Of a DNA stretch of 64,000 nucleotides, positions 1 through 64,000 are shown one piece after another. The position numbers and the translations under genes are program-made. The stretch comes from Bilabrum cf. latius (taxonomy: Eukaryota), in NCBI GenBank assembly GCA_965178125.1, contig OZ237740.1:806001-870000 (forward strand), given 5' to 3'. Below the pieces are notes generated by a model. That model made no database searches, was not told where the DNA came from, and saw only the letters and a list, made by a program, of their open reading frames with translations. Within the stretch, counting starts at the first letter, position 1. The number at the start of each line of letters is the position of its first letter.

Positions 1-1064
1 TCTCGCAGATCGACGCCAATCTGCAGCAGGAGGGTAAGGGCAGCGGGCTGGGGCTCGCCATCACGGAGAGCATCGTCAAGCTGCACGGCGGGGCGGTCGG
101 CTTCATGTCGGCCAAGGGTGTGGGGGCGATATTCTGGGGCTGGATCCGGTGCAGCACGCAATGGGAAGCACCGGGCAAACAGCTGTCTGGCCGCAATTTG
201 GGCGCAGGAAGCGAGCACGTGTCTGAGGCAGATGAGGGCGGTCGGGACAGTCCCAGGGCACAAGGCTCCTAGCATCAAATCAGCCCCCCGGCAAAGAAGG
301 CCATCCTAGGACCCAGGGCGGCTGACCCCTCCGCGGGCAAAGAGGGGTTTGCTGGTGCTGGGGGTTCGGCTGCTTCGGGTGCAAGGAGGGGGTCCCACAG
401 AGGATCCCTCAAGCCGGCTCCGTTGATGCCCCGCCGCCTGCTGTGCGTGGACGACGAGCGGTCGAACCGGAGGCTGCTCGCCAGCGCCGTGCGCCGGCTG
501 GGTATCAGCGAGGTGTATGAGGCCACAGACGGGATAGATGCCCTTGTGAAGCTGGGCGTGCCTCGCAGGCTGTGGGTGGGGTACAAGGGAGCCAAGGCAG
601 GGGACGTCACCCCCCCGGGTGGGGTCACTGCGGGGAACAAGGACACAGGTTTGGCGGCGGGGGGTGCAGCTGGCAAGGGCAGAGCCGAGGTTCGTGGCAG
701 TGCGCCCACGGCCGCCCAGGTGGCACCAATGCCGGAAGGTTTGCCCGCCGACGCGTCGTCGGGCTCCATCCCAGGCGATGTGGAGAACTTGCCACAGGTG
801 AGGCTGGGACCTGGCGACGTCATTCTGATGGACTACAGCATGCCGCTCATGGGAGGCGCGCACTGCACTAGGAGCATACGATCAGATCCTCGGTATCGCG
901 GTGTTCGTGTTATCGGCGTGACGGGCAATGTGCTGCTCGAAGATCAGCAGCGCCTGATATCGGCAGGTGCCGAACGCGTCCTGCCAAAGCCCGTCCTCCG
1001 AAGGACTCTGTAGGCCGCATTGATGTCTGCACCCGCTCGCCGACGGGCAGGAATCGCGATTTGA
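1..1064 (+). CDS. Hybrid sensor histidine kinase/response regulator, 3' part (5' end lies outside the window)
   Basis: Frame from nt 3 reads SQIDANLQQEGKGSGLGLAITESIVKLHGGAVGFMSAKGVGAIFW (HATPase G2 box). A receiver domain follows in the same frame: LLCVDDERSNRRLL...VILMDYSMPLMGG...IGVTGN...LPKPV. In-frame TAG at 270 and 1011; reading through 1011 completes the last receiver helix (RRTLQAALMS). Stop is TGA 1062-1064. Confidence 0.9.
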
Positions 1065-1142
1065 AAGGCCACAGTAGGTTACACTTTCTCAAGTGCAATT
1101 ACATTGCTATAAGCAAAAAAAAAAGAGAAATCCATCATCGCT

Positions 1143-1373
1143 TCACCTTCCAGCGCTGTCCAGGTAATCTTCCATTCGTTGCACCTCAAGCACTCCTTCG
1201 TTGACAAGTTGTTTAGCTCCTTCTGAATCAACGTACTGCTCCCTGAATCTGCTCTACACATAGAGCTTCATGGCTAGCCTGTCGTCTACGGTTCTGCATC
1301 GAGCTGCTGCCCTCAAGCAACGCCGGTACAGCGAGCAAATGGATCGTCTGACGGGAGTAGGGAGACGAATCAT
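1143..1373 (-). CDS. LYR-motif (Complex1_LYR-like) small protein, 76 aa
   Basis: Minus-strand translation MIRLPTPVRRSICSLYRRCLRAAARCRTVDDRLAMKLYV(TAG)SRFREQYVDSEGAKQLVNEGVLEVQRMEDYLDSAGR-TGA. LYRxxLR and the downstream RxxF motif are both present. In-frame TAG at 1254-1256. Confidence 0.8.
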
Positions 1374-1559
1374 GCACAATGATTCTTTAAGTTATCAGTT
1401 GCCCCGTCGAATCATCTGCGTTTAGCAGAATTCTATTTGTACAAGACATACTTGTCGCGTTCATCTTCATTTCAAGAAGTGCACTCGTCATCATTTGATG
1501 AAGAATCGCCGATTGTGCAGATGGCTTTTCCTCGCGTACAGTGCAAACCATAACAGGTC

Positions 1560-4500
1560 ATGGACTATGGTAGCGGTTTCGGGGATATATTGCATCATGC
1601 AGATTCCCAGAAGTTGCGACATTTGTGCTAGGTTGCTCCCCTTGCGACAGCAGAGATGCTGAACTTCCACCGCTACGGGACACTGCAACAGTCTAGCTTT
1701 CACTTGTTAGCCCGGGCTGAATCTCTTGGGGATGAGAAACTAGTGGCGATTGAGTCTGCTAGGGCTGGATTTGGCGTTCCTGTTGGTCTAGATGCCACAG
1801 GGAGATCACCCTTGCACGATGCTGTGGAGGCTTGCTCCCACAGAGTTGTAGACGCGCTTCTAGACGCCGGGGCTGAGCCAGACTTGACAAGCGATGGTTG
1901 CGGATGCAGTTGCTTATACTTGGCGGTGCGTCGGGGAGATACAAGCGTGGTGGCGTCGTTGCTAAGGAACGGGGCAACCGCAGACTTCAGCAGCGACTCT
2001 TCAACACCGCTTGTAGCCGCAGCACTGTCTGCAGACACACCGATGGCTGCTCTTCTTCTTGACGCCGTGAGTACATAAACGTGCCACTGCATATTTTACC
2101 AGGATGCCAGCATCGCACCACCGTGTCTCAGTCCGTATTTCGTGTCCACTCTCTCATGTCGCAGGGTCTCGCGGATCCGAACCTGCCTGCATCCAACACC
2201 GGGCAGCGCCCACTGGATGCCGTCTTGGAGTCAGGATCTGCCAGCATTACGCGCATGCTCATGCAGCGGGGGGCATGCGCCGAGGCCGACCACGAGACGC
2301 ACCTGGCGGTCCCCCGTCTCGTTGTGGCGGCGTCCAGCACGCGCACCCTAGGCGTCGCGAGGGAGATGCTGTGCGGTGGGGCCGACGCACTCGTCACATG
2401 TGGGGCGGGGATCGAGGGCCTGGGTGCTGCTGTGCGCGCCTTTGATCGCGCCGTGGGCACAAGGCCCGGGTATCCAACGAGCGTGCTGGGGCAGCTGTCT
2501 CACCGGTACACCGCGCTGGACGCGATTTGCCTGCTCTCTGCGCAGCTAGAGAGGGCACAAAACGCCCGTGCTGGGAGCTCACCGTTGGCAGCGAAGCGAT
2601 GCATGGATGCCATGAAGAAAGCAAAGTCACTGAAGGCAGCTGTTGACCTGGACGTTGACACAGACTCGGACGAAGGAGAAGCAGATGGAGAGGGGGCGCA
2701 GCCCGCGCCGCGTGGCAGGCCAAATCGCCGCAGCGCAACACGCAACTCTGCGCAATCAGGGCAAAGACCGCCTCAGCGCGGACCGCTGCGCTCCTAGCCC
2801 GAGTCCCTGCAGGGGCCTCCGGAAAAAAAGCGTGCTCGGGTGACCCCGAGCAGTGGCAGGAGCACGGATCGCACGGACTCGGAGTCAACGCGCGAGAGCA
2901 CAGTGGCCGAGCCTACCGAGGAGCAGGTGCGATCCCTGGTTCGGGTGCTCCTTGCAGCGACTCTCCGCCAAATCTCTGTCGACACTTTTCAGTTCACCCC
3001 AGGGTCTGGGGACCTGCGTGCTAGCAGGGCGCTAGTGGCGCACGGCGACGGCGTGAGGCGGGCAAGGGGTGCCGTGAGGTAGGAAATAGAAATGCTTCGG
3101 AAGGACCCGGCTGCTTACTGCCAGGCTTTGCGCACGGACACGCGTGACGAGGTGGTTCGTGCGCGTGCGGCGCGGCTCTGGGTGCAGACTCACGGCGATG
3201 CTGAGGGTGGAATCATCACCCCCCACGAGGCGCTGGAGCTGCGATTCTGCGCGCAACGGCGAGCCTCCGCAAGGGCACTGGCCCGGCTGCAGTCGGCAGC
3301 GGCGGATGCAGCCGCCGCAGAAGAGTCGTACCGTCGCACGGGCCAGGTGGAGCGAGAGGTGCGAGCAGCTGTAGACGAGGACGATGAAGTAGCTGCCCTA
3401 GGGGAACGGCCCTCCGGAGATGATGACGAACAGCAAGCCAGGGAGCTGCTCCGGACAGCGTAGGCGGGTGGCAAAACGCATAGATCGCCCTCGTCAACGC
3501 AAGCCAGGCGAAATGCTGCACCGATAACACCTGCTGCGACGCCGGATGAGGAATCTAGGCGCAGGCTGCAAGCCGTCCTAGCTTCGATGAGGACCGGAGA
3601 GGCACTGCCTGACGACGTTAGGGCCACGGGGCTTGGCGCCAACGCTGGTGGTGGCATGGTGATTGGCCTGGACGAGGCGGTCGGTTCCGGTGGATCCAAA
3701 CAATCAAGCAGCCGCATCGGAGGCAAGCGCAAGCGCGGGGCTGCAGCCGCGGCAGAGGCGAGGCTGGGCATTGCGGAGGGTGCCTTTGCCAGGAGAAAAG
3801 TATCGGTTAGGGTTGATGCAGCGGGGTAGGCCATCGGTGGTTCTGCCGCATCCGCAGCAGCTTCAGCCCCCACGCGACAAGCACAACCCGTGCTACCAGT
3901 TACTCAAATCGTGAATGGTCGCGCGTGGGGCGCCTCCACCGGTGGGTCGCCAGGCCGGCCAAAGAGCGCCGCGCAGAGGCTGATCGATCGTGCCAGGGAG
4001 CGGCGCGAGCGCCAGGCAAAGGAGGCGCAGGATCAGCTGCAGGCTTCCCCGCACGAGGCAGGCAAGAGCAAGAGCAGCGCGTCCTCGAGCTCTACTGCAG
4101 CCGGGCATCACATCCCTGGCTTGGTGTCGTCGCTGCTGCAGGCTCCGTCAGTGGCTGCATCCAGCGGGGGGACTGCCGCAGCTGCCCCTTCCATGCTAGA
4201 GCAGCTCGGTATTCGACCCAGCACGGGGGTTCCTCTGGCGACCGCGCTCGATGCTACTCCGGAAGAGCTGGGCAGCAAGGCTCGAAGGCATTGGAAGGAG
4301 GCAAAGAGAGGCAAAGGGGGCAAAGGGCGAGTCCTCGCTGCAGAGGCTGGGTCCAAAGCAGCAAAGGCAGCCAAAAAGCGCAGCAAGACAGCTGGCAAGC
4401 GCGTTCCAAAGTCGCCCTTGCAGATTCTGGGGGTTGGGAATGACAGCGGCTCGGATTCGGAAGAGGAGGAGGAGGACTCCGGAAGGAGCACGGATGAGGA

Positions 4501-4687
4501 GGGCGAGGAACAGGTGGGGGTGGAGACGGACTCGGATTCGGACGATGTCGATGTGGAGGTGCCGAGGCACAGGGGGGGGAAGGGCAAGGGTGCAAGGGGC
4601 AAGGGCTAGGCGCCTGCCAGCCGAGGGCCTGCCAGCCGGAGGCGCCTTCACAAGCGAAGCGCAAACATGTCGAGGACGAGGCGATGA
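1560..4687 (+). CDS. Ankyrin-repeat protein with a long low-complexity, basic/acidic C-terminal region
   Basis: Ankyrin motifs GRSPLHDAV, SCLYLAVRRG, STPLVAAA, GQRPLDAV. Intron 2067-2164 (GTGAGT...GCAG) joins LLLDA/GLADPN. The exon 2 frame is interrupted only by TAG (2795, 3080, 3461, 3827, 4607) and ends at TGA 4685-4687. The start ATG 1560 is inferred. Confidence 0.75.
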
Positions 4688-4835
4688 AGCATGTGTGCGT
4701 GACTGAATGTCTGCAAGTTACAACTCAGACGTGTCTAGATTTACAAGGCTACTTGCTGAATCCACTCAACCGATCCCTGAGATCCGAGATTGCACATTGG
4801 ATCAGATCCAAAGTACGGGCCGCGGCTCCGACTGG

Positions 4836-5965
4836 TTACCCCTTGATGGCGGGATCCACCGCACCGACGCTATCGCGATCGTGCGGCTTGTCAAAGCCGT
4901 GCTCAACGCCGACGGGCACCACACCGTAGGCGTTGATGGTCGGGTGAGAACCGTAGTAATGGTGCTTTATGTGCTGCATGTTCATCGTCTCTGCCACGCC
5001 AGGCAGCTGGAACATCTCCCTGCAGTAGTTGAGCAAGGAAGGCCTCTCCCGAATGAGCCTCATGTTGCACTTGAAGTGCACGGCATACACGGCGTCGTGC
5101 CTCCACAGGGTCATCACCAGCCTGATGTCGGCCTCCGTGAGCTTGCCGCCGACCAGGTACCTGTTCTTGGAGAGATGCTCCTCGAGGAAATCGAGGCCCT
5201 CCGAGAGCCCCTTGAAGGCCTCCTCGTAGGCCTCCTGGGTCTTGGCGAACCCGCACTTGTACACGCCGTTGTTGACCGGCTCGTAGACCTTCTCGTTCAT
5301 GGCATCGATCTCGGCACGGAGCGACTCGGGGTAGAGGTCCAGGCCCTTGTTGGAGGCGAACTCGTCCATCCCGTGGTTGAGCATCCGGATGATCTCCGAG
5401 CTCTCGTTGTTGACGACTCGCTTGGCCTTGAGGTCGACCAGCATGGGCACGGTGAATTTCTGCACGCCCTTGCCCTCCAGCTCGTAGTAGAGGTCGCGGA
5501 CGCTCTTGCAGCCGAAGTGGGGCTCCTCCTCAGCGCCCGGCATGTCCGGATCAGGCTTGAACATCCAGCCCCTGTGCGAATCTCCCCCTGGGTTCGTGTG
5601 CTCCCACACCGGGTGGCACACGGTCACGCCAATAGAATCCTCCAGCCCCTTCAGGGCCCTGATCGCTAGACATCTACAGGCCCAAGGGCACGCATACGAT
5701 ACATATAGGTGATATCTGCGGGTAGTGTATTGCTGGATGATTGAGAAAGAAAGGAAGGATCGCATGCGGCGACTTCGAAACGGGTTTGCAAGATTTAGTG
5801 CAGTGTCCTCAATCAAACCCACCTTCCTTTCTCGGCCGGGTAGTCTGAGCTGGGAATCTGGTTGCGAAACTGCATTTCAGTTCGCACAAAGGCACCCTTC
5901 TTGTCTGTTTCATCCAAGCTGTCGCGAGGAGCCGCAGCTTCTGTCGATGACGATACGGCTGCCAT
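4836..5965 (-). CDS. Glutathionyl-hydroquinone reductase (YqjG/ECM4-like omega-class GST)
   Basis: Motifs RYHLYVSYACPWA, FTVPMLVD, VNNESSEIIRML, VNNGVYKCGFA and HIKHHYYGSH. Intron 5716-5822 rejoins PAEKGR/YHLYV. Ends in TAA; no in-frame TAG. Confidence 0.95.
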
Positions 5966-6405
5966 GCTTCGGAAGATCCTCTTCGAATAGGCTCGAATTG
6001 AGTTGCGAACCTGAGAACGGCGCGAGATGGAAACTATTGTCATAAATTGATATCTTCAAGCTCACTCTGGATGCTAATGGTGGGCACTCCCAGCGTGTCG
6101 TCTTTACACAATCCACGCGTCGAGTGGGCACGTCACACAATTTAACCGTGTCACAAGCGCGAACTCACAACTCTATGAACCAGTATGTTGGTAGGAATTC
6201 AAGCTGGATTAAGCAGTTCTTGCGAATCCAAGACGATGGTGATGTACCAGAGTCTCTCTACTGTGAGCAATTTACACGGTAGCATTGGTCCAAAACTTCC
6301 ATTCCGGATGCGGAAGCATTTCAGCACCTTACAATGCAGAAAACCGAACGGAAGCGAAAGGGGCTTCCATAGAGACACATGCCACTAGGCGTGAGCAGAG
6401 CCAAC

Positions 6406-7392
6406 TCAGGGGTCCCCGATGCCCTCATCGTTGTAAAACTTCCACATACCGACCCTCAATGGCTCCATGACATCGAAGAGCTCCACCATCTTCTTCTCAG
6501 CTTCAGCTTGCTCAGTGTCGGGCACGATCTGGGCGAGCCAATCCTTCCTGTACGGCACAAATCCCAGCGCGGCACTGACAGCGGTGCGAACCAAGAACCC
6601 ATGTTTGGGCTGCAACGTGTTGGAATAAGCCGTGGAAGCACACGCGCTGAGCTCCTCCTTGGGCTTGTCCCGGAGCTCGGCTAGCATCGCGCATGTGAAG
6701 TCGAAGAACCTGCGACGTGCGTTGGAAATAAGCAGGTTCCTAATAAATGCATATCTACGCAGGGAGCAGTTGCGCAGTTCGGTCAGTTGATCGGTCGACC
6801 GGGGCTGTCGCAAGTAGCAGTGCGCTCCGATTCCGTACCGGACATCCAGTCAAGGACTCACCACAAGATTCGAGACGCCGCCTTGATTGCAGCCTCCCGG
6901 TCAGTCTTACTGACATCATTCGAATACTGCGCCGGTAAATGTGTATCGGATAGACTCGAGCCAAGTGGGCAAGCGGCAGGCCAGCAGTGTGGGACGACGG
7001 CGACAGCACGCCACCAGAGCTCGCCTGAGGTGATTAGAATAACTCACTTCGTATCCAACAAGATATTGAATCGTTGCCCGGTATGCCTTGCCGGATTCTT
7101 TCCAACTGTCGTGCTTCTTATCGTCTTTTCGGGCTTCGACTTGCTTCTTGCCCTCCCCTTCTTCGGCAGCCTTCATCAAAGCAAGCCGTTTGGACACCCT
7201 AGTCTAGTTTGTTGCTATGTCATCTGCAGCGAACCCAAAAGCCATTCCGAGGCTTCGAACCATCTTAATAACCTCAACAACGCCAACAAAGAACTCTTCT
7301 ATGGGTACATCGTGGCTGCGATCCTGCAACGCGCGAAAACTTGCAATGAGAACATCAATATTGAACTTGTCACTTCCTCCTGCTCCTGCCAT
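6406..7392 (-). CDS. Glycolipid transfer protein (GLTP) family protein
   Basis: Motifs SLGMAFGFAADDI and ASTAYSNTLQPKHGFLVRTAVSAALGFVPYRKDW. Introns 6927-7047 and 6710-6861 have matching phases. In-frame TAG at 7204-7206 in exon 1. Ends in TGA. Confidence 0.85.
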
Positions 7393-7594
7393 TGCGAACC
7401 AATGGTGTGTAAAGGGATGTTCATTGCAATCCGATATTTCGCAAATGTACGCTGTACAATAAAGCCGGGATCCGGCCAAGCAGAATAAAGCATTTGCAGT
7501 GCTCTCCTGCTGCGTTGGAGACTTTTGCAAGCTTTGCCAATTTTTTGTTGTAGACACTTGTGTCACATCGTACAAGCTAAACGGTTGCGGCATC

Positions 7595-10500
7595 ATGCGC
7601 AGCTTGTCGGTTTTGCTGCCGTTCGTTGCCTGTTTCGGTGCAGTTGCTCAAGAGCAGATCAAGCCAGGTGACTTCTTGTCCAGGTATGCTTCAGGCGGTG
7701 GAGATCCTTTATCGTACGTCTGGAGCGGCGGGTTTGCCTCGGGATCCCTCGAGCTTACCGCGGAGGGATACGGAGCCGAGGTGGACCTCTATGTGAAGCT
7801 AGGTACAGCTCCTGCAGGTGGTTGGACCCCTCAGGGCGCAGACTTCTAGCGGTCTGGATTTGAGGGTCTGAAAGACATATCATTGCAGCGCTCAGATGCC
7901 AATGTGGTGTCAAAGTGCGGAGGCGCCTCGAATGCCTGCGATGTGAACATTCTGGTAAAGGCGCCGACCGACTCTGCGTTTTTCGGGCTGTCTCTCGCCG
8001 CTGAGACGTCATAGAGCTAGTCCGCTCTGTACATTAAGGAGGGAGAGTCGCAGTTCGTGGATTTGCACGTGGTCCCGGGGGACGCGTCGACGTACTACAG
8101 GTACTTTACCTTCAACACCACCAAGGGTGGCTCGGTCCGCGTTGACGTGAGCGCCATCTCGGGGCAGCCGCTCCTGTACGTGGACAACGCCGCCGCTGGG
8201 CAGAATCCCCGCCCGACGAAGGAGAAGCACGACGTGGGGCCGGGCGGGCCGCCGGGCGACCAGTTCCTCCACCTCAAGCCCTGCGATCAGGACTCTTGCG
8301 CGTACGTCGCAGGAGTCATGGGCAACGGGTCCTCCAGCACGACCTTCATGATCACGGTCAGCGACGGGCTGGAGCTCATCGAGCTCCCCGACGGCGAGAC
8401 GATCGACTACGAGCTGCAGGCGGACGGGCAGGTCCTCTTCGATTACCGGCTGCCCTCCAACCTGGCAAAGGTGTCGGGCGTCCCCGTGTCGATCCAGACC
8501 ACGGCACGGGGCGGAGGCATCAACTGGATCTTCGTCGACATCGTCAACAGCACCACATGGGCCACCCGGAGGCCTACTTCCGGTTTCGCGGACTACCAGT
8601 CCACGAGCCCGCTGGGCACCCAGGGCGTGGCCATGTATCCCACCGACGCACAGTTCAAGGCCCGCTGCTCCAACTCCGAGCTGAGCAAGGGCAACTGCCG
8701 CGCCGTCATCCTCGTGTACGGCCTCATCGCCGGGCCCTTCGACATCGCGGCCATCTCGTACGGGATCGTCACGGAGCTCAAGGACTCGGAGCCAATTTTC
8801 GCGGCGGTACCGGCCAAGGGCACCGACTACTTTGCGTTCGACGTGGACCTCAGCGCCGCCGGCGGCAAGAAGGCCGGTTACCCCATCGAGATCAACGTGG
8901 ACGTGCTGGCAGGTACGCCGGACGTGTTTGTGTCCACGCAAACGCTGACACCCGGGCCGGACAACAACATCTGGAGGAGGCTGTACACCGGCTCCAACTA
9001 CACGATCAAGATCACCCCGGATGATCCGCACTACGTGTCGCAGGGTACCTACTCGATCGCAGTGCTGGGCTACAACGTGGCGGCGGACTTCTAGATCCAG
9101 GCCAACGTGGACCGGACGGGCCAGTTCGCGTACCCCTTGGTGGACGGCGTGGCAACGTATGCCTCTTCTGACCCGCACACCATGCGCTACTTTATGTTCA
9201 ACGCGACGGGGCTGACGACCAAGTCGGCCGTCGAGTTCGTCGCTGAACCATTCTGGGGTGGTGCCACGGACCTCTACGTCTCCAACACTGGGGCTGGCAA
9301 CCAGCCAGTGTTCCCGCTGGTGAAGTGCATCAAGTGGTCTGGATCCACGGGAGAGTGCACTGGGTGGACTGTGGACCCTACCACGTACCACTTCAGCAAC
9401 GTGGGCACTGGCGGAGAGGTTTCCGTCACCATCCAGTACAAGGATTTCAACCACGACAGCCTCTTCATCGTCGGCGTCTTCGCAAACTCGGACGAAGGCA
9501 GCAGCTACACGATCAAAGGCACGGAGCTGAACCCAGAGCCACTGCCTAGCCCCACCGTGCAGCCCACCAACCAGCCGGTGCCGGGTGGCGCGCTGCCAGA
9601 TGGCACTCCCGTGTTCGGTTCGATCGATTCTTGGCAGCAGCCGGGCGTGATGTATTACACGTACACGCTCGTGGCACCAGCGAACCAGGACACGTTCCAG
9701 CTGGACATTTCTGCCGAGAACATCATCGGTAATGTCAACATCTACGCCTCGGACGTGATGGTGCACCCCACCGACAGCGCGACGTGGAAGGCCACCGTTG
9801 ACTACGAGTTGTCCTACCTCACCATCACCAGCGACCAGCTCTCGCCCGACTGCAAGACGGCCGCCACGACTGGCACTGGGTGCTCCATCTACGTCGCGGT
9901 GCAGCCTGCGTATGCTCTCGTTATCTGCGAGTACCGCTTGCTTGGCTTCATTGTGGGGGACACGTCTGCCCCCATGCAGCCCAACGCCGGCGTGCAGGCT
10001 CCGTTCTACGCCCAGCCAAAGATGGACTACTACCTGCGCGGGTCCATCGCCCCCGCGCAGCAGCCCGTCGGCGACGATGACGGCAGCTGGACGTCGACGC
10101 TGAGCTCCAAGGTGTCGACAGGAGCACAGCCCAGCCCTGGTGCGCGCCCGTCGTCCGCCACTTCCAAGCAGCTGCGCGACGGCATGATGAGCAACCCTGC
10201 CATGGTAAACCAGGTGATCCGCGATGCAGCGGAGGCTGGCAACGAGATGGAGATCTCTCGCCTGACCATGGAGCAGATGGCGCGGCAGGCCAGCGGAAGC
10301 AACGTCATCGAGATCGGCGAGGTCCGACTGGGGGCCCGGCACACAACCTTTAAGGTCACCGCTCAGCTGGGTGACACTGAGGCCAGGGGCGCGATCTACG
10401 CGAACATCGGCTACGGCAAGCAGTTCTACGGCGGTGGCACGGACTCGAGCGACAAGACTGCGTACGTGTACGAAGGCATGGGCGTGCTGTCGATCGACGG

Positions 10501-13500
10501 CAGCGATCCCCTGTACTGCGCTGGATGCCCCGTGCGCGTGACATTCAAGCTGGAGGACACCTCAGCCACGTCCACGGTGCTCATCAAGTACGAGACCACT
10601 CAGTCGAGCGACCCGGAGCCCGATGAGCTCGTCAGCGGCATCCCAGCCATCGGGTCGTCGCCTCTCAACCAGTACTCGTACTACCAGCTCACTCTGCCGC
10701 CGGAGGAGGCAGCCACAGGCCCGACCGTGCGGTTCTCGCTCACGGGGCAGTCGGGCACGCCCATCGGATACGTCCGTGTGGCGGACCCGAGCTACCCCAG
10801 CCAGTACCCGAACGCCACCTTCTCTCGCTGGACCCTGCTCGACGGCGAGCCCCTCGTGATCAACAAGAACTCGATCGACTACCCCGCCAAGGGCGGCACG
10901 TTCGTTGTGGCCGTGCTGGCTTCAGGCTGGGGCCCGGCGAGCTTCTCCATATTGGCCACTGTTGGCCAGGACATTGACCGCCTGCTGACAGGCGAGGTCC
11001 TCACCGACGTCGTGTCCCAGGGCGACTACACGTACTACTCGTTCGAGGCGTGCTCGTTCGGTACCACGTGCAACAAGCCGGTACAGATCCTGTGGCAGCC
11101 CATCTACGGCGACGTGGAGGTGTACGTGGTGAACGACTATGCTCCCGGAGACAACAAGCAGGGGTTGCCGAACGAGAACAACGCCAACGCGTGCAAGGGT
11201 ATGCCGGGAGCGCACGGCATGACCCTGTCGATTGGTGGGCAGCACAAGTGCTTCGACCCGTCGAAGCCAACGTACACGATCGGTGTCAAGGGAAACAGCA
11301 ACAGCATCGGAGTGACGCAGACCGAGTTCATGATCGTGGCCAAGGCCGTCTCGGACCCCATCATCCTCGAAGAAGGTAGGCCCTTCCCGATGACGTCGGG
11401 CCTGGGCCAGGGTTCGTCTATCGAGTACATCCTCAACGTGCAGGGCAACGCACAGGACGTGCTGGTATCGGCCGAGTCGGCGGGCGGCAACCTCACGCTG
11501 GCGCTGATGTCTCCCCAGGCCGGTGCCCCGTGGACTGCGTGGCCCAAGTGCATCGGCAAGACTCCGTACGTGTCGTGCTCGAGCCGCATCTGGCAGCAGA
11601 GCACGGGATCTAGCCCCGTGCTGTAGATCAGCCACGAGCACCCGTGCCAGCCCACGATTGCCAGGGGCGAGTCCGTGTCAGCCACGTGCACCGATGACGT
11701 GTTCCAGTCGGGCTTCTGGAACATGGTGGTGTACGCCGGGTCCGACGATTCAGACATCCGCGTGTCGTATTCTCGCGGTGGAGACACCCAGCTGCTCGTG
11801 AACGGGGAGGAGACGCAGGGCAGGACTACCCAGCAGATCGTCTGCACGCAGCGGGACGCGGGCACGGGTGCATGCAGCAGCACAGGCACCAAGTACCCTG
11901 CCAGGGAGGTGTCGTACTATGAGGCCGACATCGGCGTGAACGTTGCCCAGTCCGGCCAGGTGCAGCTGTCGCTCGCCCGCATGTGCCAAGGATCGAAGTC
12001 GGGTCCCTGCGGCCGTGGCGTCGTGGCATTCACCGTATCGTGCTGGTCTCACGACTGCACCTCGATGCAGAAGCAGCCCTATTGGGGCAACGCCGAAACT
12101 ACCGTCACCGTGAATTCCAACCAGGAGTCGCAGCTTGCGACCGTGTCCACCGCCGGCTGCTCTGGCAGCCCCAAGTTCGGATCCACGTGCATCGTCAACA
12201 TTGCAGTCTTCGCACAGTGCGATGCCCAGCCGGGCACGTCTTGCGGCCAGCTCGTGGACTTCATGATCGGCTACGAGGAGATCTCTGGAGGAGGTGCCAT
12301 CTTGGTGGATGGCCACTGTTTCGAGGACGGCGTCGCCTGCACCATGCCGCGAGTCACCGTCCCGGCCGGTGATGCCGTGCAGGCCCTGTACGAGATTCCC
12401 GTGCCTCCAGCCGACAACCCGCTCTACGGCAAGAAGCTATTCCTCGGGGCGCAGAGCTGCCGCGGGTCCATCAACCTGTTCCAGTGCGACATGAACCCCA
12501 ACTCCAAGTGCTCCACGGGGGGCGCGAACCGCCCGGGTCCCGGGAACTATGACAACACGGCTTCCGTGCAGGCCCCGAACGGCATGGCCGGGATTGCCAT
12601 GTCGCAGATCACGTACGAGACGTACCTGGGCGTGCTGGGAGCGGACAACACTGGCAACAACCCCGAGTTCGAGATTCAGGTCGTGGCGCAGGGGGCGACC
12701 ATGCTGCAGACCCAGAACGACGGGATGTACGTCACGTACACGAGGGAGGGCGACGGCGACAAGCCCAACCTGCTGTTCTCTGCAGCCTACGAGCCGCCTC
12801 AGATCGCCCGGTACGGCGTGACGGGGGGTCAGTACACCGCCTCCAAGGCTGGTGTGAGCCTGTACGTCATCCCGTTCGACGATGCGGACCACGCTCTCCC
12901 CGCTGACTCCGTGCTGAACACCGGATGCGGCCTCAACGAGACGGTGGTGGCCATCCTGGCACGGGCCCAGGCCCGGGACAAGGCCAACGAGCTCGAGGCG
13001 GACGCTGCTTCGCAGCACGCAGCCGCGATGAGCAAGCTGCTTGCCTCCACGCCCAAGGATGACGCGTAGTACGGCATGGTGAGGAAGCAGGCCATCCGTT
13101 CCAGGGTGCGGCTGGCCGACGCCGTGGCTCGAGCCGAGGTCAAGGCGAGCGCCTGGGTGACCGAGGGGCTGCGGGTGAAGCACCGGCTGGTTGGCGGCGA
13201 CTTCTCCCCGTTCGAGTTCTCCGGGCTGCCGTACGGTCGCAAGTACCAGATCAACGTGGTGTTCCAGTGCGGCTACCAGGACTGCTACAGCAGCTACGGA
13301 CAGCTGGTGCAGGCCGCCTTCAGCCAGTCGATCGCGGTGGACCTGACCAGCGGACCTCCTGGACCGCCCATGCCCACGTGGGGCCCCAACCCGTCTGCGT
13401 CGCCCGGGCCGAGCGGACCCGGAAAGAGCAAGGGCAACGGCGGCAAGATCGCAGGCATCGTGATTGGAGCCCTCGTGGGTGTGGGCCTCGTCGGTGGGCT

Positions 13501-13603
13501 GGCCTACTTTTTGGTCTCGACTGGGCGATGCGGTGGCGGGGGCGGGTCGGATGACGGGGGGTACTACGCTTCTTCGTCCCAGTACAACCAGATGCTCGAC
13601 TGA
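7595..13603 (+). CDS. Large type I membrane/surface protein (2002 aa) with repeated PPC-like beta-sandwich modules
   Basis: Single exon if TAG=Gln (in-frame TAG at 7847, 8012, 8018, 9092, 11624, 13067; stop TGA 13601). Signal peptide MRSLSVLLPFVACFGAVA; recurring DLYV/DVFV/DVEVYV strands; Pro-rich stalk; C-terminal TM helix IAGIVIGALVGVGLVGGLAYFLV; short Tyr-containing tail. Confidence 0.85.
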
Positions 13604-14157
13604 TGCAGCACCATGCGGAGATTGGTGCTGGACTGGATTGCTCGTGGCCGAGCCGGGGGGGGGGGCGCAGGCGCGGAAGCAGTCCACGGGCTGCTTCGGA
13701 TCTGTTCTCATCTCGGTGGGGAGTTCCACTGTTATCGTATCTGTGGGTACATGCGGCCTTCAACGGAGAGACATCTTGCCGCTACTTTCGAGAGTCCGCG
13801 GGCCCAGAGGTCCGCCGGCGGTGGTTCCGGTTTCTCTCTGCTGCGTCGTTGATTTCGCCGAAACCCTGCATTACTTAATATTTTCAGTCAAATTCGCATG
13901 GGATCTGTACACAATTAAAATTGCCATGAGTGGTTAGAGGGGGCAAGTGAGACAAACTCTTCGGCCACATTTTGCGGCTCTTTCTGCCGCGCGCGCACAG
14001 ATTGATCTGCTTGTTCATATGTCTCTCTGCAGGTTGGCCATGCGCAGGGCGGCGTAGATGGCATCCATTCCAGGTCCCAATCATCTGCCCAATCATGGTG
14101 TGAGACGCTGCGGGTGCATGCGCCCGTGCTGCATCGCCACGAAACGAAAGCAATCAA

Positions 14158-17100
14158 ATGGAACTGGTGCGCCTTGTCTTGTAGCTTTCACTCCACCATG
14201 CTGCAGCCCTACTGTCTGCCGTATCTGGCGTTCTCGGTGGTCTTAGTGGGGGAGGCAACAGCCGCCGGAGACAACGACGTCCCACTGTCGCAAGCCCAAC
14301 ACTAAATCGGCATGTTCAGCCTGGCTCTGGTGACAAGCAAGCCGGTCGCCCGCCTCTGGTGAGGCCGAAACAAGATACAGGTTCTATCGATAAAATCGAA
14401 ACGAAGTCGCAAGGCAGCGAGACAGGATAGCAGAACGTCGCTGCGGGATCTGCGCACTCCTACACCAGCGAGCGTGGCGTGGTCGGGCCAGCCACGGTCG
14501 AATCAGGTTCTAAGCAAGAGGTAAAGCCGGGTGAAAATGGTTCAACCTCTGCAGCCCCGACTGCCTCTGCGAGCCAGGGCCAAGAGGCAGCTAGCGAGCA
14601 AAAGGGTAGTGAACGCGATTCCGACGAGCTGCGGCATAGCCTCGGTGATCAGGCTAGCGGCGCGGGCGGGAAAAGGAAGACGCTGCCCCCTGCTGTTGTC
14701 CGCACCATGGAACAAATTGCCAGGAGGCACATGCTGGCGAGGCAGGGTAGCATCAAGGGTGGGCTTGTCGGAGGTGGCGGCATTGCCGGTGGCTCTGCCG
14801 CAGGCGGGGCGGATGGGCCGCAGCCCAGGAAGAGGTCTCTGCGCGAGCGCCTAAAGAACCGAAAGCTTGAAATGCAGCAGCTACAGAAGAGCCTGAAGAG
14901 CACTAAGTCTGGCGCGCCTCTGCAGCTGCCGGCCGATCCTGATTTCGGTAGTCCAGCCATGGGCCCTGGCAGTGTTGCAGGTATGCAGCCGGGTCTCAAG
15001 TCGGACCAAGCAGCACGGAGGGCAGCTGACTCTGATGGAGCCAGTGCCACAAGCAAGGGCAAGCAAACGGTGGGCAACTTCAGCGCGGCCTCACTAGAGG
15101 GCACACCATCAGGGGGTGCCACGGGGCACGGGAATGTTGGTGCTGGCACGGCTGAACTGGGAACAAGGTCCCACCGACGAACAACGGATAATATTGTTCT
15201 TCCCGGGGCGTCAGATGATGCGACGGCTTTTCGAAGTGGTGCCTCCAGGGATTCAGTGAGGCAGGGGTTCCCGGGACTGCCACACACTACGGGCACGTAC
15301 AGCAGCTTGCAACCTGCTGGGGGCTCCGAAGAGGTGCAAAGGTTGAGGCAGAGGGTCGCAGAGCTTGAGGCACAGCTTAAGCAGCTTGAAGAGGTCCGCA
15401 GTGCAGTACATGACACGAGGGACCGGCTCGTGAGGCAAGAAAAGCAGGATCAAGCCAACCTGCAGGCGGTCCGAGACATCGTGGCGGGCTGGCGAGAGGA
15501 AGCCAGGAGCTTCGTGTCGGCCCTGCCAGCTGAGGAGGGGCGACAGCTGGCACAGCGATGGGAAGAGCGCACCGTGGCGCTGGCTCGACGCGAAGCCGTA
15601 GCCAAATCGCAGCGCGCAGCAGCGGAGCTGAAGCGCTCCATCCGAAGCCTAGAGCTGCGTCAGGCTGCGTTGCAAAGCAGCACGCTCAGCGGGGGCATGC
15701 GAGATGTCGCGAACTCGCTGTTAGGCTTCTTCCTGCAGGGCCTTCTCATGTTCCTGGCCCATGTTGGCGTTCCGATGATCCGTCCGTTCCTAGCTTGCAT
15801 GGCGTGGGCCCGGCCTGGATTGCGGAAGAATTGCCCGATCGTGTTGTCGGTGCTGGATTGCGAATGCTGCTGTCCGTCAGGTTCAGATGGGGATGATGAC
15901 GACTCTGAGGCAGAAGGTGATGGCAGCAGTGCAGGCCTCGGGCCAGAGGGCGTGATGCCGGTGGAAGGGCGCTGGGAGCGTGACGATCGCCGCAGTAGCC
16001 CAAGGGACGGGCGTGGCCACCGCAGCGGCCACAGTCGCTACCGAGACCACCGCCAGTCGTCTCGCTTCGGGCCGTCTGGGCGCAGGCCGCAATCGACCCG
16101 CTGGGATCATCCAGAGGATGGGCCCGTGGACAAGCCCGACCGGTGGCAGGATCAGCGTGTGGCCCGGGGACCCTAGCGACCCCACACCTCTCGCCATCGT
16201 AGCGGGGTGCTCGATCACTCAGGCAACCAGACCAGTGGCAGCGGAGCAGGGATGCAGCACGAAAGGAGACAAGAGTTGGGGCGCGGTGATGCGCACTACG
16301 GGGGTTCGGAGGGGTCTCCTGGTATGTATCCGCAACGCAGCGGAGGCCTCTTCGGGGCAGCGGGCTAGCAAGGAAACCGTCGCATGGGCTGGCCGCACCG
16401 GGATTCGCACGCAAACTCTGGGAGCAGCACGCCGAGCGAGTGGGGCATGCCAACGCCGAAAGATGGCCAGCAGCACACGCACGGGTATCCTTCGGCCGAT
16501 GTGGCGGGGCGGCCAGCCTGGGAAGACGGAAGTCCGCAGCGAGATTCTCGGTAGGGCGAGCTAGCTCCCGACGTACCGGAAGGCCGGGAAGCTGACGGGC
16601 GCATCGCTGCTGGAATGGTCCGATCCTTGCAGCAATTCGCGTCTTCGAGGGGCTTCAACTCCGCCATGCCTGGCGGTGGGCAGGGCAGGCTCGGATCGCG
16701 CGCAGACAGCGGTAGGTTGGACAGTGCGGGCGACAGCGCATCGGACTCTGAGAGGGACGCGCGAGATGGCCCTCACCCAACCCGACCAGATGGACAGACT
16801 GACAGCAGATTGGCAGCAGTGGAATCGAGCTCTCCTGGCCGACCCCCGCTGGCACCAGCACGGCGCGGGGAAGAAGTGGGACCTTGGAGCCGGCGCGATG
16901 CTCATGCTGCTGATGGGTGGCGCCGGCCGGAAGGTGGCGGGGACAACGTGTTCGCATAGGACAGTCCTGCGATGGCAGGTCTGGCCGGGAGCGCCCACCC
17001 CCTTGGTGCTGGTTCTGCAGGCAGACGAAGCAACTTGGACAGCGCCCAGGGTTCGGGAATGGGCGGGGCTGTCCACGACGGGGAGCATTTGCCCCCCTCC

Positions 17101-17580
17101 TCGTCTGGTGGGGGCGGAGGCGTATCTTCCTCGCGTCATTCGTCCTTCGACTTTGAGGATGATGCCATTCGGGCGATGGCTGGTGATAGATACAGAACCG
17201 AGCCGCGAGACTACCAGCGGTACGCACCAGGTGGTCCCATTGCAGCCGGGCGACCGATGCCCGGGTCCGGTCGGGGGACTGGCAGCGCGCGCCATGCCGG
17301 TGGATTTCCTCGTCCTCGAGAAGCGGTCGATCAGCGAGGCGGCGGATGGCAAAACAGTCGGTCTTTGTAGAGACGCCCCGCTCAGTATCCCACCGCCGCA
17401 CGGCCGGGGCGCGATGTGACAGAGCGCGGCGGCGGGCAACGTCGTGCTCACCCGCGGCTAGACCGGAACCCTGAACAAAGGATCGGCTCCGTGGATGGCA
17501 CAGCGGGTGAATTCGAAGCATCTCGGGCTGCCTCGCTTGACAACGGCCCGAACAGCATGGGTGTTCGTCGAAGGCGCTGA
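14158..17580 (+). CDS. Hypothetical protein (~1140 aa) with a coiled coil, one hydrophobic segment and G/R/S-rich disordered regions
   Basis: One frame broken only by TAG (14182, 14428, 16174, 16366, 16552, 16957, 17368) up to TGA 17578-17580. Heptad region VQRLRQRVAELEAQLKQLEEV; hydrophobic stretch LLGFFLQGLLMFLAHVGVPMI followed by a Cys cluster. Start codon uncertain. Confidence 0.65.
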
Positions 17581-17995
17581 GGGTATCAGTGTTTCATGCA
17601 GCATTCTTTGCCCCGTGCCCATCCATCCCAGTCGGCAGTTTTTAATCGTTGTGCGTGCCACAGGTGCTACCGCACAGGCTTTCCACGCGTGGTGCTACTG
17701 AATGCGCCTAATCCCGGCACAAGAGGGTACCGACAAACCATCTCGTTCATTGGCAGCTTATCTGAACTCCTACCACTTGGATCTATTCCGTCGAGTGCTC
17801 GAGTCTGCTTAGTAGCGTGTAATTTGATCAAGTAACAGACGGCCGTGGCAACGGCTCAAGATTATATGCGATTCTGCGTATTTCAAGGCGCCTGAAATCT
17901 ATTACTCGCGACCAAAGCATTAAAATTTGATTGAAGTATCATTCTCTTTGGTTGTTGTGGCCAAAAGAGGCCGTTGACGAGAAAAGAAGAAGGTC

Positions 17996-20900
17996 ATGCC
18001 AAGGCGACGGAAGCCCGAGCGCAAAGCTTGGTCGAAGGAGGAAGATGGGCTCGTTACAACGTTAGTGGAAAAGTATGGCATATAGAATTGGTCTGCAATT
18101 GCAGACGACATGAATCGGGAGCTGCGGCGGCGCGGTTCCACGAAGCACCGCTCCGGCAAGCAGATTCGGACGCGGTGGCTCAACCACCTAGACCCCACGA
18201 TCAAGAAGGAGCCGTGGTCGGAGCAAGAAGAAAAAATGCTTGCTGAAGGGGTGAAGCAAGTGGGGCACAAGTGGGCACTGGTAAGCGATCACCCGTCTGC
18301 CGGCTTGATGGTCGCTACACTTGGTTTCCATCGACAAGACCGTGTCTCCCATCCTGTGTCCTTTTCGCAGATCGCAAGGCAGCTTCCAGGACGGTAAGAG
18401 CAATATAAAAGCCAGCGTCGAGCGGAAAGCCGGCTGCTTTTCGATGCTGCGTATGGTTTTCATTGTCGGCTTCTCATCCAATTGCAGGACGGATAATGCC
18501 ATTAAGAACCACTGGTACAGCACGATGAGGCGAAACTTTCGAAAAATAACCAAAGAAACCTAGAAAAGGATTGACTACTACGGCGACCGTGCCTTAGTCA
18601 AGTGAGTCGCGGAAGGTCGGCACCATTTGGGATGACGCGCTGTCTGTGCTTAGCGCGGTGCTTCACTCGCATGACTTTACGGTTCTTTTCGCAGTATTAC
18701 CGAAATAATCGATGAATTGGCACAGACAGATGGGATGCAGTACAGACGCTGCTACGAGATACTCAAGGAGCAGATTTCGTCGGGCAAAGGGCTGGCTGCA
18801 ATCCCTGGCCTCGACATCAGCGCCATCCCCATGCCGGGCGCAGGCGGGGTGCAGGGCGCTGTCGCTCCACCTGTACGGAGAAGATTCGCCAGTGGATACT
18901 CTTCCACGGCAGGGTCTAGCCAGGCCGTCGCAGCCGTGATTGAGGCTGCCGGCGGCGTAATCCCGTCGGCGGGCAAGCGCAAGCGGCAAGCCTCGTCCAC
19001 GCCAGAGGCAGACCCTGCCCCGCTAGTCGGGGCGCTAGGCTGGGGGTATCCTCGCGGCTAGATCCCGCCTGGGGCTCTCCAAGGGCGCAGCGAGGAGCCC
19101 TCGGCGAAGAAGAGGCGCATAGAGCACGAGGAGGAGGAGGACAACGAAGAAGCAGAAGAAGACGAGGGCGAGGGCGAGGGCGAGGGCAAGGGTCAGGGTC
19201 AGGGTCAGGGAAGGCGCGCGAGCCGTGGCAGGCGACGGCGCTCCCGGCCGAACCTCTCGGTTGCAACCGGCGATGAGGGGACAAACGCACGCAGCGAGTC
19301 AAGCTCCAGCACGGGCTCCTCCGCCCGCAGATCCGCCCGCATCCGAACGATAGCCAGGTCATCGATGAAGCGGAAGGCGAGGGACGGGCTGAGCCGCATG
19401 GCGCTGCTGGCCCAGAGCGCTTCTACACTGGTTGATGAACACATGCTGTTGGGTGATCTGCCTCCTGGAGATTCGAACGCGCCCGACGCGTCTTCCGCCG
19501 CTCAACCGTAGAACCGAGGCACGGAGGGCGCGGGGCAGGCGCAGACTGGACCGGGTCCTCTCGAGTACTTATCCCCGGCCACTGGCTCCATGACGGTGAT
19601 GACACCGTCTGGCACACGGGTGGCTCTGCCGGTGGGTCCGATGTCGGGTGGTCTCCCGGGTACGTTCTGGCCGGTGAAGGGCAGCGGTAGCATCGGATGG
19701 ACCACTAGCACAACCCAGGCCCCGCCTGCATCCACGCGCGGCGTGGTGTTCGCGATTCCAAGCAGCGGGGCTGCGCAGCCCATCAGAACAACAGGAAGGG
19801 GTTCCAGCTCAGGCTAGAGCTCGAGCGCAAGCTCCAGCTCAAGCTCAAGCAGCAGTGCTGCTCTCACCGCATCGAATGCGAGCGCCCCCACCTCTGACGC
19901 TACCGCGAGCGCTCTGCCTGCTTCAGGCGCTGACCCGCAGGCTGCACCCGACGATGGGCAGCAGGACGATGGATCCAGAGAACAAACGCTGGGTCAATTC
20001 ATTGCCTTTGCGGACGGAACTGCCATGCCAATGGAGTAGTACATTGCGCAGTATGCACAGGCGAATGGCCTGCTGTCCGCCCCCATCCCGCTCCCTGTAC
20101 AGCCGGGCCCCATGGCAGGGCAGTTTGTTGCTGGAGCGCCTCATTTTGCGCAGTAGGGCCAGATGCGCATGCCGACGCTGCACGACTTGCACCCGCACTA
20201 GGTGGCCATGATTCCCGGTCAGCAGATTGTGTTTGGGAGCGGGGACCAGGCAGGCATGGTGCACGTCGTACAGGGCACAGCGGTGTCGGCAGGCCAGGCG
20301 TAGACGAGCTCTTCGAGTAGCGCACCTGCATCGGCCGAAGCTGGCGATGAACAGCGCCTGCAGCTAAGCCTGGCCGAGATTCCGGTCGCCCCTGTGGCTG
20401 CTTCGAGTGGCCCAGCAACTGCCCACTCGCAGTCTGAAATGCACACGGTGTCTGCAGCATACCAATCAGGCAGCCAGGGCCTGTACCACCTGGCTGGTGC
20501 TGCGATGCAACAGACTGTGGCCGCCGCCGCCCACACGACTTCGTCATCTTTGCCAAGCAACGGGTCGGCGCTAAGCCAGGGAACCCGCAGTTCAGGCCTG
20601 CATGCTCAAAGGGGGGCGACGGCCTCCAGCACGAGCCCCTTGGACTAGGAGAGCGAGGGCCGCCAGATGGTTCGGGATGCCATTCCGCGCGACCAAACGC
20701 TGCTTCGGATGAGCGTCCCGGCCCGCGAGATCCCTTCACACCGGCACGGCGCCAAGCGAAGAAAGGGAAGAGGCAGGCACTTGCAGGCGCTTGGTACAGG
20801 CGACGCCATCGAGGTGCAGCCGGGGCCACTGACCCTGTCCATGCGCCAGCAGAGCGGCCAGCCACAAGGTGCTTCGAGAGCCGGCAGAGCAGCAGACGCT

Positions 20901-22625
20901 GAGAGTAACACGGATTCAGAGCCGTCCCGAGAACCCACGCCCATCCCCGAAGCTGGAACCGGGGAGCCTCCGCTCGAGCAGCTAGGGGGTTCGTCATCTG
21001 GTTCACTGGAGAAGGAAACCAACGCGGACGGGCAGTCTCCAGGCAGCCCTTCCTCTGGTTCAAACGCAGCGTCTACTAGGGAGGCTTCGGGTGTGCAGCC
21101 ACACCAGCAGCAGTCCATGTCGCACGTCATCATGTCTGATATTGGGCTAGGAGAGGCGCCGGCTACAGCCATTTTTGTCCCTCAAATGGTACACAACCCT
21201 CAGATGGTTGCTCACGCATAGCTAATTCACCCTTCGGTGGTACAGGTGGTACCCCACGGCTTCTAGCAAGTCCGTGTGGTGACCTCAGCAGGCATGTACC
21301 CCGGGGGAATGCCGCTGCATGCCATACCACAGCAAAGCCAGAGCCCCAGGAGTTAGACAGAAGTCTCCCCTGACGGCACTGCCCGCGTACGGCTGATCAG
21401 CACCAGCGGTACCCATCGGCAGGTGATCTTGCCAAAGAGTCCTGCCAGCCAAACGCAGAACCTGCTGGATTTAGCTGCTCTGGCAGAGGAGGCTCACAAG
21501 AGCGAGACGGAGTCGAGAAGGAAATCGGAGGACACTTCCAGGCAGGAGAACAATACAACCGATTAGCAAAGTGGTACAGTAAGTGGGGGCAGAGGGGGGC
21601 TCGATGGGCTAGTGTCCGTCACCCCGCTCGGCAGGGGGCAGCAGGACAGGTCCGATGCACCGACCCATGGAGCCATCCTCTCTCCCGCGGCAGCAGCAGC
21701 AGCAGGCGCAGGCACGGGCGCAGGCGCAGTCACTGGCCCGTCGTCCACTCATTCTGGTGCAGCAGAAGACGTTCTGGGGTTGCATTCGGTCCGCAGACCT
21801 GGTCTTGGCCTGGTCGTTGGGATCAACTTGGACAGCGCCAGGAGCGGCGCGGCTGCAAGAGGCACCACCAGAGCTGGCCGTGACGGCACGCCTGCTGATA
21901 GCAGCCGACCAAACGCAAACGATGCATCCACTGCTGCCAACGCGCGGCGAGCCAAGAAGAAGAAGCCTGCAATGTTCCGGTTCGATGAAGCCGACGTGGC
22001 CCGCGCTGCTGCTGGGGGCATCGGTTACAGCGGAGGCCAACCAGGCACCCTCGGCGTGGCTGACGTGCGTCCGGCAGTCGATCAGAAAGGTGATAGCGCA
22101 GCTGTTAAAACAGAGTCATCCTCATCCTCATCCTCATCCTCATCCTCATCCTCATCCTCATCATCATCATCATCAGCGGCGGCTGGCTCTGGCCATGGTA
22201 TAGGCACCGGCGAGGAGAACGGTGACGGCGTGCAGCCACCGCGCATCCCGTCACTGGAGTCATCTGCGCAAGATAGCAGCTGGAAGCGTGCCATAGAGAC
22301 GGAAGAATCGCCTCGCCGTGAACGCGGGTCGCCAAGCACCCGTTCTGGCGGCCGATCGGCCGCACGCTCCGGCAGCGCCATGGCCGCAAGCACTTCAATG
22401 GAGACCGCGCAGAGTGATGAAGCGCGAGGCAGCGCCGGGGCCCTCCCGTTCAGCGGCAGGGATTCATCGGCGAGGGGAAGAGGCTGGAATTCAAGCTCAG
22501 GGGATGCCTAGGCAGAGGCTACCTCCCCTTCGTCCGCGGCGGATGGAGCCATCCTGTCGCCGGCAGCCGAAGGCGTGCGGCCCTTCGGTCCGGCCAGCAG
22601 TCGGGCCTCCCAGTACGAAACGTGA
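17996..22625 (+). CDS. R2R3-type Myb transcription factor with a long low-complexity C-terminus
   Basis: WSKEEDGLVTTLVEKYGI(TAG)NWSAIA...RSGKQIRTRWLNHLDPTIKKEPWSEQEE...GHKWAL/IARQLPGR/TDNAIKNHWYS. Introns 18281-18370, 18394-18487 and 18602-18694. The last exon has many in-frame TAGs and ends at TGA 22623-22625. Confidence 0.9.
22116..22175 (+). repeat. (TCATCC)n/(TCA)n microsatellite encoding poly-Ser inside the Myb CDS
   Basis: Tandem hexamer then trimer repeat visible directly, in frame as a run of Ser. Confidence 0.9.
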
Positions 22626-22808
22626 TATTCCTGCATACATGAATGTGGCTGTGTCGTAAGTGTATATTACTACCTGTATCTGAGATGTAGACTGCCATCG
22701 CAACAAAACAACCATTGATCCACGGATCGCGCGGCGCCGCCGGCGCGGGTCCCCGGAACCTCAGCCTTGGGGTTCGGAACGCCACAGCAAAGGCACAAAG
22801 CTCTACCA

Positions 22809-25800
22809 ATGGATCGAAGTGCGCTTTTGTCTGGCAAGGAGGAGCGTATTTGGCGCTCTGCTGCCTTCGCTGGGCACTTTGCGGATGTCTTTACGGAAAG
22901 TAAGAAAGAAATGCCATGGTCTGCTCCCGTGCTGCTGGTGCCCACTAGGAGAGTCGATGCTGTCCATCACATCCTACCATTGCAGATACCGAGGTGCAAG
23001 GTGGGCATATTGCACCATCTCTTGATGCAATGGCGTACCTTTTGTCGCGAGTGGCGGACGATGAGACGCACCTCCAATCGCTGTCGACAGAACAGCGGCA
23101 GCTTCTGCGATCTTTCGCTACTCTATTCATCCCTGCCGCGCGAGACAGCCGAACGATAAAGCACGCTGGAGATAAAGGGAGACGCCTTATTCGTGCGGTT
23201 CAATCGGTGAAAGATCGCCTTGAATCCATGGAGGTTGGGGATTTTCAGGTTGTTGCTGGTGGTGAGCCACAATCTGCTTGCGTGCGCGATCAATTACTGT
23301 GTTTATGTGCTTGCCATAGGGCCCCTAGCTGAATCAATGTTGCTTGAGCGTGTGATCCGTTTTCCACGTTTGATTCTTTGAACTCGCATACTAGTATCGC
23401 AGGATGGGCGCAACCGGGTGGGGGGCACGCGATCATGTACATCGTGGAGAAGACGAGCGAGACGAAGTGCACGTTTACAGTGTGCAACACGGGCGATGGC
23501 ATCGAGGCACACCCTTCCGCCAACGACCAGTTCCCAGATCCGGCCAGAGTCCGCACATCCGTGTCGCTCGAGCAGGTCGAGATGTCGCGAGTGACGGACC
23601 CTGCCACCCTTTTCATGCTCTTCCAGCTCCAAGCAACAGCCAAGAACTCGCACCACAAGTACGCCTTCTACGGTGTCATCCTCCCGTACATCGCCGGCGG
23701 TCCCGTGGGCAAGGCCATCGAGAGCTCTTCAAAAAATGGCCCCTACCGCACTCCCCAAAGGTCTGGGACCTGCTACTACAGGTGCGTGCTGGCCACGCTC
23801 AAGTACCTCATGGTCCGGAATGGGTTCGACGAGAGGGCTCAAAAGGAAGTTACCTACTGCCTTCGGCTGAGGTACATGCTCGTGGCGCTGCGGCAGCTAT
23901 CCGTTGGCCTTGGCCTGGAGGCTGTCTTCGCTGCTGGAGCCAGCAAGGCGGCTCAAGCCTCCTCGGGCGCCGGAGCGAGCGAGTCTACCGATGGCGACAT
24001 CAACCTGAGTACGCTCGACTCTGATGCGCCTCGAATCACTCGCAAGGTGCTCCGTGAGTGCACTCCGGTGCTGGCCTCGGAGTACGAGCCCGAGCAAGAA
24101 GAAGACGAGCAGGCGGACGATGACGGCAGCGACGAGGACGAAGGCGAGAAGGCTGGCGGCGCTGCCGAGGGAGGCAGTAAAACATAGTCTGCATCGCACA
24201 AAATCGTGGATCACAGCAAGGCTGGGTCTGGTGTCCCCCGCCACGCGAAGGAATACGCGCTGGCACCGCATGAGGTGAAATTGTTGGAGATTGGCATGAG
24301 GCAGACCGCGGTGGCCGCTCGAAAACTCAGCATCCGTGGGTGGATCAACACGGCAGGGCAGAGGCGCGTAAACACCTTGTGTGAAGAGATACGCAGGCTC
24401 ATTGTCCGTGCGGATGAAACGGGAGCAGCGTCTGTGTCCCTCGAGGACGACGTGCTGCACCCCGCTCTGGATGGACGGCGCGCGATCGCCGCTGGATCGG
24501 GCGACGGGAGCGTCTCGTTGGAGGCCTGGCAGTCCATGTACGATTCAGATGCGCTCATGCCTCCTCCCTTGCGCCTGGACAGCCTTGCTGTCACTTCAAG
24601 GGACTTCGCAGGCTTCGACCTCGTCGGTGACACTCGGGACACGGACGGTTTTCAGGGCGGAGCCAGCGAGGCGCTGCCGGAACTATTCATTGACATGGAG
24701 GAGAAAGACCCTGCGGCTACCAGCAGATCTGCCGCGGTCGCCACGGCTGGCGCGTCGGAATCGAAAGAAAGCGGCGACGGTGGCGCTGCGTCTGGGGCCG
24801 GCACCGACGACTGCGGTGCTCTGAGAGGTTCCGCAACTGACATTCTGCGCGATGAGGACGGCAGGCCAGTCGGGGGAAGCTTCGATGACACTGAAGCTCT
24901 CGTGTACCGTGTGGTCGAGCGAGTGAAAAAGCTGAGGCAGAGGTCGGAGCTCGGCCAAGGCAGCCTCGTGTTCCTCCAGCTGACGGGTGCGGTTGAGGAC
25001 GCTTTCGCAAGGCGGCTGCCAGTCGTGAAGCCCTGGGCAAAGTGGCGTACCCACCCCGATGCACCCAGGGATGCATGGACGCCCGCCCCAGGCGCCTTGA
25101 CGCTGGCTCGGCAGCGAAAACTGCTCAAGGCGCTCGAGTTCGTGCTCGGCAACTACCTCGCAGCGATGCGCTCCGTGTAGTATCAGAGGGAGCTTCAGGG
25201 CGTTCGGCTAGTTACCTCGGCCGCCATCTACTTTGCATTCGACTGGATCCTTCGGCTCAAGGCGGGCGACGAAGTCTCGCCTGTTGCAGCGAGGCTCGCC
25301 GCTCCCATGACGCATGAGGAGGGCAAGATCGTCCCGAAGGACGGAGAGCAGGAAGCTGACGAGGGTGCAGCCCACGAGGGTGCAGCCAAGTCGTCCACCG
25401 GGAGCGATGAATCCGAAAAGGTAGGCACTGACGCGGCGACCTCGTCTCACGTCCCAGATGGCGTGCACGCGTGGATACCGTTCTGCTCCTTGAACGGGGA
25501 GAGTCTCATGGATATGCTCTAGTGCGCACTCGTCACGCAGCCAGAGGTGGCTGTGGCGAGGGCCGACGCTCTACGATATGACACGGTCATGCAGGTCCTT
25601 GCAGAGAGCACAGCGTTCGAGATTCACGCTAACAAGCCGAAGCAGAGCACCAACGTACGGCTTCAAGAGAGCTCGCCAGAGGTGGAGTTTGCCCAAATGG
25701 CGATGAAGGCCTACGGTGTGTCGGAAAAATTGCCACCGGGAACAAATCGCAACACAAGGACAGACGGCGATACGCCCACCGATGTAGAGCGCGCGGCGCG

Positions 25801-28800
25801 GTGGCTGTGCCACAACTGGGAGGAGGTCCCAGAGCTGTCGATGCTTTGGAGGGTGAGTCTCACTGCGAGAGCTTGCGCGGCCTATGACCCGGCCCAAAAC
25901 ACGAGAACGCTCGAGGTTCGCACCTACTACACGTCGGAACTGCTTCCTACGTTCCTGTACAAGTACACGCATCGCGGGTCACCTGCATCAGCCATTGTGC
26001 AGTTTGGTGTGATGGGCGGCTCATCGGTGGCTTCAAGGCATGGCAATTTCGCGTCGTATGCTTCGATGTCGAAAATTACAGAACCCGGAGCTATGATCAA
26101 TGCGTTCCTGAAGTCAGCTCTTGCGGGCAGTGGTGGGGCCTAGCAGAAGTAGTACTCGGAGCAGCAGCTAGTACTGCTGCAGCAGACCGTCCCAACTCCT
26201 GCCGGCGAAGCCGATGTGGCCCGAGCCCCCAGCCTGCCCGACTTTGACCATGCTCTCTCCGAAGAAGAGTCCATGCTGCTGCTGCAGTCGCTGGCAGGCA
26301 AGTACCTTCGGATGCCGATGGTGGTCCGCTTCTTCGCAGACGACAGGCTCGGTGCGCTCTTCAACCGGGAGCTGCAGTGCGTGCTAGAGAGAGTGCTGTT
26401 CGAGCCAGGCGTATTCTATGACCATAGACCAATCGTGGAGGCAGGCGGCGTCGTCGTGCCGTCTGCACCTGCACTCGCCGACAGCGAGCAGGCCAGGCTG
26501 GGCAGCCGCCACGGCGCTCTGATGAACGAGATGCAGCATGCTCCGAGCGGCGTTGTAGGTCCGCTGCTGACTGCAGCGCACAAGGTCGCGGAACTCGCGC
26601 TGGGGAAGTACACCTCGTCCTTTGTTGGGACGCTGCTGTTCGTGACCCGACTGCTTGCTCGAGTTGAATCCTTCCTCCAGTTCGTGCTTCGTCACAAGCT
26701 CTCCTCTAACGAACCGGCTAGGCGTGAAGGCGAGCGTATGCTGGACCGGATTCGCCTCTTTATGGAAGGCCCCGCCCGCCAGAAGTTGCTGCGGTATTTG
26801 TCTTAGACCGAGGGCGACGATTCATCGGAAGCTCATGTTGCAGCGTGCAGGCTGCATGCGCACCACGCACTGCTGTTTGCCTCCATTCCGGACACTGGGC
26901 TCTCCTTTCCCAGCGCTGCGGCATTCATGCGCTCCGTTGCGTACGTTACCGCATGGTACGTGCAGTAGGACGCCGATCAAGCGCAAAAGGAGCTAAAGAA
27001 GAAGGAAGAGGATCCACCCAGTACGGAAAGGAAATCATTTGCTGCGATGAGGAAAGAGGCGGAGGAGAAGCTCAAGGAGTAGCGCAAGATGATGGCTGCC
27101 CTGCTGAGCCAAGACGGACCAGTGGCTGCCATTCCTATCGTCGATGTACTGTCTGCAATGGTATCCAATAGATCTGCCGTCATGGATCTAATGCGCTCTG
27201 CATCGCAGGAGCAACGAGACGATATGCTATAGGGTATGCTCGGGACTGCTCTGTGTGAGCCCAAGATGGTTGCCCGCGGGTGGGACAACGCATCTTCGAC
27301 CGCTTTCAAGTGCGCGATGGAGCTTGAGTCTAGGCACCCGTACTCTGCGTCGACTTCATCGTACCACATCCTCGAGTTTCCGGGGGCAAGTAGCATCACG
27401 CTCACTTTCGACGATCGGTCCGAGACGGACCCCGATCAGTCTGCAGGTGACTTTGTGGCGGTCTACAAGGATAGCACATACACTGCAACGTGGGGTAAGC
27501 CCAAGTACCACGGCGAGGCAGGCGAGAATTGGCCTGGGGCTGGCGGAAAGCCACCGCTAGTCATTCCCAGTGACAGTTGCGTGCTTCACTTCCACTCGGA
27601 CACGGACGGGGAGCGATGGGGCTACCGCGTGAAGATAGAGGCGACGATCAACGCGGAAGGGGCTACCGAGCTCTCGAAGGAGACCAGGACTGACGGCAAA
27701 CCTGGGACATGGCCGCTGCGTTGGTGCCAACAGGCGTACGCCGAAGCACTGAACAGGCCCGAAGAAGCTAGAAAATGGCTGCAGGACCACGCTGAAGAGC
27801 TAGAGGCAAAGGCGGCCACCGAGGCACCGACCGAGGAAAAGGTCAACGGTCTCTTTCGGGACGGCTCCGGGTCTGCTGAAGTCAACGTGCAGACCGGGGA
27901 AGTATTCTTGCAGGGCAGAGTTACGGCTCCTACACCTACCGTGGTGGTAAACATGCAGCAGTTCCGGGAGGTATTCGGGGAGTCGATACCGCTATGCGGA
28001 GTGGAAGCGGCCAAGGTGGCCTGTTAGTCGTACAACATCGTATCTGGCGGTCATCGATACATCGTCAAGGCGTGGAAGCCTGTCGGGGTGCAACCATCTG
28101 GCGGAATTACGCATCTGCCTGACAAATTTGACTCGCCCATGCTGTCGGACACAGAGCCTGTGCCTGCTTCCGCCCTGCCCCCGACATCCCACTGGAATGC
28201 GCCATAGCTGGTTGGAGGAATGGCAGTGTTCCGAGGCCGGGCCTACCGCTGGAGCCTGTCTGCCGACGACATTCAGTCCAAGATGAGCATCCCAGTTGAT
28301 CCGGTGCCCGAGGGATACGAAGCTGCAGCAGGTCAGGATGAGCGTGGTAAGCTGGGCCACCACTGGGCCTGGGAGATTCTCAACGAGGCCGTGAAGGAGG
28401 CCCAGGAGCAGCTTAGGTAGCAGCGCGACGCCACGGAGAAGGAAGCCGACGGTCGAAAACCAGAAGGTGAATCCGCCGAGGACCAAGTGATCGACACGAC
28501 GTTCTTCTTGCCATACAGATTTGTTGATATGCTGCAGGAAAGCATGGACAAGCGCACCGAGGGAGGCAGTGGTTCTCATGCCCATGACCCCTCCAGCTTG
28601 TCGCAAACCACGGGGGTCAACGGGCTCATGTACATGCCTCCCACAGACGAGTCAAGAGATGCTGGGACTCGACCGGGCACCTGGTTTGAGGTTCAGTGGT
28701 GCTCCACGAGGTGCGTCCTGACGGTGTACCAGCTCCTCGAGAGGGCACGCAGGTGCGTGCGCAGCCTGGTCTGGTGCTCCGATTGCCGGTTCGGCCTGAA

Positions 28801-31800
28801 GAGTCTCGAAGAGTCCACTGGTGATAGATCGAGGCCGTGGCACCGCATGATGCGTCATGCTGCTGGCAATTTCCTTGGCTCACTGCAAGAGGAGCGCGCC
28901 AAGCAGGAGACCGCCGGCCCTCGCATGTTCGGCCAGGCCAAACGTCTGCGCAAGCTTGAGGCGCTGAAGGCCGAGCGCGAGTCGAAGCGACCTGCCTCCT
29001 TGGAGATCGTGAGGGAGCCCGTGGGCACGCTTGGAGGTCTGGGCGTGCACCCCTCGGTACCAGAGACGTATTTGAGCGCTGAAATGCTGCATGGCTTGAT
29101 GCCAGAGGCTCTTCTCGAGGGTTATGCCTTCTGGAGGCATTCCTTCGGCGATGCAGCTCCTACCGTGCTCATTGGCTACCCTTAGCAGCCTGAGCTGATT
29201 GGTACGTATATCCGTGCCGAGATCTCCCGAAAGGATGGGATAGCTCACATACTGCGACTGTCTGAGGCGGGTGCCCTGGCCTACGCGCAAGCCAGGCAGC
29301 CTGCTAAGGAAGACCAGGAAATGGTGCTGAATATAACTGCGGCTCCTCCTGGCTCGGCGCTGTGGCGGATTGCCCAGCTGCTCGCCAGGGCAGAGCAGCT
29401 GTCTCACGTTCTCGTTTGGACGAAGGCTATTGGGCATGCCGGCGAAGAGGTGCCCATCTCCTCCATTGAGCTGCCCCGGCTGCGGACTTCCTTCCAAGCC
29501 AAGTAGGTATTCGACTCCGCGTCAGACACCTTCGTTACTAGGCTTTACTCCAAGGATTTCAATGGTCTGTACATCACCGACGATCGGCCTGGGTCGCTGC
29601 GAAGGCACCTTCGCTCGCTTCCGCAGGCCATCGTGCTGTCAAGTGACATTGGAGAGATTTCGCTCCTTGCGCCGAGTCTGACTGCTTGCTGTCCTGGCGT
29701 AAAGAGTGCCCCCTTTTCGACTGAGGTCGTTCTGACGCGCGATGAAGCTTGGAAGGAATGCCTTTAGTCCCGATTCTTCGTGTATCCCCTGCATGCTAGT
29801 GGTACGTTCCTCATGACGCCGGACACTTCATCAGCTCTGTACTTGGCCGCGATGTGTCTTCTTCGGCGGGACTATGAAAGGTGCTGTGCCATCGCTCCTG
29901 CGTGCAGAACTGATCTGCCTCTGAACGTACAAGAGGCTTGGGCGCTGCAGCAGCTCTGGAAGTCTGAGGAGGACAAGCACCCTGATGCCCACGCGTGTCG
30001 CATTCGATTCGCTGCGATCGAAAAGGAAGCTGAAGGCGAAGAGGCCGCACTTGGGGCTGGACGGCAGTCTCAGGAAGCGATAGCAGCCGGAATCGGCAGC
30101 TGGATCGTAGATGACGAGGTACTGGGGAAAGATTTTGCTGGATATGGCAAGAAAGAACAGAGCATCAGCGCATTTGCACGGCTGTCCCCGCAGGAGCAGC
30201 TCGACGTGCACCGCCTCTTTGAAGTGAAAGGTGATCGGACCAAGTACTTGGCCGTGCTTTCCAAGGTCGTTGCTAGGCAGGAACGGATCGACGAGGAGGC
30301 TGAGTTGAAACGCGAGCACGAGCAGCAAGAAATATCACTGGGACCGGTGGGAGCGAGCGCCGATGAGATGGGTCCACCTTTGGTGCGGCGCCAGTCTTCC
30401 CTTCGGCTCGAGCGAAGCGAACAGCAGTCAATCGCGCTGCATGCCGTCCATGAGTCGGCACACCCTTTCACCTTTGGTGCCGAGGCGGCTGCGAAGTCTT
30501 CTAATGGAGAAGCAGCAGAAGGCGGTGCCGGTCACGGCAACCTTCGGGGCACCAGGGCTGCGGCGGGCGGCGCAGCTGATGCTGGAGCTGATGCTGGAGC
30601 TGATGCTGGAGCTGCCAAACAGCAAATTAGCTCAGTGCAGAAGGTCGGCTTCTCTTCAGCTGATTAGCTCACGCTCACTTTTGATAAGCAGTGCAACCTT
30701 CCGCGAGGCGTTAAGCTGTCTGTCTACCTCGATGCAGACTGCAAGAGAATTGCCTAGCACATGAGTGCTCGAGTGAATCTCCAAAGGGAGGCTAACAATC
30801 CCAAGGAGGCAAATCTGTGGCCAGGTGTACGATGTGCCCCCCTGGTGGTTGACCAGGGACAAGTGTACATCCAAGTGGAGGGGCCGAGAGAACTTGGCGA
30901 AGTGACAGCTTGGGGGTGGAGCGTGAAACTAGACGCGCAGGGCTATGCCGAGTCTACTTCTGGCAGGACCATGAGTAGTCATGAGCATGATGCTCAGCCC
31001 GTAGGGGGTAGGCAGCCGAGCCTTGGAGGGCGAGCTGATAAAGAACTCCTAGATGCATTGGCGATCGAGAGCGGGCACAAATCTGCTGGTGAAGTTGACC
31101 GAGAGGAGGCCATAGAGCACATGAAAGCACCTCCCCCAAAGCAAGGAACAGACATCGGCAGCTACTTCAATACGTTTGTCAAAGACACTACTCAGCTCCT
31201 GCGCACAGCACAGAAGAGCGGAAGCCTCCCGTTCCAACGCTTTTCGGTCCAATACAAGCGGCCAACGCACAGCAAGCTGCAAGAGTACGGCTGGGTAGAG
31301 CTGCTCAGCGAGTTCGAAGAGGATGACAAGTTCCTGTCTGGGCGATAGAAACAACTGGGTTTCTGCTTTTTGTACGAGCTTGGGAGAGGTAACCTCAAGT
31401 TCGATATCTTGAAGGAATCCGTGCCAAGGCCTAAGGAGAGAGATACATCCAGCTCCGGCGGTGCGGCTGCTGGCAGCAGCGGTGCAGACACGAGCAAGGA
31501 CGAGGAAATCGCACGGAGGCTGGCTCAAGGCCTTCCCATTGATGCCTTGATGGGTGGTGGAGAGGAGGAAGATGATTGGTCGGGTGGCGACACGCTGGAG
31601 GTGTTCGAGGAGGATTACGGGAGATTCGCGCAGCCAGCACTGCTTCACATGCTCACATACGTGTACTTGTGGCACGCAGCGGACTGGGACTCGAAGAAGG
31701 CAGTGGATTCGAGGTCTGGTTTGGGTCTGTCGTTTGCATGCCTGCAAATGCTGGCGTATGCCGGTTCCGTCGATCGTATGAGAGGGACGAACGGCAAACC

Positions 31801-34800
31801 AGGAAGCCTTGTGTCCATGTTCCCCCTTCTTCCGGTCGAAGGGCATGTACGGGACTTCCAGAGCGGCATAAACTTTGCGGGTGGCATCGGTCTCGAGTTC
31901 ACTTCCAAGCTCGCGGTCGCTTGCGAAGCAACTGCCGCTTCCCTTGGATTCGCTCTCACGCGTGTCTACCGTCCACTTCGCTCTGCTTTGAGGCAGAACT
32001 ACTCGGGGCCGATCGATGTCGTTGTCAGGGCAAGCGACGCACCCCCAAGCCGGCCCGCTGTACTGGAGTTCGGCTGCAACCACCGTTAGCTGCAGGCAAT
32101 CGAATCTCACGACATGGTAGCTCTGTTGCGAGACGCAAGTGACGATGAGCTGGAGGACACACTCGAGGCTGCACACAATGATGCTCAAGGTGGGCGGTTT
32201 GGTCTCGGCTTGAGTAGAGCTGAGTTGCTCACGTTCAGCTCTTCGCCATTGCAGGGGTTCGGCTTCGGCATCGGTGGATCCGATGATGTCGCAGGCGCTG
32301 GTCCAGACCTCGTGCAGCGTCCTACAAAGGGCAATACAGAACACCCTGACGGACCGTTCAGTCCGAACCTGCCCTTTGACATTGATCGCAAATTCGGAGA
32401 TGCTAGCACATTTGAAGGCAAGGAAATTTTGTTTCGCATTGAGGCAGACATCAAGGGCAGCGCACAGTATGCAGAGGCAAAGCAGGAGTGGCGCCTCGCC
32501 TGCCTTGATGATTCGTAGATGCACACGATCGAGGAGGCGCTACTTGAGCCTGCGTTGGCTGTTGACCTGGAGGCGGCTCGAGCTTCGATGACACGCTCAC
32601 AGACATCTAGCACCAGGGCTGCTAAGCTGGACGGTACTGGCTTTGACGGAGCGGCGGTGTGCAGTGCCATCAAGCAGGCAGCAGACTCCATCAAAGGAAT
32701 TTGCGTCCGACTGGCTCGCATTGCCAGGGAAGATAAGGCGCGCGTCTCGACTGGTATCTCAAAGCTCTTGTCAGGCGCTAATTAGTTGAGCACGGGGCTT
32801 GCACCTGTGGTACCTGACGCTGGTGATTCTCACTCAAAGCATTCTCTGCAACACTCTTTGCGACGCAGCTCTGGCTCGGCATTGTATCTGTGGTTCGAAT
32901 TTTTCGCTGCGTCCACGATGTCGAAGCACGCCACAAGGGGCATCAGGCACCTTAACCCATTCTTGTCTGAGGAGGACTGCGAGGTGGCGCTGCAGATTAC
33001 CTCTGCCCTAATGCTTCGTGTCAACAGAATAGTTCATGTAGCTCGCTCCCTGGAAGCGGCAAAGAAGCTTCTGCAACAGCTGGAAGGGCTTGTTGTTCGT
33101 CGGTTGACTGCCGCTCTAGAGGCACAAGCGGTGGAGGGGTCGCTAGCTCCTACCAAGCAGCTCGTGTCTGATGCGCTGAAGTACGCCGAATTTGATCCCG
33201 GCGTGGCTGCACGGCTCGTTCAAGCATCGTTGGAGGCTGCAGATCGCCTTGCTATCTGGGTGAAATCCATGGCGCAGCAGCAGCTAGAAGAGGCCGACTC
33301 AGATGCGTCATTCAAGCGGGCAGACGTTGAGGAGCGCTCACTTGTTCGACCCTGCGATGGGGATAGCGAAGCGTCTATCCTGGCTATGACTGCCTTGAAC
33401 CTTGCCGGGCTCTTTGAGCACGGTCAAATCTTTGATGCTGATCACGTGAAGAATATAGAAGAGTAGGCACGCGGCCTCGTCGATGGCTCTGTGCACGTTC
33501 CGGATGGGCTGACAAAGGCTGGTTTGCGGGGAGTCGCCGCCATACGAAAAGTGGTAGATCTTTCTGACCGTGGCTGTTGTGTTGGTGGACATAGGCTGCG
33601 TGGAGTGGCTGCTCCTGTCGGCTCAGCTTCATCTTCAGACATCCGCTCTAGGTTACAGTCCAGGCTCAGGTCATTGCCAGCTGAAATCTATCTTCTCAGG
33701 CACAAAGCGACTCAGGTGGCGCAGCTCATGGCCGTTAAGCGGCATTACATGGACGGATTTTCGTGGGACCCTGCGGCAGCGCAGGCTTCGACAGCCGATT
33801 CAATTGGCTTTGATCCTCGCTTCCTTGGGTTTGAGTTCCTGAGCACGTTCGTGCTGCGTAAGAGGCAGGTCCAGCTCGTCCGGAACTTCTTGAAGTCGGG
33901 AGCCAGTTCTGGAGGCAGCCGCATCGAGTAGCAGATTATGGGAGGAGGAAAATCAAGCGTGATTGCGCCGTTGCTCGCTCTTTGCCTGTCGGATGGTGAA
34001 AGCCTCACCATGTCGGTGATGCCAGCTCCTCTGCTGCAATAGTCCCGAGAGACTTTACGACAGATCTTCTCGGCGCTGGTTGTCAAGCGAATCATTACAT
34101 TGCGATTCGACCGTGCTGCCGCTTAGTTCCTGCAGCCCAGCAGCAAGGACGCCCAGGGCTCTGACCTTGGCATTGCTCCACAAGCGCCCGCGAGGCTGGA
34201 TGCCCTCGTCAGGAGGCTAGATAGGGCAAGGAGGGAGGGAGCAATCGTGTGCTCAACTCCTGAAGCAATCAAGTCCCTCATGCTCAAGTACGTTGAGCTG
34301 CTCTCAGATGTGGAGCAAGCCCCACCCGAGGCGCTCGTCGATTCGAAACGAATCCGAGACATGCGACAGCGCAAGGCTGCCGTTCAGGCTGCCAAGGAGC
34401 TAAGGATTAAGGAGGAGTGCGCCGACGCACTTCGTGATTTGATGCGTATGTGGGGACCTGAGGGACGCGGCGTGATTTTGCTGGACGAAGTCGACCTTCT
34501 GATTCACAGCCTCAAATCAGAGACGAACTTTCCCATCGGATCCAAAGAGCCCGTAGACCTTGGAGTCCCAGAAGATAGCCCAGACGATGATCTAGAGCTT
34601 GCTCTCATGGAGAGTGCTGACCTTTCGAACGCCGCAAGCAAGGATTCCGGGGCTGGTGAGATGTGGGGGGACGCGTCTGCAATACCAAGCGCGCAGCTAC
34701 CACCGGCAGAGGCTCAGCAAGCTGCCGAGGACGCATTTGGCTCCCCGGTAGATTTGGAAGCGGCTGAGTCTGCATTTGGTGCTCCTGTTGATGTCGGTGG

Positions 34801-37800
34801 TGACATGGCTGCAGCTGAAGACGCATTCGGGTCCCCGGTAGATGCAGGCGAAGGGGTCAGCAGCAGCGCGGCGGCTGATGCATTCGGTACCCCCGTTGTC
34901 GATTCTGCGGGAAGCTCAGCAGGCGCTACTTCTGAGAGTGCGACCGCTGCAGACGCAGGCAAGCAGACAGAGGCACAGCCAAGCTCCAGCACTGCTGTGC
35001 AGCAGCCAGTGGATCAGCCGCAGCAGGATTCCACGTTCGCTCGCAGGCCCTCGAGATGGGACCTTCCTTTCCACCTCCTGGAGGCGATACTAGCCCACTC
35101 GCGAGGAAGGGTTGGTCTACCAGGCTTTCACTCGACCAAAGAGAGCAGCACTATTCTGAAGGAAATCGGTGAGGTCATCTCTGAAGGTGTCCGTAGCCTA
35201 GCCCTCTAGACGAGTCCGCACCTTGTGCTGTTGCGTTCGGAGTTCTACCATGGCAGCATGCGGTCTCTGCTGGCCAAGTGGCTGCGGGTCTGGTTGAGGC
35301 AGGACCCCTTCCTCCGCAGGGTCCTTGCTCCACTCGTGGACCCGGCCACAGGGCAGGTGGTCCAGCAGGACGACTTGTAGAAGATGGATCGCGTCAAGCA
35401 GTCGGCGCTCCGATTCACGCCAGACATAGAACAAGCTCTCCTGGCTTTTATTGAAGGCGCCTCTATGGGTGAGCGACCTGAGGGGGCTGCGAAGGGCGCT
35501 GCAGCCGCAGAGGACGCGATCGAGAACGCGCACCCGTCTGTTGTGGTCCTGCGGGATCGGTGCCGAGGCGTACCATCTGCCTTCAAGGTGCTACACTTGG
35601 CAAGGCAGTGGATTATCACGTACCTTCCTCATGTCCTCGGCAAGATTGACCGCGTAAGTTTCGGCCTGCTGCAACCAGAGGATCTCGCGAAGACAGCAGG
35701 AGGTGGTGCCTCGATGCCAATTGCCCGCAAGTATCTTGCAGTCCCCTTTGTGGGGAAAGACCAGCCGTCCAGGGCATCTGAGTTTGCCCAGGTGGACACT
35801 CAGATTGGTCTTGCCGTGCTGGCTTACAGGTACGAGGGTGTAAGACGGAGCGACCTCGACCGTATCCTGCGAAGGCTCAAGGCGGACTTCAAGTCCGAGA
35901 ACGGTCCTGCAGAGAGCCGCCCTTCCAGAATCCTCTTCCAGAGCTGGATCGAGGCATCCACTGTGGAGTACGAACGCGCCTAGAAGCGAGACGAGGCTCT
36001 CGCTGAAGGCGGTGAATCCAAGCCTGCCTCCCACCACGACATCGCCCCTGGCAGGGAGGTCCTACCTCTGGAACTGATCCAGCCCAGGGAGAAACCACAC
36101 ATGGACAAGTGTTTCGAGGCGCTGCGTGACTCTCCCGAGATGATCGTGCACTACCTCCGCAAGTTTGTGTTCCCCGAGGTGATGCGGCACCGGAGGGTGA
36201 AACTATCCGCCTCTGGCATCGACATTGCTGGGCAGCAGATGCTGTTCGACCGGCGACTTGGTTTCAGTGGTACGCCGTCATCGACCTCGCTTCTGCCGAC
36301 GGGCATGCGCTGCGAATTTGAAAAAGGCTCCGAAGCCCTGGTTATTCGAACGCTGACCAACCCCAAGATGGTGTCGACTCGGTTGCTTGCCAAGCAATGG
36401 ACGGTGGATAGCGTGCTACAGCACATCGCCAAGAGCCAGTCTCCGCGGTACAGCGCGCTCATTGATGCCGGTGCGTTGGTCACGGGGCTTAGCAACTTCT
36501 AGGTGGCTGAGAAACTGCTCGAGTACGGCCTTGATGGCGCGAAGGGGGTAGTGTACCTGGATGACAACGACGACAAGATGATCCTGCTTCGCGGGTCTGG
36601 GCGTGTGGTGCCACTGGCCAACAGCGGCGTCCCCCCTGAGGCAAGGTTTGCATTTTACGATCAGATCCATTGCACTGGAGTCGACTTGAAGTTGCCGTTG
36701 GACGCGATTGCTTCCGTTACCGTTGGCAAGTCCATGACGCTTCGAGACTATTCTCAAGCCTGCTGGCGCTGCAGAGGCTTGGAAACTGGTCAGACTCTGG
36801 TGGTGATGATGATCCCAGAGGTCGTGGAGCTCGTTCGACGGTCGGCCAAGATGGAAGCAATCTCCATGGGTGGCGATGGATCCGAGAGCTTGCTTGACGA
36901 CGCGGGAGTGGGAGATGGGTCTCTAGTTGGCCCTGCCAGACTCGCAGGTGACCTAGTATCGTGGCTTGCTCTCAACGGTATCCGTTCCGAGCAGCTGTAG
37001 CACCTGCAAGTTTGCCAGCAAAATCTTGCGTTTGTGTGGAGGAAGGAAGCCATTGACCGTTTGCGCGGCACGAGCGCCCCAGATCTCAAGAAATCTGGCG
37101 GTCAAGCACCTTCACTAGTTACGCGATTCTGCAAGGATTCAAGCGTAGCTGCGGGTTCTCTTCCTGTTGACTTTTTGCGGAGTGTTTCCCAGGCGGCTCG
37201 CTCCACCTCCGGCAGTGGTACGCCAAATCCGGCCGCTGGTCGGTAGGCTGGCGGCATCAACGTTGCTAAGTTGGACTTTGAGCAAGTGCAAGCGCTTGCT
37301 GAGACTGGTCAGATCTCACACGAACAGATGATTGATGCGATTTAGCAGATCAGCAAGAGGCAGTACGAAGAACGGCAGGCTACTGAGAAGGCTGCGGCCG
37401 AAGCAGCTGCGTCGCCCTCGCCCACCGATGGCAGAGCAGGCGCAAGCGAGTCAAAAGCGCAAGATGGAGATATTGAAGCTGTGGCTGCTCCAGCAGACGC
37501 CGTGCCTGCCTCATCCAGCGATGATTCTCAGATCAAGTCGATGCGAGACTCCATCGAGGTGTTCCGTGAGCCACTGGTCTTTGATCTGCCTGATCGCATG
37601 GAGCCTCCGATGCAGTACCACGAGGTGCTGCAGCGAATGTTGGACGGCAAGCGCCACCTACTGCAGGGGCCACGGCGAGTTGAGTTGGAGACAATCGGAA
37701 GTGACATCGTAGAGGAGTGTAAGACAGCAGAGCAGGATGCCATGCGAGCGAGGTTGCCACCGCCGAAAGAAGCCGCGGCAGATGGAAGTGGCGAGGGTGG

Positions 37801-40800
37801 TGGCAGTGGCCTGAGTGCAGCTGAAGAGCTTGCATTCGACGCCGAGGTGGTCCAGGAGCAGGAGCAGGAGCAGGAAATCTTGCAGGAGCAGTACACGGTG
37901 CCAGTTCGGTCGGCGGGTCCAGCCGGCGGGCAGTCTTACCAATGGTCTATCGAAGCATTACGGTCTCCCGACAGCCTCAAGAGGCACGCGTTGTATCCTC
38001 TCCGAGAGTACAAACCCACCAAGTAGGCGCCGCAGATTCTATTCCCAGCGGATGTACTCATGTCTGACAACCTTGCCAACCGTGTCCCCCCCACAGGTCC
38101 GGACCCATACAGACTGGCGAATGCTCTCGTCCTGGCTGAATGGACGCCTGCTGCCAGCTAGATGTACGGCGGTGCCCCGGCGGTGCCACGTGCCGTCTTG
38201 CTGACGCTGGCCGAAGCATCGGCTTTGCGCAAGGCACTACACACGCAGCACCCTGCCCTCTTCAGCGCAGCGCAGGAAGGCAACGTTGCAGCCTCGCAGA
38301 ACCGGGCCAGGGTGGTTCTACGGCTGCTCGACGGGGCATACCTGGACCCGGGCGTTCGAACGGCTAGTGGAGTTGCCGGCACTTCAGAGGCGAGTGCAGT
38401 GGATGCGAGGGGCAACAGTCTCGCTGTTGCACGTCTGCCCCAGGCACAAGTTGGTGCCATCATTCCGTCCCTTGCTCTGGCACGCCAGGCAGCTCGCTTC
38501 TTCAACTGTGAATTCATGTACAACGACCGCGAGCTCGTGGCACTGGTCCGCGCCCTTCGGGATTCCCCGCTTCAAGACCGCCGCCGCTTTATCCGTGCCA
38601 TGCTTGATGGTGCGAGGAGGAGAGACCGGGACTCGTGGGAGGACACGCCTCTGGCTGAGGCGATGGCCCATGCCGACGAAGTCAAGTTGCTCAACCTGCA
38701 GGCCACCGCAAGGAAAATAGCGTCTGAGGTTGCGACCAAGGTGGGGTCGGTGGAGAAAGCGTTTCATGACATGGACAGCGACGGTGATGGCTATGTCACC
38801 GAAGATGAGATGCTCGCAGGCTTGCGACGACTCGGAGTGCAAGTCGTGGCTGATGATGTGCGAGCCATACTGCGAGCTTCGGACACGAACGGTGACGGGT
38901 ATCTTGACTTGCGAGAGTTCGCAAAGCGGTTTGCTCCTCGCGATCCTTCCAAGCACCAGATCGGGGACGATGTCGACCTGGAGCGAGGCGGAAACGAGGA
39001 CCAGATCGGTGCCAAGATTAAATCGACGCTAATGCAGCAGCTGGATGAGCAAGAAGAGCAGCGACGCGTCGCAACGGAGCGATACATGAAGGAGCACTCT
39101 GGCGATGGAGACAAGCACGGGCTAGGTGCGGTCATCTCAAGGGCGATCCAAGGAGACGAGTTACAGCAGCAGGCTGCAGTGACAGCCGGTGCCGCCTCAA
39201 GTGCTGCCGGGCTTGGTCTGCTGAGCGATCATTTCTCTGCATCTGATGTTGTGCGGCTCGGTCAGTTCGTTGTCACTTCCGGAGGCGCAGCGCTGCTAGA
39301 GGGTGGCAATTTTTCGCGAGTTACGTCCGGGCGGCTTGTATCTCTCCGTCCATTCGGAGCCTCGCTGCCACTAGGCGCCGAGGCGTCGCGAAGCAGCGGT
39401 TTTGGCCAGCTCCCGTTGACTTTTTACTTCGAAGCCACCCTTTTGATCTGCTCTGATGATGATGATGGCAGTTGTGTCGGCGTTTGTAGCTCCAAATTCC
39501 GCGGCTCCAACAAGAAAGGGGTTGGTGTCGGCTCGGACGAGCTGTCGTGGGGCATCGGGCTGGATGGCAGCATTCGACATGCCGGCAGAGCGCGGGCGTC
39601 CACTCACGAAGGTAGGTTGGCGGTCGGAGATGTTATTGGCGTCCGAGTGGATGCCTGTGGTTTCGACACGGAAGGCGTGGCAATCGCTATCTACGTCAAC
39701 GGTGATCTTGTGAAGATTAAGGACGATTCGTCGACCGCGGCTGATCTCACTCTTGGCGGCATCATGAAGGGTTCAGAGTAGGAGTCTCTATCTCCTGCGT
39801 TTACCATGCAGGCTGGCTGCTAGATGTTCCTGAACAATGGGTACGAGCCGTTCCGTCGCTTCCCCCCTTCTGGAGCGCTGTCCTTCAAGCGATTCATACA
39901 GCGATCCCAGGAAATGAAGGTGCTCAGGGATGCTGGGCGCGCTGCATGCAAGATGCTGCCAACGAGCGGAAATGGTCAGATTGCAATCAATGGTCTTGAC
40001 GTGAAGTGGATTGCCGCGTTCCCGTCCGCCGTTCTTGCAGGGTGCCTCCTCACCAGCGGGAAGTGGTACTTTGAGATGCAGTGCAAGAAAGTGGGCAATG
40101 CCTCGCAGCTTGGTTGGGCCGACATGGCTTTCTGCGGATCAAGTAGGGGAGGCGAAGGGGTGGGTGATGATAAGAATTCGTGGGCGTACGATGGGGATCG
40201 CGCGAACATGGGGCAGGGCAGGTGGCACAAGCTCAAGCCAACCCCCTTTGGAAGGAATTGGGCCGCTGGTGATTACGTCGGCTTTGCACTTGACATGGAC
40301 CGGCGCATCATGTCGTTCGGACTCAACGGCAGGTACGATGTGCCTATGGGTGTTGGCTTCAAAGATTTCTTGGTCGACACAGGCTTGACCCCCGCTGTGA
40401 CACCGGCGCATTCATCTTGGACCATGAATTTCGGGGAAACCTCGTTCGGCAGCAGACCTCCAGAGGGGTACAGGTCAGTGCAGTCCTGGTTTGCTGAGCG
40501 TGACCCCAGCCGGTTCAGTGCTATCGACTACCCGCCAACTGCTAGTGCACATGCTGGAGGCGGGGCTGTCGGTCACATCGCCGCAGGTGCCGGCTCCCAA
40601 GCTGCAGGTGGGGCGGCAGCTGGTGGAGCTGCTGACCCTCTATCGGCTACGCCCCTTGTGCGCGGCGTGTCAACCCTGGACACGCCCGTAGACCCGAGCG
40701 ATGCAGTGGCTCCAGTCAGGGCCCTCGTGAATGGGTTCGAGGTGGCCTCACTGGAATCTAGCACGAACACGTTTAAGGCGCTAAGGCACAGCCCAACCGT

Positions 40801-41332
40801 GTTTGCCGACGGTGTCCGTCTGACGGAAGGCCACTGGTACTACGAGGTCAAGATCCGCAACGCGGGGATGGGCTGCATTGGCTGGTCTGATTTGCGCTTC
40901 TTTGGGAAGTGGGCAAGCGACGAGGGAGTTGGTGACGACTCCGAGGGATTCTCCTGGGGGTTTGACGGTTACGCCGGAGTGATTCGGCATGGTGGGAGAT
41001 CGTGGCCGTTTCCTTTGCGGTGGAGGTCTGGGGACCACGTTGGCTGCTCTGTGAATCTGTAGACTGGAGAGGTGCGCTTCGCAATCAACGGTGCTTGGGA
41101 CGCCGCTCCGGTCGCGTTCGGTGGGCGTGACGCAGTCGGAGTCGGAGCCGCGTCGGTCGTCCATTGCATTGCTGGGGGTGGTATTGCGCTTCGGCCGGCA
41201 GTGACCTCGGATTTCAGTCAGCAGAAGGTGTTCGAGGTGCAGCTGTTGTTCAACGAGGCGGGTGACGGGCGAGAGCCTCCTGAGGAGGGCGACGATGCGT
41301 ACCTCCCAGTAGTGCTCTCCGCCGCTGTCTAA
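22809..41332 (+). CDS. Giant multidomain protein (~6098 aa): putative Cys-protease N-terminus, DUF3638/DUF3645 SF2-like P-loop module, EF-hand pair, three SPRY domains
   Basis: Introns 22900-22985 and 23262-23402, then a ~17.9-kb exon in one frame broken only by TAG; ends TAA 41330-41332. Motifs: QIMGGGKSSVIAPLL (Walker A), LLDEVD (Walker B), AVPFVGKDQPSRASEF (DUF3645-like), GFSGTP, YDQIHCTGVDLKLP, QACWRCRGL, VQEQEQEQE. EF-hands DSDGDGYVTEDE and DTNGDGYLDLRE. SPRY motifs GKWYFE, GVGDD, SWAYDG. Confidence 0.9.
34721..34903 (+). repeat. Four copies of an AAEDAFGSPVD-like peptide repeat inside the giant CDS
   Basis: AAEDAFGSPVD, AAESAFGAPVD, AAEDAFGSPVD and AAADAFGTPVV, all in frame. Confidence 0.8.
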
Positions 41333-41417
41333 TTGTCAATGATTTGTAGTCTGAAGCTTTCCTACGTTTGCAATGAAAGTATGACACAAACAGCATTCTC
41401 TAAAATCAAGGGCCGTC

Positions 41418-44400
41418 TTACTCAACGGCCGTTACAAATGAGGACGGGAACCATTTGGCTTGTTGAGGCGATGCTGCCCCACGCACAACTCCTTCCCACC
41501 AGCCCATAGCGTCACGCTGCCGAACCTCCACGATATCGCCAGCGCGCAGCCGCAGTTCTCCGCGCGGATCGTTGGGCAGCCAGTCCGCAATCGCCCTAAA
41601 CAGACCAGGCGCGCTGGTAGCATCAGTGCCTGCATCGAGAGCATTGCCAGAGTCTTCGCCGTGGTTTGGAGGGTCCTGCGCTCCAGCTGATCCGGCGGCA
41701 GCAGCGGGTTCCTTTGCAAGCGCTTCGGGTTTCTTCACAGCCTTGAGCAATCCACTGAGACTCTTCACACCACCTCTTGCGAATGGGTTGGCGGGGGCTG
41801 CCGGTTTGGCGGGCTCAGCTGGTTCAAATTGCTGCGTGTACAGTTTGTCCGTGCCCATGGTTCGAACTGTACCGTCCGTGATGACCGAGTTGCTCGACTC
41901 GTTTATATCAGATGGGGCCATGCCGCCACCACTGGCCTTACTATCAGTATGTCCGCCTGTATTGTCGGGTGCCCCCCCCTGGCTACCGCCAACTGCTGCT
42001 GCATCGAGAGCAACTTTGCCAGTATCGGACTCATAGTCGCTGCGTGAGCTGGACGCGTGCCTTCCACGGATCCGTTCGCGGTCCTCAATCCATTTTCGAC
42101 GCTTGGTTAATGGGGTGGCGAGCTTAGGCCCAGGCGAGATGGAACCTTGGCTGCTGCTGAAGCCCGTCTGCAACTGCTCTGCACTCGATGATCCATTCTA
42201 CTGAGGTTTTCGGAAGGGTTTCTATCCAGAGTCACCAGCGCCACTCGTGGACATAGACCCATCAGCGTTAGGCCCCAGCCGCGTATTGATCAGCAGGCCA
42301 CGGCGCCTGCTGCTGCTGGAGCTTGCTACCCCGCTCCCCTTCGAGCGACCAGCGCTGCTCCCACTGCTTGCTACTGACTTGGCATCATCCAGAGCCTGGG
42401 ACTTCTTGCCTTGATACGTACCGGTCAGCGCAGCAGTGATGCTCTACCGGGTCAACGCGTACTTGTTCTTTGATTTGGATCGTCGCGCGTGGCTGCGACT
42501 GCTTCGAGACATCAAGCTCCTTGCGCTACTTCCCCTGGAGCCTCCGGAGCGATGCCCACCCATCCGAGTGCGGGACCGGAAGCTCCGTGCATCGATATCC
42601 AGTCGAGAGCTACTGGCACCCCCAAGGCGCTGCATCGCCGGAGTTGGGTGCATGACAAGGGTTCGGTTGCCTTCCGCATCGACGACTTCGCCAATACCGC
42701 TTGAGGCCACTGAGGCAGCACTCCCAGCCCCCCTCGCCCGTCCAGACAGACTCCGTCCGCTGAACCCATGCACAAGCGAACGGCTCGAATCTGCATCGAT
42801 CGGCAGAACTCCATCATGGTCAGGAGAAGTCTCTGCTCTGTCATCGCGACCAACCATGGATCGCCTAGGCAGACTCATTCCGTCTTTTATGGCTGCAGGC
42901 ACACCGGAGCTGAGGGATCTACCACTGGACTGCAGCGAAACAGCCGGTTGACCGCCGCCGCCACTCTGGCTACTTCCAGCACCAAGGCTGGAAGAGGAGC
43001 CAGACGGATTTCGCGGGGGCTAACCACTGCTGTTCTGTCGCCTAGGCTCCTTATTTGTCGATGAGGGTGCATCTATTGCTCCCATGTTGTCCCTGTGCTC
43101 CTGGATCGCCTTGGACCACGTGTTGGCACGTGATACCGGACGAGGTTCCTGGCTATCGCCTCGCAATCGCTGCCTTTCAAGCTCTTGCTTCAATCGATCA
43201 AGTTCGAGAATCTCCTCTGGGGTGGCAAATCCTTCCGCGTTGCGCTTCTACAAAGCTCGCAGGCGCTGCTCCAGATCAGAATCTATCGAGCCACGAGCCG
43301 GGGTTCCTCTTCCCCTGGATGAGGAAACTGCGCTGGATGCGTCCTCTCTGCCGAGTTCGGGCATCATCCAGCGCTCCAAGGGGTTGTCAGGTGATGAGGC
43401 CTGGGACATGCGCCTAGCTGCCTCGGCTTCCAGCACAGCAGCTCTCGGAGGCACAGGGGGCGCCCGTTTGGGAGGCCCCGTTGAACCTGTCCCCTAACCG
43501 ACCTGGTCTGGATCCAAGGAGTCGCGGTGTGCCTTGCCGAGCGGCGTGCCTGCAATACCAGTAGCGTACGCAGTAGTGGTTTGCGATTCCGTTGAGCTTG
43601 CTCGATGCCTAGTTGCTACGGTGTCACCACCGAGCGACCGCACGGGCGGACCGGGTGGAGACCGCATGTCCCTACGCAGGGAAGCTAGGTCATCCATTCC
43701 TTGCAGTCTCTATCGCAAGGAAGCTTCGGCATGTGAACCTCCGCCTATTCCAGTCATCATCTGAGCAGCCAGGCCGTCAGGATCCCCTCGGACACCGAGA
43801 CCGAGGTGACCGGAACGGAGAATCGCGCTCGGGAGGTGGCTCGTGCCTAAAGGCAGCGCTAGGTCAGCTGGGGCTCTCCCGAGAATCTCAGTGAATACCT
43901 GACGGATAAGCTTCTGGTTGCCCCGTCTGGTTCGTCTGCTGCCTCCCAGCTTGCGCACGAGAGCTCTGCGCTGCTTCATCACTTGCCTCCCGACCGCCAG
44001 TACCTTCTCTAGGATCCGCATCCTCCTCCTGCGCGGCAATCCGAACCGCTTACCATCATTGTCAGATGCAGAGCCACCTTTGCTCTCCCCAGGGTCAGTC
44101 TGCGCTTCTGCTTCTTGCTTACGAGAGGTCAAGGCTGGAGACACCCCCTCCTCCTCATCATCGTCATCGGCCACCGCCGGAGATTCTCCAGTCGACGAGG
44201 CCAGGGCAGCAGCGACCTTGGATTTCTCAATCTCTTCCAAACTGGCCCTGCGTCGCTGCCTTCTCGCCTTTTCAACGGAGTCCTCATCGCTGTCATCCTC
44301 TCCATTGCCGCCAGTGTCTGTCTCCTTGCCCTCAAGCACGGCGACGGGCAGTGCAGTAGAACCACGCCTTGCTTTAGGTGGTCTGGTCTGGGACGCAGGA

Positions 44401-47400
44401 ACAGCATGCGGGTGATTTGGTTCGAATCCCGCCTCTGCATCTCTAATGGCACGCAGATACAAAGTGGCCTTCGTGGATGGAAGGTCACTTCCCGAGTCCT
44501 GTTCCCCTTGTTTGGCCTGCATCTCGTTCCTTCTGTCGCGGAGCAGCTTCACCGCGTGGAACTGGTGCAAGCCCATCAGCGAAAGGTGCCTCTGCCGCTT
44601 GTTCATGTCCTCCCAATTCACACTTCTGGCTCGGCTGCCCTGCCCTATGGCAGTAGTGCGCCTCGACATCGCCTCCACAACGACGGCCGCAAAGTCCACG
44701 TTCCGCCTGGTGGGGGGTAGTACCTAGCCTTCGAGTCTGTACGGAAGTAGCATCTTGAAGACGCAGCCTCGGCCATCCCGCCTGTAGTTATACGAAACCT
44801 CTGTTCCGATCGTGTCCGCGAGCCGGATCGCCAAGAAGAGAGAGAGCCCGTACTTGGACCGCATGTGCATGTGCTCAGGCGGTGGATCGGTGGCAGCGAG
44901 AGACTGGAGTCCGGAGAAGAGCCTTACTGCTTGGTCAGAGTCCTCTTTCTTGGACGTGTCAAGCACTTCCACCGATAGAGTTTGCGGTGCATTTGGCCAG
45001 TTCGTCACTTTCACCTGGATTGAGCCATCAGTCGTAAGCTCTGCAGAATTGGCGAGCGCCGTCGCGAGGATTCGTTCCACTCGAACTGCGTTCACCACGA
45101 TGGCCTGTGGCACCCCCTTCCCTAGATTGGCGAGGATTTTGACCTTGGCCCTGCTTCGGACGGACTCGAGTGCGTCTTGCAAAACGTGATTGATTGCCAC
45201 CAGCTCCTCTTGCCCAGCAATTTGCTTGGCTTCTTCGAGGGCTGCAGACTTGGCTGCAGCAGCCCGCATCTTTCGGTGCATCGTAGTACGCCTCACAGAG
45301 GTAGTGGACGGCAATCCACCGTCCAGCACTGATCTTCCGTCTGTCAGATCACTTTCTGTTCCCGACTCACTCGACGCATCAGATGGGTCCTTAAGCCGAC
45401 CTGCCTGGACCGGATCACCTGCCATGACCACTGTGTACGCTTGCATATCCACGACCATCTGAAGTGCGTGCATCGAGGCACTCGACAAATACATTGCATC
45501 CTCGATAGCATCATGAGATGCGTTATGGTCGGCTGAGAGCAAGTCAAGCAACCCTTGGGACACATTGGCAACACCATGCAGCGGATTCACGAGCTGCTCG
45601 CAGATGACTCGAAGAGAGCGCTTATATCCACGCACTGCGATGGCTGCTGCTGCGAGGTACTCTTGCCATTTGTTCAAAGCCAGCTTGGCTTGTATGTCCT
45701 CCCCGACATCGCGTTCATAGCCGACAAGCCGTACGAATGAGGGATCGACGCGTGACTTCGAGCCAAACATCTTCGCGGCAGCATCATCGGACGAGCTGCT
45801 GGCTTTCCCACCGTGGTCACTCTTCCTGCCGCCTGGCGTCTGCTAGCCGTCAAGCTCCGAAATGCTTCCCATAGGTGTCGCAATGCCTCCGGACGCAGCG
45901 GCCCTGTCGTCCATGTAGACTACAGTTCCGCAGAACTCGACCCAACAAAATGACAGATCTTTCCTCTGCCTCCGGAACTGCAGCGATACCTTGTCCCGTC
46001 GCGCCTTGAACGCAGCTCTGAGCTTAGACCGGATGCTGGAGCGGTCCGCGGGGTGCACCCCACGAATGCCTCCCATCCCGAGATGCCGGGTCTGTTTGGC
46101 ACCCGTGCCAGATGGTGACCCTGCGTCGGTCGCTTCCTCGGGAAGACCGATGCCGAGAACGAATCGCTTCTTGCCGCGAGATGCAGTCGGCGTGCGAGCC
46201 ATCGGGGTCTTGCCCTTCTCCCGCGATCTGCCCTTGCGAAATTTCGATCCATGGCTCGCCACGCTACCAGGGGTTACGGGCTAGATCTATGAAGCGGAGG
46301 GCACGACATCAGAGGAGCTGTTTCCACCGGAACCGCCCGGCCCGTAGCTGGTCGATCGGAGACTAGGTCCACGCGTCTCGCTGTCAGATCCCGACAAGGA
46401 CATCGCCGTCATGACTCGGCCAGCAACTACTGAGCTGCTGCCACCTCTTCCTGCACCATTCGACGACGACTACCCCGCGCCTCCTGACGAGAATCCTTCC
46501 CATGCATCAAGAGACCAAAGCCCGTGAGCATTCACAACTGGCAATTCCTTGCCTAGTAGCTCCATCGGAGTGTACCCAGTTAGCGGCTGTGTCGCGCCAG
46601 CAACGCTGCGCATCGCAAACCTGCCATCATAGACGCACAGCATCGTTGGGGAGTAGGACAAGAGAGCGTCAACCGCACGAGCAAGCAATTTATCGCCTCC
46701 CATGGAAACCCGTGGCGACGAATTCTGGTCTGACCCAGACCCGGACTGAGCAGGATGATGCCGCCCTGGCGTAATATTGCCAAAGGTGGATTCCTACTGA
46801 CCACGGGATAGCTCCGACACACTCGTCACAGAAGCTAACGACGGGTTGCTGGAGATAGCTGCTCTTGCAGGCTGCTGCTCCTGACCATGTGCTTTCTCGT
46901 CTGCCGGCGCGGTCTGATGCGCGCTAGCTGCAGTAGCATTGCCGCTGGGGCGCTGCTTCGGAGTTGGCAGCGGTGGCTTGTCCACAGCCAGCAGCTAAGG
47001 CTCCGTGGTTAGCCTGCCGCGCCCTGCGAATACAGCACGTGGCTGTCCATTGTGAACCAGCTGCCTTTCCGATGCTGACCGGTGGAATGACTGCACTGCC
47101 ACGCCCGCAGGCATTTTGCCCCCATCGCGACTCCGTGGGTTCGCGCTAGTGTCGCTGCCAGCACCTTTGACGTCGCTCTCCCGCATAGACAGCGATTCTC
47201 GAATACTTTTGGGGGTTTGGGCGTTTCCAGTCAGGTCCAAGCCCTCTGTCATGCTGTCGCTACCTGTACGCAGGGTTCTGATACCGAGATTGGGATACAA
47301 ATTCTGGAGAGAACCAGAACCGTGGTGCAGCACGGGAGAATATGCGGAGGGTGGCAGAAGCGATCTGCCGTGGGAGCGACGGTACATCTCGCCGATGTTG

Positions 47401-50400
47401 AGCAGCGGGCCGACAGGGCTACCTGGAGTTGCCTGAGAGGAAGGACGGGCCGAGTCACCTTCAGCGTGCCCGGTCGTGTCTTTGGATTGAGTTGACATGA
47501 TAAAATCTTGCTTGCCACCGGTCCGCGCGTTCCGCTCAGTGGGCAAGGCAGCAGCGTCACCCACGGTCAGTGCACCGTGCACAGCCCCAACCAGCAGCGC
47601 AGAGTGAAGCCACACGTCCACCAATGACACCATAGTCCATCGCACGAACATGGTTGCGACCAAAACGCCGAGCCGCGGCAACGCCAACACTATCCAGAAG
47701 CGAAAGGCCGTTGCCGTGGTACTGAGGCTGTTGACAAAGTCAGCGCCAACGGACTCGGACAGACCGTCATCGCCCGACAGAATCTAGAGAGAGACAACTG
47801 AAAACCCCTCTTTTCCTGCGACACAATCAGAACATGATCCATTTCGATTGCCAGTCAGGTAGCCAACTGCACGTTCTGTCGCTACATCCTGCGACTAGGC
47901 AGTACCCCACGCCGAGTGAGGGACAGACTTTGCAACCGAAACATGCGGAAAATGCTGTTGAATCACCGCCAAAGGACCGAATGCTAATATCAAGCCTTGC
48001 AACATGACAGCAAGGAGAACACCAGCAATAATGAGCCCGCTTCCCTGCATGCCAAGACATGACATCGTGCGGCTGTCGACAGGCGCCTCTGTTCGTGGCC
48101 TCAGCGACAGATGTACCCAATCTGCTGCAAGGCTTGCGATAATGAGCAAAAATCCCGTACAAGTAGCGAGATAAATGCCGCTAGTAGTGCTGACAAACAT
48201 CGGATCCGAAGCGCTTGAAGCTAGTGCGAGCGGAGACGAGCACATCGAGGGGTCGCCTTTGCCCTGCATTGCCGACGAGCACGGGTGCAGCAACCGCGTG
48301 ACTGTCCCAGCCATCAATGGCACCAAACTTAGCAGCAATAAACCGAGCCAGACCAACGATGGAGACCACACCACGGGCCCGCTGTGAGGACGTGGTGATG
48401 AAGGCTTGCTTGTAACCAAATACTGCTCCTCAGAGTCGTGCCCCCCTGCTGTTCCAAGCATCATCGACTCCTGGCTCTCATGCCTGGATGCGACTACCTC
48501 CTGGTGTTGGGGCCTTGGAAAGTCTCGAAAGGCCAGAGCAACGGCACCGCCAGCGGCATCACTAGGTATGCCAGTTGCGGTAGCGATTTCGTGGGTACCA
48601 GCGTGCCCCGGGACGGTGTCCACGTAATCGCTGGACTGCTTGGCTGCTATCGATCCCCCTTGGTACTGCCTGGCTCCGTCAAACTCCGGCTTGACGTAGG
48701 TGTGTCTGCTGCCTTGACATCTGCACTAGCAACACGCTCCAAGTGCGGCAGATATTAAACAAAGCAACACGCAAGAGACAGACACGACTGTGGCTGCCAG
48801 CAAGCTGGTGTGTCGATCACCAGCACTCCCAAGCGCAGCTTCAGGGATTCCAAATACCAGTAGCAGCAGGGCATCAGATACCAATACCACTGCTGACAGC
48901 ACAGCTACGGCAAGGACGACTTGCTACAGCATTGCTCGCTCGATACCTTGCACAGCTAGCAAGCCTAGGTGGCTCGTCGCTGCCCTAGCCTGCGAGGCCC
49001 AACCGTAGTCAATCTTTCGTGCCAATTGAATGCTCCCTAGAACCAAATCAAGCAGCCCTGCTGTAGAGAACTCGTTTGCCAAGCGAGCAGCATCTGCAGA
49101 AGCGGCAACTTCTGCCACGTTGAGCTGTGGTACCTGAGCGTCTGCCGCTGATGCATCCAACCCTACCGCAGAGACGTCCCCATCTTGGCTTTCCTGCATC
49201 CCCCCTAGTCTTGCACTGGGAGAACCATCCTGCTCATCAAAACTGGATCCCGCTGTGACGTTCTCCTCCGTGGACAGTCGGCCGTGCTACTACCCAACGA
49301 TGGTCACAGGGATGCCTTCTTGCAGGGCAGGAAGCACCTTACGCAGCTCGCCGGCCGACGTCTCCTCCCTCGACGCATTCAGAACGTCCGGTTCATTGGT
49401 CGTGCCGTCAGTATCGTACATCCCTTTGTTTCTGTGCATGTCTGACAGGATTCGATGCGGTGTCAGTCCTCCTTGCTTGCTCGGTATGGTCCTTGCACCA
49501 CTCTGTGCCTTGTCTTGCGAGGCGCCGGAGTTCTCCCCAGAGCCACCGCTGCTTCCCAGCGAACTGCTCTTCATCTTTGTCTCTGCACTGCCTGAGCCTT
49601 CAAAGGACGGGTTGAAACGCTTCGCCAAACCGACGTAGAGCCCTTCTGCGGCTGCATCCGCCTGCACCTCGCTAAAGGTAAGGCCTGCTTCGCCCCTGTT
49701 GTGATCCGTTGCTCGCTGCATGTGCCCTCCAGGCATCGTGGATGGCAACAGCATTGACTGCTCTGATCTTGCTGTACCGACTCGGCTGCCACCAAACCTT
49801 GAAGACATGTCACCGGCGGTGGAAAAGGAATCCAGCGACTCAGGGCGATACCCGGGCTAGTCGGTATGCATGTCCTGTTCTGTGCCCGCTGGCACATCCT
49901 CGCTAGCGTTCAGGCGACCCGGAATTTGCAGCTGAGCTGCAGTGCTGGTATGACCAGCCCTCATCCCTGCCATCGAGCCTCTGCCTGTGCTGCCTACAGG
50001 CAAGGTGAGGTAAGAGCTAGTGTCGCTCTGCAGCCGCCTGCGATTCCCGAGCTCATCGTCGATCGAGGCAGAGCCAGTGGAAGGAGTGTATCCTGCCTGC
50101 ATGCCCGCTGGAGAATCAAAATCTGAGGATTGTGCCATGGCTTGTCGCTGCGGTGCTGCAGACACCATGACGAGGGCGCTCATGCCAGCCGCGTGCTGCG
50201 TCCTCGAATGGTGCCTCGGGCGGGTGGCAGGCGAAAGACCCGGGCTAGGATGCGGATAGGACGGAGCAGATTCCTCCATTGACTGATCTGTTCGGGGCCT
50301 GCGGCTCGATGGGGCGCTGTCTTGCCTCGACCGATGCGTGGTGCCCCCCCCGCTTTGCTGCGGCGGCGCCGAAATAGACCCATCTCTTGCGCTCTCAATG

Positions 50401-51086
50401 CGACTTCGATCGTCGGATGCTCGACCATCTTCTGCGTGCCTTTCACTTTCAGGGGAGCCGATCCGGCGCGGCAAGACTAGTTGTGTGAGGTCGCTGGCGC
50501 TATCTGAGCGTTGATCATCGTGCCGCCCGCGGCTCCCGCGTGCTGCAAGTCGTTGAACCTGCGCAGCTGGTGCCAGGCTCCGACTAGATCGATCCAGTTT
50601 GGATCGCTATCCTGTTGCAAACTATCGAGCACTCTCAATCGCAGCTTGCAAAGCTATGGAGTTGCCAGTTCTACTTCTGAATGAGCCGTTCGTATAGAAA
50701 GACTTGCTCTCTTGGTTTGTTGCTTGCGATCGAACGCTGCCAGACTGATCGAGCCGAGCCCGACTTTCAACCGAGGAAGATTTCTAGGCAGATCCCGTGT
50801 CTGCGCGTGGTTCGTCGTTCTAATTGGGCTCGTGCGACGCTGCACCACCACTTTCGGCCTGGTCCGCAATAGCGTCTGCGGTACCGATATCACGGCCCAA
50901 TCCATCCTGCTGGTGAATGTTTGATGCAGGACGACTATCTGAAGCCTCTTGAGGACTTGTGTGCTGCTTAGAGGTCGTAGTCTTCGGAGTTGAAGGAATC
51001 AGGCTGGGCCTTTGCACCTTCTTCTCTAGAAACCGCTCAGTCCTGTCAAGGAAAGAAGATATTGACGAGCGTTTCTCAAGACTCAT
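41418..51086 (-). CDS. Multi-TM, PAS, degenerate histidine-kinase and C-terminal SH3 protein (~3222 aa)
   Basis: The minus-strand ORF fragments ending at 41418, 42444, 43248, 43494, 43710, 44724, 45843, 46470, 46794, 46995, 47895, 48924, 49290, 49857 and 50820 share one frame; the gaps I read contained only TAG. Several TM segments (~47550-49050), PAS-like LTGYTPMELLGK, HisKA/HATPase-like fold (44724-45700) and SH3 FRAIADW...ELRLRAGDIVEV...GWWEG...WFPSSFV, then TAA. Confidence 0.8.
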
Positions 51087-51525
51087 TGTGTTGATTATTG
51101 TGGAAGCATTAACTATCTTTCTTGCTAGCTATGCAGTGCAGAGCAAGGCAGGTTCCGCTACCACGTTTGCGCCGCCGGCGTCGACTGAACGAACATGGTC
51201 GCATTGCTCGGCAACAACCGTTTCATGGTCCCACATGCACTTTAGCACACAATGATGTCACTATGATATCACGGAGCCGCAGCACGCGCCCGTGTCATGC
51301 CTCTGGAACTTGAACAGTCAATGTGACTGTCCAAGGGACCTCCCTCCCTCCCTCCCTCCCTACCCCAACAATGGACCCGATTCACGACAAGGCGCTGATA
51401 TTATGGTCCACTCAAACCTCAAGGCAAGCATTTCTACCTGCATCTAGGAAAGAAATACAGGATGCTTGAAACTTAATGAAGGCACTGCTTGGCGGCAACG
51501 CACCAGGCGCCTAATAAAGGTGATG

Positions 51526-51613
51526 GGCTCAGCTTGCAGTTAAAAATGTATAGAAGTCAGCACGGTGCTAAGGCACTCTGACAGCTCCAGTAAATACACG
51601 TATCCTCATCGCC
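51526..51613 (-). ncRNA. Putative box C/D snoRNA, copy 1 (two 18S rRNA guides)
   Basis: Minus strand reads ggc-g-ATGAGGA (C-like), TACTGGAGCTGT-CAGA (D'), GTGC-CTTA-GCAC hairpin, GTGCTGA (C'), TTTTTAACTGCAAG-CTGA (D), gcc. Terminal GGC/GCC stem. Guides are complementary to 18S motifs UUGCAGUUAAAAA and CAGCUCCA. Confidence 0.75.
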
Positions 51614-51854
51614 CAGACTTGAGGAAATCTTGACCAAGCTCACCAGGCGTGTGGGTGGACTATCTGAGCTGCTGCAACACTTGGTCCATAGCATCGTAGA
51701 GCTCGACGATAGGCACACTCTGATGTGAGAATGCAACCATTGCAAAAGACGACTTGCCTGCGATTGATGGTGTGGACCGACGGAATCAGGAGAGGTCGCG
51801 ATGGTGATGTGCGTACCGACTGCGCTCTGCGCCGAGCTGTCGACACTCAGGATC

Positions 51855-51942
51855 GGCTCAGCTTGCAGTTAAAAATGTATAGAAGTCAGCACGGTGCTAA
51901 GGCACTCTGACAGCTCCAGTAAATACACGTATCCTCATCGCC
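51855..51942 (-). ncRNA. Putative box C/D snoRNA, copy 2 (identical 88-bp copy)
   Basis: Exact copy of 51526-51613. Identity stops at the terminal stem and the flanks differ. Confidence 0.75.
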
Positions 51943-52235
51943 AATGGAGTGGAGGGAAAGTGGGGCGTGCGGTCCGCAGCACCCCATCGCAACGTTCGCG
52001 GCTGATCTCACCTTTTGATGATGTCTCCTTCGTAGTACCAAGACTCCTGCACTACCCTCTGGACCCTCGTACTGAATCTTCACTGCGCACTACTGCATTT
52101 TATCGCTGCAGCAGAACTAGAGGTGTCCAGACGCTACCGACCGGGGCCGACGACTTCAAGCGCCGGATTGACTGCATATCAGGTTCGCATATACATTCGC
52201 CGAGCTGGCTGCAGCTGCTGGTTGACCTTGACCAA

Positions 52236-52881
52236 TCATTCGCCGAGCAGGTCGAAATCGTCGAGCTTGTCGTTGTACTTTTGCACGGTCCTCTTGATCT
52301 TCGACGTGTCCACCCATGTCACGTAATCCTCAAGAAGCCGAGTAACCATGTACGCAGGATCGGTCACCACCTCTGGCCCGACGCGCACGTGACCACCCTC
52401 AATAAGCGTGACAGCAGCTTTCATGTTCTCAGCCATCTTGAGCCGAACCAATACGGTGGACAGCCGTCGCCGGCAGAAGGCCGATACGCTTACTTTGTCA
52501 GCTTTCGACAGACTCTTCGTCTAATCAACTAGACCCATTGTGTACAATTTGTCCAGAAGTGCGTCAGTGGTTTGGATCCTGAACTTGCTGTCTGCATTCA
52601 GTTTTCGCAGTTTTCGCGATATTCTGGTCACAAGTCCAACCAACTTGTTGTACCTGCGTAAATGGCAAGATTATGGTTGTCGGATTAAGATGAGCACGAT
52701 TGTATTTTATTATTTACACCCCAGGCGCCATAATTCCTCACTTTACATAATCTTCCCTGTCTTGGATGAGATACCGCCTTAGTACCTGTACCTCCCGCAG
52801 ATTCTTGTCACTTTTCCATTGGAAGAAATCAACCTTCTTTAACAAGCGCTTCTCATGGTGTTTTAGCTTTCGGCTTGCCAT
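52236..52881 (-). CDS. IMP3: U3 snoRNP protein IMP3
   Basis: [20 protein letters not shown]...[19 protein letters not shown]...SAFCRRRL...[19 protein letters not shown]...DDFDLL. Intron 52654-52741. In-frame TAG at 52521-52523 (GLVD-TAG-TKSL). Stop TGA. Confidence 0.95.
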
Positions 52882-53218
52882 TGCAAGCCTGTTTGTGTGG
52901 CTCTTGCAGCTGTACTCCGCGATGGCAGCACAACTCGAAATCCGCACGTTACTTCGTGCTCGACGCCTTGTGGCCGGATGCTCGGGCGGCTACTAGGTTG
53001 CAGAGCAAATGAGAAGCGCTTCTATCAAACAAATTTAGTTTGTGTTACGGGTAGACCGTGGCTGTGCAGGTCCATGTTCATCAAAGCACGTATGTACAAT
53101 GTCCCACCCACTACCTCGCGAACGGCACAGGGTGGCCTTGCAGGCCACCAACAAGCTAGCGTGGCTGGATGCCCGTGGATCATCCAGTTCACAGCAATTC
53201 ATCCGATTCCGCGGGTAC

Positions 53219-53794
53219 TCATTTCTTGGCGTTCTTGTCCACGTAAAAATTCCTGGTTGCCATCGGCAACTGCACCCGGATGCCATCCAGCGCCGTGGTC
53301 AAGAACACTTGGCAGCCTAATCGTGACGTTTCAGTAAGTCCAGGCGCCATATCAAGCATGTCATCCTCTTCCTCGCACGCTTCTGGCAGGCTATCGAACA
53401 CATCCTCATCCAGTATGACGTGGCACGTGCTGCACGCAATCGACCCTTCGCACGCACCTTCCATCTCAATTCCGTGTCTATGAGCAACCGATAGCAGATC
53501 TTGACCCTCTCTTGCTACAACATCGTGCTCTTTCCCGTCAGAGTATACAAAGGTTACCTTCACCGGAGGCTTGCTCGTATCCTCTGCAAAACAAGCCAAA
53601 GAGAGCGGTACCGGCGACCATCAAGAAATCACTGGCTGCATTGCGCTCATTAAAATTAGGATAAGCTTACCAGGACCATGACCGTGCCATCGCACTTGCT
53701 GCATGTGCAACGACAGCGCCGATTGCAAAGAGCTTCGCCATCTCAAAATATCTGTGGCTGCCGCCATCCGCCTACATCGCATGGCTGCCCGCAT
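53219..53794 (-). CDS. Mitochondrial-type [2Fe-2S] ferredoxin (adrenodoxin/Yah1 family)
   Basis: GACEGSIACSTCHV...EDDMLD...SRLGCQ. Arg/Ala-rich transit-like exon 1; intron 53584-53670; stop TGA. Several nearby ATGs could be the start. Confidence 0.93.
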
Positions 53795-53978
53795 TATAGT
53801 TCAATATGACCAAACAAAGCACCTCAAATTGGTATCAGCTATGGCAAGCCCAAGCTTGGACAAAAAAACGCCTGAATTTACAGTAGCGAAGATGAAGACA
53901 AGGATGCCGTCCGCTGGATTCATGAAGTTGACAGCTAGAACCGAAAAGACGAGCTCTAGCGAAGCTGGCAAAAGGGCA

Positions 53979-55068
53979 ATGGTAAAGTCGAACAGAGCTC
54001 TTCGATAGTTGGCGCATGCTGCCACCAAGCTTGGACCAAGGCGGATCATGCGCTTAAGTCCCGAGTTTGCGCCGCAGACTACCCAATGTGTAGCCGATAC
54101 GTTTGGACGAGCAGATTCAGAGGACCCATTTGCATGGTGAGACAGTAAAAAATGTTCTGCTGAGCTGAAGGGGGCTCTTGTCTTCGTGATGCAGGCGATT
54201 CACGGCAGGATGCACCATTGATGCTTGCGAGAATACTTCCGAACGCAGGTGCATGAACCTGAGAAAGCATCACTGGCATTCAATGGCGGGCATGTTTATA
54301 GACCGCGCGGCACTGGAGGCAGACCCATTATCCGTGATTTGCTACAACGAGTGAGACGCGTTGTTGGCGTCCGTTTGCTGGTGCGACGGCGACTTGTCTT
54401 GTGGCCCTCCTTCACGAGCGAGCCCTGGCGAATTTTGTCCGCCGGGCAAGATACTGGAGCTGGTACACATGGTCTCATTGCTTGTTTTGCGTTCGTTGCT
54501 TGGCGTGCACCCTCCTGCCCAGAGGCTGGCCTATTCTCGCCTCGTGTGCCACATGTTGACCGCCGCCAGCTTTGGTTGTCCCCTCCGGCGCAGCGAAACG
54601 GATACTGTGGAAGGAGTCATGATTAACGAGGACCTGAGGACGAACCCGCCGATCTAGTACAAGACGCTCCCATCCGACTGGAGCCCGGTGCGAGCCATCT
54701 TCAACCGTGCTAGGATGCGGTTCCTTGCGAATCACAACGGCTACATCGAGCCAGGCATGGTGATGCACACCCTGTATTTCACCTGCGTGCGACCGGAAGC
54801 CAGGTAGCAGGGAGTGATGAAGGCCATGTGGGAGGAGACCGTGCGGGCAGCGGAGGAGCAGAATTTCCAGCGCATCGCGGCCACTGCTTCCTCTGGGCAG
54901 GTGAGGGGCGTGCTCGAGGACAACCTGGGTTTCTGGCCCGTGTCGGAGGTCTCATTCGACGAGTTTAAGTTCCAAGGGCAGCATATATTTAAGGAGATCA
55001 CCGAGCGGGATCCAGAGCATGCTCGCCTGGTGATGCTCGAGCGCAAGGTGAACAGCAACATGTACTGA
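53979..55068 (+). CDS. GNAT-family N-acetyltransferase
   Basis: With introns 54137-54248 (alternative acceptor 54194) and 54351-54593 the frame reads DPFAW/CMNL...ICYND/ETDTVEGVMINEDL...YFTCVRPEAR(TAG)QGVMKAMW...LGFWPV. In-frame TAG at 54006, 54655 and 54805; stop TGA. The start could instead be ATG 53841. Confidence 0.7.
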
Positions 55069-55295
55069 GGACGGTCAAGCAGCATCAGGTGCATCTTGCA
55101 AGAACGGGGCGCCTCGCTGCCCCGCTTGGAAAGCATCGTTCGAGCAGTTTGAACGTGTTGCGAAATCAGAATCTATGCGCCGGATGTGCATGTCCTCGCT
55201 TGTTTGCCACCACTGGCCGACCAGCCGATCCAGTTGCGTGCAAATAGAAAGTTCGAATCGCGAAGCTTGGACCGCACCATTGCTTCGCACACAGG

Positions 55296-58200
55296 ATGTC
55301 CAACACCGTATTTGGCGCAGCTGCCGACAACGATGTTGCGAGGCTGCAGGAGCTCTTGGGGTCTGACTCTTTTCGCGATTGTCCTGATCGGTCTGGGTGC
55401 ACGCCTTTGCATATCTCCGGTAAGCGCCGTGCTGCAACTGCCTGTTGTTTCGGCCAATTGGCGACGGGTACGCGACCACACCCGCACCCTGCAGCCAAGA
55501 TGAATTCCTTGAATATGCTGTACGCGCGCATTCACTCTGGTATTCATAGTTTAGCATGTGGACTCTGATACCGCAGCAACCTACGGTGCGCGAGAGGCGG
55601 CGGAAGCACTCGTAGCCATGGGCGCCTGCGTGAACGCTGCTGACTTGGAAAACTTGTGGACTCCAATGCATCGCGCTGTTTACTTTGGCTGCTATGGTGT
55701 GGCCGCGATGTTGGCATTCAAAGGGGCGAAGACGTCACTGCCGGACAAGGATGGTGTATCGCCGGAGGCATTGCTGACCAGGCGTTGCACACATTATTTG
55801 GACGCCGTTCGAGTGAGAGGTATACGGCGTATGCTCGCCCGGGTGTCACCGTACGGCTTGGAGGGTGCCGAGCTGCGAGAATCGCGATGGCTGCCTGCTG
55901 CACTTGCTGGCGTAGATTTCTGCGATCACCCTGCGTTGCGAGCCCTCAAAATGAGAATACGCCGCCCAGGCTATGACTGTTCTGCTCCAGCCGTACCGGG
56001 TGGAGACCTCGTAGACAGCCAGACTTTGACACGTAATCGGTTGCGGCGCGGCTCGGCGGCCTCTAGCCGCAGCCGATTCTCCTCCGCAGCTCTCTCTGGG
56101 ACGGGGCGTGCGCTTGGGCATGAGATCGGGCACCGAAGAGGAGCTGGTAGTCGTTCTGGTAGTGGAGGCGGCAGCCGGAAGGGGTCCGGTGCCGGCCGGC
56201 GCGAGTCGTTCGGGGAGGTCCTCTTAGGGGGTCAGGGCCGGTCTGGATCAGCGAGCGGGGTGTCTTCCGCTGGCGGGCGCGGGAGCTTCGACGCGCTACG
56301 AGCCGGGAGTGGTGCCGCAGAACCGTCTTGGCTGCTCGATGAGGACGGAGAGGGCGGGGGTCTGGCGGAGAAAGCCAAGAGGGCAGATGCGATCGGCAGG
56401 TCTTCCGATGAAACAGCGGGGTACAGCACCATGCTGCTGGCGTGGGGCAGGCACAATCTGCTTTCGATGTCCAGGGGAAACTCGCAATTCAAGCCTACCC
56501 TGCTTTCAGGGAGCAGCTTTGCGCTGCATGGCAGGCGGGTCGACTGCGTGTCTGCGGGCAGAGCGCACACTCTCGCTCTGTGCAGCGATGGCGCGGTGTT
56601 CGCCTGGGGCACAGGCAGCAGGGGCAGGCTAGGAACAGGGAACAAGAGGGACGCTCCAGCGCCGGTGGAGCTGAGGGACTTGCGACAGGCCAACGTGTTT
56701 GCCGTGTCGGCAGGCGGGGAGCACAGCCTGGCCCTATCCGGCAACGGAAGCGTGCTGGCATGGGGAGCCGACCAGTACGGGCAGCTGGGCCGGGGGGCTG
56801 GGGCGAGCCGGTCGGATCAGCTGGTGCCAAGACGGTTGTAGGGGACCATGCGAAAGGTCAAGTTTGCCTCGGTGTCCGCCGGAGAGCGCCACAGCCTGTT
56901 CGTGGCCGTGGACGGGAGGGCCTGGGCCGCCGGCGACAACGGGTCCAACCAGTGCGGGCCTTCCGACTTTGACACGGCAGCATCCTTGTAGAAGGGAGAC
57001 AGGTCAGCCAGCAGCAGGAAGAAGAGCAGGTCAGGGTCTGCGTCAGAAGCAACGAGTTGCTGCTTGGCACCGCGTAGGATCGACGAGACCATCCGGCTGC
57101 ATTCCACCGGCGGCCACAGGAGGCGTAACGAAGCGTTTGGTGCCTCTGTGGATCGTCCGGGTGAAGGCGCGGTGCAGGTGAGGCAGGCAGCTGCTGGTAA
57201 TGACCACACCGTGGTGCTCACGCACAAGGCAGAGGTGTGGGAGCTTGGATTTGGGCGGCCGCCACGCCGAGTGGTGCTCGACAAGCAGGCGGCCCGAGAC
57301 CATGACATCCGTAGGGCGTTTGAGTGGTTCCAACCCAGGCCAACGACCACTACGGAGCTGCTGGCCGATTCAGATCGCCGATCGGGGTTCAAGCGGACGC
57401 TGCGCCTCGGGGATACAATTGTGAGGAGGCAAGCCTCCGGGGCTGGCTCTGCCAGGCGGCAAACCAAGGGCAAGTCCAAGCACAGCAAGGGCAAGAAGGG
57501 GAGAGGCAGTGGCAGGGTGCCCGCCTCACCCGGTGCAGGCGCTTAGGGCAGTCCCCACCGGCGGGCCCAGGCGTCACCGCACATGACTGGCTCCCAAGCA
57601 GTATCACCTATCCCGCCCATGGCATTGCCAGCGGCTCGAGGCCAGTCAGTACCGAGCATGCAGAGCGGTCCTGTGAGCTCAGGTAGCGCCGCTGCTGCCG
57701 GCGCAGGGCCTGCATCCACGCTCGAGAGGTTTCTGAGCGGGTCAAGCGACGGGTGGCAGCGCAGCACGGGCGAGACAGCCATGGCACTGGCGGTGTGCGC
57801 CGGTAGGAAGCACTCTGCTGCGATCGACAGCGATGGCAGGGTCTGGACATGGGGAGCCCCTGGACCATGGCTTGGGCACGGCAGCGGCAAATCCAAGAAG
57901 AGGAGCGGTAAAAAGAAAGGAAGAGGCAGGGACCGGCCCCAGGATGGCGACTTAGGCGCTGTGGTTAAGTCCCTGTGGGCGCCCAGCGGCGTCGGTCAAG
58001 ACATGGCTGCATGTGCCGAGGACGCTGCAGCGGTCGCAGGGAGTACCAATGGGCCCATCTTGGCAAGGCGGATCTACCACCCTGCTATGGACAGCCGCAA
58101 TGTCGTGAGCGTCGCCGCGGGAGACACGCACACCGTGGCGGCTACAAGAGATGGCGTTGTCTTCGTGTGGGGCACGGGAGAGTCGGGCAGCCTCGGGCTG

Positions 58201-61200
58201 GGCACCGATATGCAGTTGGTTGGGCGGCCCACGAGGGTTCCCGGCGTTGTTCGCGTAGCTAGTGTTGCAGCTGGCCCGTCACACTCCATTGCGCTGACGG
58301 CGCTGTCAACCCCGTCCATCGTGCGACCGAAAGCCCCTACCTTACAGGAAATGGAGGCTGAGCGCGATGAGGTTCGTCGCGCGGTCAGGCATGTTCGCTT
58401 CGAGGAGCTCGCTGACACGTTTGGGATTGTTGCGGCAGAGGCGTGGCTGCAATAGGATCAGACAGCCGAAGAGGTGGCCGATCTAACTGGCCGTGGCGAT
58501 GCTTCCGAAACGAGCGCTGCTGCAGCTGGCGCACATGCCGATATCTAGCTGCCTGCTGGTGGTGCTCTAGAGCACGCTCTCCTGCAGGGGCTCGCCGGTG
58601 CAGTGGCAGGGCCTGCTGGGGTGGAATCGAAAGAGGATCGCTCGATGTTTAGAACTTCAGACTCCAGCGACGGCAGCTCAACAGACGAAGACCCCGACGT
58701 TTCAGCTGGACTAGACACCAGTATCGTGTCTCAGAGCGACGCCATCGAGACCAGTGATGCTGGTGCACCACAAGCGGCTCATAAGGCAGCGAGAACATGG
58801 TCAGCGCAAGTAGTTGGAGGCACGGCCATTCTGCGAGGCCCTGGCACGATATAGGCGGTTGCGTCCCTATCCTCCCTGGCTCAAGCTGCCGCTAGCAGGT
58901 GCGTAGGGCTGGAAGGCGCGGCGCCAGTCATGGCAATCGCCGAGCAGCTCGGCGCCTCACAGCTGGCCGCAGCATGTGGGGAGTACATTGCGCAAAATGC
59001 CGACTTTGTGCTGCTGTCATCCACCAGCTTAGCGCAGAAGGCGCGCGCGGCTCTAGCAGAAGACGGGAGCAGCTTGCTTGGCGGACGATGGACGTCTGAG
59101 GAGGAGCGAGAGTCCTTCAAGACACAGCGACGGTTGAAGCACGCTGAGATCCGAAGGAGATACAAGGCCATGGTATTGCAGGAGCAGGCGCTAGCATCCA
59201 CACCAGAAGGTCAGGCAGCCATGCTTGCAAAGCTGCACCCAGACTGGGAAGGCGGCGAGGACGGGCAGTGGGCCTGGGGCCGAAGCGGAGGTGGTGGTGT
59301 CCGGCCGGATGGTATCAGTGCCACGATAGGAACCGCCGCACCTTTCGGTCCCGGAGAGGATGAAGACGATCTTGGAGTCTCGAGTGGCGATGAGGCAGCT
59401 GGGTCGGGTTCAGCGAGCGCCGGCTAGGCCCCCCGCTTCGACCCGCTAGCCAGACCCCCCGATCCCCTGAAGGCCACGCAGCAGGACGAAATGGCTGCAA
59501 GAGTGCCCACCAGGACGGTGGATGGCACTCGGCCAGTGATGCTTCCTGCCCTAGGGCGAGTGTCCCAGTTCTTGGTTGGGCTGGAGGCCTCTGCACCGCC
59601 TGCTGTGCGGGCCGTGGTGGCTCGTGCTCTGCACCTGGACCGGTCTGCCACAGAGGAGCTCAGCCTGTACCAGCAAGATCACGCAGAGGCCCTAGCGAGG
59701 TCTCTGGAGGAGGCCAATGGAGGTGCTGCTGCTGGCACCAGCACGCGGTCGCAAGTGCTGGGGCAGCCAAGCGCAAGGTCGCAGGTGCTTTCATCGCTGC
59801 CGTCTGACGTCGCGTTCGACCTGATGCGGCTCGTTCGAAGGACCAAGGTCCTTCGTAGGCGGCTGTTGCGGTGGACGGAGAGTGCAGTTGTGGAGGCTGA
59901 ATCGCACGCGCTCCGCCAAAGTGGCCGAGCTGGGGCGGCCGACCTGCTGCAAGCACGAGCAGATTCCGCTGGGCTTGGTCGGAAGAGGACGGCCCGCAGC
60001 AGCAGCAAGGGCACTGGTACTGCCCAGGGGAGGAGCCTGGATGCAAAGCGCCGGTGGATGGTGCATTCAGAGCTGTGGATGCTGGCTCCAGTCATCCGCA
60101 GAGTGGACGCTGTGCTTCGAGCCCTGCTTCGCGAGGCTGGGGTGCAGACCAGCGATCTGGGTGGAGACCCAGCGGACGAGGACGACGCGGCGGATGCTGC
60201 GGGGCCTGTATTTGGGTCGAGAAGGGGGGGGCGGGGGTTGGCCGCGAGAGGTGCGCGCATCATGTTTGCCGAAGATGCGATGGAGCGCGCAGTACAGGCT
60301 GCGAACGACACGGCGGGGCACAGCGCTGGTCTGATTGCAAGAGCAATCTGGCACTCGGCTCGCGCCGTGGACGGGTTCGAGCGTCTGGGCACTCGAGGCC
60401 TTGGCGAGTGGGCGTTTGCAAGGCCTGACAAGAACGAGGACGAAAGCGGTGCTCAGTCGCGGGGTGCAGCTCGTCTGGTGGACCAGGACCTGGAGTCTGC
60501 CATTGGCATGAAGCAGCCCAGGCGGGTGGTTGGCTATGCCGCAGTGCGAGGAATGAGGGCGCTGAGATCGAAGGCTGCGCTGCGGCCAGAAGAGCTTCGC
60601 ACCGTTGCGAGCCCAGCGGCTGCATCGAGGGCGCAAGATGAATCCAGCCGAGCCGCAGCTTCGGATGCTTCTTGCGGCATTGCCACCCAGCCTGTTGTCA
60701 TACCTGCGACTGGCAGCGCAGCGGGCGGTAAGGCAGCCGGCAGTGCGGATCCTTCCAAGGTGTAGTTGGACAGGAGCAAGGCCCCCGCAGGGGTGCACCA
60801 TGGATCTCGATCTCAAGCTGCCGGGGCAGATTTGGAGCCCACACCGATCGCACCATCGCAGGCTGCGGCTTCCGCTGGCACGCCGAAGGCAGCAGCAGGC
60901 TCCGAGCCCAGCTCGAAGGCAGGAGCAGGCTCCGAGCCCAGCTCGAGGACCTCCAAGAAACGCAACAAGAGAAAGCGCGGCAAGAAGAGGAAAGTGTCCC
61001 ACGATGGCGGTGCCGGCGCCCTTGGCCAGCTCATGGATCCACTGCTGGGCAAAGGGAGCCTAGTCCACGCTCCTGCTCCTTCTCCTTCCCCTTCTCCTGC
61101 ACCATCGCCCCAAGGAAAACAGCGAGCGTCCATGGGAACAGCCGGCATCGATGCAATTCCCCGCAGCCCATTGCTGGCTGGCCATCCCCGGGGTGCGGCT

Positions 61201-62160
61201 GCAGACTCCAGCCTTGCAGCGCTTGCCCCCAAGTCCGCCATCGCGAAGGCCCCAGGTGCAGTGCCTGCCGCCTCGCCGCCCCCGCGACCGGCCGCCGGGC
61301 CCTCGGACCTTTTTAGCCTCATGGAGGCAGAAAAGCGCAGGTCCGAAGCCCAGAGGGAAGCAGACCTGGCTGCCGCGCGACTGGCCGCGATGGAGGACGC
61401 GAGAAAGCTAGCTGCAGAATAGGAGGAGAAGGCGCAGCGCGCGGCGCGCGGCTCAGCTTGGGGGGCTGCTGGGGGTGGCCGCGGCGGGTCTGGACCTCGG
61501 CCATTGGACGAGATCATGCAAGCCGAGAAGATTGCCTCACGGCACCGCGGTGGCCAGCGCGCAGGAGCCTCTCACGCTGGGCTTGGCAGCAGCATGAGCA
61601 AACCACCGGTGCCGGTGTCTTCGCCATGGGGTTCCCGCAAGGTGGTTGCAAGCCCCGTCTTGGCACCTTCACGACCGCCCCAAAGTACCAAGTGGGGCAC
61701 TACCACGAGAGGTGCCCGGCCCGTTGCAGTGACCGCCTCCATGCTGGGCGGCAGCGCAGCTCTAGGCAGGCAGGAGGAAGATACTGGTGGGCAGGTGGGG
61801 GCATCGGCAGGGGGCGTCTTCAGCCTGGAGGCACAGCTGGCTCAGGCCAAGAAGGAGCAGTCGCGGGAGGAGGAGGCCAGGCTGGCAGCGGCCAGGGAAC
61901 AGGCGCAGCTCGAGGCAGCACTGGCTGCTTCTATGCAGTCGGGAGACGTGGCCTACTAGCAGGCTGCTGGTGGCTCTCGCGGTGGATATCCTCCAAGGGG
62001 AGGTGGGAGCAAGGGTAGTAGGCGCGGCGGCGGGCGGGGTCGTGGCAGGGGAGCGGGTCGGGGTCGGGGAGGGGGAGGGGGCGGGCGTGGGAGGTCGGGC
62101 GGGAGAGGGCGCGGTGGAGGTGGAGGCCGGGGCAATGCGCGCGGTGGGCGGCGCCAGTGA
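55296..62160 (+). CDS. IBTK/Btb1-like ankyrin plus RCC1-repeat protein with a BACK-like helix, UIM-like motif and RGG tail
   Basis: Ankyrin motifs GCTPLHIS/AT and LWTPMHRAVYFG. RCC1 repeats VSAGRAHTLAL...VFAWGTGSRGRLG, VSAGGEHSLAL, VAAGDTHTVA. LGASQLAAACGEYIAQN; QLEAALAASMQ; RGG-rich end. Intron 55420-55576. In-frame TAG at 56839, 56989, 57544, 58453, 58852, 59425, 60763, 61420, 61957; stop TGA 62158-62160. Confidence 0.82.
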
Positions 62161-62327
62161 CGAAAGTAATACTCGCCAACGAAGTTAGCGCGAGCAAAAG
62201 GGGCTGCTGAGACCCCGTCCGTCCAAGCCATGATGGGTAGAAATGTTGATCCGGATGAAGCCCAAAAGATAGACATTGCAGGACACCTACAGTGGTGAAC
62301 GGAAATTCATTAGTGCTTGCAGATCAC

Positions 62328-63969
62328 TCACATGCCAGCGCCAGAGGCCGCGCCTCCGCCCGCCTTGCTAGTAAGAGGTCGCACTTCGACCGTCTTACCG
62401 CTCGTGATCTTGCCCCAGCCGATGAGCCTCCAATGCTTGTCAACTTGCCTGCTCAGGGCGATCTTGTCCCCGGGCTCTGCGCACACTGGCAGCGTTAATG
62501 TCAGGGTGGCGATGTCACCCCTGACCTTGCCAACCCTGCCCGTGGTGCTCTTGGACCCGACATTGACCATGAGGCTCTCCTTCCTCTCCAGCTTGCGGAT
62601 CTTCTGGTCCGTGCCCTCACCGGCGCGCACTCCCAGCAATCGTCGCAGCAGGTGGTACTGCACCTGAATTTCCTCGTAAACCATGGGCAGGTTGCCCCTG
62701 TGCCCCAGGACGTGGCCCACAAGCCTATCTGCCCGGGTGAGGGTGGGGTCAATGCTGGTTCCCACTCCGATGAGGCCGCCCGGCACGGCGTACTGCAGCT
62801 TGTTGGTCTCCGCCTTGAGATCCGTGACGGTGCTAAAAATCGGGGAGCACACGTTCTGCTTGGTGGCGGGGTCCCTTCGCACCAGCCCGGGGAGGATCTC
62901 GATCTCGTCGCCCAGCTTGAGGACCCCCCTGAGGATGGACCCTCCCGCCACGCCTCCCTCCATGTCTTCGATCTTGTGCCCCGGTCTGTTCACGTCGAAG
63001 GATCGAATGACGATCATCCTGGGGCTGTTGGTGAAGTCTCTCACGGGGAGAGGAACCTTCCTCGCGAGGTACTCGCAGACCAGGTCCACGTTGTACCCTA
63101 GCTGGGCCGAGACGGGCAGGATGGGGGCGTTCTCGGCCACACCTCCGTCCAAAAAGGCCTTGATCTGCTGGTACTGCTCCTTGGCCTGGTCTCGGCTGAC
63201 GATATCGACCTTGTTCTGCAGCACGATGATCTTGTCCAGCTGCATGATCTCCACCGCTGCCAGGTGCTCTTGGGTCTGGGGCTATGGGCAAGGCTCGTTG
63301 GCAGCGATGAGCAGGATGGCGGCGTCCATCACGGCTGCTCCGTTCAGCATGGTTGCCATGAGAATGTCGTGGCCCGGGCAATCGACAAAGGAAATGTGCC
63401 GCACCAGCTGCATGGTTCTGCCCGTGCCGTCTTCCATGGGATACTCATCAGGGGAATTACTTCGACCAGAGGCGTAGACGTACGGCGGTGCGCTCGACCT
63501 GTAAATCTTCGCATTAGCGTAGCCAAGCTTGATAGTAATGTTCTGAGCCAACTCATCCTTGAACTTCACGGTCTTCACACCCGACAGAGCCTTCACAGTG
63601 GTGCTCTTGCCGTGCGCTACGTGACCTACGGTTCCGATGTTGATGGTTGCCTATCTCGAGATGATCTCGGGGGTCAGTGGTGTGAGAGATTCGACCTTGA
63701 GCCCCTCCAATGACTGCTCTTTCATGCCCTGCAGGAGATCAAATGGGAGGCAACAAGGGTGCGAGAAACAAGACTTGAACCGGTGCAGTTCTGCCAGAAC
63801 GAGGGACAGGGACAGTACTGGGAGCCTAGGCCAAAGCATAGCAACCCATGCCATTGCTTACCTCTCCAGTAGGCATCGGGGGCCCCTTTGCAGACCAAGG
63901 GTGAAGTTTCTCCGCGTCAAAGTCGGGTGCACGAACACCTCCTGCCCCACTGGCGGCCCCACTGCCCAT
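62328..63969 (-). CDS. EIF2S3: Eukaryotic translation initiation factor 2 gamma subunit
   Basis: ISR(TAG)[21 protein letters not shown]...[13 protein letters not shown]...[20 protein letters not shown]...ANEPCP(TAG)[13 protein letters not shown]...QNKVD...HWRLIGWG. Exons 63862-63969 and 62328-63728; stop TGA. Confidence 0.98.
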
Positions 63970-64000
63970 CGACGACTTCAAAACGCTCTTTGGGGACTCA

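Follow-up and report, generated by a model that had tools for sequence, protein, structure and literature searches.

A 64-kb stretch of GC-rich nuclear DNA in which UAG is very probably read as glutamine while UGA and UAA terminate translation

The window (the whole 64-kb stretch of DNA that was analysed) raises the question of how the triplet TAG is read in its genes. A sequence-only reading had proposed that UAG encodes glutamine while UAA and UGA remain stops, and this proposal passed every test run on the sequence. The window holds 15 genes, which cover ~89% of it; it is gene-dense and intron-poor, has a GC content of ~60%, and its introns are of the GT-AG type. By its content it is eukaryotic nuclear DNA, because genes for eIF2-gamma, IMP3, a Myb protein and an RCC1 protein are present together with a GT-AG intron. 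The gene tally is backed by Pfam and PDB matches, and exon joins in the Myb, ankyrin, GLTP and IMP3 genes were predicted from the sequence. The features were as follows.

3..1064, plus strand: hybrid histidine kinase/response regulator, cut by the window start so that its 3' part remains (Pfam Response_reg, 3.8e-15, and HATPase_c); two in-frame TAG, stop TGA.
1143..1391, minus strand: LYR-motif protein ORF (Pfam Complex1_LYR, 1e-06); one in-frame TAG, stop TGA.
1554..4687, plus strand: ankyrin-repeat and low-complexity protein (Pfam Ank_2, 1.9e-14), split over two frames, 1554-2075 and 2063-4687, with an intron presumably linking them; at least five in-frame TAG, stop TGA.
4836..5768, minus strand: Xi-class GST/glutathionyl-hydroquinone reductase (Pfam GST_C_2 and GST_N_2); no TAG, stop TAA.
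6406..7386, minus strand: GLTP-domain gene with two exons (6919-7386 and 6409-6849, predicted join; Pfam GLTP, 4.2e-16 and 5.7e-4; weak PDB match to GLTPD1/CPTP); one in-frame TAG, stop TGA.
7595..13603, plus strand: secreted protein of 2,002 aa without a Pfam family, with a hydrophobic leader at the N-terminus and a membrane anchor at the C-terminus (GC3 0.84); six in-frame TAG, stop TGA.
14104..17580, plus strand: low-complexity ORF of 1,158 codons; seven in-frame TAG, stop TGA.
17978..22625, plus strand: Myb-domain gene (Pfam Myb_DNA-binding, 9.2e-22), with Myb exons at 17978-18602 followed by a 1,316-codon ORF at 18675-22625 (predicted join); 14 in-frame TAG across two tallied segments, stop TGA.
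22973..41332, plus strand: giant protein of ~6,070 aa (Pfam DUF3638/DUF3645, an EF-hand pair and three SPRY domains); main exon 17.9 kb long, carrying 37 in-frame TAG, stop TAA.
23262-23402, plus strand: intron of the giant gene after its first exon (141 nt, GT-AG, phase 1).
41418..51257, minus strand: PAS/SH3 protein whose frame spans at most 3,279 codons (Pfam PAS_3 and SH3_2/SH3_9); 25-26 in-frame TAG, stop TAA. This gene and the giant gene are convergent, with their TAA stops 85 bp apart.
52236..52887, minus strand: IMP3 (U3 snoRNP), two exons with a predicted join (PDB 7mq8_LZ, 2.4e-47); one in-frame TAG, stop TGA.
53219..53620, minus strand: mitochondrial-type 2Fe-2S ferredoxin, adrenodoxin-like (PDB 2mjd_A, 1.4e-36; Pfam Fer2); no TAG, stop TGA.
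54355..55068, plus strand: GNAT acetyltransferase-like ORF (Pfam Acetyltransf_1, 4.5e-4, barely past the cut-off); two in-frame TAG, stop TGA.
55513..62160, plus strand: ankyrin and RCC1-repeat protein of 2,215 codons (Pfam WD40_RLD, 3.6e-60; RCC1, 1.7e-42); 11 in-frame TAG, stop TGA.
62328..63728, minus strand: eIF2-gamma, read as 466 aa (PDB 28zu_E, 1.8e-188); two in-frame TAG, at residues 26 and 149, stop TGA.

In-frame codons of the 15 genes were tallied over 19 segments, and 114 TAG, 0 TAA and 0 TGA were found in 19,074 codons. In-frame TAG was present in 13 of the 15 genes (all except GST and ferredoxin), which is the number given by the sequence-only reading. In the two off-frames of the same segments, TAG was counted 142 and 116 times, TAA 47 and 71 times and TGA 300 and 426 times, which gives off-frame totals of 118 TAA and 726 TGA. 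The segments in this tally were bounded by TAA or TGA by construction, so that the absence of in-frame TAA and TGA carries independent weight only in frames covered by homology. Such homology was found for the giant gene, with which seven full-length homologs were collinear by tblastn in one frame, 23402-41173 (17.8 kb), across its TAGs; eIF2-gamma was aligned residue by residue and end to end with PDB 28zu_E across both of its TAGs. Frame and protein thus continue beyond TAG, as had been claimed. Stop-to-stop frames were measured under each change of code: the longest was 850 aa with the standard code and remained at 850 aa with TAA as sense, while TAG as sense opened frames of 5994, 3279, 2215, 2046, 1316, 1158 and 874 aa. 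Taking TGA as sense gave a longest frame of 1545 aa; TGA is the commonest stop triplet in the window (836+834), so that dropping it as a stop lengthens chance frames. Codes with no dedicated stop (Condylostoma, Blastocrithidia, Amoebophrya ex Karlodinium) were set aside on the in-frame counts of 0 TGA and 0 TAA.

If UAA were also a glutamine codon, as in the ordinary UAR = Gln code (NCBI table 6), UGA would be the sole stop and the scarcity of TAA would follow from GC richness. Both the low count of TAA, which of the three stop triplets occurs least often in the window (176+202, compared with 436+470 for TAG), and the TGA ends of 12 of 15 genes would fit. However, in-frame TAA was never found, at glutamine or elsewhere, when ~41 were expected from the ratio of CAA to CAG (211:586; P ~6e-16) and 118 lay off frame; frequent in-frame TAA had been named beforehand as a finding that would speak against the proposed code. 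No long frame was gained with TAA as sense, and TAA ends the GST, giant and PAS/SH3 genes, with the GST and SH3 ends coinciding with domain ends. The UAR = Gln code is therefore contradicted within the window and is considered very improbable. Such codes are reported from many ciliates, hexamitin diplomonads, some ulvophytes, oxymonads and Amoeboaphelidium (PMC11687900); in all of these UAA also encodes glutamine, whereas the window has no in-frame TAA and three genes that terminate with it.

The gene ends comprised 12 TGA, 3 TAA (GST, giant protein, PAS/SH3 protein) and 0 TAG (n = 15), in exact agreement with the earlier count. Several of these ends could be compared with homologs. The GST TAA falls at the end of a solved homolog (PDB 4uss_A, 4.4e-101; aligned up to residue 300 of the 310 in the query and residue 322 of the 325 in the chain). 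The TGA ends of eIF2-gamma, IMP3 and ferredoxin agree with homolog ends: the IMP3 TGA lies three residues past a C-terminal motif common to homologs (7mq8_LZ aligned to residue 182 of 184), and in ferredoxin PDB 8rmc_I was aligned up to query residue 131 of 133. The SH3 domain occupies residues 3229-3275 of 3279 (Pfam span 3220-3275), near the PAS/SH3 stop. The sequence-only reading had regarded these five ends and that of GLTP as supported by recognised domains; the five stood, and the GLTP end is less firmly supported because its Pfam match stops 39 residues before the TGA.

That UAG never terminates is read from 15 termini, a sample that rare TAG termination could escape. UAG might thus be glutamine within genes and yet serve as a context-dependent terminator for some genes, since 15 termini would often fail to reveal a TAG terminator used by, say, 5-10% of genes, and such codes exist in other organisms (context-dependent UAR and UGA codes are described for Condylostoma, karyorelicts and Blastocrithidia). 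Against this, TAG ended none of the 15 genes, the base following in-frame TAG showed no significant context bias in comparison with CAG (chi-square p = 0.10), and in the giant gene the last TAG lies 89 codons before the stop with the homolog alignment continuing past it. An ambiguous code of this kind is regarded as improbable.

The residue encoded by TAG was assessed from aligned homologs. In eIF2-gamma, glutamine was found at the first TAG site in 117 of 117 and at the second in 120 of 120 homologs. For the giant protein, 171 homologs were aligned and a column was called conserved if it held at least 30 aligned homologs with a consensus of at least 50%. Three of its 37 TAG sites lay in such columns and all three had glutamine as consensus (shares of 0.98, 0.87 and 0.89), while in equally conserved control columns of this protein glutamine was the consensus at 6 of 774 other codons, 9 of 18 CAG and 3 of 5 CAA. 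Together, glutamine occupied 5/5 TAG sites in strongly conserved columns (two in eIF2-gamma, three in the giant protein). The other 34 sites of the giant protein fell in columns that were weakly conserved or could not be aligned, and are uninformative as to the residue. At moderately conserved sites, as judged from these alignments, the commonest homolog residue is not always glutamine: in a 1,200-aa stretch of the giant protein, TAG site 166 had M 40, Q 37 and F 33 and site 986 had E 68 and Q 45, and human and yeast IMP3 both have Thr at the position of the TAG.

ORF fragments from other assemblies gave a closer comparison. Nine such fragments, 88-99% identical to the window, covered 11 window-TAG sites; Q stood at nine of them, and K and E at one each. 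The sequence-only reading had counted alignment of TAG mostly to residues other than glutamine as evidence against itself; glutamine was found instead at the strongly conserved sites and at most sites in close relatives. Another sense meaning of UAG, such as Glu, Lys, Leu (as in some ciliates and the rhizarian exLh) or pyrrolysine, could draw on the K and the E at two of these sites, on the excess of Glu over Gln at site 986 and on a lineage hint that points to Rhizaria, where UAG = Leu is known (PMC5304391). It is set against the glutamine at all five strongly conserved sites and at 9 of 11 sites in close relatives; AAG (K) and GAG (E) each differ from TAG by one base, and both residues commonly replace glutamine, and no strongly conserved TAG column had Leu in more than 6 of 131 homologs. 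A different residue is accordingly rated as exceedingly improbable, and a UAG = Leu code of the exLh type fails, the conserved TAG columns being dominated by glutamine.

The same fragments bear on whether the TAGs are translated as such. At nine fragment ends the window codon was TAG in six cases and CAG, AAG and GAG in one case each, and in another assembly with a nearly identical eIF2-gamma the ORF P0004 begins directly after the first TAG and has Q at the second. In one relative's contig (P0302, P0304) some window-TAG sites were glutamine codons and others stops. TAG and glutamine codons, compared across these sequences, interchange between close relatives. The TAGs could in principle reflect mistakes in sequencing or assembly or lesions in pseudogenes, or be removed from the mRNA by editing (U to C, giving CAG), and editing to CAG would also predict the glutamine codons that relatives carry at 9 of 11 sites. 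However, only one kind of lesion was found (114 TAG, without a single TAA, TGA or frameshift in 19,074 codons), TAGs are present even in essential genes such as eIF2-gamma, and the six fragment ends on a window TAG show that several relatives carry TAGs in their own DNA. That independent assemblies have TAGs at shared positions argues against assembly error, which had been named as a possible refutation, and the mixture of glutamine codons and stops within one contig resembles codon turnover rather than uniform editing. Editing of more than 100 nuclear sites of such a kind has, to our knowledge, no precedent. Errors, lesions or editing are taken to be a highly improbable explanation of the TAGs.

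The data are best explained, very probably, by a cytoplasmic translation in which UAG is a minor synonymous glutamine codon (TAG making up ~12% of glutamine codons) and UGA, for the most part, and UAA terminate. For such a code, UAG would be decoded by a tRNA-Gln with anticodon CUA, which would pair with UAG but not with UAA and could most simply have arisen from a duplicated tRNA-Gln(CUG). The N-domain of eRF1 would have lost recognition of UAG and kept that of UAA and UGA. This mechanism is drawn wholly from established knowledge of such codes; the 64-kb window itself contained no tRNA gene of any kind (ARAGORN, Rfam) and no eRF1 gene.

The sequence-only reading had cited Iotanema spirale (Fornicata) as a precedent: UAG is reported there as glutamine and UAA and UGA as stops (Panek et al. 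2017, PMC5304391). Iotanema and the window are alike in having in-frame UAG at conserved glutamine positions and no in-frame UAA or UGA; UAG terminators are lacking in Iotanema (PMC5304391) and were 0 among the 15 termini here. The mechanism proposed for Iotanema, a tRNA-Gln(CUA) with an eRF1 weakened for UAG (T32G in the GTS motif; PMC5304391), is of the type suggested for the window organism. The two differ in stop usage, 104 of 119 scrutinised Iotanema genes ending in UAA and 15 in UGA (PMC5304391), whereas 12 of 15 genes end in TGA in the 60% GC window; moreover, the Iotanema data are a transcriptome only, whereas the window is contiguous genomic DNA.

The earlier list of precedents was incomplete: Protocruzia tuzeti and two lineages among the phyllopharyngeans are also reported to have reassigned UAG alone to glutamine (McGowan et al. 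2024, PMC11687900; PMC10089648), and each of these changes is described as recent and independent (PMC11687900, PMC10089648). These organisms are ciliates, whereas the window has 15 genes on 64 kb, 60% GC and an ~18-kb exon. Phyllopharyngeans have gene-sized chromosomes. The best named matches for one large protein of the window were cercozoans and euglenozoans, not ciliates, and a single gene tree gives a weak hint of an affinity to Cercozoa. Apart from near-identical ones, no eIF2-gamma homolog in the searched collection exceeded 68% identity, so that the window organism is not a close relative of any organism named in it. In the rhizarian exLh (Sainouroidea), UAG is reported as Leu and UAA and UGA as stops (PMC5304391); the likeness lies in the decoupling of UAG from UAA in a non-ciliate, which may share a supergroup with the window organism should the weak hint of Cercozoa prove right, and the difference in the residue, which is Gln in the conserved TAG columns of the window.

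By these indirect arguments the window code is separated from the known cases and is probably a further, independent case of UAG-only glutamine. No report fitting it was found in a literature search. We lean slightly towards an independent origin outside ciliates and metamonads, possibly in a cercozoan rhizarian, which would be the first in a strongly GC-rich, compact genome that mainly uses UGA as stop. TAG-only glutamine with TGA and TAA stops is a rare code variant, previously found in a few unrelated microbes. If such an origin is correct, the rapid turnover of TAG and CAG among close relatives would let the change be dated, and the tRNA-Gln(CUA) and eRF1 changes could be located in contiguous genomic data. 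It would also offer a test of whether UAG can become available for capture under GC pressure instead of AT pressure, with UGA displacing UAG and UAA as terminator.

The codon table of the window is also that of the phage 'code 15', reported with TAG = Gln for crAss-like and other gut phages (PMC9523058). Code-15 phages are described as recoding late genes, whereas the window comes from a eukaryotic nucleus, contains spliceosomal introns and carries eukaryotic genes of translation and ribosome biogenesis.

Translated with the standard code, the window contained no stop-to-stop frame longer than 850 aa. When TAG was read as sense, the longest frames became 5994, 3279, 2215, 2046, 1316, 1158 and 874 aa; a sense TAA left the maximum at 850 aa, and a sense TGA raised it to 1545 aa, an effect that is expected because TGA is the commonest stop triplet (836 + 834 copies). 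Eukaryotic nuclear genes were recognised by Pfam and PDB comparisons and are given below.

Genes recognised in the window (Pfam and PDB comparisons)
62331-63728, minus strand, eIF2-gamma (PDB 28zu_E, 1.8e-188)
22973-41332, plus strand, giant DUF3638/DUF3645/EF-hand/SPRY protein (about 6,070 codons; DUF3638/DUF3645, an EF-hand pair and three SPRY)
IMP3
Ferredoxin, adrenodoxin-type
GST, Xi-class
GLTP, LYR, Myb and ankyrin proteins
RCC1/ankyrin protein, PAS/SH3 protein and GNAT
Histidine kinase/response regulator

The giant gene is interrupted by a single 141-nt, phase-1 GT-AG intron (23262-23402) with homologs aligning on both sides, and is otherwise almost wholly one 17.9-kb exon 3' of it. A bacterium or phage as the source was set aside on account of the eukaryotic genes and the intron. 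Nineteen in-frame segments, assigned to 15 genes, held 114 TAG, 0 TAA and 0 TGA in 19,074 codons, where the segments are bounded by TAA or TGA by construction and independent support for the frames is provided by homology; the two off-frames of the same segments held TAG (142/116), TAA (47/71) and TGA (300/426). The giant protein was collinear with seven full-length homologs in a single frame (23402-41173) across its TAGs, and eIF2-gamma was aligned with the human protein over residues 3-448 of 466, spanning two TAGs. TAG was present in 13 of the 15 genes, GST and ferredoxin being free of it, and the termini were TGA in 12, TAA in three (GST, giant protein and PAS/SH3 protein) and TAG in none; this tally, made anew, gave figures identical to those of the sequence-only reading. 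One in eight putative Gln codons (12.5%) was TAG, which occurred at 6.0 per 1,000 codons.

For identification of the residue encoded by TAG, distant homologs were aligned to the TAG sites. In eIF2-gamma, Q was found in 117/117 covering homologs at TAG 1 and in 120/120 at TAG 2. In the giant protein, aligned with 171 homologs, a column counted as conserved if 30 or more residues were aligned in it and the consensus reached 50%; three of its 37 TAG sites lay in such columns, with Q as consensus in 3/3, and the other 34 were uninformative on the residue. In equally conserved control columns, Q was the consensus at 6/774 other codons, 9/18 CAG and 3/5 CAA, and TAG therefore resembles a Gln codon, unlike the average codon. 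A stretch of 1,200 residues from the giant protein, encoded by window 33545-37144, was compared exhaustively by HMMER with 1.84 billion representatives, and 6,444 of them were matched at E up to 0.001, which makes this a large family; the UniRef label on the relatives was 'ubiquitinyl hydrolase 1'. Among the best 150 of these 6,444 matches, the eight TAG sites of the stretch comprised three aligned to Q (100/103, 114/131 and 104/114), one mixed site (M 40, Q 37 and F 33 of 115), one with E 68 and Q 45 of 145, and three falling mostly in gaps or variable columns. The IMP3 TAG was aligned to Thr in human and yeast, within a variable loop, and the GLTP TAG also lay in a variable loop.

CAA made up 26% of CAR codons (211/797), and approximately 41 in-frame TAA would be expected if TAA:TAG tracked CAA:CAG, against 0 seen (P ~6e-16). 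The TGA of eIF2-gamma was backed in its placement by the homolog end, that of IMP3 was located three residues beyond a C-terminal motif common to homologs, and that of ferredoxin followed an alignment reaching residue 131 of 133. For the TAA termini, the GST alignment reached residue 300 of 310 (chain residue 322 of 325), and the SH3 domain of the PAS/SH3 protein occupied residues 3229-3275 of 3279. The base after in-frame TAG was compared with that after CAG, and the difference was not significant (p = 0.10).

ORF fragments 88-99% identical to window proteins were present in other public assemblies. P0004, a database record near-identical to the window eIF2-gamma, begins just past TAG 1 and carries Q at TAG 2. 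For the giant protein, nine fragments have a sense residue at window-TAG positions, 11 sites in all: Q at nine, K at one and E at one. K (AAG), E (GAG) and Q (CAG) are each one base from TAG. Fragment ends were taken as the points where a standard-code gene caller had met a stop in the relative; at nine such ends the window codon was TAG six times and CAG, AAG and GAG once each. The relatives thus share some TAG positions with the window, which argues against assembly error, and their standard Gln codons at other window TAGs form a pattern of synonymous turnover. Both behaviours, a shared stop and a Gln codon, were seen in P0302 and P0304, two records from one contig of a relative, which argues against uniform editing. 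TAG and CAG positions often differ among the relatives, suggesting fast turnover. A metagenome scan with P0006 (an eIF2-gamma fragment, 93% identical) yielded 80 loci, all at most 67% identical; the window's eIF2-gamma insert motif was found in 0/80 and a TAG-specific frame extension in 0/80.

Genes of these relatives (P0004, P0006, P0191, P0226 and P0302-P0309) are stored in the public collection in pieces, because standard-code callers cut them at TAG, and false GTG/ATG starts appear just 3' of TAG sites. Such callers split the genes of Bilabrum cf. latius at each TAG, and annotation and phylogenomics of the lineage therefore need the correct code table.

The assignment of TAG to Gln proposed from sequence was upheld by Q at both eIF2-gamma sites, in all three conserved giant-protein columns and at 9 of the 11 sites in close relatives, and the proposal that UAA and UGA remain stops held likewise, with neither codon found in frame and with the eIF2-gamma, IMP3, ferredoxin, GST and SH3 ends matching homologs or domain. 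A code with TAG as Gln and TAA and TGA as stops is considered highly probable.

In eukaryotes one eRF1 reads all three stops, so each code that parts UAG from UAA, of which few are known, demonstrates that the two codons can be recognised separately. UAG-only Gln is described for Iotanema spirale (PMC5304391) and for Protocruzia tuzeti and two phyllopharyngean lineages (PMC11687900, PMC10089648); UAG is given as Leu in the rhizarian exLh and a phyllopharyngean ciliate and as Ser in Scotinosphaera, and in one ciliate UAA and UAG encode different residues (all PMC11687900). The code type is therefore already known, and the Bilabrum cf. latius window is a further case, which comes with long genomic contigs and not from a transcriptome alone. 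The codon table is identical to that of Iotanema, whereas 104/119 Iotanema genes end in UAA (PMC5304391), 12/15 window genes end in TGA, and the composition is opposite. No report of UAG as Gln in a rhizarian or any GC-rich non-ciliate eukaryote was found in the literature searched, from which subscription journals were mostly absent, and a published report may therefore exist. An independent origin of UAG = Gln, in a possibly cercozoan lineage, is probable; a case in a GC-rich genome with UGA as its main terminator would serve as an independent replicate on a different mutational background. According to PMC5304391, CUA is the only anticodon that pairs with UAG but not UAA, and the Iotanema eRF1 carries T32G in the GTS motif. 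By analogy, UAG would be decoded by a tRNA-Gln(CUA), for which tRNA-Gln(CUG) would be the simplest source, and an eRF1 that has lost UAG recognition, comparable to T32G of Iotanema, would be expected.

For lineage placement, eIF2-gamma was at most 68% identical to all homologs except the near-identical records. Named organisms among the 20 best HMMER matches to the giant protein were the Cercozoa Chlorarachnion, Amorphochlora, Paulinella micropora, P. chromatophora and Bigelowiella and the Euglenozoa Entosiphon (three matches) and Diplonema. The conserved region was also used for a quick maximum-likelihood tree of 62 rows, comprising the window and, out of 62 candidate homologs, the 61 that retained 350 or more aligned residues. 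It placed the window within a clade of 12 rows (SH-aLRT 97), in which Paulinella micropora, Chlorarachnion and Amorphochlora were the only named organisms. The lineage is possibly cercozoan, a weak hint because the tree represents one gene family, which is rich in paralogs. Full-length giant-protein relatives were sought by a word-indexed search, and the nine matches were taxonomically uninformative; the TAG-free GST, searched in the protein Atlas, matched only generic GST clusters from Ascomycota and bacteria and offered no clue to taxonomy. Ascetosporea were set aside for their 24-33% GC (PMC11069148), Lemnamoeba and the chlorarachniophytes themselves for their intron-rich genomes (PMC13746701) and proteins 39-46% identical, and Protocruzia, Iotanema and other named taxa because named eIF2-gamma homologs were at most 68% identical. 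The rhizarian genomes described in PMC13746701 and PMC11069148 are intron-rich or AT-rich, and the window is neither. Residues about 77-110 of eIF2-gamma form an insert without cysteine, whereas the animal counterpart carries zinc-knuckle cysteines; a cysteine-free insert was also present in 22/121 homologs examined, with a very similar one in a small group of database records (P0012, P0126, P0010, P0009 and others), and it could be a lineage marker.

The 2,002-aa protein (7595-13603, plus strand) has a hydrophobic N-terminal leader and a C-terminal membrane anchor and matched no Pfam family. Its codon bias was extreme relative to its neighbours (GC3 0.84; CAG 96 versus CAA 3), and it still contained 6 TAG in 2,002 codons; these features suggest a surface protein with high expression.

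G+C, measured in 4-kb steps, was 54-65%, and the 64 kb contained no tRNA genes (ARAGORN) and no Rfam families at gathering score. In-frame segments cover 57,222/64,000 bases (about 89%), making the genome compact and poor in introns, a compactness unusual for a genome with genes this large. The giant and PAS/SH3 genes are convergent with TAA stops 85 bp apart (window 41333-41417), and both are very long (about 6,070 and 3,279 codons). Two genes of the bacterial-like two-component signalling type were present: a response-regulator/HATPase gene (3-1064, plus strand) cut by the window start, and the 3,279-codon PAS protein (41421-51257, minus strand) with the SH3 domain at its end; both are set within long Ser/Gly/Ala-rich low-complexity sequence. 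No convincing gene was recognised in 5877-7594 or in 51258-52235, the longest two such intervals, and both coincide with the lowest G+C of the window (0.54-0.56, 4-kb steps). A long frame at 6046-7488 (plus strand) is without family match, is flat in codon-position G+C and overlaps the GLTP gene on the opposite strand.

What the first reader, a model, noticed from the sequence alone, without database searches (positions are those of the whole stretch)
23403..41332. A ~17.9-kb exon with about 37 in-frame TAG and no TAA or TGA
About 25 consecutive ORF-track fragments lie in one frame and all but the last end in TAG. I counted 37 in-frame TAGs by eye and saw no TAA or TGA until the terminal TAA. 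Random pseudogene decay would give mixed stops and frameshifts. Several TAGs sit in Gln-like contexts: E-TAG-QIMGGGKS (33929), LLQ-TAG-SR (34040), SEQL-TAG-HL (36998) and TAG-CAG-AAG-TAG (26141-26152). This is the best evidence in the window that UAA is not co-reassigned.
Basis: seen in the sequence. Interest (0 to 1): 0.8.

Follow-up and report, generated by a model that had tools for sequence, protein, structure and literature searches.

The report
Giant gene read with TAG as glutamine
This 17.9-kb stretch is the real last exon of a 6,098-residue protein gene in a eukaryote that reads the stop codon TAG as glutamine while keeping TAA and TGA as stops, a rare genetic-code variant.

Summary
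The frame of 23405 has 37 TAG, no TGA, and one TAA at 41330-41332. The other two frames of the same span hold 106-183 TGA and 13-26 TAA.

The stretch is exon 3 of a three-exon gene: 22809-22899, 22986-23261 and 23403-41332. It encodes a 6,098-aa DUF3638/DUF3645/EF-hand/3xSPRY protein that aligns along its length with 24 giant homologs.

TAG means glutamine:
- Homolog residues at the 37 TAG columns favour Gln by 94 log-likelihood units over Glu.
- Three conserved columns are Gln in 100/103, 114/130 and 104/114 homologs.
- Two TAGs in the window's eIF2-gamma gene sit at invariant Gln (117/117 and 120/120).
- Two near relatives carry an ordinary Gln where the window has TAG.

TAA is not co-reassigned. 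There are 0 in-frame TAA against about 37 expected in nine frames, and the two convergent TAA stops flank an 85-nt spacer of 39% GC.

Contigs of two public runs skip both introns, and those of one lie collinear on the exon.

The code type is published for Iotanema and some ciliates. The lineage here could not be placed. No tRNA or eRF1 could be examined.

The parts
22809..22899 (+). Exon 1 (coding part). ATG at 22809, ends with the first base of a split codon.
   Evidence: 22809 is the only ATG in 22758-22811, the start of the spliced contig. The spliced N-terminus aligns to homolog P0122 residues 16-332, E 4e-50. An X1 contig covers 22758-22899 and then skips.
22900..22985 (+). Intron 1, 86 nt, GT..AG (GTAAGA...TTGCAG).
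   Evidence: Skipped by one contig each in runs X1 and X2. Retained in the genomic contigs of X3 and X4. Boundaries read.
22986..23261 (+). Exon 2, 276 nt.
   Evidence: In frame with exons 1 and 3 and free of stops. Homolog alignment is continuous across both junctions. X1 contig piece covers 22986-23260.
23262..23402 (+). Intron 2, 141 nt, GT..AG (GTGAGC...TCGCAG). Carries TGA at 23330 and 23345 in the exon-3 frame.
   Evidence: Skipped by an X1 contig. Stops listed.
23403..41332 (+). Exon 3, the finding: 17,930 nt with 37 in-frame TAG, 0 TGA and a terminal TAA at 41330-41332.
   Evidence: X1 contigs cover 23402-41269 collinear with the window, with 0 other letters and 0 gaps.
23756..23782 (+). 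Conserved Q-R-S/A-G-x-C-Y-Y/F-R/K motif in the N-terminal domain. Candidate cysteine-peptidase active-site loop (inference only).
   Evidence: Conserved in the 3 homolog alignments printed. Pfam finds no family for the N-terminal 3,000 residues.
33815..34369 (+). DUF3638 domain with Walker-A-like GGGKS. Contains the TAGs at 33929, 34040 and 34124. The Walker-B-like DEVD lies downstream of the matched stretch.
   Evidence: Pfam PF12340, E 5e-17, 62.4 bits against cutoff 31. Motifs read.
33929..33931 (+). TAG at a nearly invariant Gln column just before the P-loop.
   Evidence: Gln in 23 of 24 giant homologs and 100 of 103 HMMER hits.
35207..35209 (+). TAG at a conserved Gln column. A fragment from a 94%-identical relative (P0205) ends exactly here.
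   Evidence: Gln 20/22 and 114/130. P0205 aligns to fragment residues 276-520, and the TAG is residue 521.
35726..35812 (+). DUF3645 domain.
   Evidence: Pfam PF12359, E 3.8e-10, 39.4 bits against cutoff 25.
36998..37000 (+). TAG at a conserved Gln column.
   Evidence: Gln 19/23 and 104/114.
38753..38932 (+). EF-hand pair.
   Evidence: Pfam PF13499, E 3.5e-11.
39422..39703 (+). SPRY domain 1.
   Evidence: Pfam PF00622, E 7.3e-6, 26.5 bits against cutoff 26.3.
40061..40438 (+). SPRY domain 2.
   Evidence: Pfam PF00622, E 1.6e-15.
40835..41098 (+). SPRY domain 3. The last TAG (41060) lies inside it, so translation must pass that TAG.
   Evidence: Pfam PF00622, E 4.1e-11. Homolog alignments run to exon-3-frame residues 5932-5979 of 5994.
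41333..41417 (.). 85-nt spacer between the TAA stops of two convergent genes.
   Evidence: GC 0.388 against 0.637 and 0.623 in the flanking 300 nt of coding sequence. The neighbour's stop, read on the minus strand at 41418-41420, is TAA.
62328..63725 (-). Independent control gene: single-exon eIF2-gamma with TAG at 63651-63653 and 63282-63284, ending in TGA.
   Evidence: Pfam. PDB alignments show Gln at both columns. Gln in 117/117 and 120/120 homologs. Relatives P0003 and P0005 carry Gln at the second site.

Best explanation
The stretch is the 17,930-nt third and last exon of an intact, apparently expressed nuclear gene. The exons are 22809-22899, 22986-23261 and 23403-41332, giving a CDS of 18,297 nt and 6,098 aa. 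The organism is an intron-poor eukaryote of about 60% GC whose nuclear code reads UAG as glutamine and keeps UAA and UGA as the only terminators. The 37 TAGs are ordinary Gln codons, about 13% of the gene's Gln codons. The protein belongs to the giant DUF3638/DUF3645 family, which UniRef names 'ubiquitinyl hydrolase 1'. It has an N-terminal domain with a conserved Q..G.C motif, a P-loop NTPase-like core, an EF-hand pair and three SPRY domains. Shown here: the codon counts, the Gln identity of TAG, the absence of sense TAA, the gene model and the family membership. Inferred from the published logic for Iotanema (PMC5304391, section 9 read) and not testable here: decoding by a tRNA-Gln with anticodon CUA, which pairs with UAG but not UAA and probably derives from tRNA-Gln(CUG) by one anticodon change; and an eRF1 that has lost UAG recognition.
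For: Codon counts. The frame has 37 TAG, 0 TGA and 1 terminal TAA, while the off-frames carry 106-183 TGA and 13-26 TAA. The full CDS runs ATG...TAA over 6,099 codons with TAG 37, CAG 181, CAA 64.

Gln identity within this gene. Across 24 giant homologs there are 325 cells at the 37 TAG columns: Gln 85, Glu 35, Arg 21. Log-likelihood puts Gln first, Glu at -93.9 and Lys at -114.6. With one vote per column Gln still leads by 5.3. In a calibration, the method recovered the true residue in 94-100 of 100 resamples for all 20 amino acids. With 148 HMMER hits, the conserved columns are Gln in 100/103, 114/130 and 104/114.

Independent gene. The eIF2-gamma TAGs lie at columns that are Gln in 117/117 and 120/120 homologs and in the top-scoring solved eIF2-gamma chains, whose alignments were printed.

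Close relatives. P0003 (419/422 identical) and P0005 (314/342 identical) have a standard-code Gln where the window has TAG.

Window-wide. Nine long frames total 17,744 codons with TAG 109, TAA 0 and TGA 0 internally. Seven end in TGA and two in TAA.

TAA as stop. About 13 TAA would be expected in this gene and about 37 in the window if TAA shared Gln at the CAA:CAG ratio (P 1.4e-5 and 1.2e-14). The spacer after the TAA drops to 39% GC and is followed 85 nt later by the convergent gene's own TAA. The best homolog, P0122, ends 40 residues after its last aligned residue, against 62 residues here.

Gene model. The spliced N-terminus aligns to P0122 residues 16-332 at E 4e-50, and 20 of 24 homologs hit it at E<=1e-3.

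Run contigs. X1 skips both introns (GT..AG), X2 skips intron 1, and the genomic contigs of X3 and X4 keep them. X1 contigs cover 23402-41269 with 0 differences and 0 gaps, so every TAG stands in them.
Against: No tRNA gene lies in the window and no genome is held. The decoding tRNA and eRF1 are therefore unseen and the mechanism is inferred.

The library kind of runs X1 and X2 is not on record. The tool guesses 'RNA?' and, for X1, 'RNA? (probably DNA)'. The statement that the TAGs persist in mRNA holds only if these contigs come from RNA.

One moderately conserved TAG column (34040) is mostly Met/Phe in homologs, with Gln in 4/24 and 37/115. At 36500 Glu (68) outnumbers Gln (45) of 143. Only 12 of 37 columns show any Gln among the 24 homologs; the rest are in variable regions.

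The nine frames were delimited by TAA and TGA, so the window-wide zero is partly by construction. The zero within this gene is not, because its ends are set by homology.

Whether UAG also terminates some genes elsewhere in the genome cannot be seen from one window.
Confidence: 0.92

Rival explanations
1. Ambiguous, context-dependent code. UAG is Gln inside genes but also ends translation near some mRNA 3' ends, as reported for UAR/UGA in Condylostoma and for UAA in Blastocrithidia.
For: Not excluded by design, because my frames were read with TAG as sense, so a TAG terminator followed by a short open tail would go unnoticed. Only nine gene ends were examined.
Against: None of the 9 frames needs TAG as terminator; 7 end in TGA and 2 in TAA. 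The last TAG of this gene, 41060, lies inside SPRY domain 3, and homologs align beyond it. eIF2-gamma has no TAG in its last 317 codons.
Confidence: 0.05
2. Both UAA and UAG are glutamine (the common UAR=Gln code of many ciliates, hexamitins, some ulvophytes and Amoeboaphelidium), and TAA is merely rare in a GC-rich genome.
For: GC3 is 0.58-0.84 in the nine frames, so A-ending codons are disfavoured.
Against: CAA is still 25.5% of CAR codons (193 of 757). About 37 in-frame TAA would be expected beside 109 TAG, and 0 are seen, P about 1e-14. Within this homology-bounded gene, 0 are seen against about 13 expected, P about 1e-5. Two convergent genes both stop at TAA, with a 39%-GC spacer between them.
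Confidence: 0.01
3. UAG encodes another residue (Glu, Lys, Leu, Tyr, Ser or pyrrolysine) rather than Gln.
For: UAG=Leu, Ser and Glu are all published for other eukaryotes (PMC5304391 abstract and passages; PMC11687900 discussion passages). Here Glu outnumbers Gln at one column (36500: 68 against 45 of 143).
Against: Glu is 93.9 and Lys 114.6 log-likelihood units worse than Gln. The eIF2-gamma columns are invariant Gln. Near relatives have a standard Gln codon at one TAG site.
Confidence: 0.01
4. The TAGs never reach the ribosome. They are removed by small in-frame introns or changed by RNA editing, or the locus is a decaying pseudogene.
For: The organism does splice: two GT..AG introns lie just upstream. 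The RNA nature of runs X1 and X2 is only a guess by the tool.
Against: TAGs sit inside conserved blocks at columns where homologs have a residue, so deleting them would break the alignment. The real introns carry TGA in this frame (23330 and 23345), whereas 17.9 kb of exon has none. The contigs of X1 that skip the upstream introns come from the same run whose contigs are identical to the genome across the exon. A pseudogene would show mixed stops and frameshifts, and none are present.
Confidence: 0.01

Closest known systems
Nuclear code of Iotanema spirale (Fornicata): UAG=Gln, with UAA and UGA as stops (Panek et al. 2017, PMC5304391; abstract, passages and section 9 read)
   Same: The codon meanings are the same: UAG is Gln, UAA and UGA terminate, and UAG is a minority Gln codon (about 8% there, about 13% here). 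The same predicted mechanism applies, tRNA-Gln(CUA) plus weakened UAG recognition by eRF1.
   Different: In Iotanema UAA is described as the primary stop; here TGA ends 7 of 9 frames. Iotanema was known from a transcriptome only. This is a genome contig of about 60% GC with long single-exon genes. The eIF2-gamma tree gives no named sister, and no fornicate sequence was in it, so kinship is neither shown nor excluded.
UAG-only to Gln in ciliates: Protocruzia tuzeti and two phyllopharyngean lineages (PMC11687900; discussion passages read)
   Same: The same decoupling of UAG from UAA, with Gln as the new meaning.
   Different: It is my recall, not tested here, that ciliate macronuclear genomes are AT-rich and, in phyllopharyngeans, gene-sized. 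Here the genomic contig exceeds 200 kb (X3 and X4 longest records) and GC is 0.51-0.66.
UAR=Gln codes (many ciliates, hexamitin diplomonads, some ulvophytes, Amoeboaphelidium; passages of PMC5304391 read; the mapping to NCBI table 6 is recalled)
   Same: A stop codon reassigned to Gln, with UGA kept as a stop.
   Different: TAA is not sense here: 0 seen against about 37 expected.
Giant DUF3638/DUF3645 proteins of protists, for example Aureococcus anophagefferens, Chlorarachnion reptans, Amorphochlora amoebiformis, Paulinella micropora and Entosiphon sulcatum (names)
   Same: The domain order is the same (N-terminal Q..G.C domain, DUF3638, DUF3645, EF-hand, SPRY), and alignment is collinear at 33-47% identity over the core.
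   Different: None of the listed homolog sequences contains recoded stops in its prediction. This copy carries an Ala/Asp/Gly-rich repeat insertion between DUF3638 and DUF3645, at about 34.7-34.9 kb. No member has a solved structure detectable by sequence (only one chance-level hit, E 0.55).

Membership tests
UAG=Gln / UAA+UGA=stop nuclear code (Iotanema type) | In-frame UAG in bona fide, conserved protein-coding genes | tested here: met
   37 in this gene, 109 in nine frames, and 2 in eIF2-gamma.
UAG=Gln / UAA+UGA=stop nuclear code (Iotanema type) | UAG positions correspond to Gln in homologs | tested here: met
   Gln leads by 93.9 log-likelihood units. Conserved columns are Gln in 100/103, 114/130 and 104/114. 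eIF2-gamma columns are 117/117 and 120/120. Exception: at 34040 the majority is Met/Phe.
UAG=Gln / UAA+UGA=stop nuclear code (Iotanema type) | UAA absent from coding frames and used as terminator | tested here: met
   0 internal TAA against about 13 expected in the gene and about 37 in the window. 2 of 9 frames end in TAA, with a 39%-GC spacer after the stop.
UAG=Gln / UAA+UGA=stop nuclear code (Iotanema type) | UGA absent from coding frames and used as terminator | tested here: met
   0 internal TGA in 17,744 codons, and 7 of 9 frames end in TGA.
UAG=Gln / UAA+UGA=stop nuclear code (Iotanema type) | A tRNA-Gln with anticodon CUA and no UAA-reading tRNA | not testable with these tools
   No tRNA in the window, no Rfam match, and no genome held.
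UAG=Gln / UAA+UGA=stop nuclear code (Iotanema type) | eRF1 N-domain change that weakens UAG recognition | not tested
UAG=Gln / UAA+UGA=stop nuclear code (Iotanema type) | UAG present in the mature mRNA (not spliced out or edited) | tested here: inconclusive
   X1 contigs are identical to the genome over 23402-41269, and an X1 contig skips both upstream introns. However, the run's library kind is not on record.
UAR=Gln code (UAA and UAG both Gln) | In-frame TAA at Gln positions | tested here: not met
   0 of 17,744 codons, P about 1e-14 under the CAA:CAG ratio.
Ambiguous stop/sense codes (Condylostoma or Blastocrithidia type) | The same codon also terminates genes | tested here: inconclusive
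   None of the 9 frames requires a TAG terminator, but nine gene ends are too few, and frames were read with TAG as sense.
DUF3638/DUF3645 giant protein family ('ubiquitinyl hydrolase 1' in UniRef) | PF12340 and PF12359 above gathering score, in that order | tested here: met
   62.4 bits against cutoff 31, and 39.4 bits against cutoff 25.
DUF3638/DUF3645 giant protein family ('ubiquitinyl hydrolase 1' in UniRef) | Full-length collinear similarity to family members | tested here: met
   24 homologs of 3,513-7,343 aa, E 5e-190 to 3e-79 on the core. 5,866 of 5,994 positions are covered. The N-terminus aligns from homolog residues 6-16.
DUF3638/DUF3645 giant protein family ('ubiquitinyl hydrolase 1' in UniRef) | Deubiquitinase or peptidase activity | not testable with these tools
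   The name comes only from UniRef labels on three hits. The Q..G.C motif is conserved. No Pfam family covers the N-terminal half.
Decayed pseudogene | Mixed stop types and frameshifts | tested here: not met
   Only TAG occurs in frame, and a single frame holds over 17.9 kb.

The most novel reading that the evidence does not exclude
The window comes from a eukaryotic lineage not yet described as using a variant code, which evolved UAG=Gln with UAA and UGA kept as stops independently of Iotanema and the ciliates. It has no named sister in an eIF2-gamma tree, and its nearest sequence outside its own small clade is at most 68% identical. Because contiguous genomic contigs and what look like transcript contigs both exist publicly, it would be the first non-ciliate case where the UAG-reading tRNA, the eRF1 changes and the glutaminyl-tRNA synthetase adaptation can be read straight from a genome.
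Probability: 0.4. Interest if true: 0.75.

Novelty: new member of a known kind. Interest (0 to 1): 0.6.

Why it matters
UAA and UAG almost always change meaning together. Only a handful of nuclear lineages are reported to have split them (PMC5304391 and PMC11687900, passages read). For the first non-ciliate UAG=Gln case, the authors wrote in 2017 that identifying the tRNA awaited a genome (PMC5304391, section 9).

This gene is a very clean natural demonstration: 6,098 codons, 37 UAG, none of the other stops, and homology from end to end. The window shows that the code applies to every gene in it, including an essential translation factor.

In practice, any annotation of this genome with the standard code will shatter its genes. 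The database already holds such fragments (P0003, P0005, P0205, P0238). Gene calling here needs TAG=Gln.

If the lineage is new for this code, it offers a tractable genome for asking how UAG is freed from eRF1 while UAA is kept.

Tried and rejected
- translating from 23403 gave the wrong frame with mixed stops. Corrected.
- no whole genome is held for this window, so no search for tRNA-Gln(CUA) or eRF1 was possible.
- Searches (ARAGORN; Rfam, gathering thresholds) found nothing in the window.
- no RNA holder listed. Six runs from two studies hold the stretch, and none is on record as RNA.
- X1 has no listed contig over 22681-22757 or 41270-41379. X2 has no depth in the bin 30742-31375. These uncovered parts are not used as evidence.
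- the single metagenome scan, queried with the relative's eIF2-gamma fragment P0005, returned 80 loci at 60-67% identity. The relative's own contig was not among them, so a codon-by-codon comparison of TAG against CAG/CAA between the two lineages could not be made. The loci were not used further.
- the 2,002-aa secreted protein (7595-13603), chosen to find lineage-specific relatives, had no hit at E<=1e-5 among proteins of 1,101-3,504 aa. It gave no help with taxonomy.
I dropped the step, so the fold and function of the N-terminal domain stay unexamined.
- naming homologs and building an eIF2-gamma tree of 40 rows put the window with its two near relatives on a long stem. The stem joins an unnamed long-branch sequence, P0011, and the tool flags that join as possibly false. 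No placement resulted. The rows were 3 from this clade, 23 named and 14 top unnamed hits; the other 81 of the 120 hits were left out.
- the DUF3638-DUF3645 core has no relative among solved structures by sequence (one hit at E 0.55).
- literature searches found no report of this code in a GC-rich non-ciliate genome within the held library. Subscription papers and supplements were not searched.
Full report
**Observation.** In the frame of 23405, the span 23403-41332 contains 37 TAG, no TGA and one TAA, the last codon at 41330-41332. The two other frames of the same span hold 183 and 106 TGA, 32 and 45 TAG, and 26 and 13 TAA. So TAG is present in frame at its background rate, while TGA and TAA are purged. 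From the off-frame densities, the chance of no TGA is about e^-144.5 and of no internal TAA about e^-19.5. My first translation, started at 23403, was in the wrong frame.

**Gene model.** Homolog alignments begin at residue 19 of the open frame but at residues 63-190 of the homologs, so about 120 residues had to lie upstream. The DNA shows GTAAGA at 22900, TTGCAG ending at 22985, GTGAGC at 23262 and TCGCAG ending at 23402.

- Joining 22809-22899, 22986-23261 and 23403 onward gives an open frame from an ATG.
- Its product aligns without interruption across both junctions to P0122 residues 16-332 (E 4e-50) and to P0144 residues 6-283 (E 1e-37). Of the 24 homologs, 20 hit it at E<=1e-3.
- 22809 is the only ATG between 22758 and the coding start.
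- The full CDS is 18,297 nt, or 6,098 residues plus TAA.

**Public runs.** Six runs from two studies hold the stretch, and four were laid.

- X3 and X4 each cover the whole stretch in one near-identical genomic contig that keeps both introns. They may be the window's source.
- One X1 contig skips 22900-22985 and 23262-23402 with GT..AG ends. An X2 contig skips the first of these.
- Further X1 contigs cover 23501-26379, 26359-27274 and 27256-41269 with no differing letter and no gap.
- The library kind of X1 and X2 is not on record. The tool guesses RNA and, for X1, 'probably DNA'.
- I read the intron-skipping contigs as transcript-derived. If so, the exon is unspliced and unedited, and the TAGs stand in the mRNA. 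This step is conditional on that reading.

**What TAG encodes, within this gene.** A search with the DUF3638-DUF3645 core found 24 proteins of 3,513-7,343 aa with the same domain set. Local BLAST of the exon-3 product, with X at TAG, covered 5,866 of its 5,994 positions with at least one homolog.

- The 37 TAG columns yield 325 homolog residues: Gln 85, Glu 35, Arg 21, Asp 18, and others fewer.
- I built a substitution table from the same alignments. With it, Gln is the best assignment, Glu is 93.9 log units worse and Lys 114.6 worse. With one vote per column, Gln still leads by 5.3.
- Resampling 37 positions of each real amino acid recovered that amino acid in 94-100 of 100 trials. The table was fitted on the same data, which is a mild circularity.
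- Twelve columns have 10 or more homolog residues. Four of those have a consensus of at least 50%: Gln at 33929 (23/24), 35207 (20/22) and 36998 (19/23), and Phe at 34040 (12/24, with Met 8 and Gln 4).
- An exhaustive HMMER search of a 1,200-residue core found 6,440 proteins at E<=0.001. I used the best 150, minus two near-identical fragments. They gave Gln in 100/103, 114/130 and 104/114 at the three conserved columns. At 34040 they gave Met 40, Gln 37 and Phe 33 of 115. At 36500 they gave Glu 68 and Gln 45 of 143.

**Independent evidence in the window.** All long frames carry in-frame TAG.

- The eIF2-gamma gene at 62328-63725 on the minus strand is a single exon with two TAGs. Both align to Gln in the top-scoring solved eIF2-gamma chains whose alignments were printed.
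- Among the 120 fetched homologs, every one that covers these columns has Gln: 117/117 and 120/120.
- Two database fragments from near relatives have Gln where the window has TAG at 63282-63284: P0003 (419/422 identical) and P0005 (314/342 identical). Neither covers the first TAG site. Because they were predicted as ordinary ORFs, they presumably carry CAG or CAA there.
- A fragment from a 94%-identical relative of the giant protein, P0205, stops exactly at the window's TAG at 35207. Another, P0238, stops where the window has Gln.

**TAA and TGA remain stops.** Nine frames total 17,744 codons and contain 109 TAG, 0 TAA and 0 TGA internally. Seven end in TGA and two in TAA.

- CAA makes up 25.5% of CAR codons. 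A co-reassigned TAA would therefore be expected about 37 times in the window (P about 1e-14) and about 13 times in this gene (P about 1e-5).
- The window-wide zero is partly by construction, since TAA delimited the frames. The zero in this gene is not, because homology bounds it at both ends.
- After the terminal TAA, GC falls from 0.637 to 0.388 for 85 nt. Then the convergent gene's own TAA follows at 41418-41420, right after its C-terminal SH3 domain.

**The protein.** Pfam gives the following domains:

- DUF3638 at 33815-34369
- DUF3645 at 35726-35812
- an EF-hand pair at 38753-38932
- SPRY domains at 39422-39703, 40061-40438 and 40835-41098

The N-terminal 3,000 residues have no Pfam family. 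A Q-R-S/A-G-x-C-Y-Y/F-R/K motif there is conserved in the printed alignments. UniRef labels three homologs 'ubiquitinyl hydrolase 1'. A cysteine-peptidase role for that motif is only an inference. No solved structure is related by sequence.

**Lineage.** Outside its own small clade, the best eIF2-gamma identity is 68%.

- The best named relatives of the giant protein are the chlorarachniophytes Chlorarachnion and Amorphochlora, at 44-46% over the core.
- A 40-row eIF2-gamma tree places the window clade on a long stem beside an unnamed long branch. The tool flags that join as unreliable.
- The lineage is therefore unplaced.

**Comparison with what is known.** UAG=Gln with UAA and UGA as stops was first described in Iotanema spirale (PMC5304391; abstract, passages and section 9 read). 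It was later reported in Protocruzia tuzeti and two phyllopharyngean lineages (PMC11687900; discussion passages read). The present case matches that code. It differs from Iotanema in using mostly TGA as terminator (7 of 9 frames). It differs from ciliates in genome style, though that contrast is recalled, not tested. Five searches of the held library found no report of this code in such a genome. Supplements and subscription papers were not visible.

**Verdict.** The phenomenon is a known kind of code variant, seen here in what may be a new lineage. The decoding tRNA and eRF1 remain to be found.

Noticed in passing
window 7595-13603 (+): A 2,002-aa predicted secreted protein with an N-terminal signal-like peptide and a C-terminal hydrophobic segment. 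It has no Pfam family and no homolog at E<=1e-5 among proteins of 1,101-3,504 aa. It has the highest GC3 of the nine frames (0.836) and a CAG:CAA ratio of 97:4, yet still carries 6 TAG.
   Followed up: partly
window 41418-51257 (-): A 3,279-aa single-frame gene with 26 in-frame TAG, a PAS fold and a C-terminal SH3 domain. It converges on the giant gene and also ends in TAA. An X1 contig of 9,965 nt starts at 41380, and only its first 121 nt were laid.
   Followed up: partly
window 24771 and 34877: In both X1 and X2, one contig fits the window only from 24771 onward and another only up to 34877, with unlike sequence beyond. Both places lie in Ala/Gly/Ser/Asp-rich low-complexity coding sequence. 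The second lies in a repeated D-A-F-G-x-P-V-D-like insertion. This could be allelic repeat variation or a paralog. It remains unexplained.
   Followed up: partly
window 38271 and 39603: Run X2 contigs differ from the window at two places, both at low depth. They would be Ala to Val and Thr to Ser changes. They are probably strain or allele differences or errors.
   Followed up: partly
window 51258-55512: A 4.2-kb stretch without any long frame, even with TAG read as sense. GC is 0.534, with the window's lowest value (0.508) at 52-54 kb. It was not analysed.
   Followed up: no
window 3-1064 (+) and 55513-62160 (+): A hybrid histidine-kinase/response-regulator C-terminus runs off the window start (2 TAG). 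A 2,215-aa ankyrin + RCC1-repeat protein has 11 TAG. Both end in TGA.
   Followed up: no
database fragments P0003, P0005, P0205, P0238: Public protein collections hold truncated ORF fragments of this organism or its close relatives (92-99% identical). At least one, P0205, ends exactly where the window has TAG. This suggests that standard-code gene calling is fragmenting these genomes.
   Followed up: partly

Follow-up and report, generated by a model that had tools for sequence, protein, structure and literature searches.

In nuclear genetic codes UAG and UAA nearly always change together. Codes in which UAG alone has been reassigned are few (PMC11687900), and each further UAG-only code tests ideas on the co-evolution of eRF1 and suppressor tRNAs. 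UAG alone stands for Gln, with UAA and UGA kept as stops, in Iotanema spirale, Protocruzia tuzeti, Hartmannula sinica and Trochilia petrani (PMC5304391, PMC11687900), the last two being phyllopharyngean ciliates. These sources describe UAA as the primary stop codon of Iotanema spirale (PMC5304391) and place it at 93.5-100% of the aligned C-termini of these ciliates (PMC11687900).

The window analysed here, that is, the whole stretch of 64,000 nucleotides, carries at its right end a minus-strand gene for eIF2-gamma in which two Gln codons are written as TAG. It is very probable that the source organism reads TAG as Gln, with TAA and TGA as stops, and that both TAGs are ordinary codons for Gln in a gene that is functional and expressed. 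Such a code resembles NCBI table 15; the features of that table found in the window are in-frame TAGs in conserved genes, TAGs on Gln columns, and exchange between TAG and Gln codons in relatives.

The eIF2-gamma gene and its two TAG codons

The gene, all of it on the minus strand, ends in a long exon (62328-63728) of 466 codons plus a TGA stop (62330-62328), whose translation is the protein P0001. It is preceded by a phase 0 intron of 133 nt with GT..AG borders (63729-63861), which is skipped by contigs of the sequencing runs X5 and X6, and by a first exon (63862-64000) in which the first ATG (63969-63967) lies 36 codons from the splice site. The frame of the first exon is open up to the end of the window, the ATG at 63969 being a provisional start, and the X5 contig extends 54 nt past the window end at this gene. 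On the other side, a 3' UTR of about 32 nt (62296-62327) leads up to an apparent poly(A) site, where the X5 contig ends.

GTPases carry the motifs G1 (GHVxHGKS), G3 (DxPGH) and G4 (NKxD). All three are present in P0001: the G1 motif or P-loop reads GHVAHGKST (63600-63626), the G3 motif DCPGH (63369-63383) and the G4 motif NKVD (63204-63215), each on the minus strand. Three Pfam domains, GTP_EFTU (92.6 bits), GTP_EFTU_D2 (36.8 bits) and eIF2_C (106.9 bits), score above their curated cut-offs. Among PDB chains, residues 3-448 of P0001 align with residues 16-466 of human EIF2S3 at E 7.6e-190, and the yeast Gcd11 chain 3j81_k is matched at E 2.9e-172. This is a typical eukaryotic eIF2-gamma, which shares with human EIF2S3 the three Pfam domains, the G1, G3 and G4 motifs and an end-to-end alignment. 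It is unlike human EIF2S3, yeast Gcd11 and archaeal aIF2-gamma in that two of its Gln codons are TAG. A separate peculiarity is that the zinc knuckle lacks its Cys cluster (63440-63500, minus strand; residues 77-96 of P0001). Fewer than three Cys residues are found at the zinc knuckle in 47 of 116 homologues as well, and P0001 has the short 'SSAPPYVY' form of this region in common with its nearest environmental homologues.

The first in-frame TAG (63651-63653, minus strand) encodes residue 26 of P0001, just before the P-loop, and is set in the minus-strand context ATC TCG AGA TAG GCA ACC ATC AAC ATC GGA ACC GTA GGT CAC GTA GCG CAC GGC AAG AGC ACC. The second (63282-63284, minus strand) encodes residue 149, within CP-Q-PQT between G3 and G4, in the context GAG CCT TGC CCA TAG CCC CAG ACC. 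Both codons lie in one frame, which extends from 63728 as far as the TGA (62330-62328). Human EIF2S3 (PDB chains) has Q at each position without any gap (isrQatinigt and cpQpqt). Both columns are Q in 116/116 database homologues; these are what is left of 121 proteins after removal of the query, of the chimeric or duplicated rows P0002 and P0004, and of two close relatives that were counted apart, and they include the fission-yeast protein P0116. Both columns are also Q in 80/80 metagenome or metatranscriptome loci among the matches listed (at least 80 exist); all of these loci are only 59-66% identical to the window gene. Their codons are CAG in 45 and CAA in 35 cases at the first site, and CAG in 48 and CAA in 32 at the second; the set of 116 homologues and that of 80 loci may have members in common. 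Among the 466 columns of the eIF2-gamma alignment just 6 are at least 99% Q, and the chance that two randomly placed codons both fall on such columns is p ~1.7e-4.

A first-pass annotation of this DNA had proposed that two conserved Gln residues of eIF2-gamma are encoded by TAG in a gene that is otherwise intact. The peptides that it quoted around the two codons, a stretch of 23 letters and CP-TAG-PQT, agree exactly with the minus-strand translation. Its Gln consensus is borne out at both sites by human EIF2S3, by the 116/116 homologues and by the 80/80 environmental loci listed. Of the sequences that it had named for alignment, human EIF2S3 aligns ungapped with Q at both columns, and the yeast Gcd11 chain is matched at the E value given above. 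The rest of the gene is indeed intact.

TAG, TAA and TGA across the window

Under the standard stops, no ORF of the 64-kb window is longer than 850 codons. Once TAG is treated as a sense codon, ORFs of 5994, 3279, 2215, 2046, 1316 and 1158 codons appear; adding TAA as a further sense codon makes them barely longer (5994 becomes 6132, and 3279 becomes 3283). Nine ORFs with 17,701 codons hold 109 in-frame TAGs versus 563 CAG and 193 CAA, and TAG would supply 12.6% of the Gln codons in these nine ORFs. The count of in-frame TAA is zero, versus about 37 expected from the CAA/CAG ratio if TAA were also Gln. Every large gene in the window has an in-frame TAG, and the in-frame TAG is a genome-wide property of the organism, not one that is local to eIF2-gamma.

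The largest of these genes is a DUF3638/DUF3645/EF-hand/SPRY ORF (23348-41332, plus strand) of 5994 codons with 37 in-frame TAGs and a TAA end. It contains three SPRY domains and a pair of EF-hands, Pfam matches are absent from its first 3000 residues, and its homologues reach 7876 residues. The 3279-codon PAS ORF with a C-terminal SH3 domain (41418-51257, minus strand) has 26 in-frame TAGs and also ends in TAA. The ankyrin/RCC1-repeat ORF (55513-62160, plus strand; 2215 codons), which is convergent with eIF2-gamma, has 11 in-frame TAGs and ends in TGA.

A 1200-residue stretch of the DUF3638 protein matched 6442 proteins at E <=0.001, and 150 representatives of the 6442 were aligned. In this alignment of 150 of 6442, three TAG columns are strongly Q, with Q in 100/103, 114/131 and 104/114 rows. 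Two further columns are mixed, site 126 with M in 40, Q in 37 and F in 33 rows and site 946 with E in 68 and Q in 45 of 145 rows, and sites 154, 572, 773 and 1194 lie in gapped or variable columns. Among the 150 of 6442 matches, no TAG site of this protein falls on a column conserved for a residue other than Q. When column log-likelihoods are summed over the 9 TAG columns that have 50 residues or more, Q leads Ala, the runner-up, by 38 natural-log units. In the profile of their majority residues, the TAG columns are like those of CAG and CAA, and not like those of GAG, TTG, AAG, TAC, TCG or TGG. IMP3 has a lone TAG, opposite which human and yeast have Thr; the stretch is variable and the site uninformative.

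Several other genes of the window deserve a brief description. Its left end (3-1064, plus strand) codes for the C-terminal portion of a histidine kinase of the hybrid type, with HATPase_c and receiver domains. A glutathionyl-hydroquinone reductase of the GST Xi type (4836-5876, minus strand) has no TAG, a GC3 of 0.80 and a TAA end; its best solved match is 4uss_A (E 2.9e-101), far ahead of the fungal one from Trametes versicolor and the other solved chains. The 2046-codon ORF (7463-13603, plus strand; GC3 0.84) is without a Pfam match, seems by eye to have a signal-like segment at its N terminus and a membrane span at its C terminus, and has only 6 TAGs among its ~107 Gln codons. Between 51300 and 55500 there is a stretch of lower GC (0.54-0.56) with small housekeeping genes on the minus strand. 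They are IMP3 (52236-52670), which has a further exon upstream in the interval 52738-53034, and a 2Fe-2S ferredoxin resembling adrenodoxin (53219-53620), which was named by eye. A GNAT-like ORF on the plus strand (54355-55068), likewise named by eye, has no PDB match.

Thirteen genes of the window end in TGA (10) or TAA (3), and 0/13 visibly in TAG; ORF limits were set with TAG read as sense in this small sample of 13, so TAG ends of lineage-specific genes could be hidden in the count. In conserved genes, the TGA or TAA end agrees with the end of the homologues. The TAA of the GST Xi gene comes 10 residues past an alignment that extends to position 322 in a PDB homologue of 325 residues, and the TGA of IMP3 comes 3 residues past the last aligned position. 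In the 3-1064 ORF, one TAG falls within the region matched by Pfam Response_reg and precedes the TGA by 17 codons. Genes are packed very tightly in this genome: only 85 nt (41333-41417) separate the TAA stops of the convergent 5994- and 3279-codon genes, and from the stop of the RCC1 gene to that of eIF2-gamma there are only 167 nt. Readthrough of the TAA of the 5994-codon ORF would run antisense into the convergent gene 85 nt away. Within the window, TAA is not a sense codon, given that it barely extends the ORFs and ends three genes, one of which was checked against the C-terminus of a homologue. TGA terminates, as seen from the 10/13 gene ends, the poly(A) trace 32 nt after the TGA of eIF2-gamma, and the end of IMP3.

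Transcript-like contigs, close relatives and rival explanations

Of the 24 sequencing runs listed for the eIF2-gamma region, 0 are on record as RNA; X5, X6, X8 and X10 were compared in detail, and X1-X4 contain every sampled word of the region. X5 and X6, which belong to two studies other than that of the best holder, have one contig each that skips exactly the 133-nt intron (joint 63727/63861). In X5 this contig ends at 62296 and is followed by 23 T (plus strand), a run that is read as a poly(A) trace and begins 32 nt after the TGA. The X5 and X6 contigs have 0 differences from the window over 62296/62313-63727, so both TAGs are kept in them; the word depth of these intron-less contigs is 281 in X5 and 62.6 in X6. 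Their reading as mRNA rests on the splice joint and the T run, the kinds of run being guessed (X5 as 'probably DNA'; an RNA nature of X5, X6 and X7 is likewise a guess), and contigs drop rare variants.

X8 and X10 contain a relative that is ~95% identical in DNA, with 78 differences over 1708 bases. The 40 listed of those 78 comprise 38 third-position changes, 1 synonymous first-position change (TTG to CTG) and 1 change of K to R, which is also present in P0003, the eIF2-gamma of a close relative. As nearly all listed differences are synonymous, eIF2-gamma is under purifying selection. Further contigs of X5, X8 and X10 match short conserved pieces of the G domain only (62980-63408), at <90% identity; they probably come from a GTPase or eIF2-gamma of another organism, and these samples seem to be mixtures.

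Database proteins from close relatives carry the imprint of the same TAGs. P0185 stops just before a window TAG and P0274 just before a TAG-TAG pair, and P0003, P0220 and P0276 start at the first start codon past a window TAG. Since the relatives' gene calls break at window TAGs, they were made with TAG as a stop, and the residues that they place opposite a TAG come from standard codons. Calls at >=86% identity have Q at 5/5 of the window TAG sites that they span, namely residue 149 of eIF2-gamma (P0003, P0005, P0122), site 572 of the DUF3638 protein (P0220) and sites 467, 1158 and 2670 of the 3279-codon PAS ORF (P0274, P0276, P0279). At those five sites the relatives would have CAG or CAA codons, as deduced from their proteins; a search for close-relative DNA in viral contigs found none. 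P0278, a distant relative (58% identity), has Ala at site 2516 of the PAS ORF. All four eIF2-gamma calls from close relatives (P0003, P0005, P0122 and P0123) are N-terminally truncated, and none is full-length and TAG-free. Separately, P0122, P0123 and P0005 (~93% identity) start at differing internal positions of eIF2-gamma, at residues 98, 124 and ~192. These starts suggest that in-frame stops lie at different positions in different relatives, through turnover between TAG and CAR codons. The first-pass annotation had held the two eIF2-gamma sites to be the most direct evidence for Gln. They do speak for Gln, and 'most' is too strong: they are 2 of at least 109 in-frame TAGs, and the TAG-to-Q replacements in close relatives are judged equally direct.

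Could the TAGs be sense codons for something other than Gln, such as Glu, Leu, Tyr, Ser, Lys, Trp or pyrrolysine? Nuclear codes with UAG as Leu and with UAG as Ser exist (PMC5304391, PMC11687900), and E is the commonest residue at DUF3638 site 946 (68/145 rows). Yet the five strongly conserved TAG columns of eIF2-gamma and the DUF3638 protein are all Q, the replacements in relatives are Q in 5/5 cases, all non-Q residues are worse by >=38 ln units, and the TAG columns have a profile like those of CAG and CAA, which makes another amino acid very unlikely; Leu, Glu and Tyr, which the first-pass annotation had already dismissed, fall to the likelihood difference and to the conserved columns. An ambiguous code, in which TAG is sense and yet also a terminator in some genes, has a small chance of being true. 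The TAG inside the Response_reg match 17 codons before the stop argues against it, as do the conserved genes that end at TGA or TAA like their homologues and the 0/13 gene ends that need TAG; on its side are the existence of such codes in a few protists, as described in the literature, and the way in which a true TAG stop of a lineage-specific gene would be masked by ORF ends called with TAG as sense.

Pseudogene, RNA editing and assembly error are poor explanations for the eIF2-gamma TAGs. If this copy were a pseudogene or silent and a TAG-free paralogue did the work, one would have to account for intron-less, T-tailed contigs that keep the TAGs at the word depths given above, for differences from the 95% relative that are nearly all synonymous, for relatives' calls (P0003, P0005, P0122, P0123) that are truncated as in-frame TAGs predict, none of them full-length and TAG-free, and for an in-frame TAG in every large gene of the window; this explanation is highly improbable. 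It is just as improbable that the TAGs are edited to CAG in RNA by U-to-C changes or are errors of assembly: no evidence in support of either was found, and the same letters occur in contigs of three studies, with 0 differences in the spliced X5 and X6 contigs. The reading of TAG as Gln in eIF2-gamma, which the first-pass annotation put forward, is upheld by invariant Gln columns, purifying selection and spliced contigs that retain the TAGs, and the rest of the window and the relatives concur with it.

Most probably the DNA is nuclear and its source a eukaryote rich in GC (~60%), densely packed with genes and poor in introns, with TAG as a sense codon for Gln, TGA as the main stop and TAA as a further terminator. 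By analogy with other stop-to-Gln codes, UAG would be read by a tRNA-Gln, probably with a CUA anticodon, and eRF1 would be blind to UAG and still recognise UAA and UGA. ARAGORN found no tRNA genes in the window, and Rfam gave no match in the window.

Placement and comparison with known codes

No named protein is more than 68% identical to the window eIF2-gamma, and the best match of NCBI source is 67% identical. In a FastTree tree of 44 eIF2-gamma sequences, the window gene groups with environmental sequences and falls outside named opisthokonts, red and green algae, and a raphidophyte. The environmental relatives of the window reach ~95% identity in DNA and 93% in the eIF2-gamma protein. A dinoflagellate spliced-leader motif was found in 0/80 of the environmental loci listed. 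In the open-access literature, no description of a GC-rich non-ciliate with UAG as Gln was found. The kind of code is already known, and the lineage that carries it is apparently undescribed in the searchable open-access literature. Tentatively, and with slightly less than even confidence, we suggest that the window belongs to an undescribed GC-rich, compact lineage that independently reassigned UAG alone to Gln, uncoupled from UAA, with UGA as its main stop.

If true, reassignment of UAG alone, which is rare, would have arisen independently once more, and in a base composition opposite to that of the ciliate cases. A GC-rich lineage in which UGA is the main stop would sit badly with the usual picture of such changes, that of AT pressure combined with UAA-dominated termination. 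There is also a practical side. Gene callers that use the standard code fragment the genes of this lineage, as seen in P0003, P0185, P0220 and P0274-P0279, so that only a table with TAG as Gln will keep genomes and metagenomes with this lineage from being mis-annotated.

Among described nuclear codes, those with UAG as Leu (rhizarian exLh, some ciliate MAGs) and with UAG as Ser (Scotinosphaera) are like the code of the window in that UAG alone is reassigned, uncoupled from UAA; they differ from it in the amino acid, which is Gln here. The UAR=Gln codes (table 6) of many ciliates, Hexamita, ulvophycean algae, Streblomastix and Amoeboaphelidium protococcarum share the change of UAG to Gln with the window. 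In table 6 codes TAA is Gln as well, whereas the window has 0 in-frame TAAs against 109 TAGs, and three genes that end in TAA. For Amoeboaphelidium, both TAG and TAA are reported to be Gln (PMC5304391, PMC6299283), and its genomes have ~40% GC (Table 1, PMC10608142). An aphelid source, Amoeboaphelidium, was considered and rejected on the grounds of base composition (~40% versus ~60% GC), of TAA being a stop here, and of the lack of a close NCBI protein. The nearest likeness is to Iotanema spirale, Protocruzia tuzeti and the two phyllopharyngean ciliates, in which UAG alone has likewise become Gln with UAA kept as a terminator. The window differs from these UAG=Gln codes in its stops and in its composition, for TGA ends 10 of its 13 genes and its DNA is ~60% GC.
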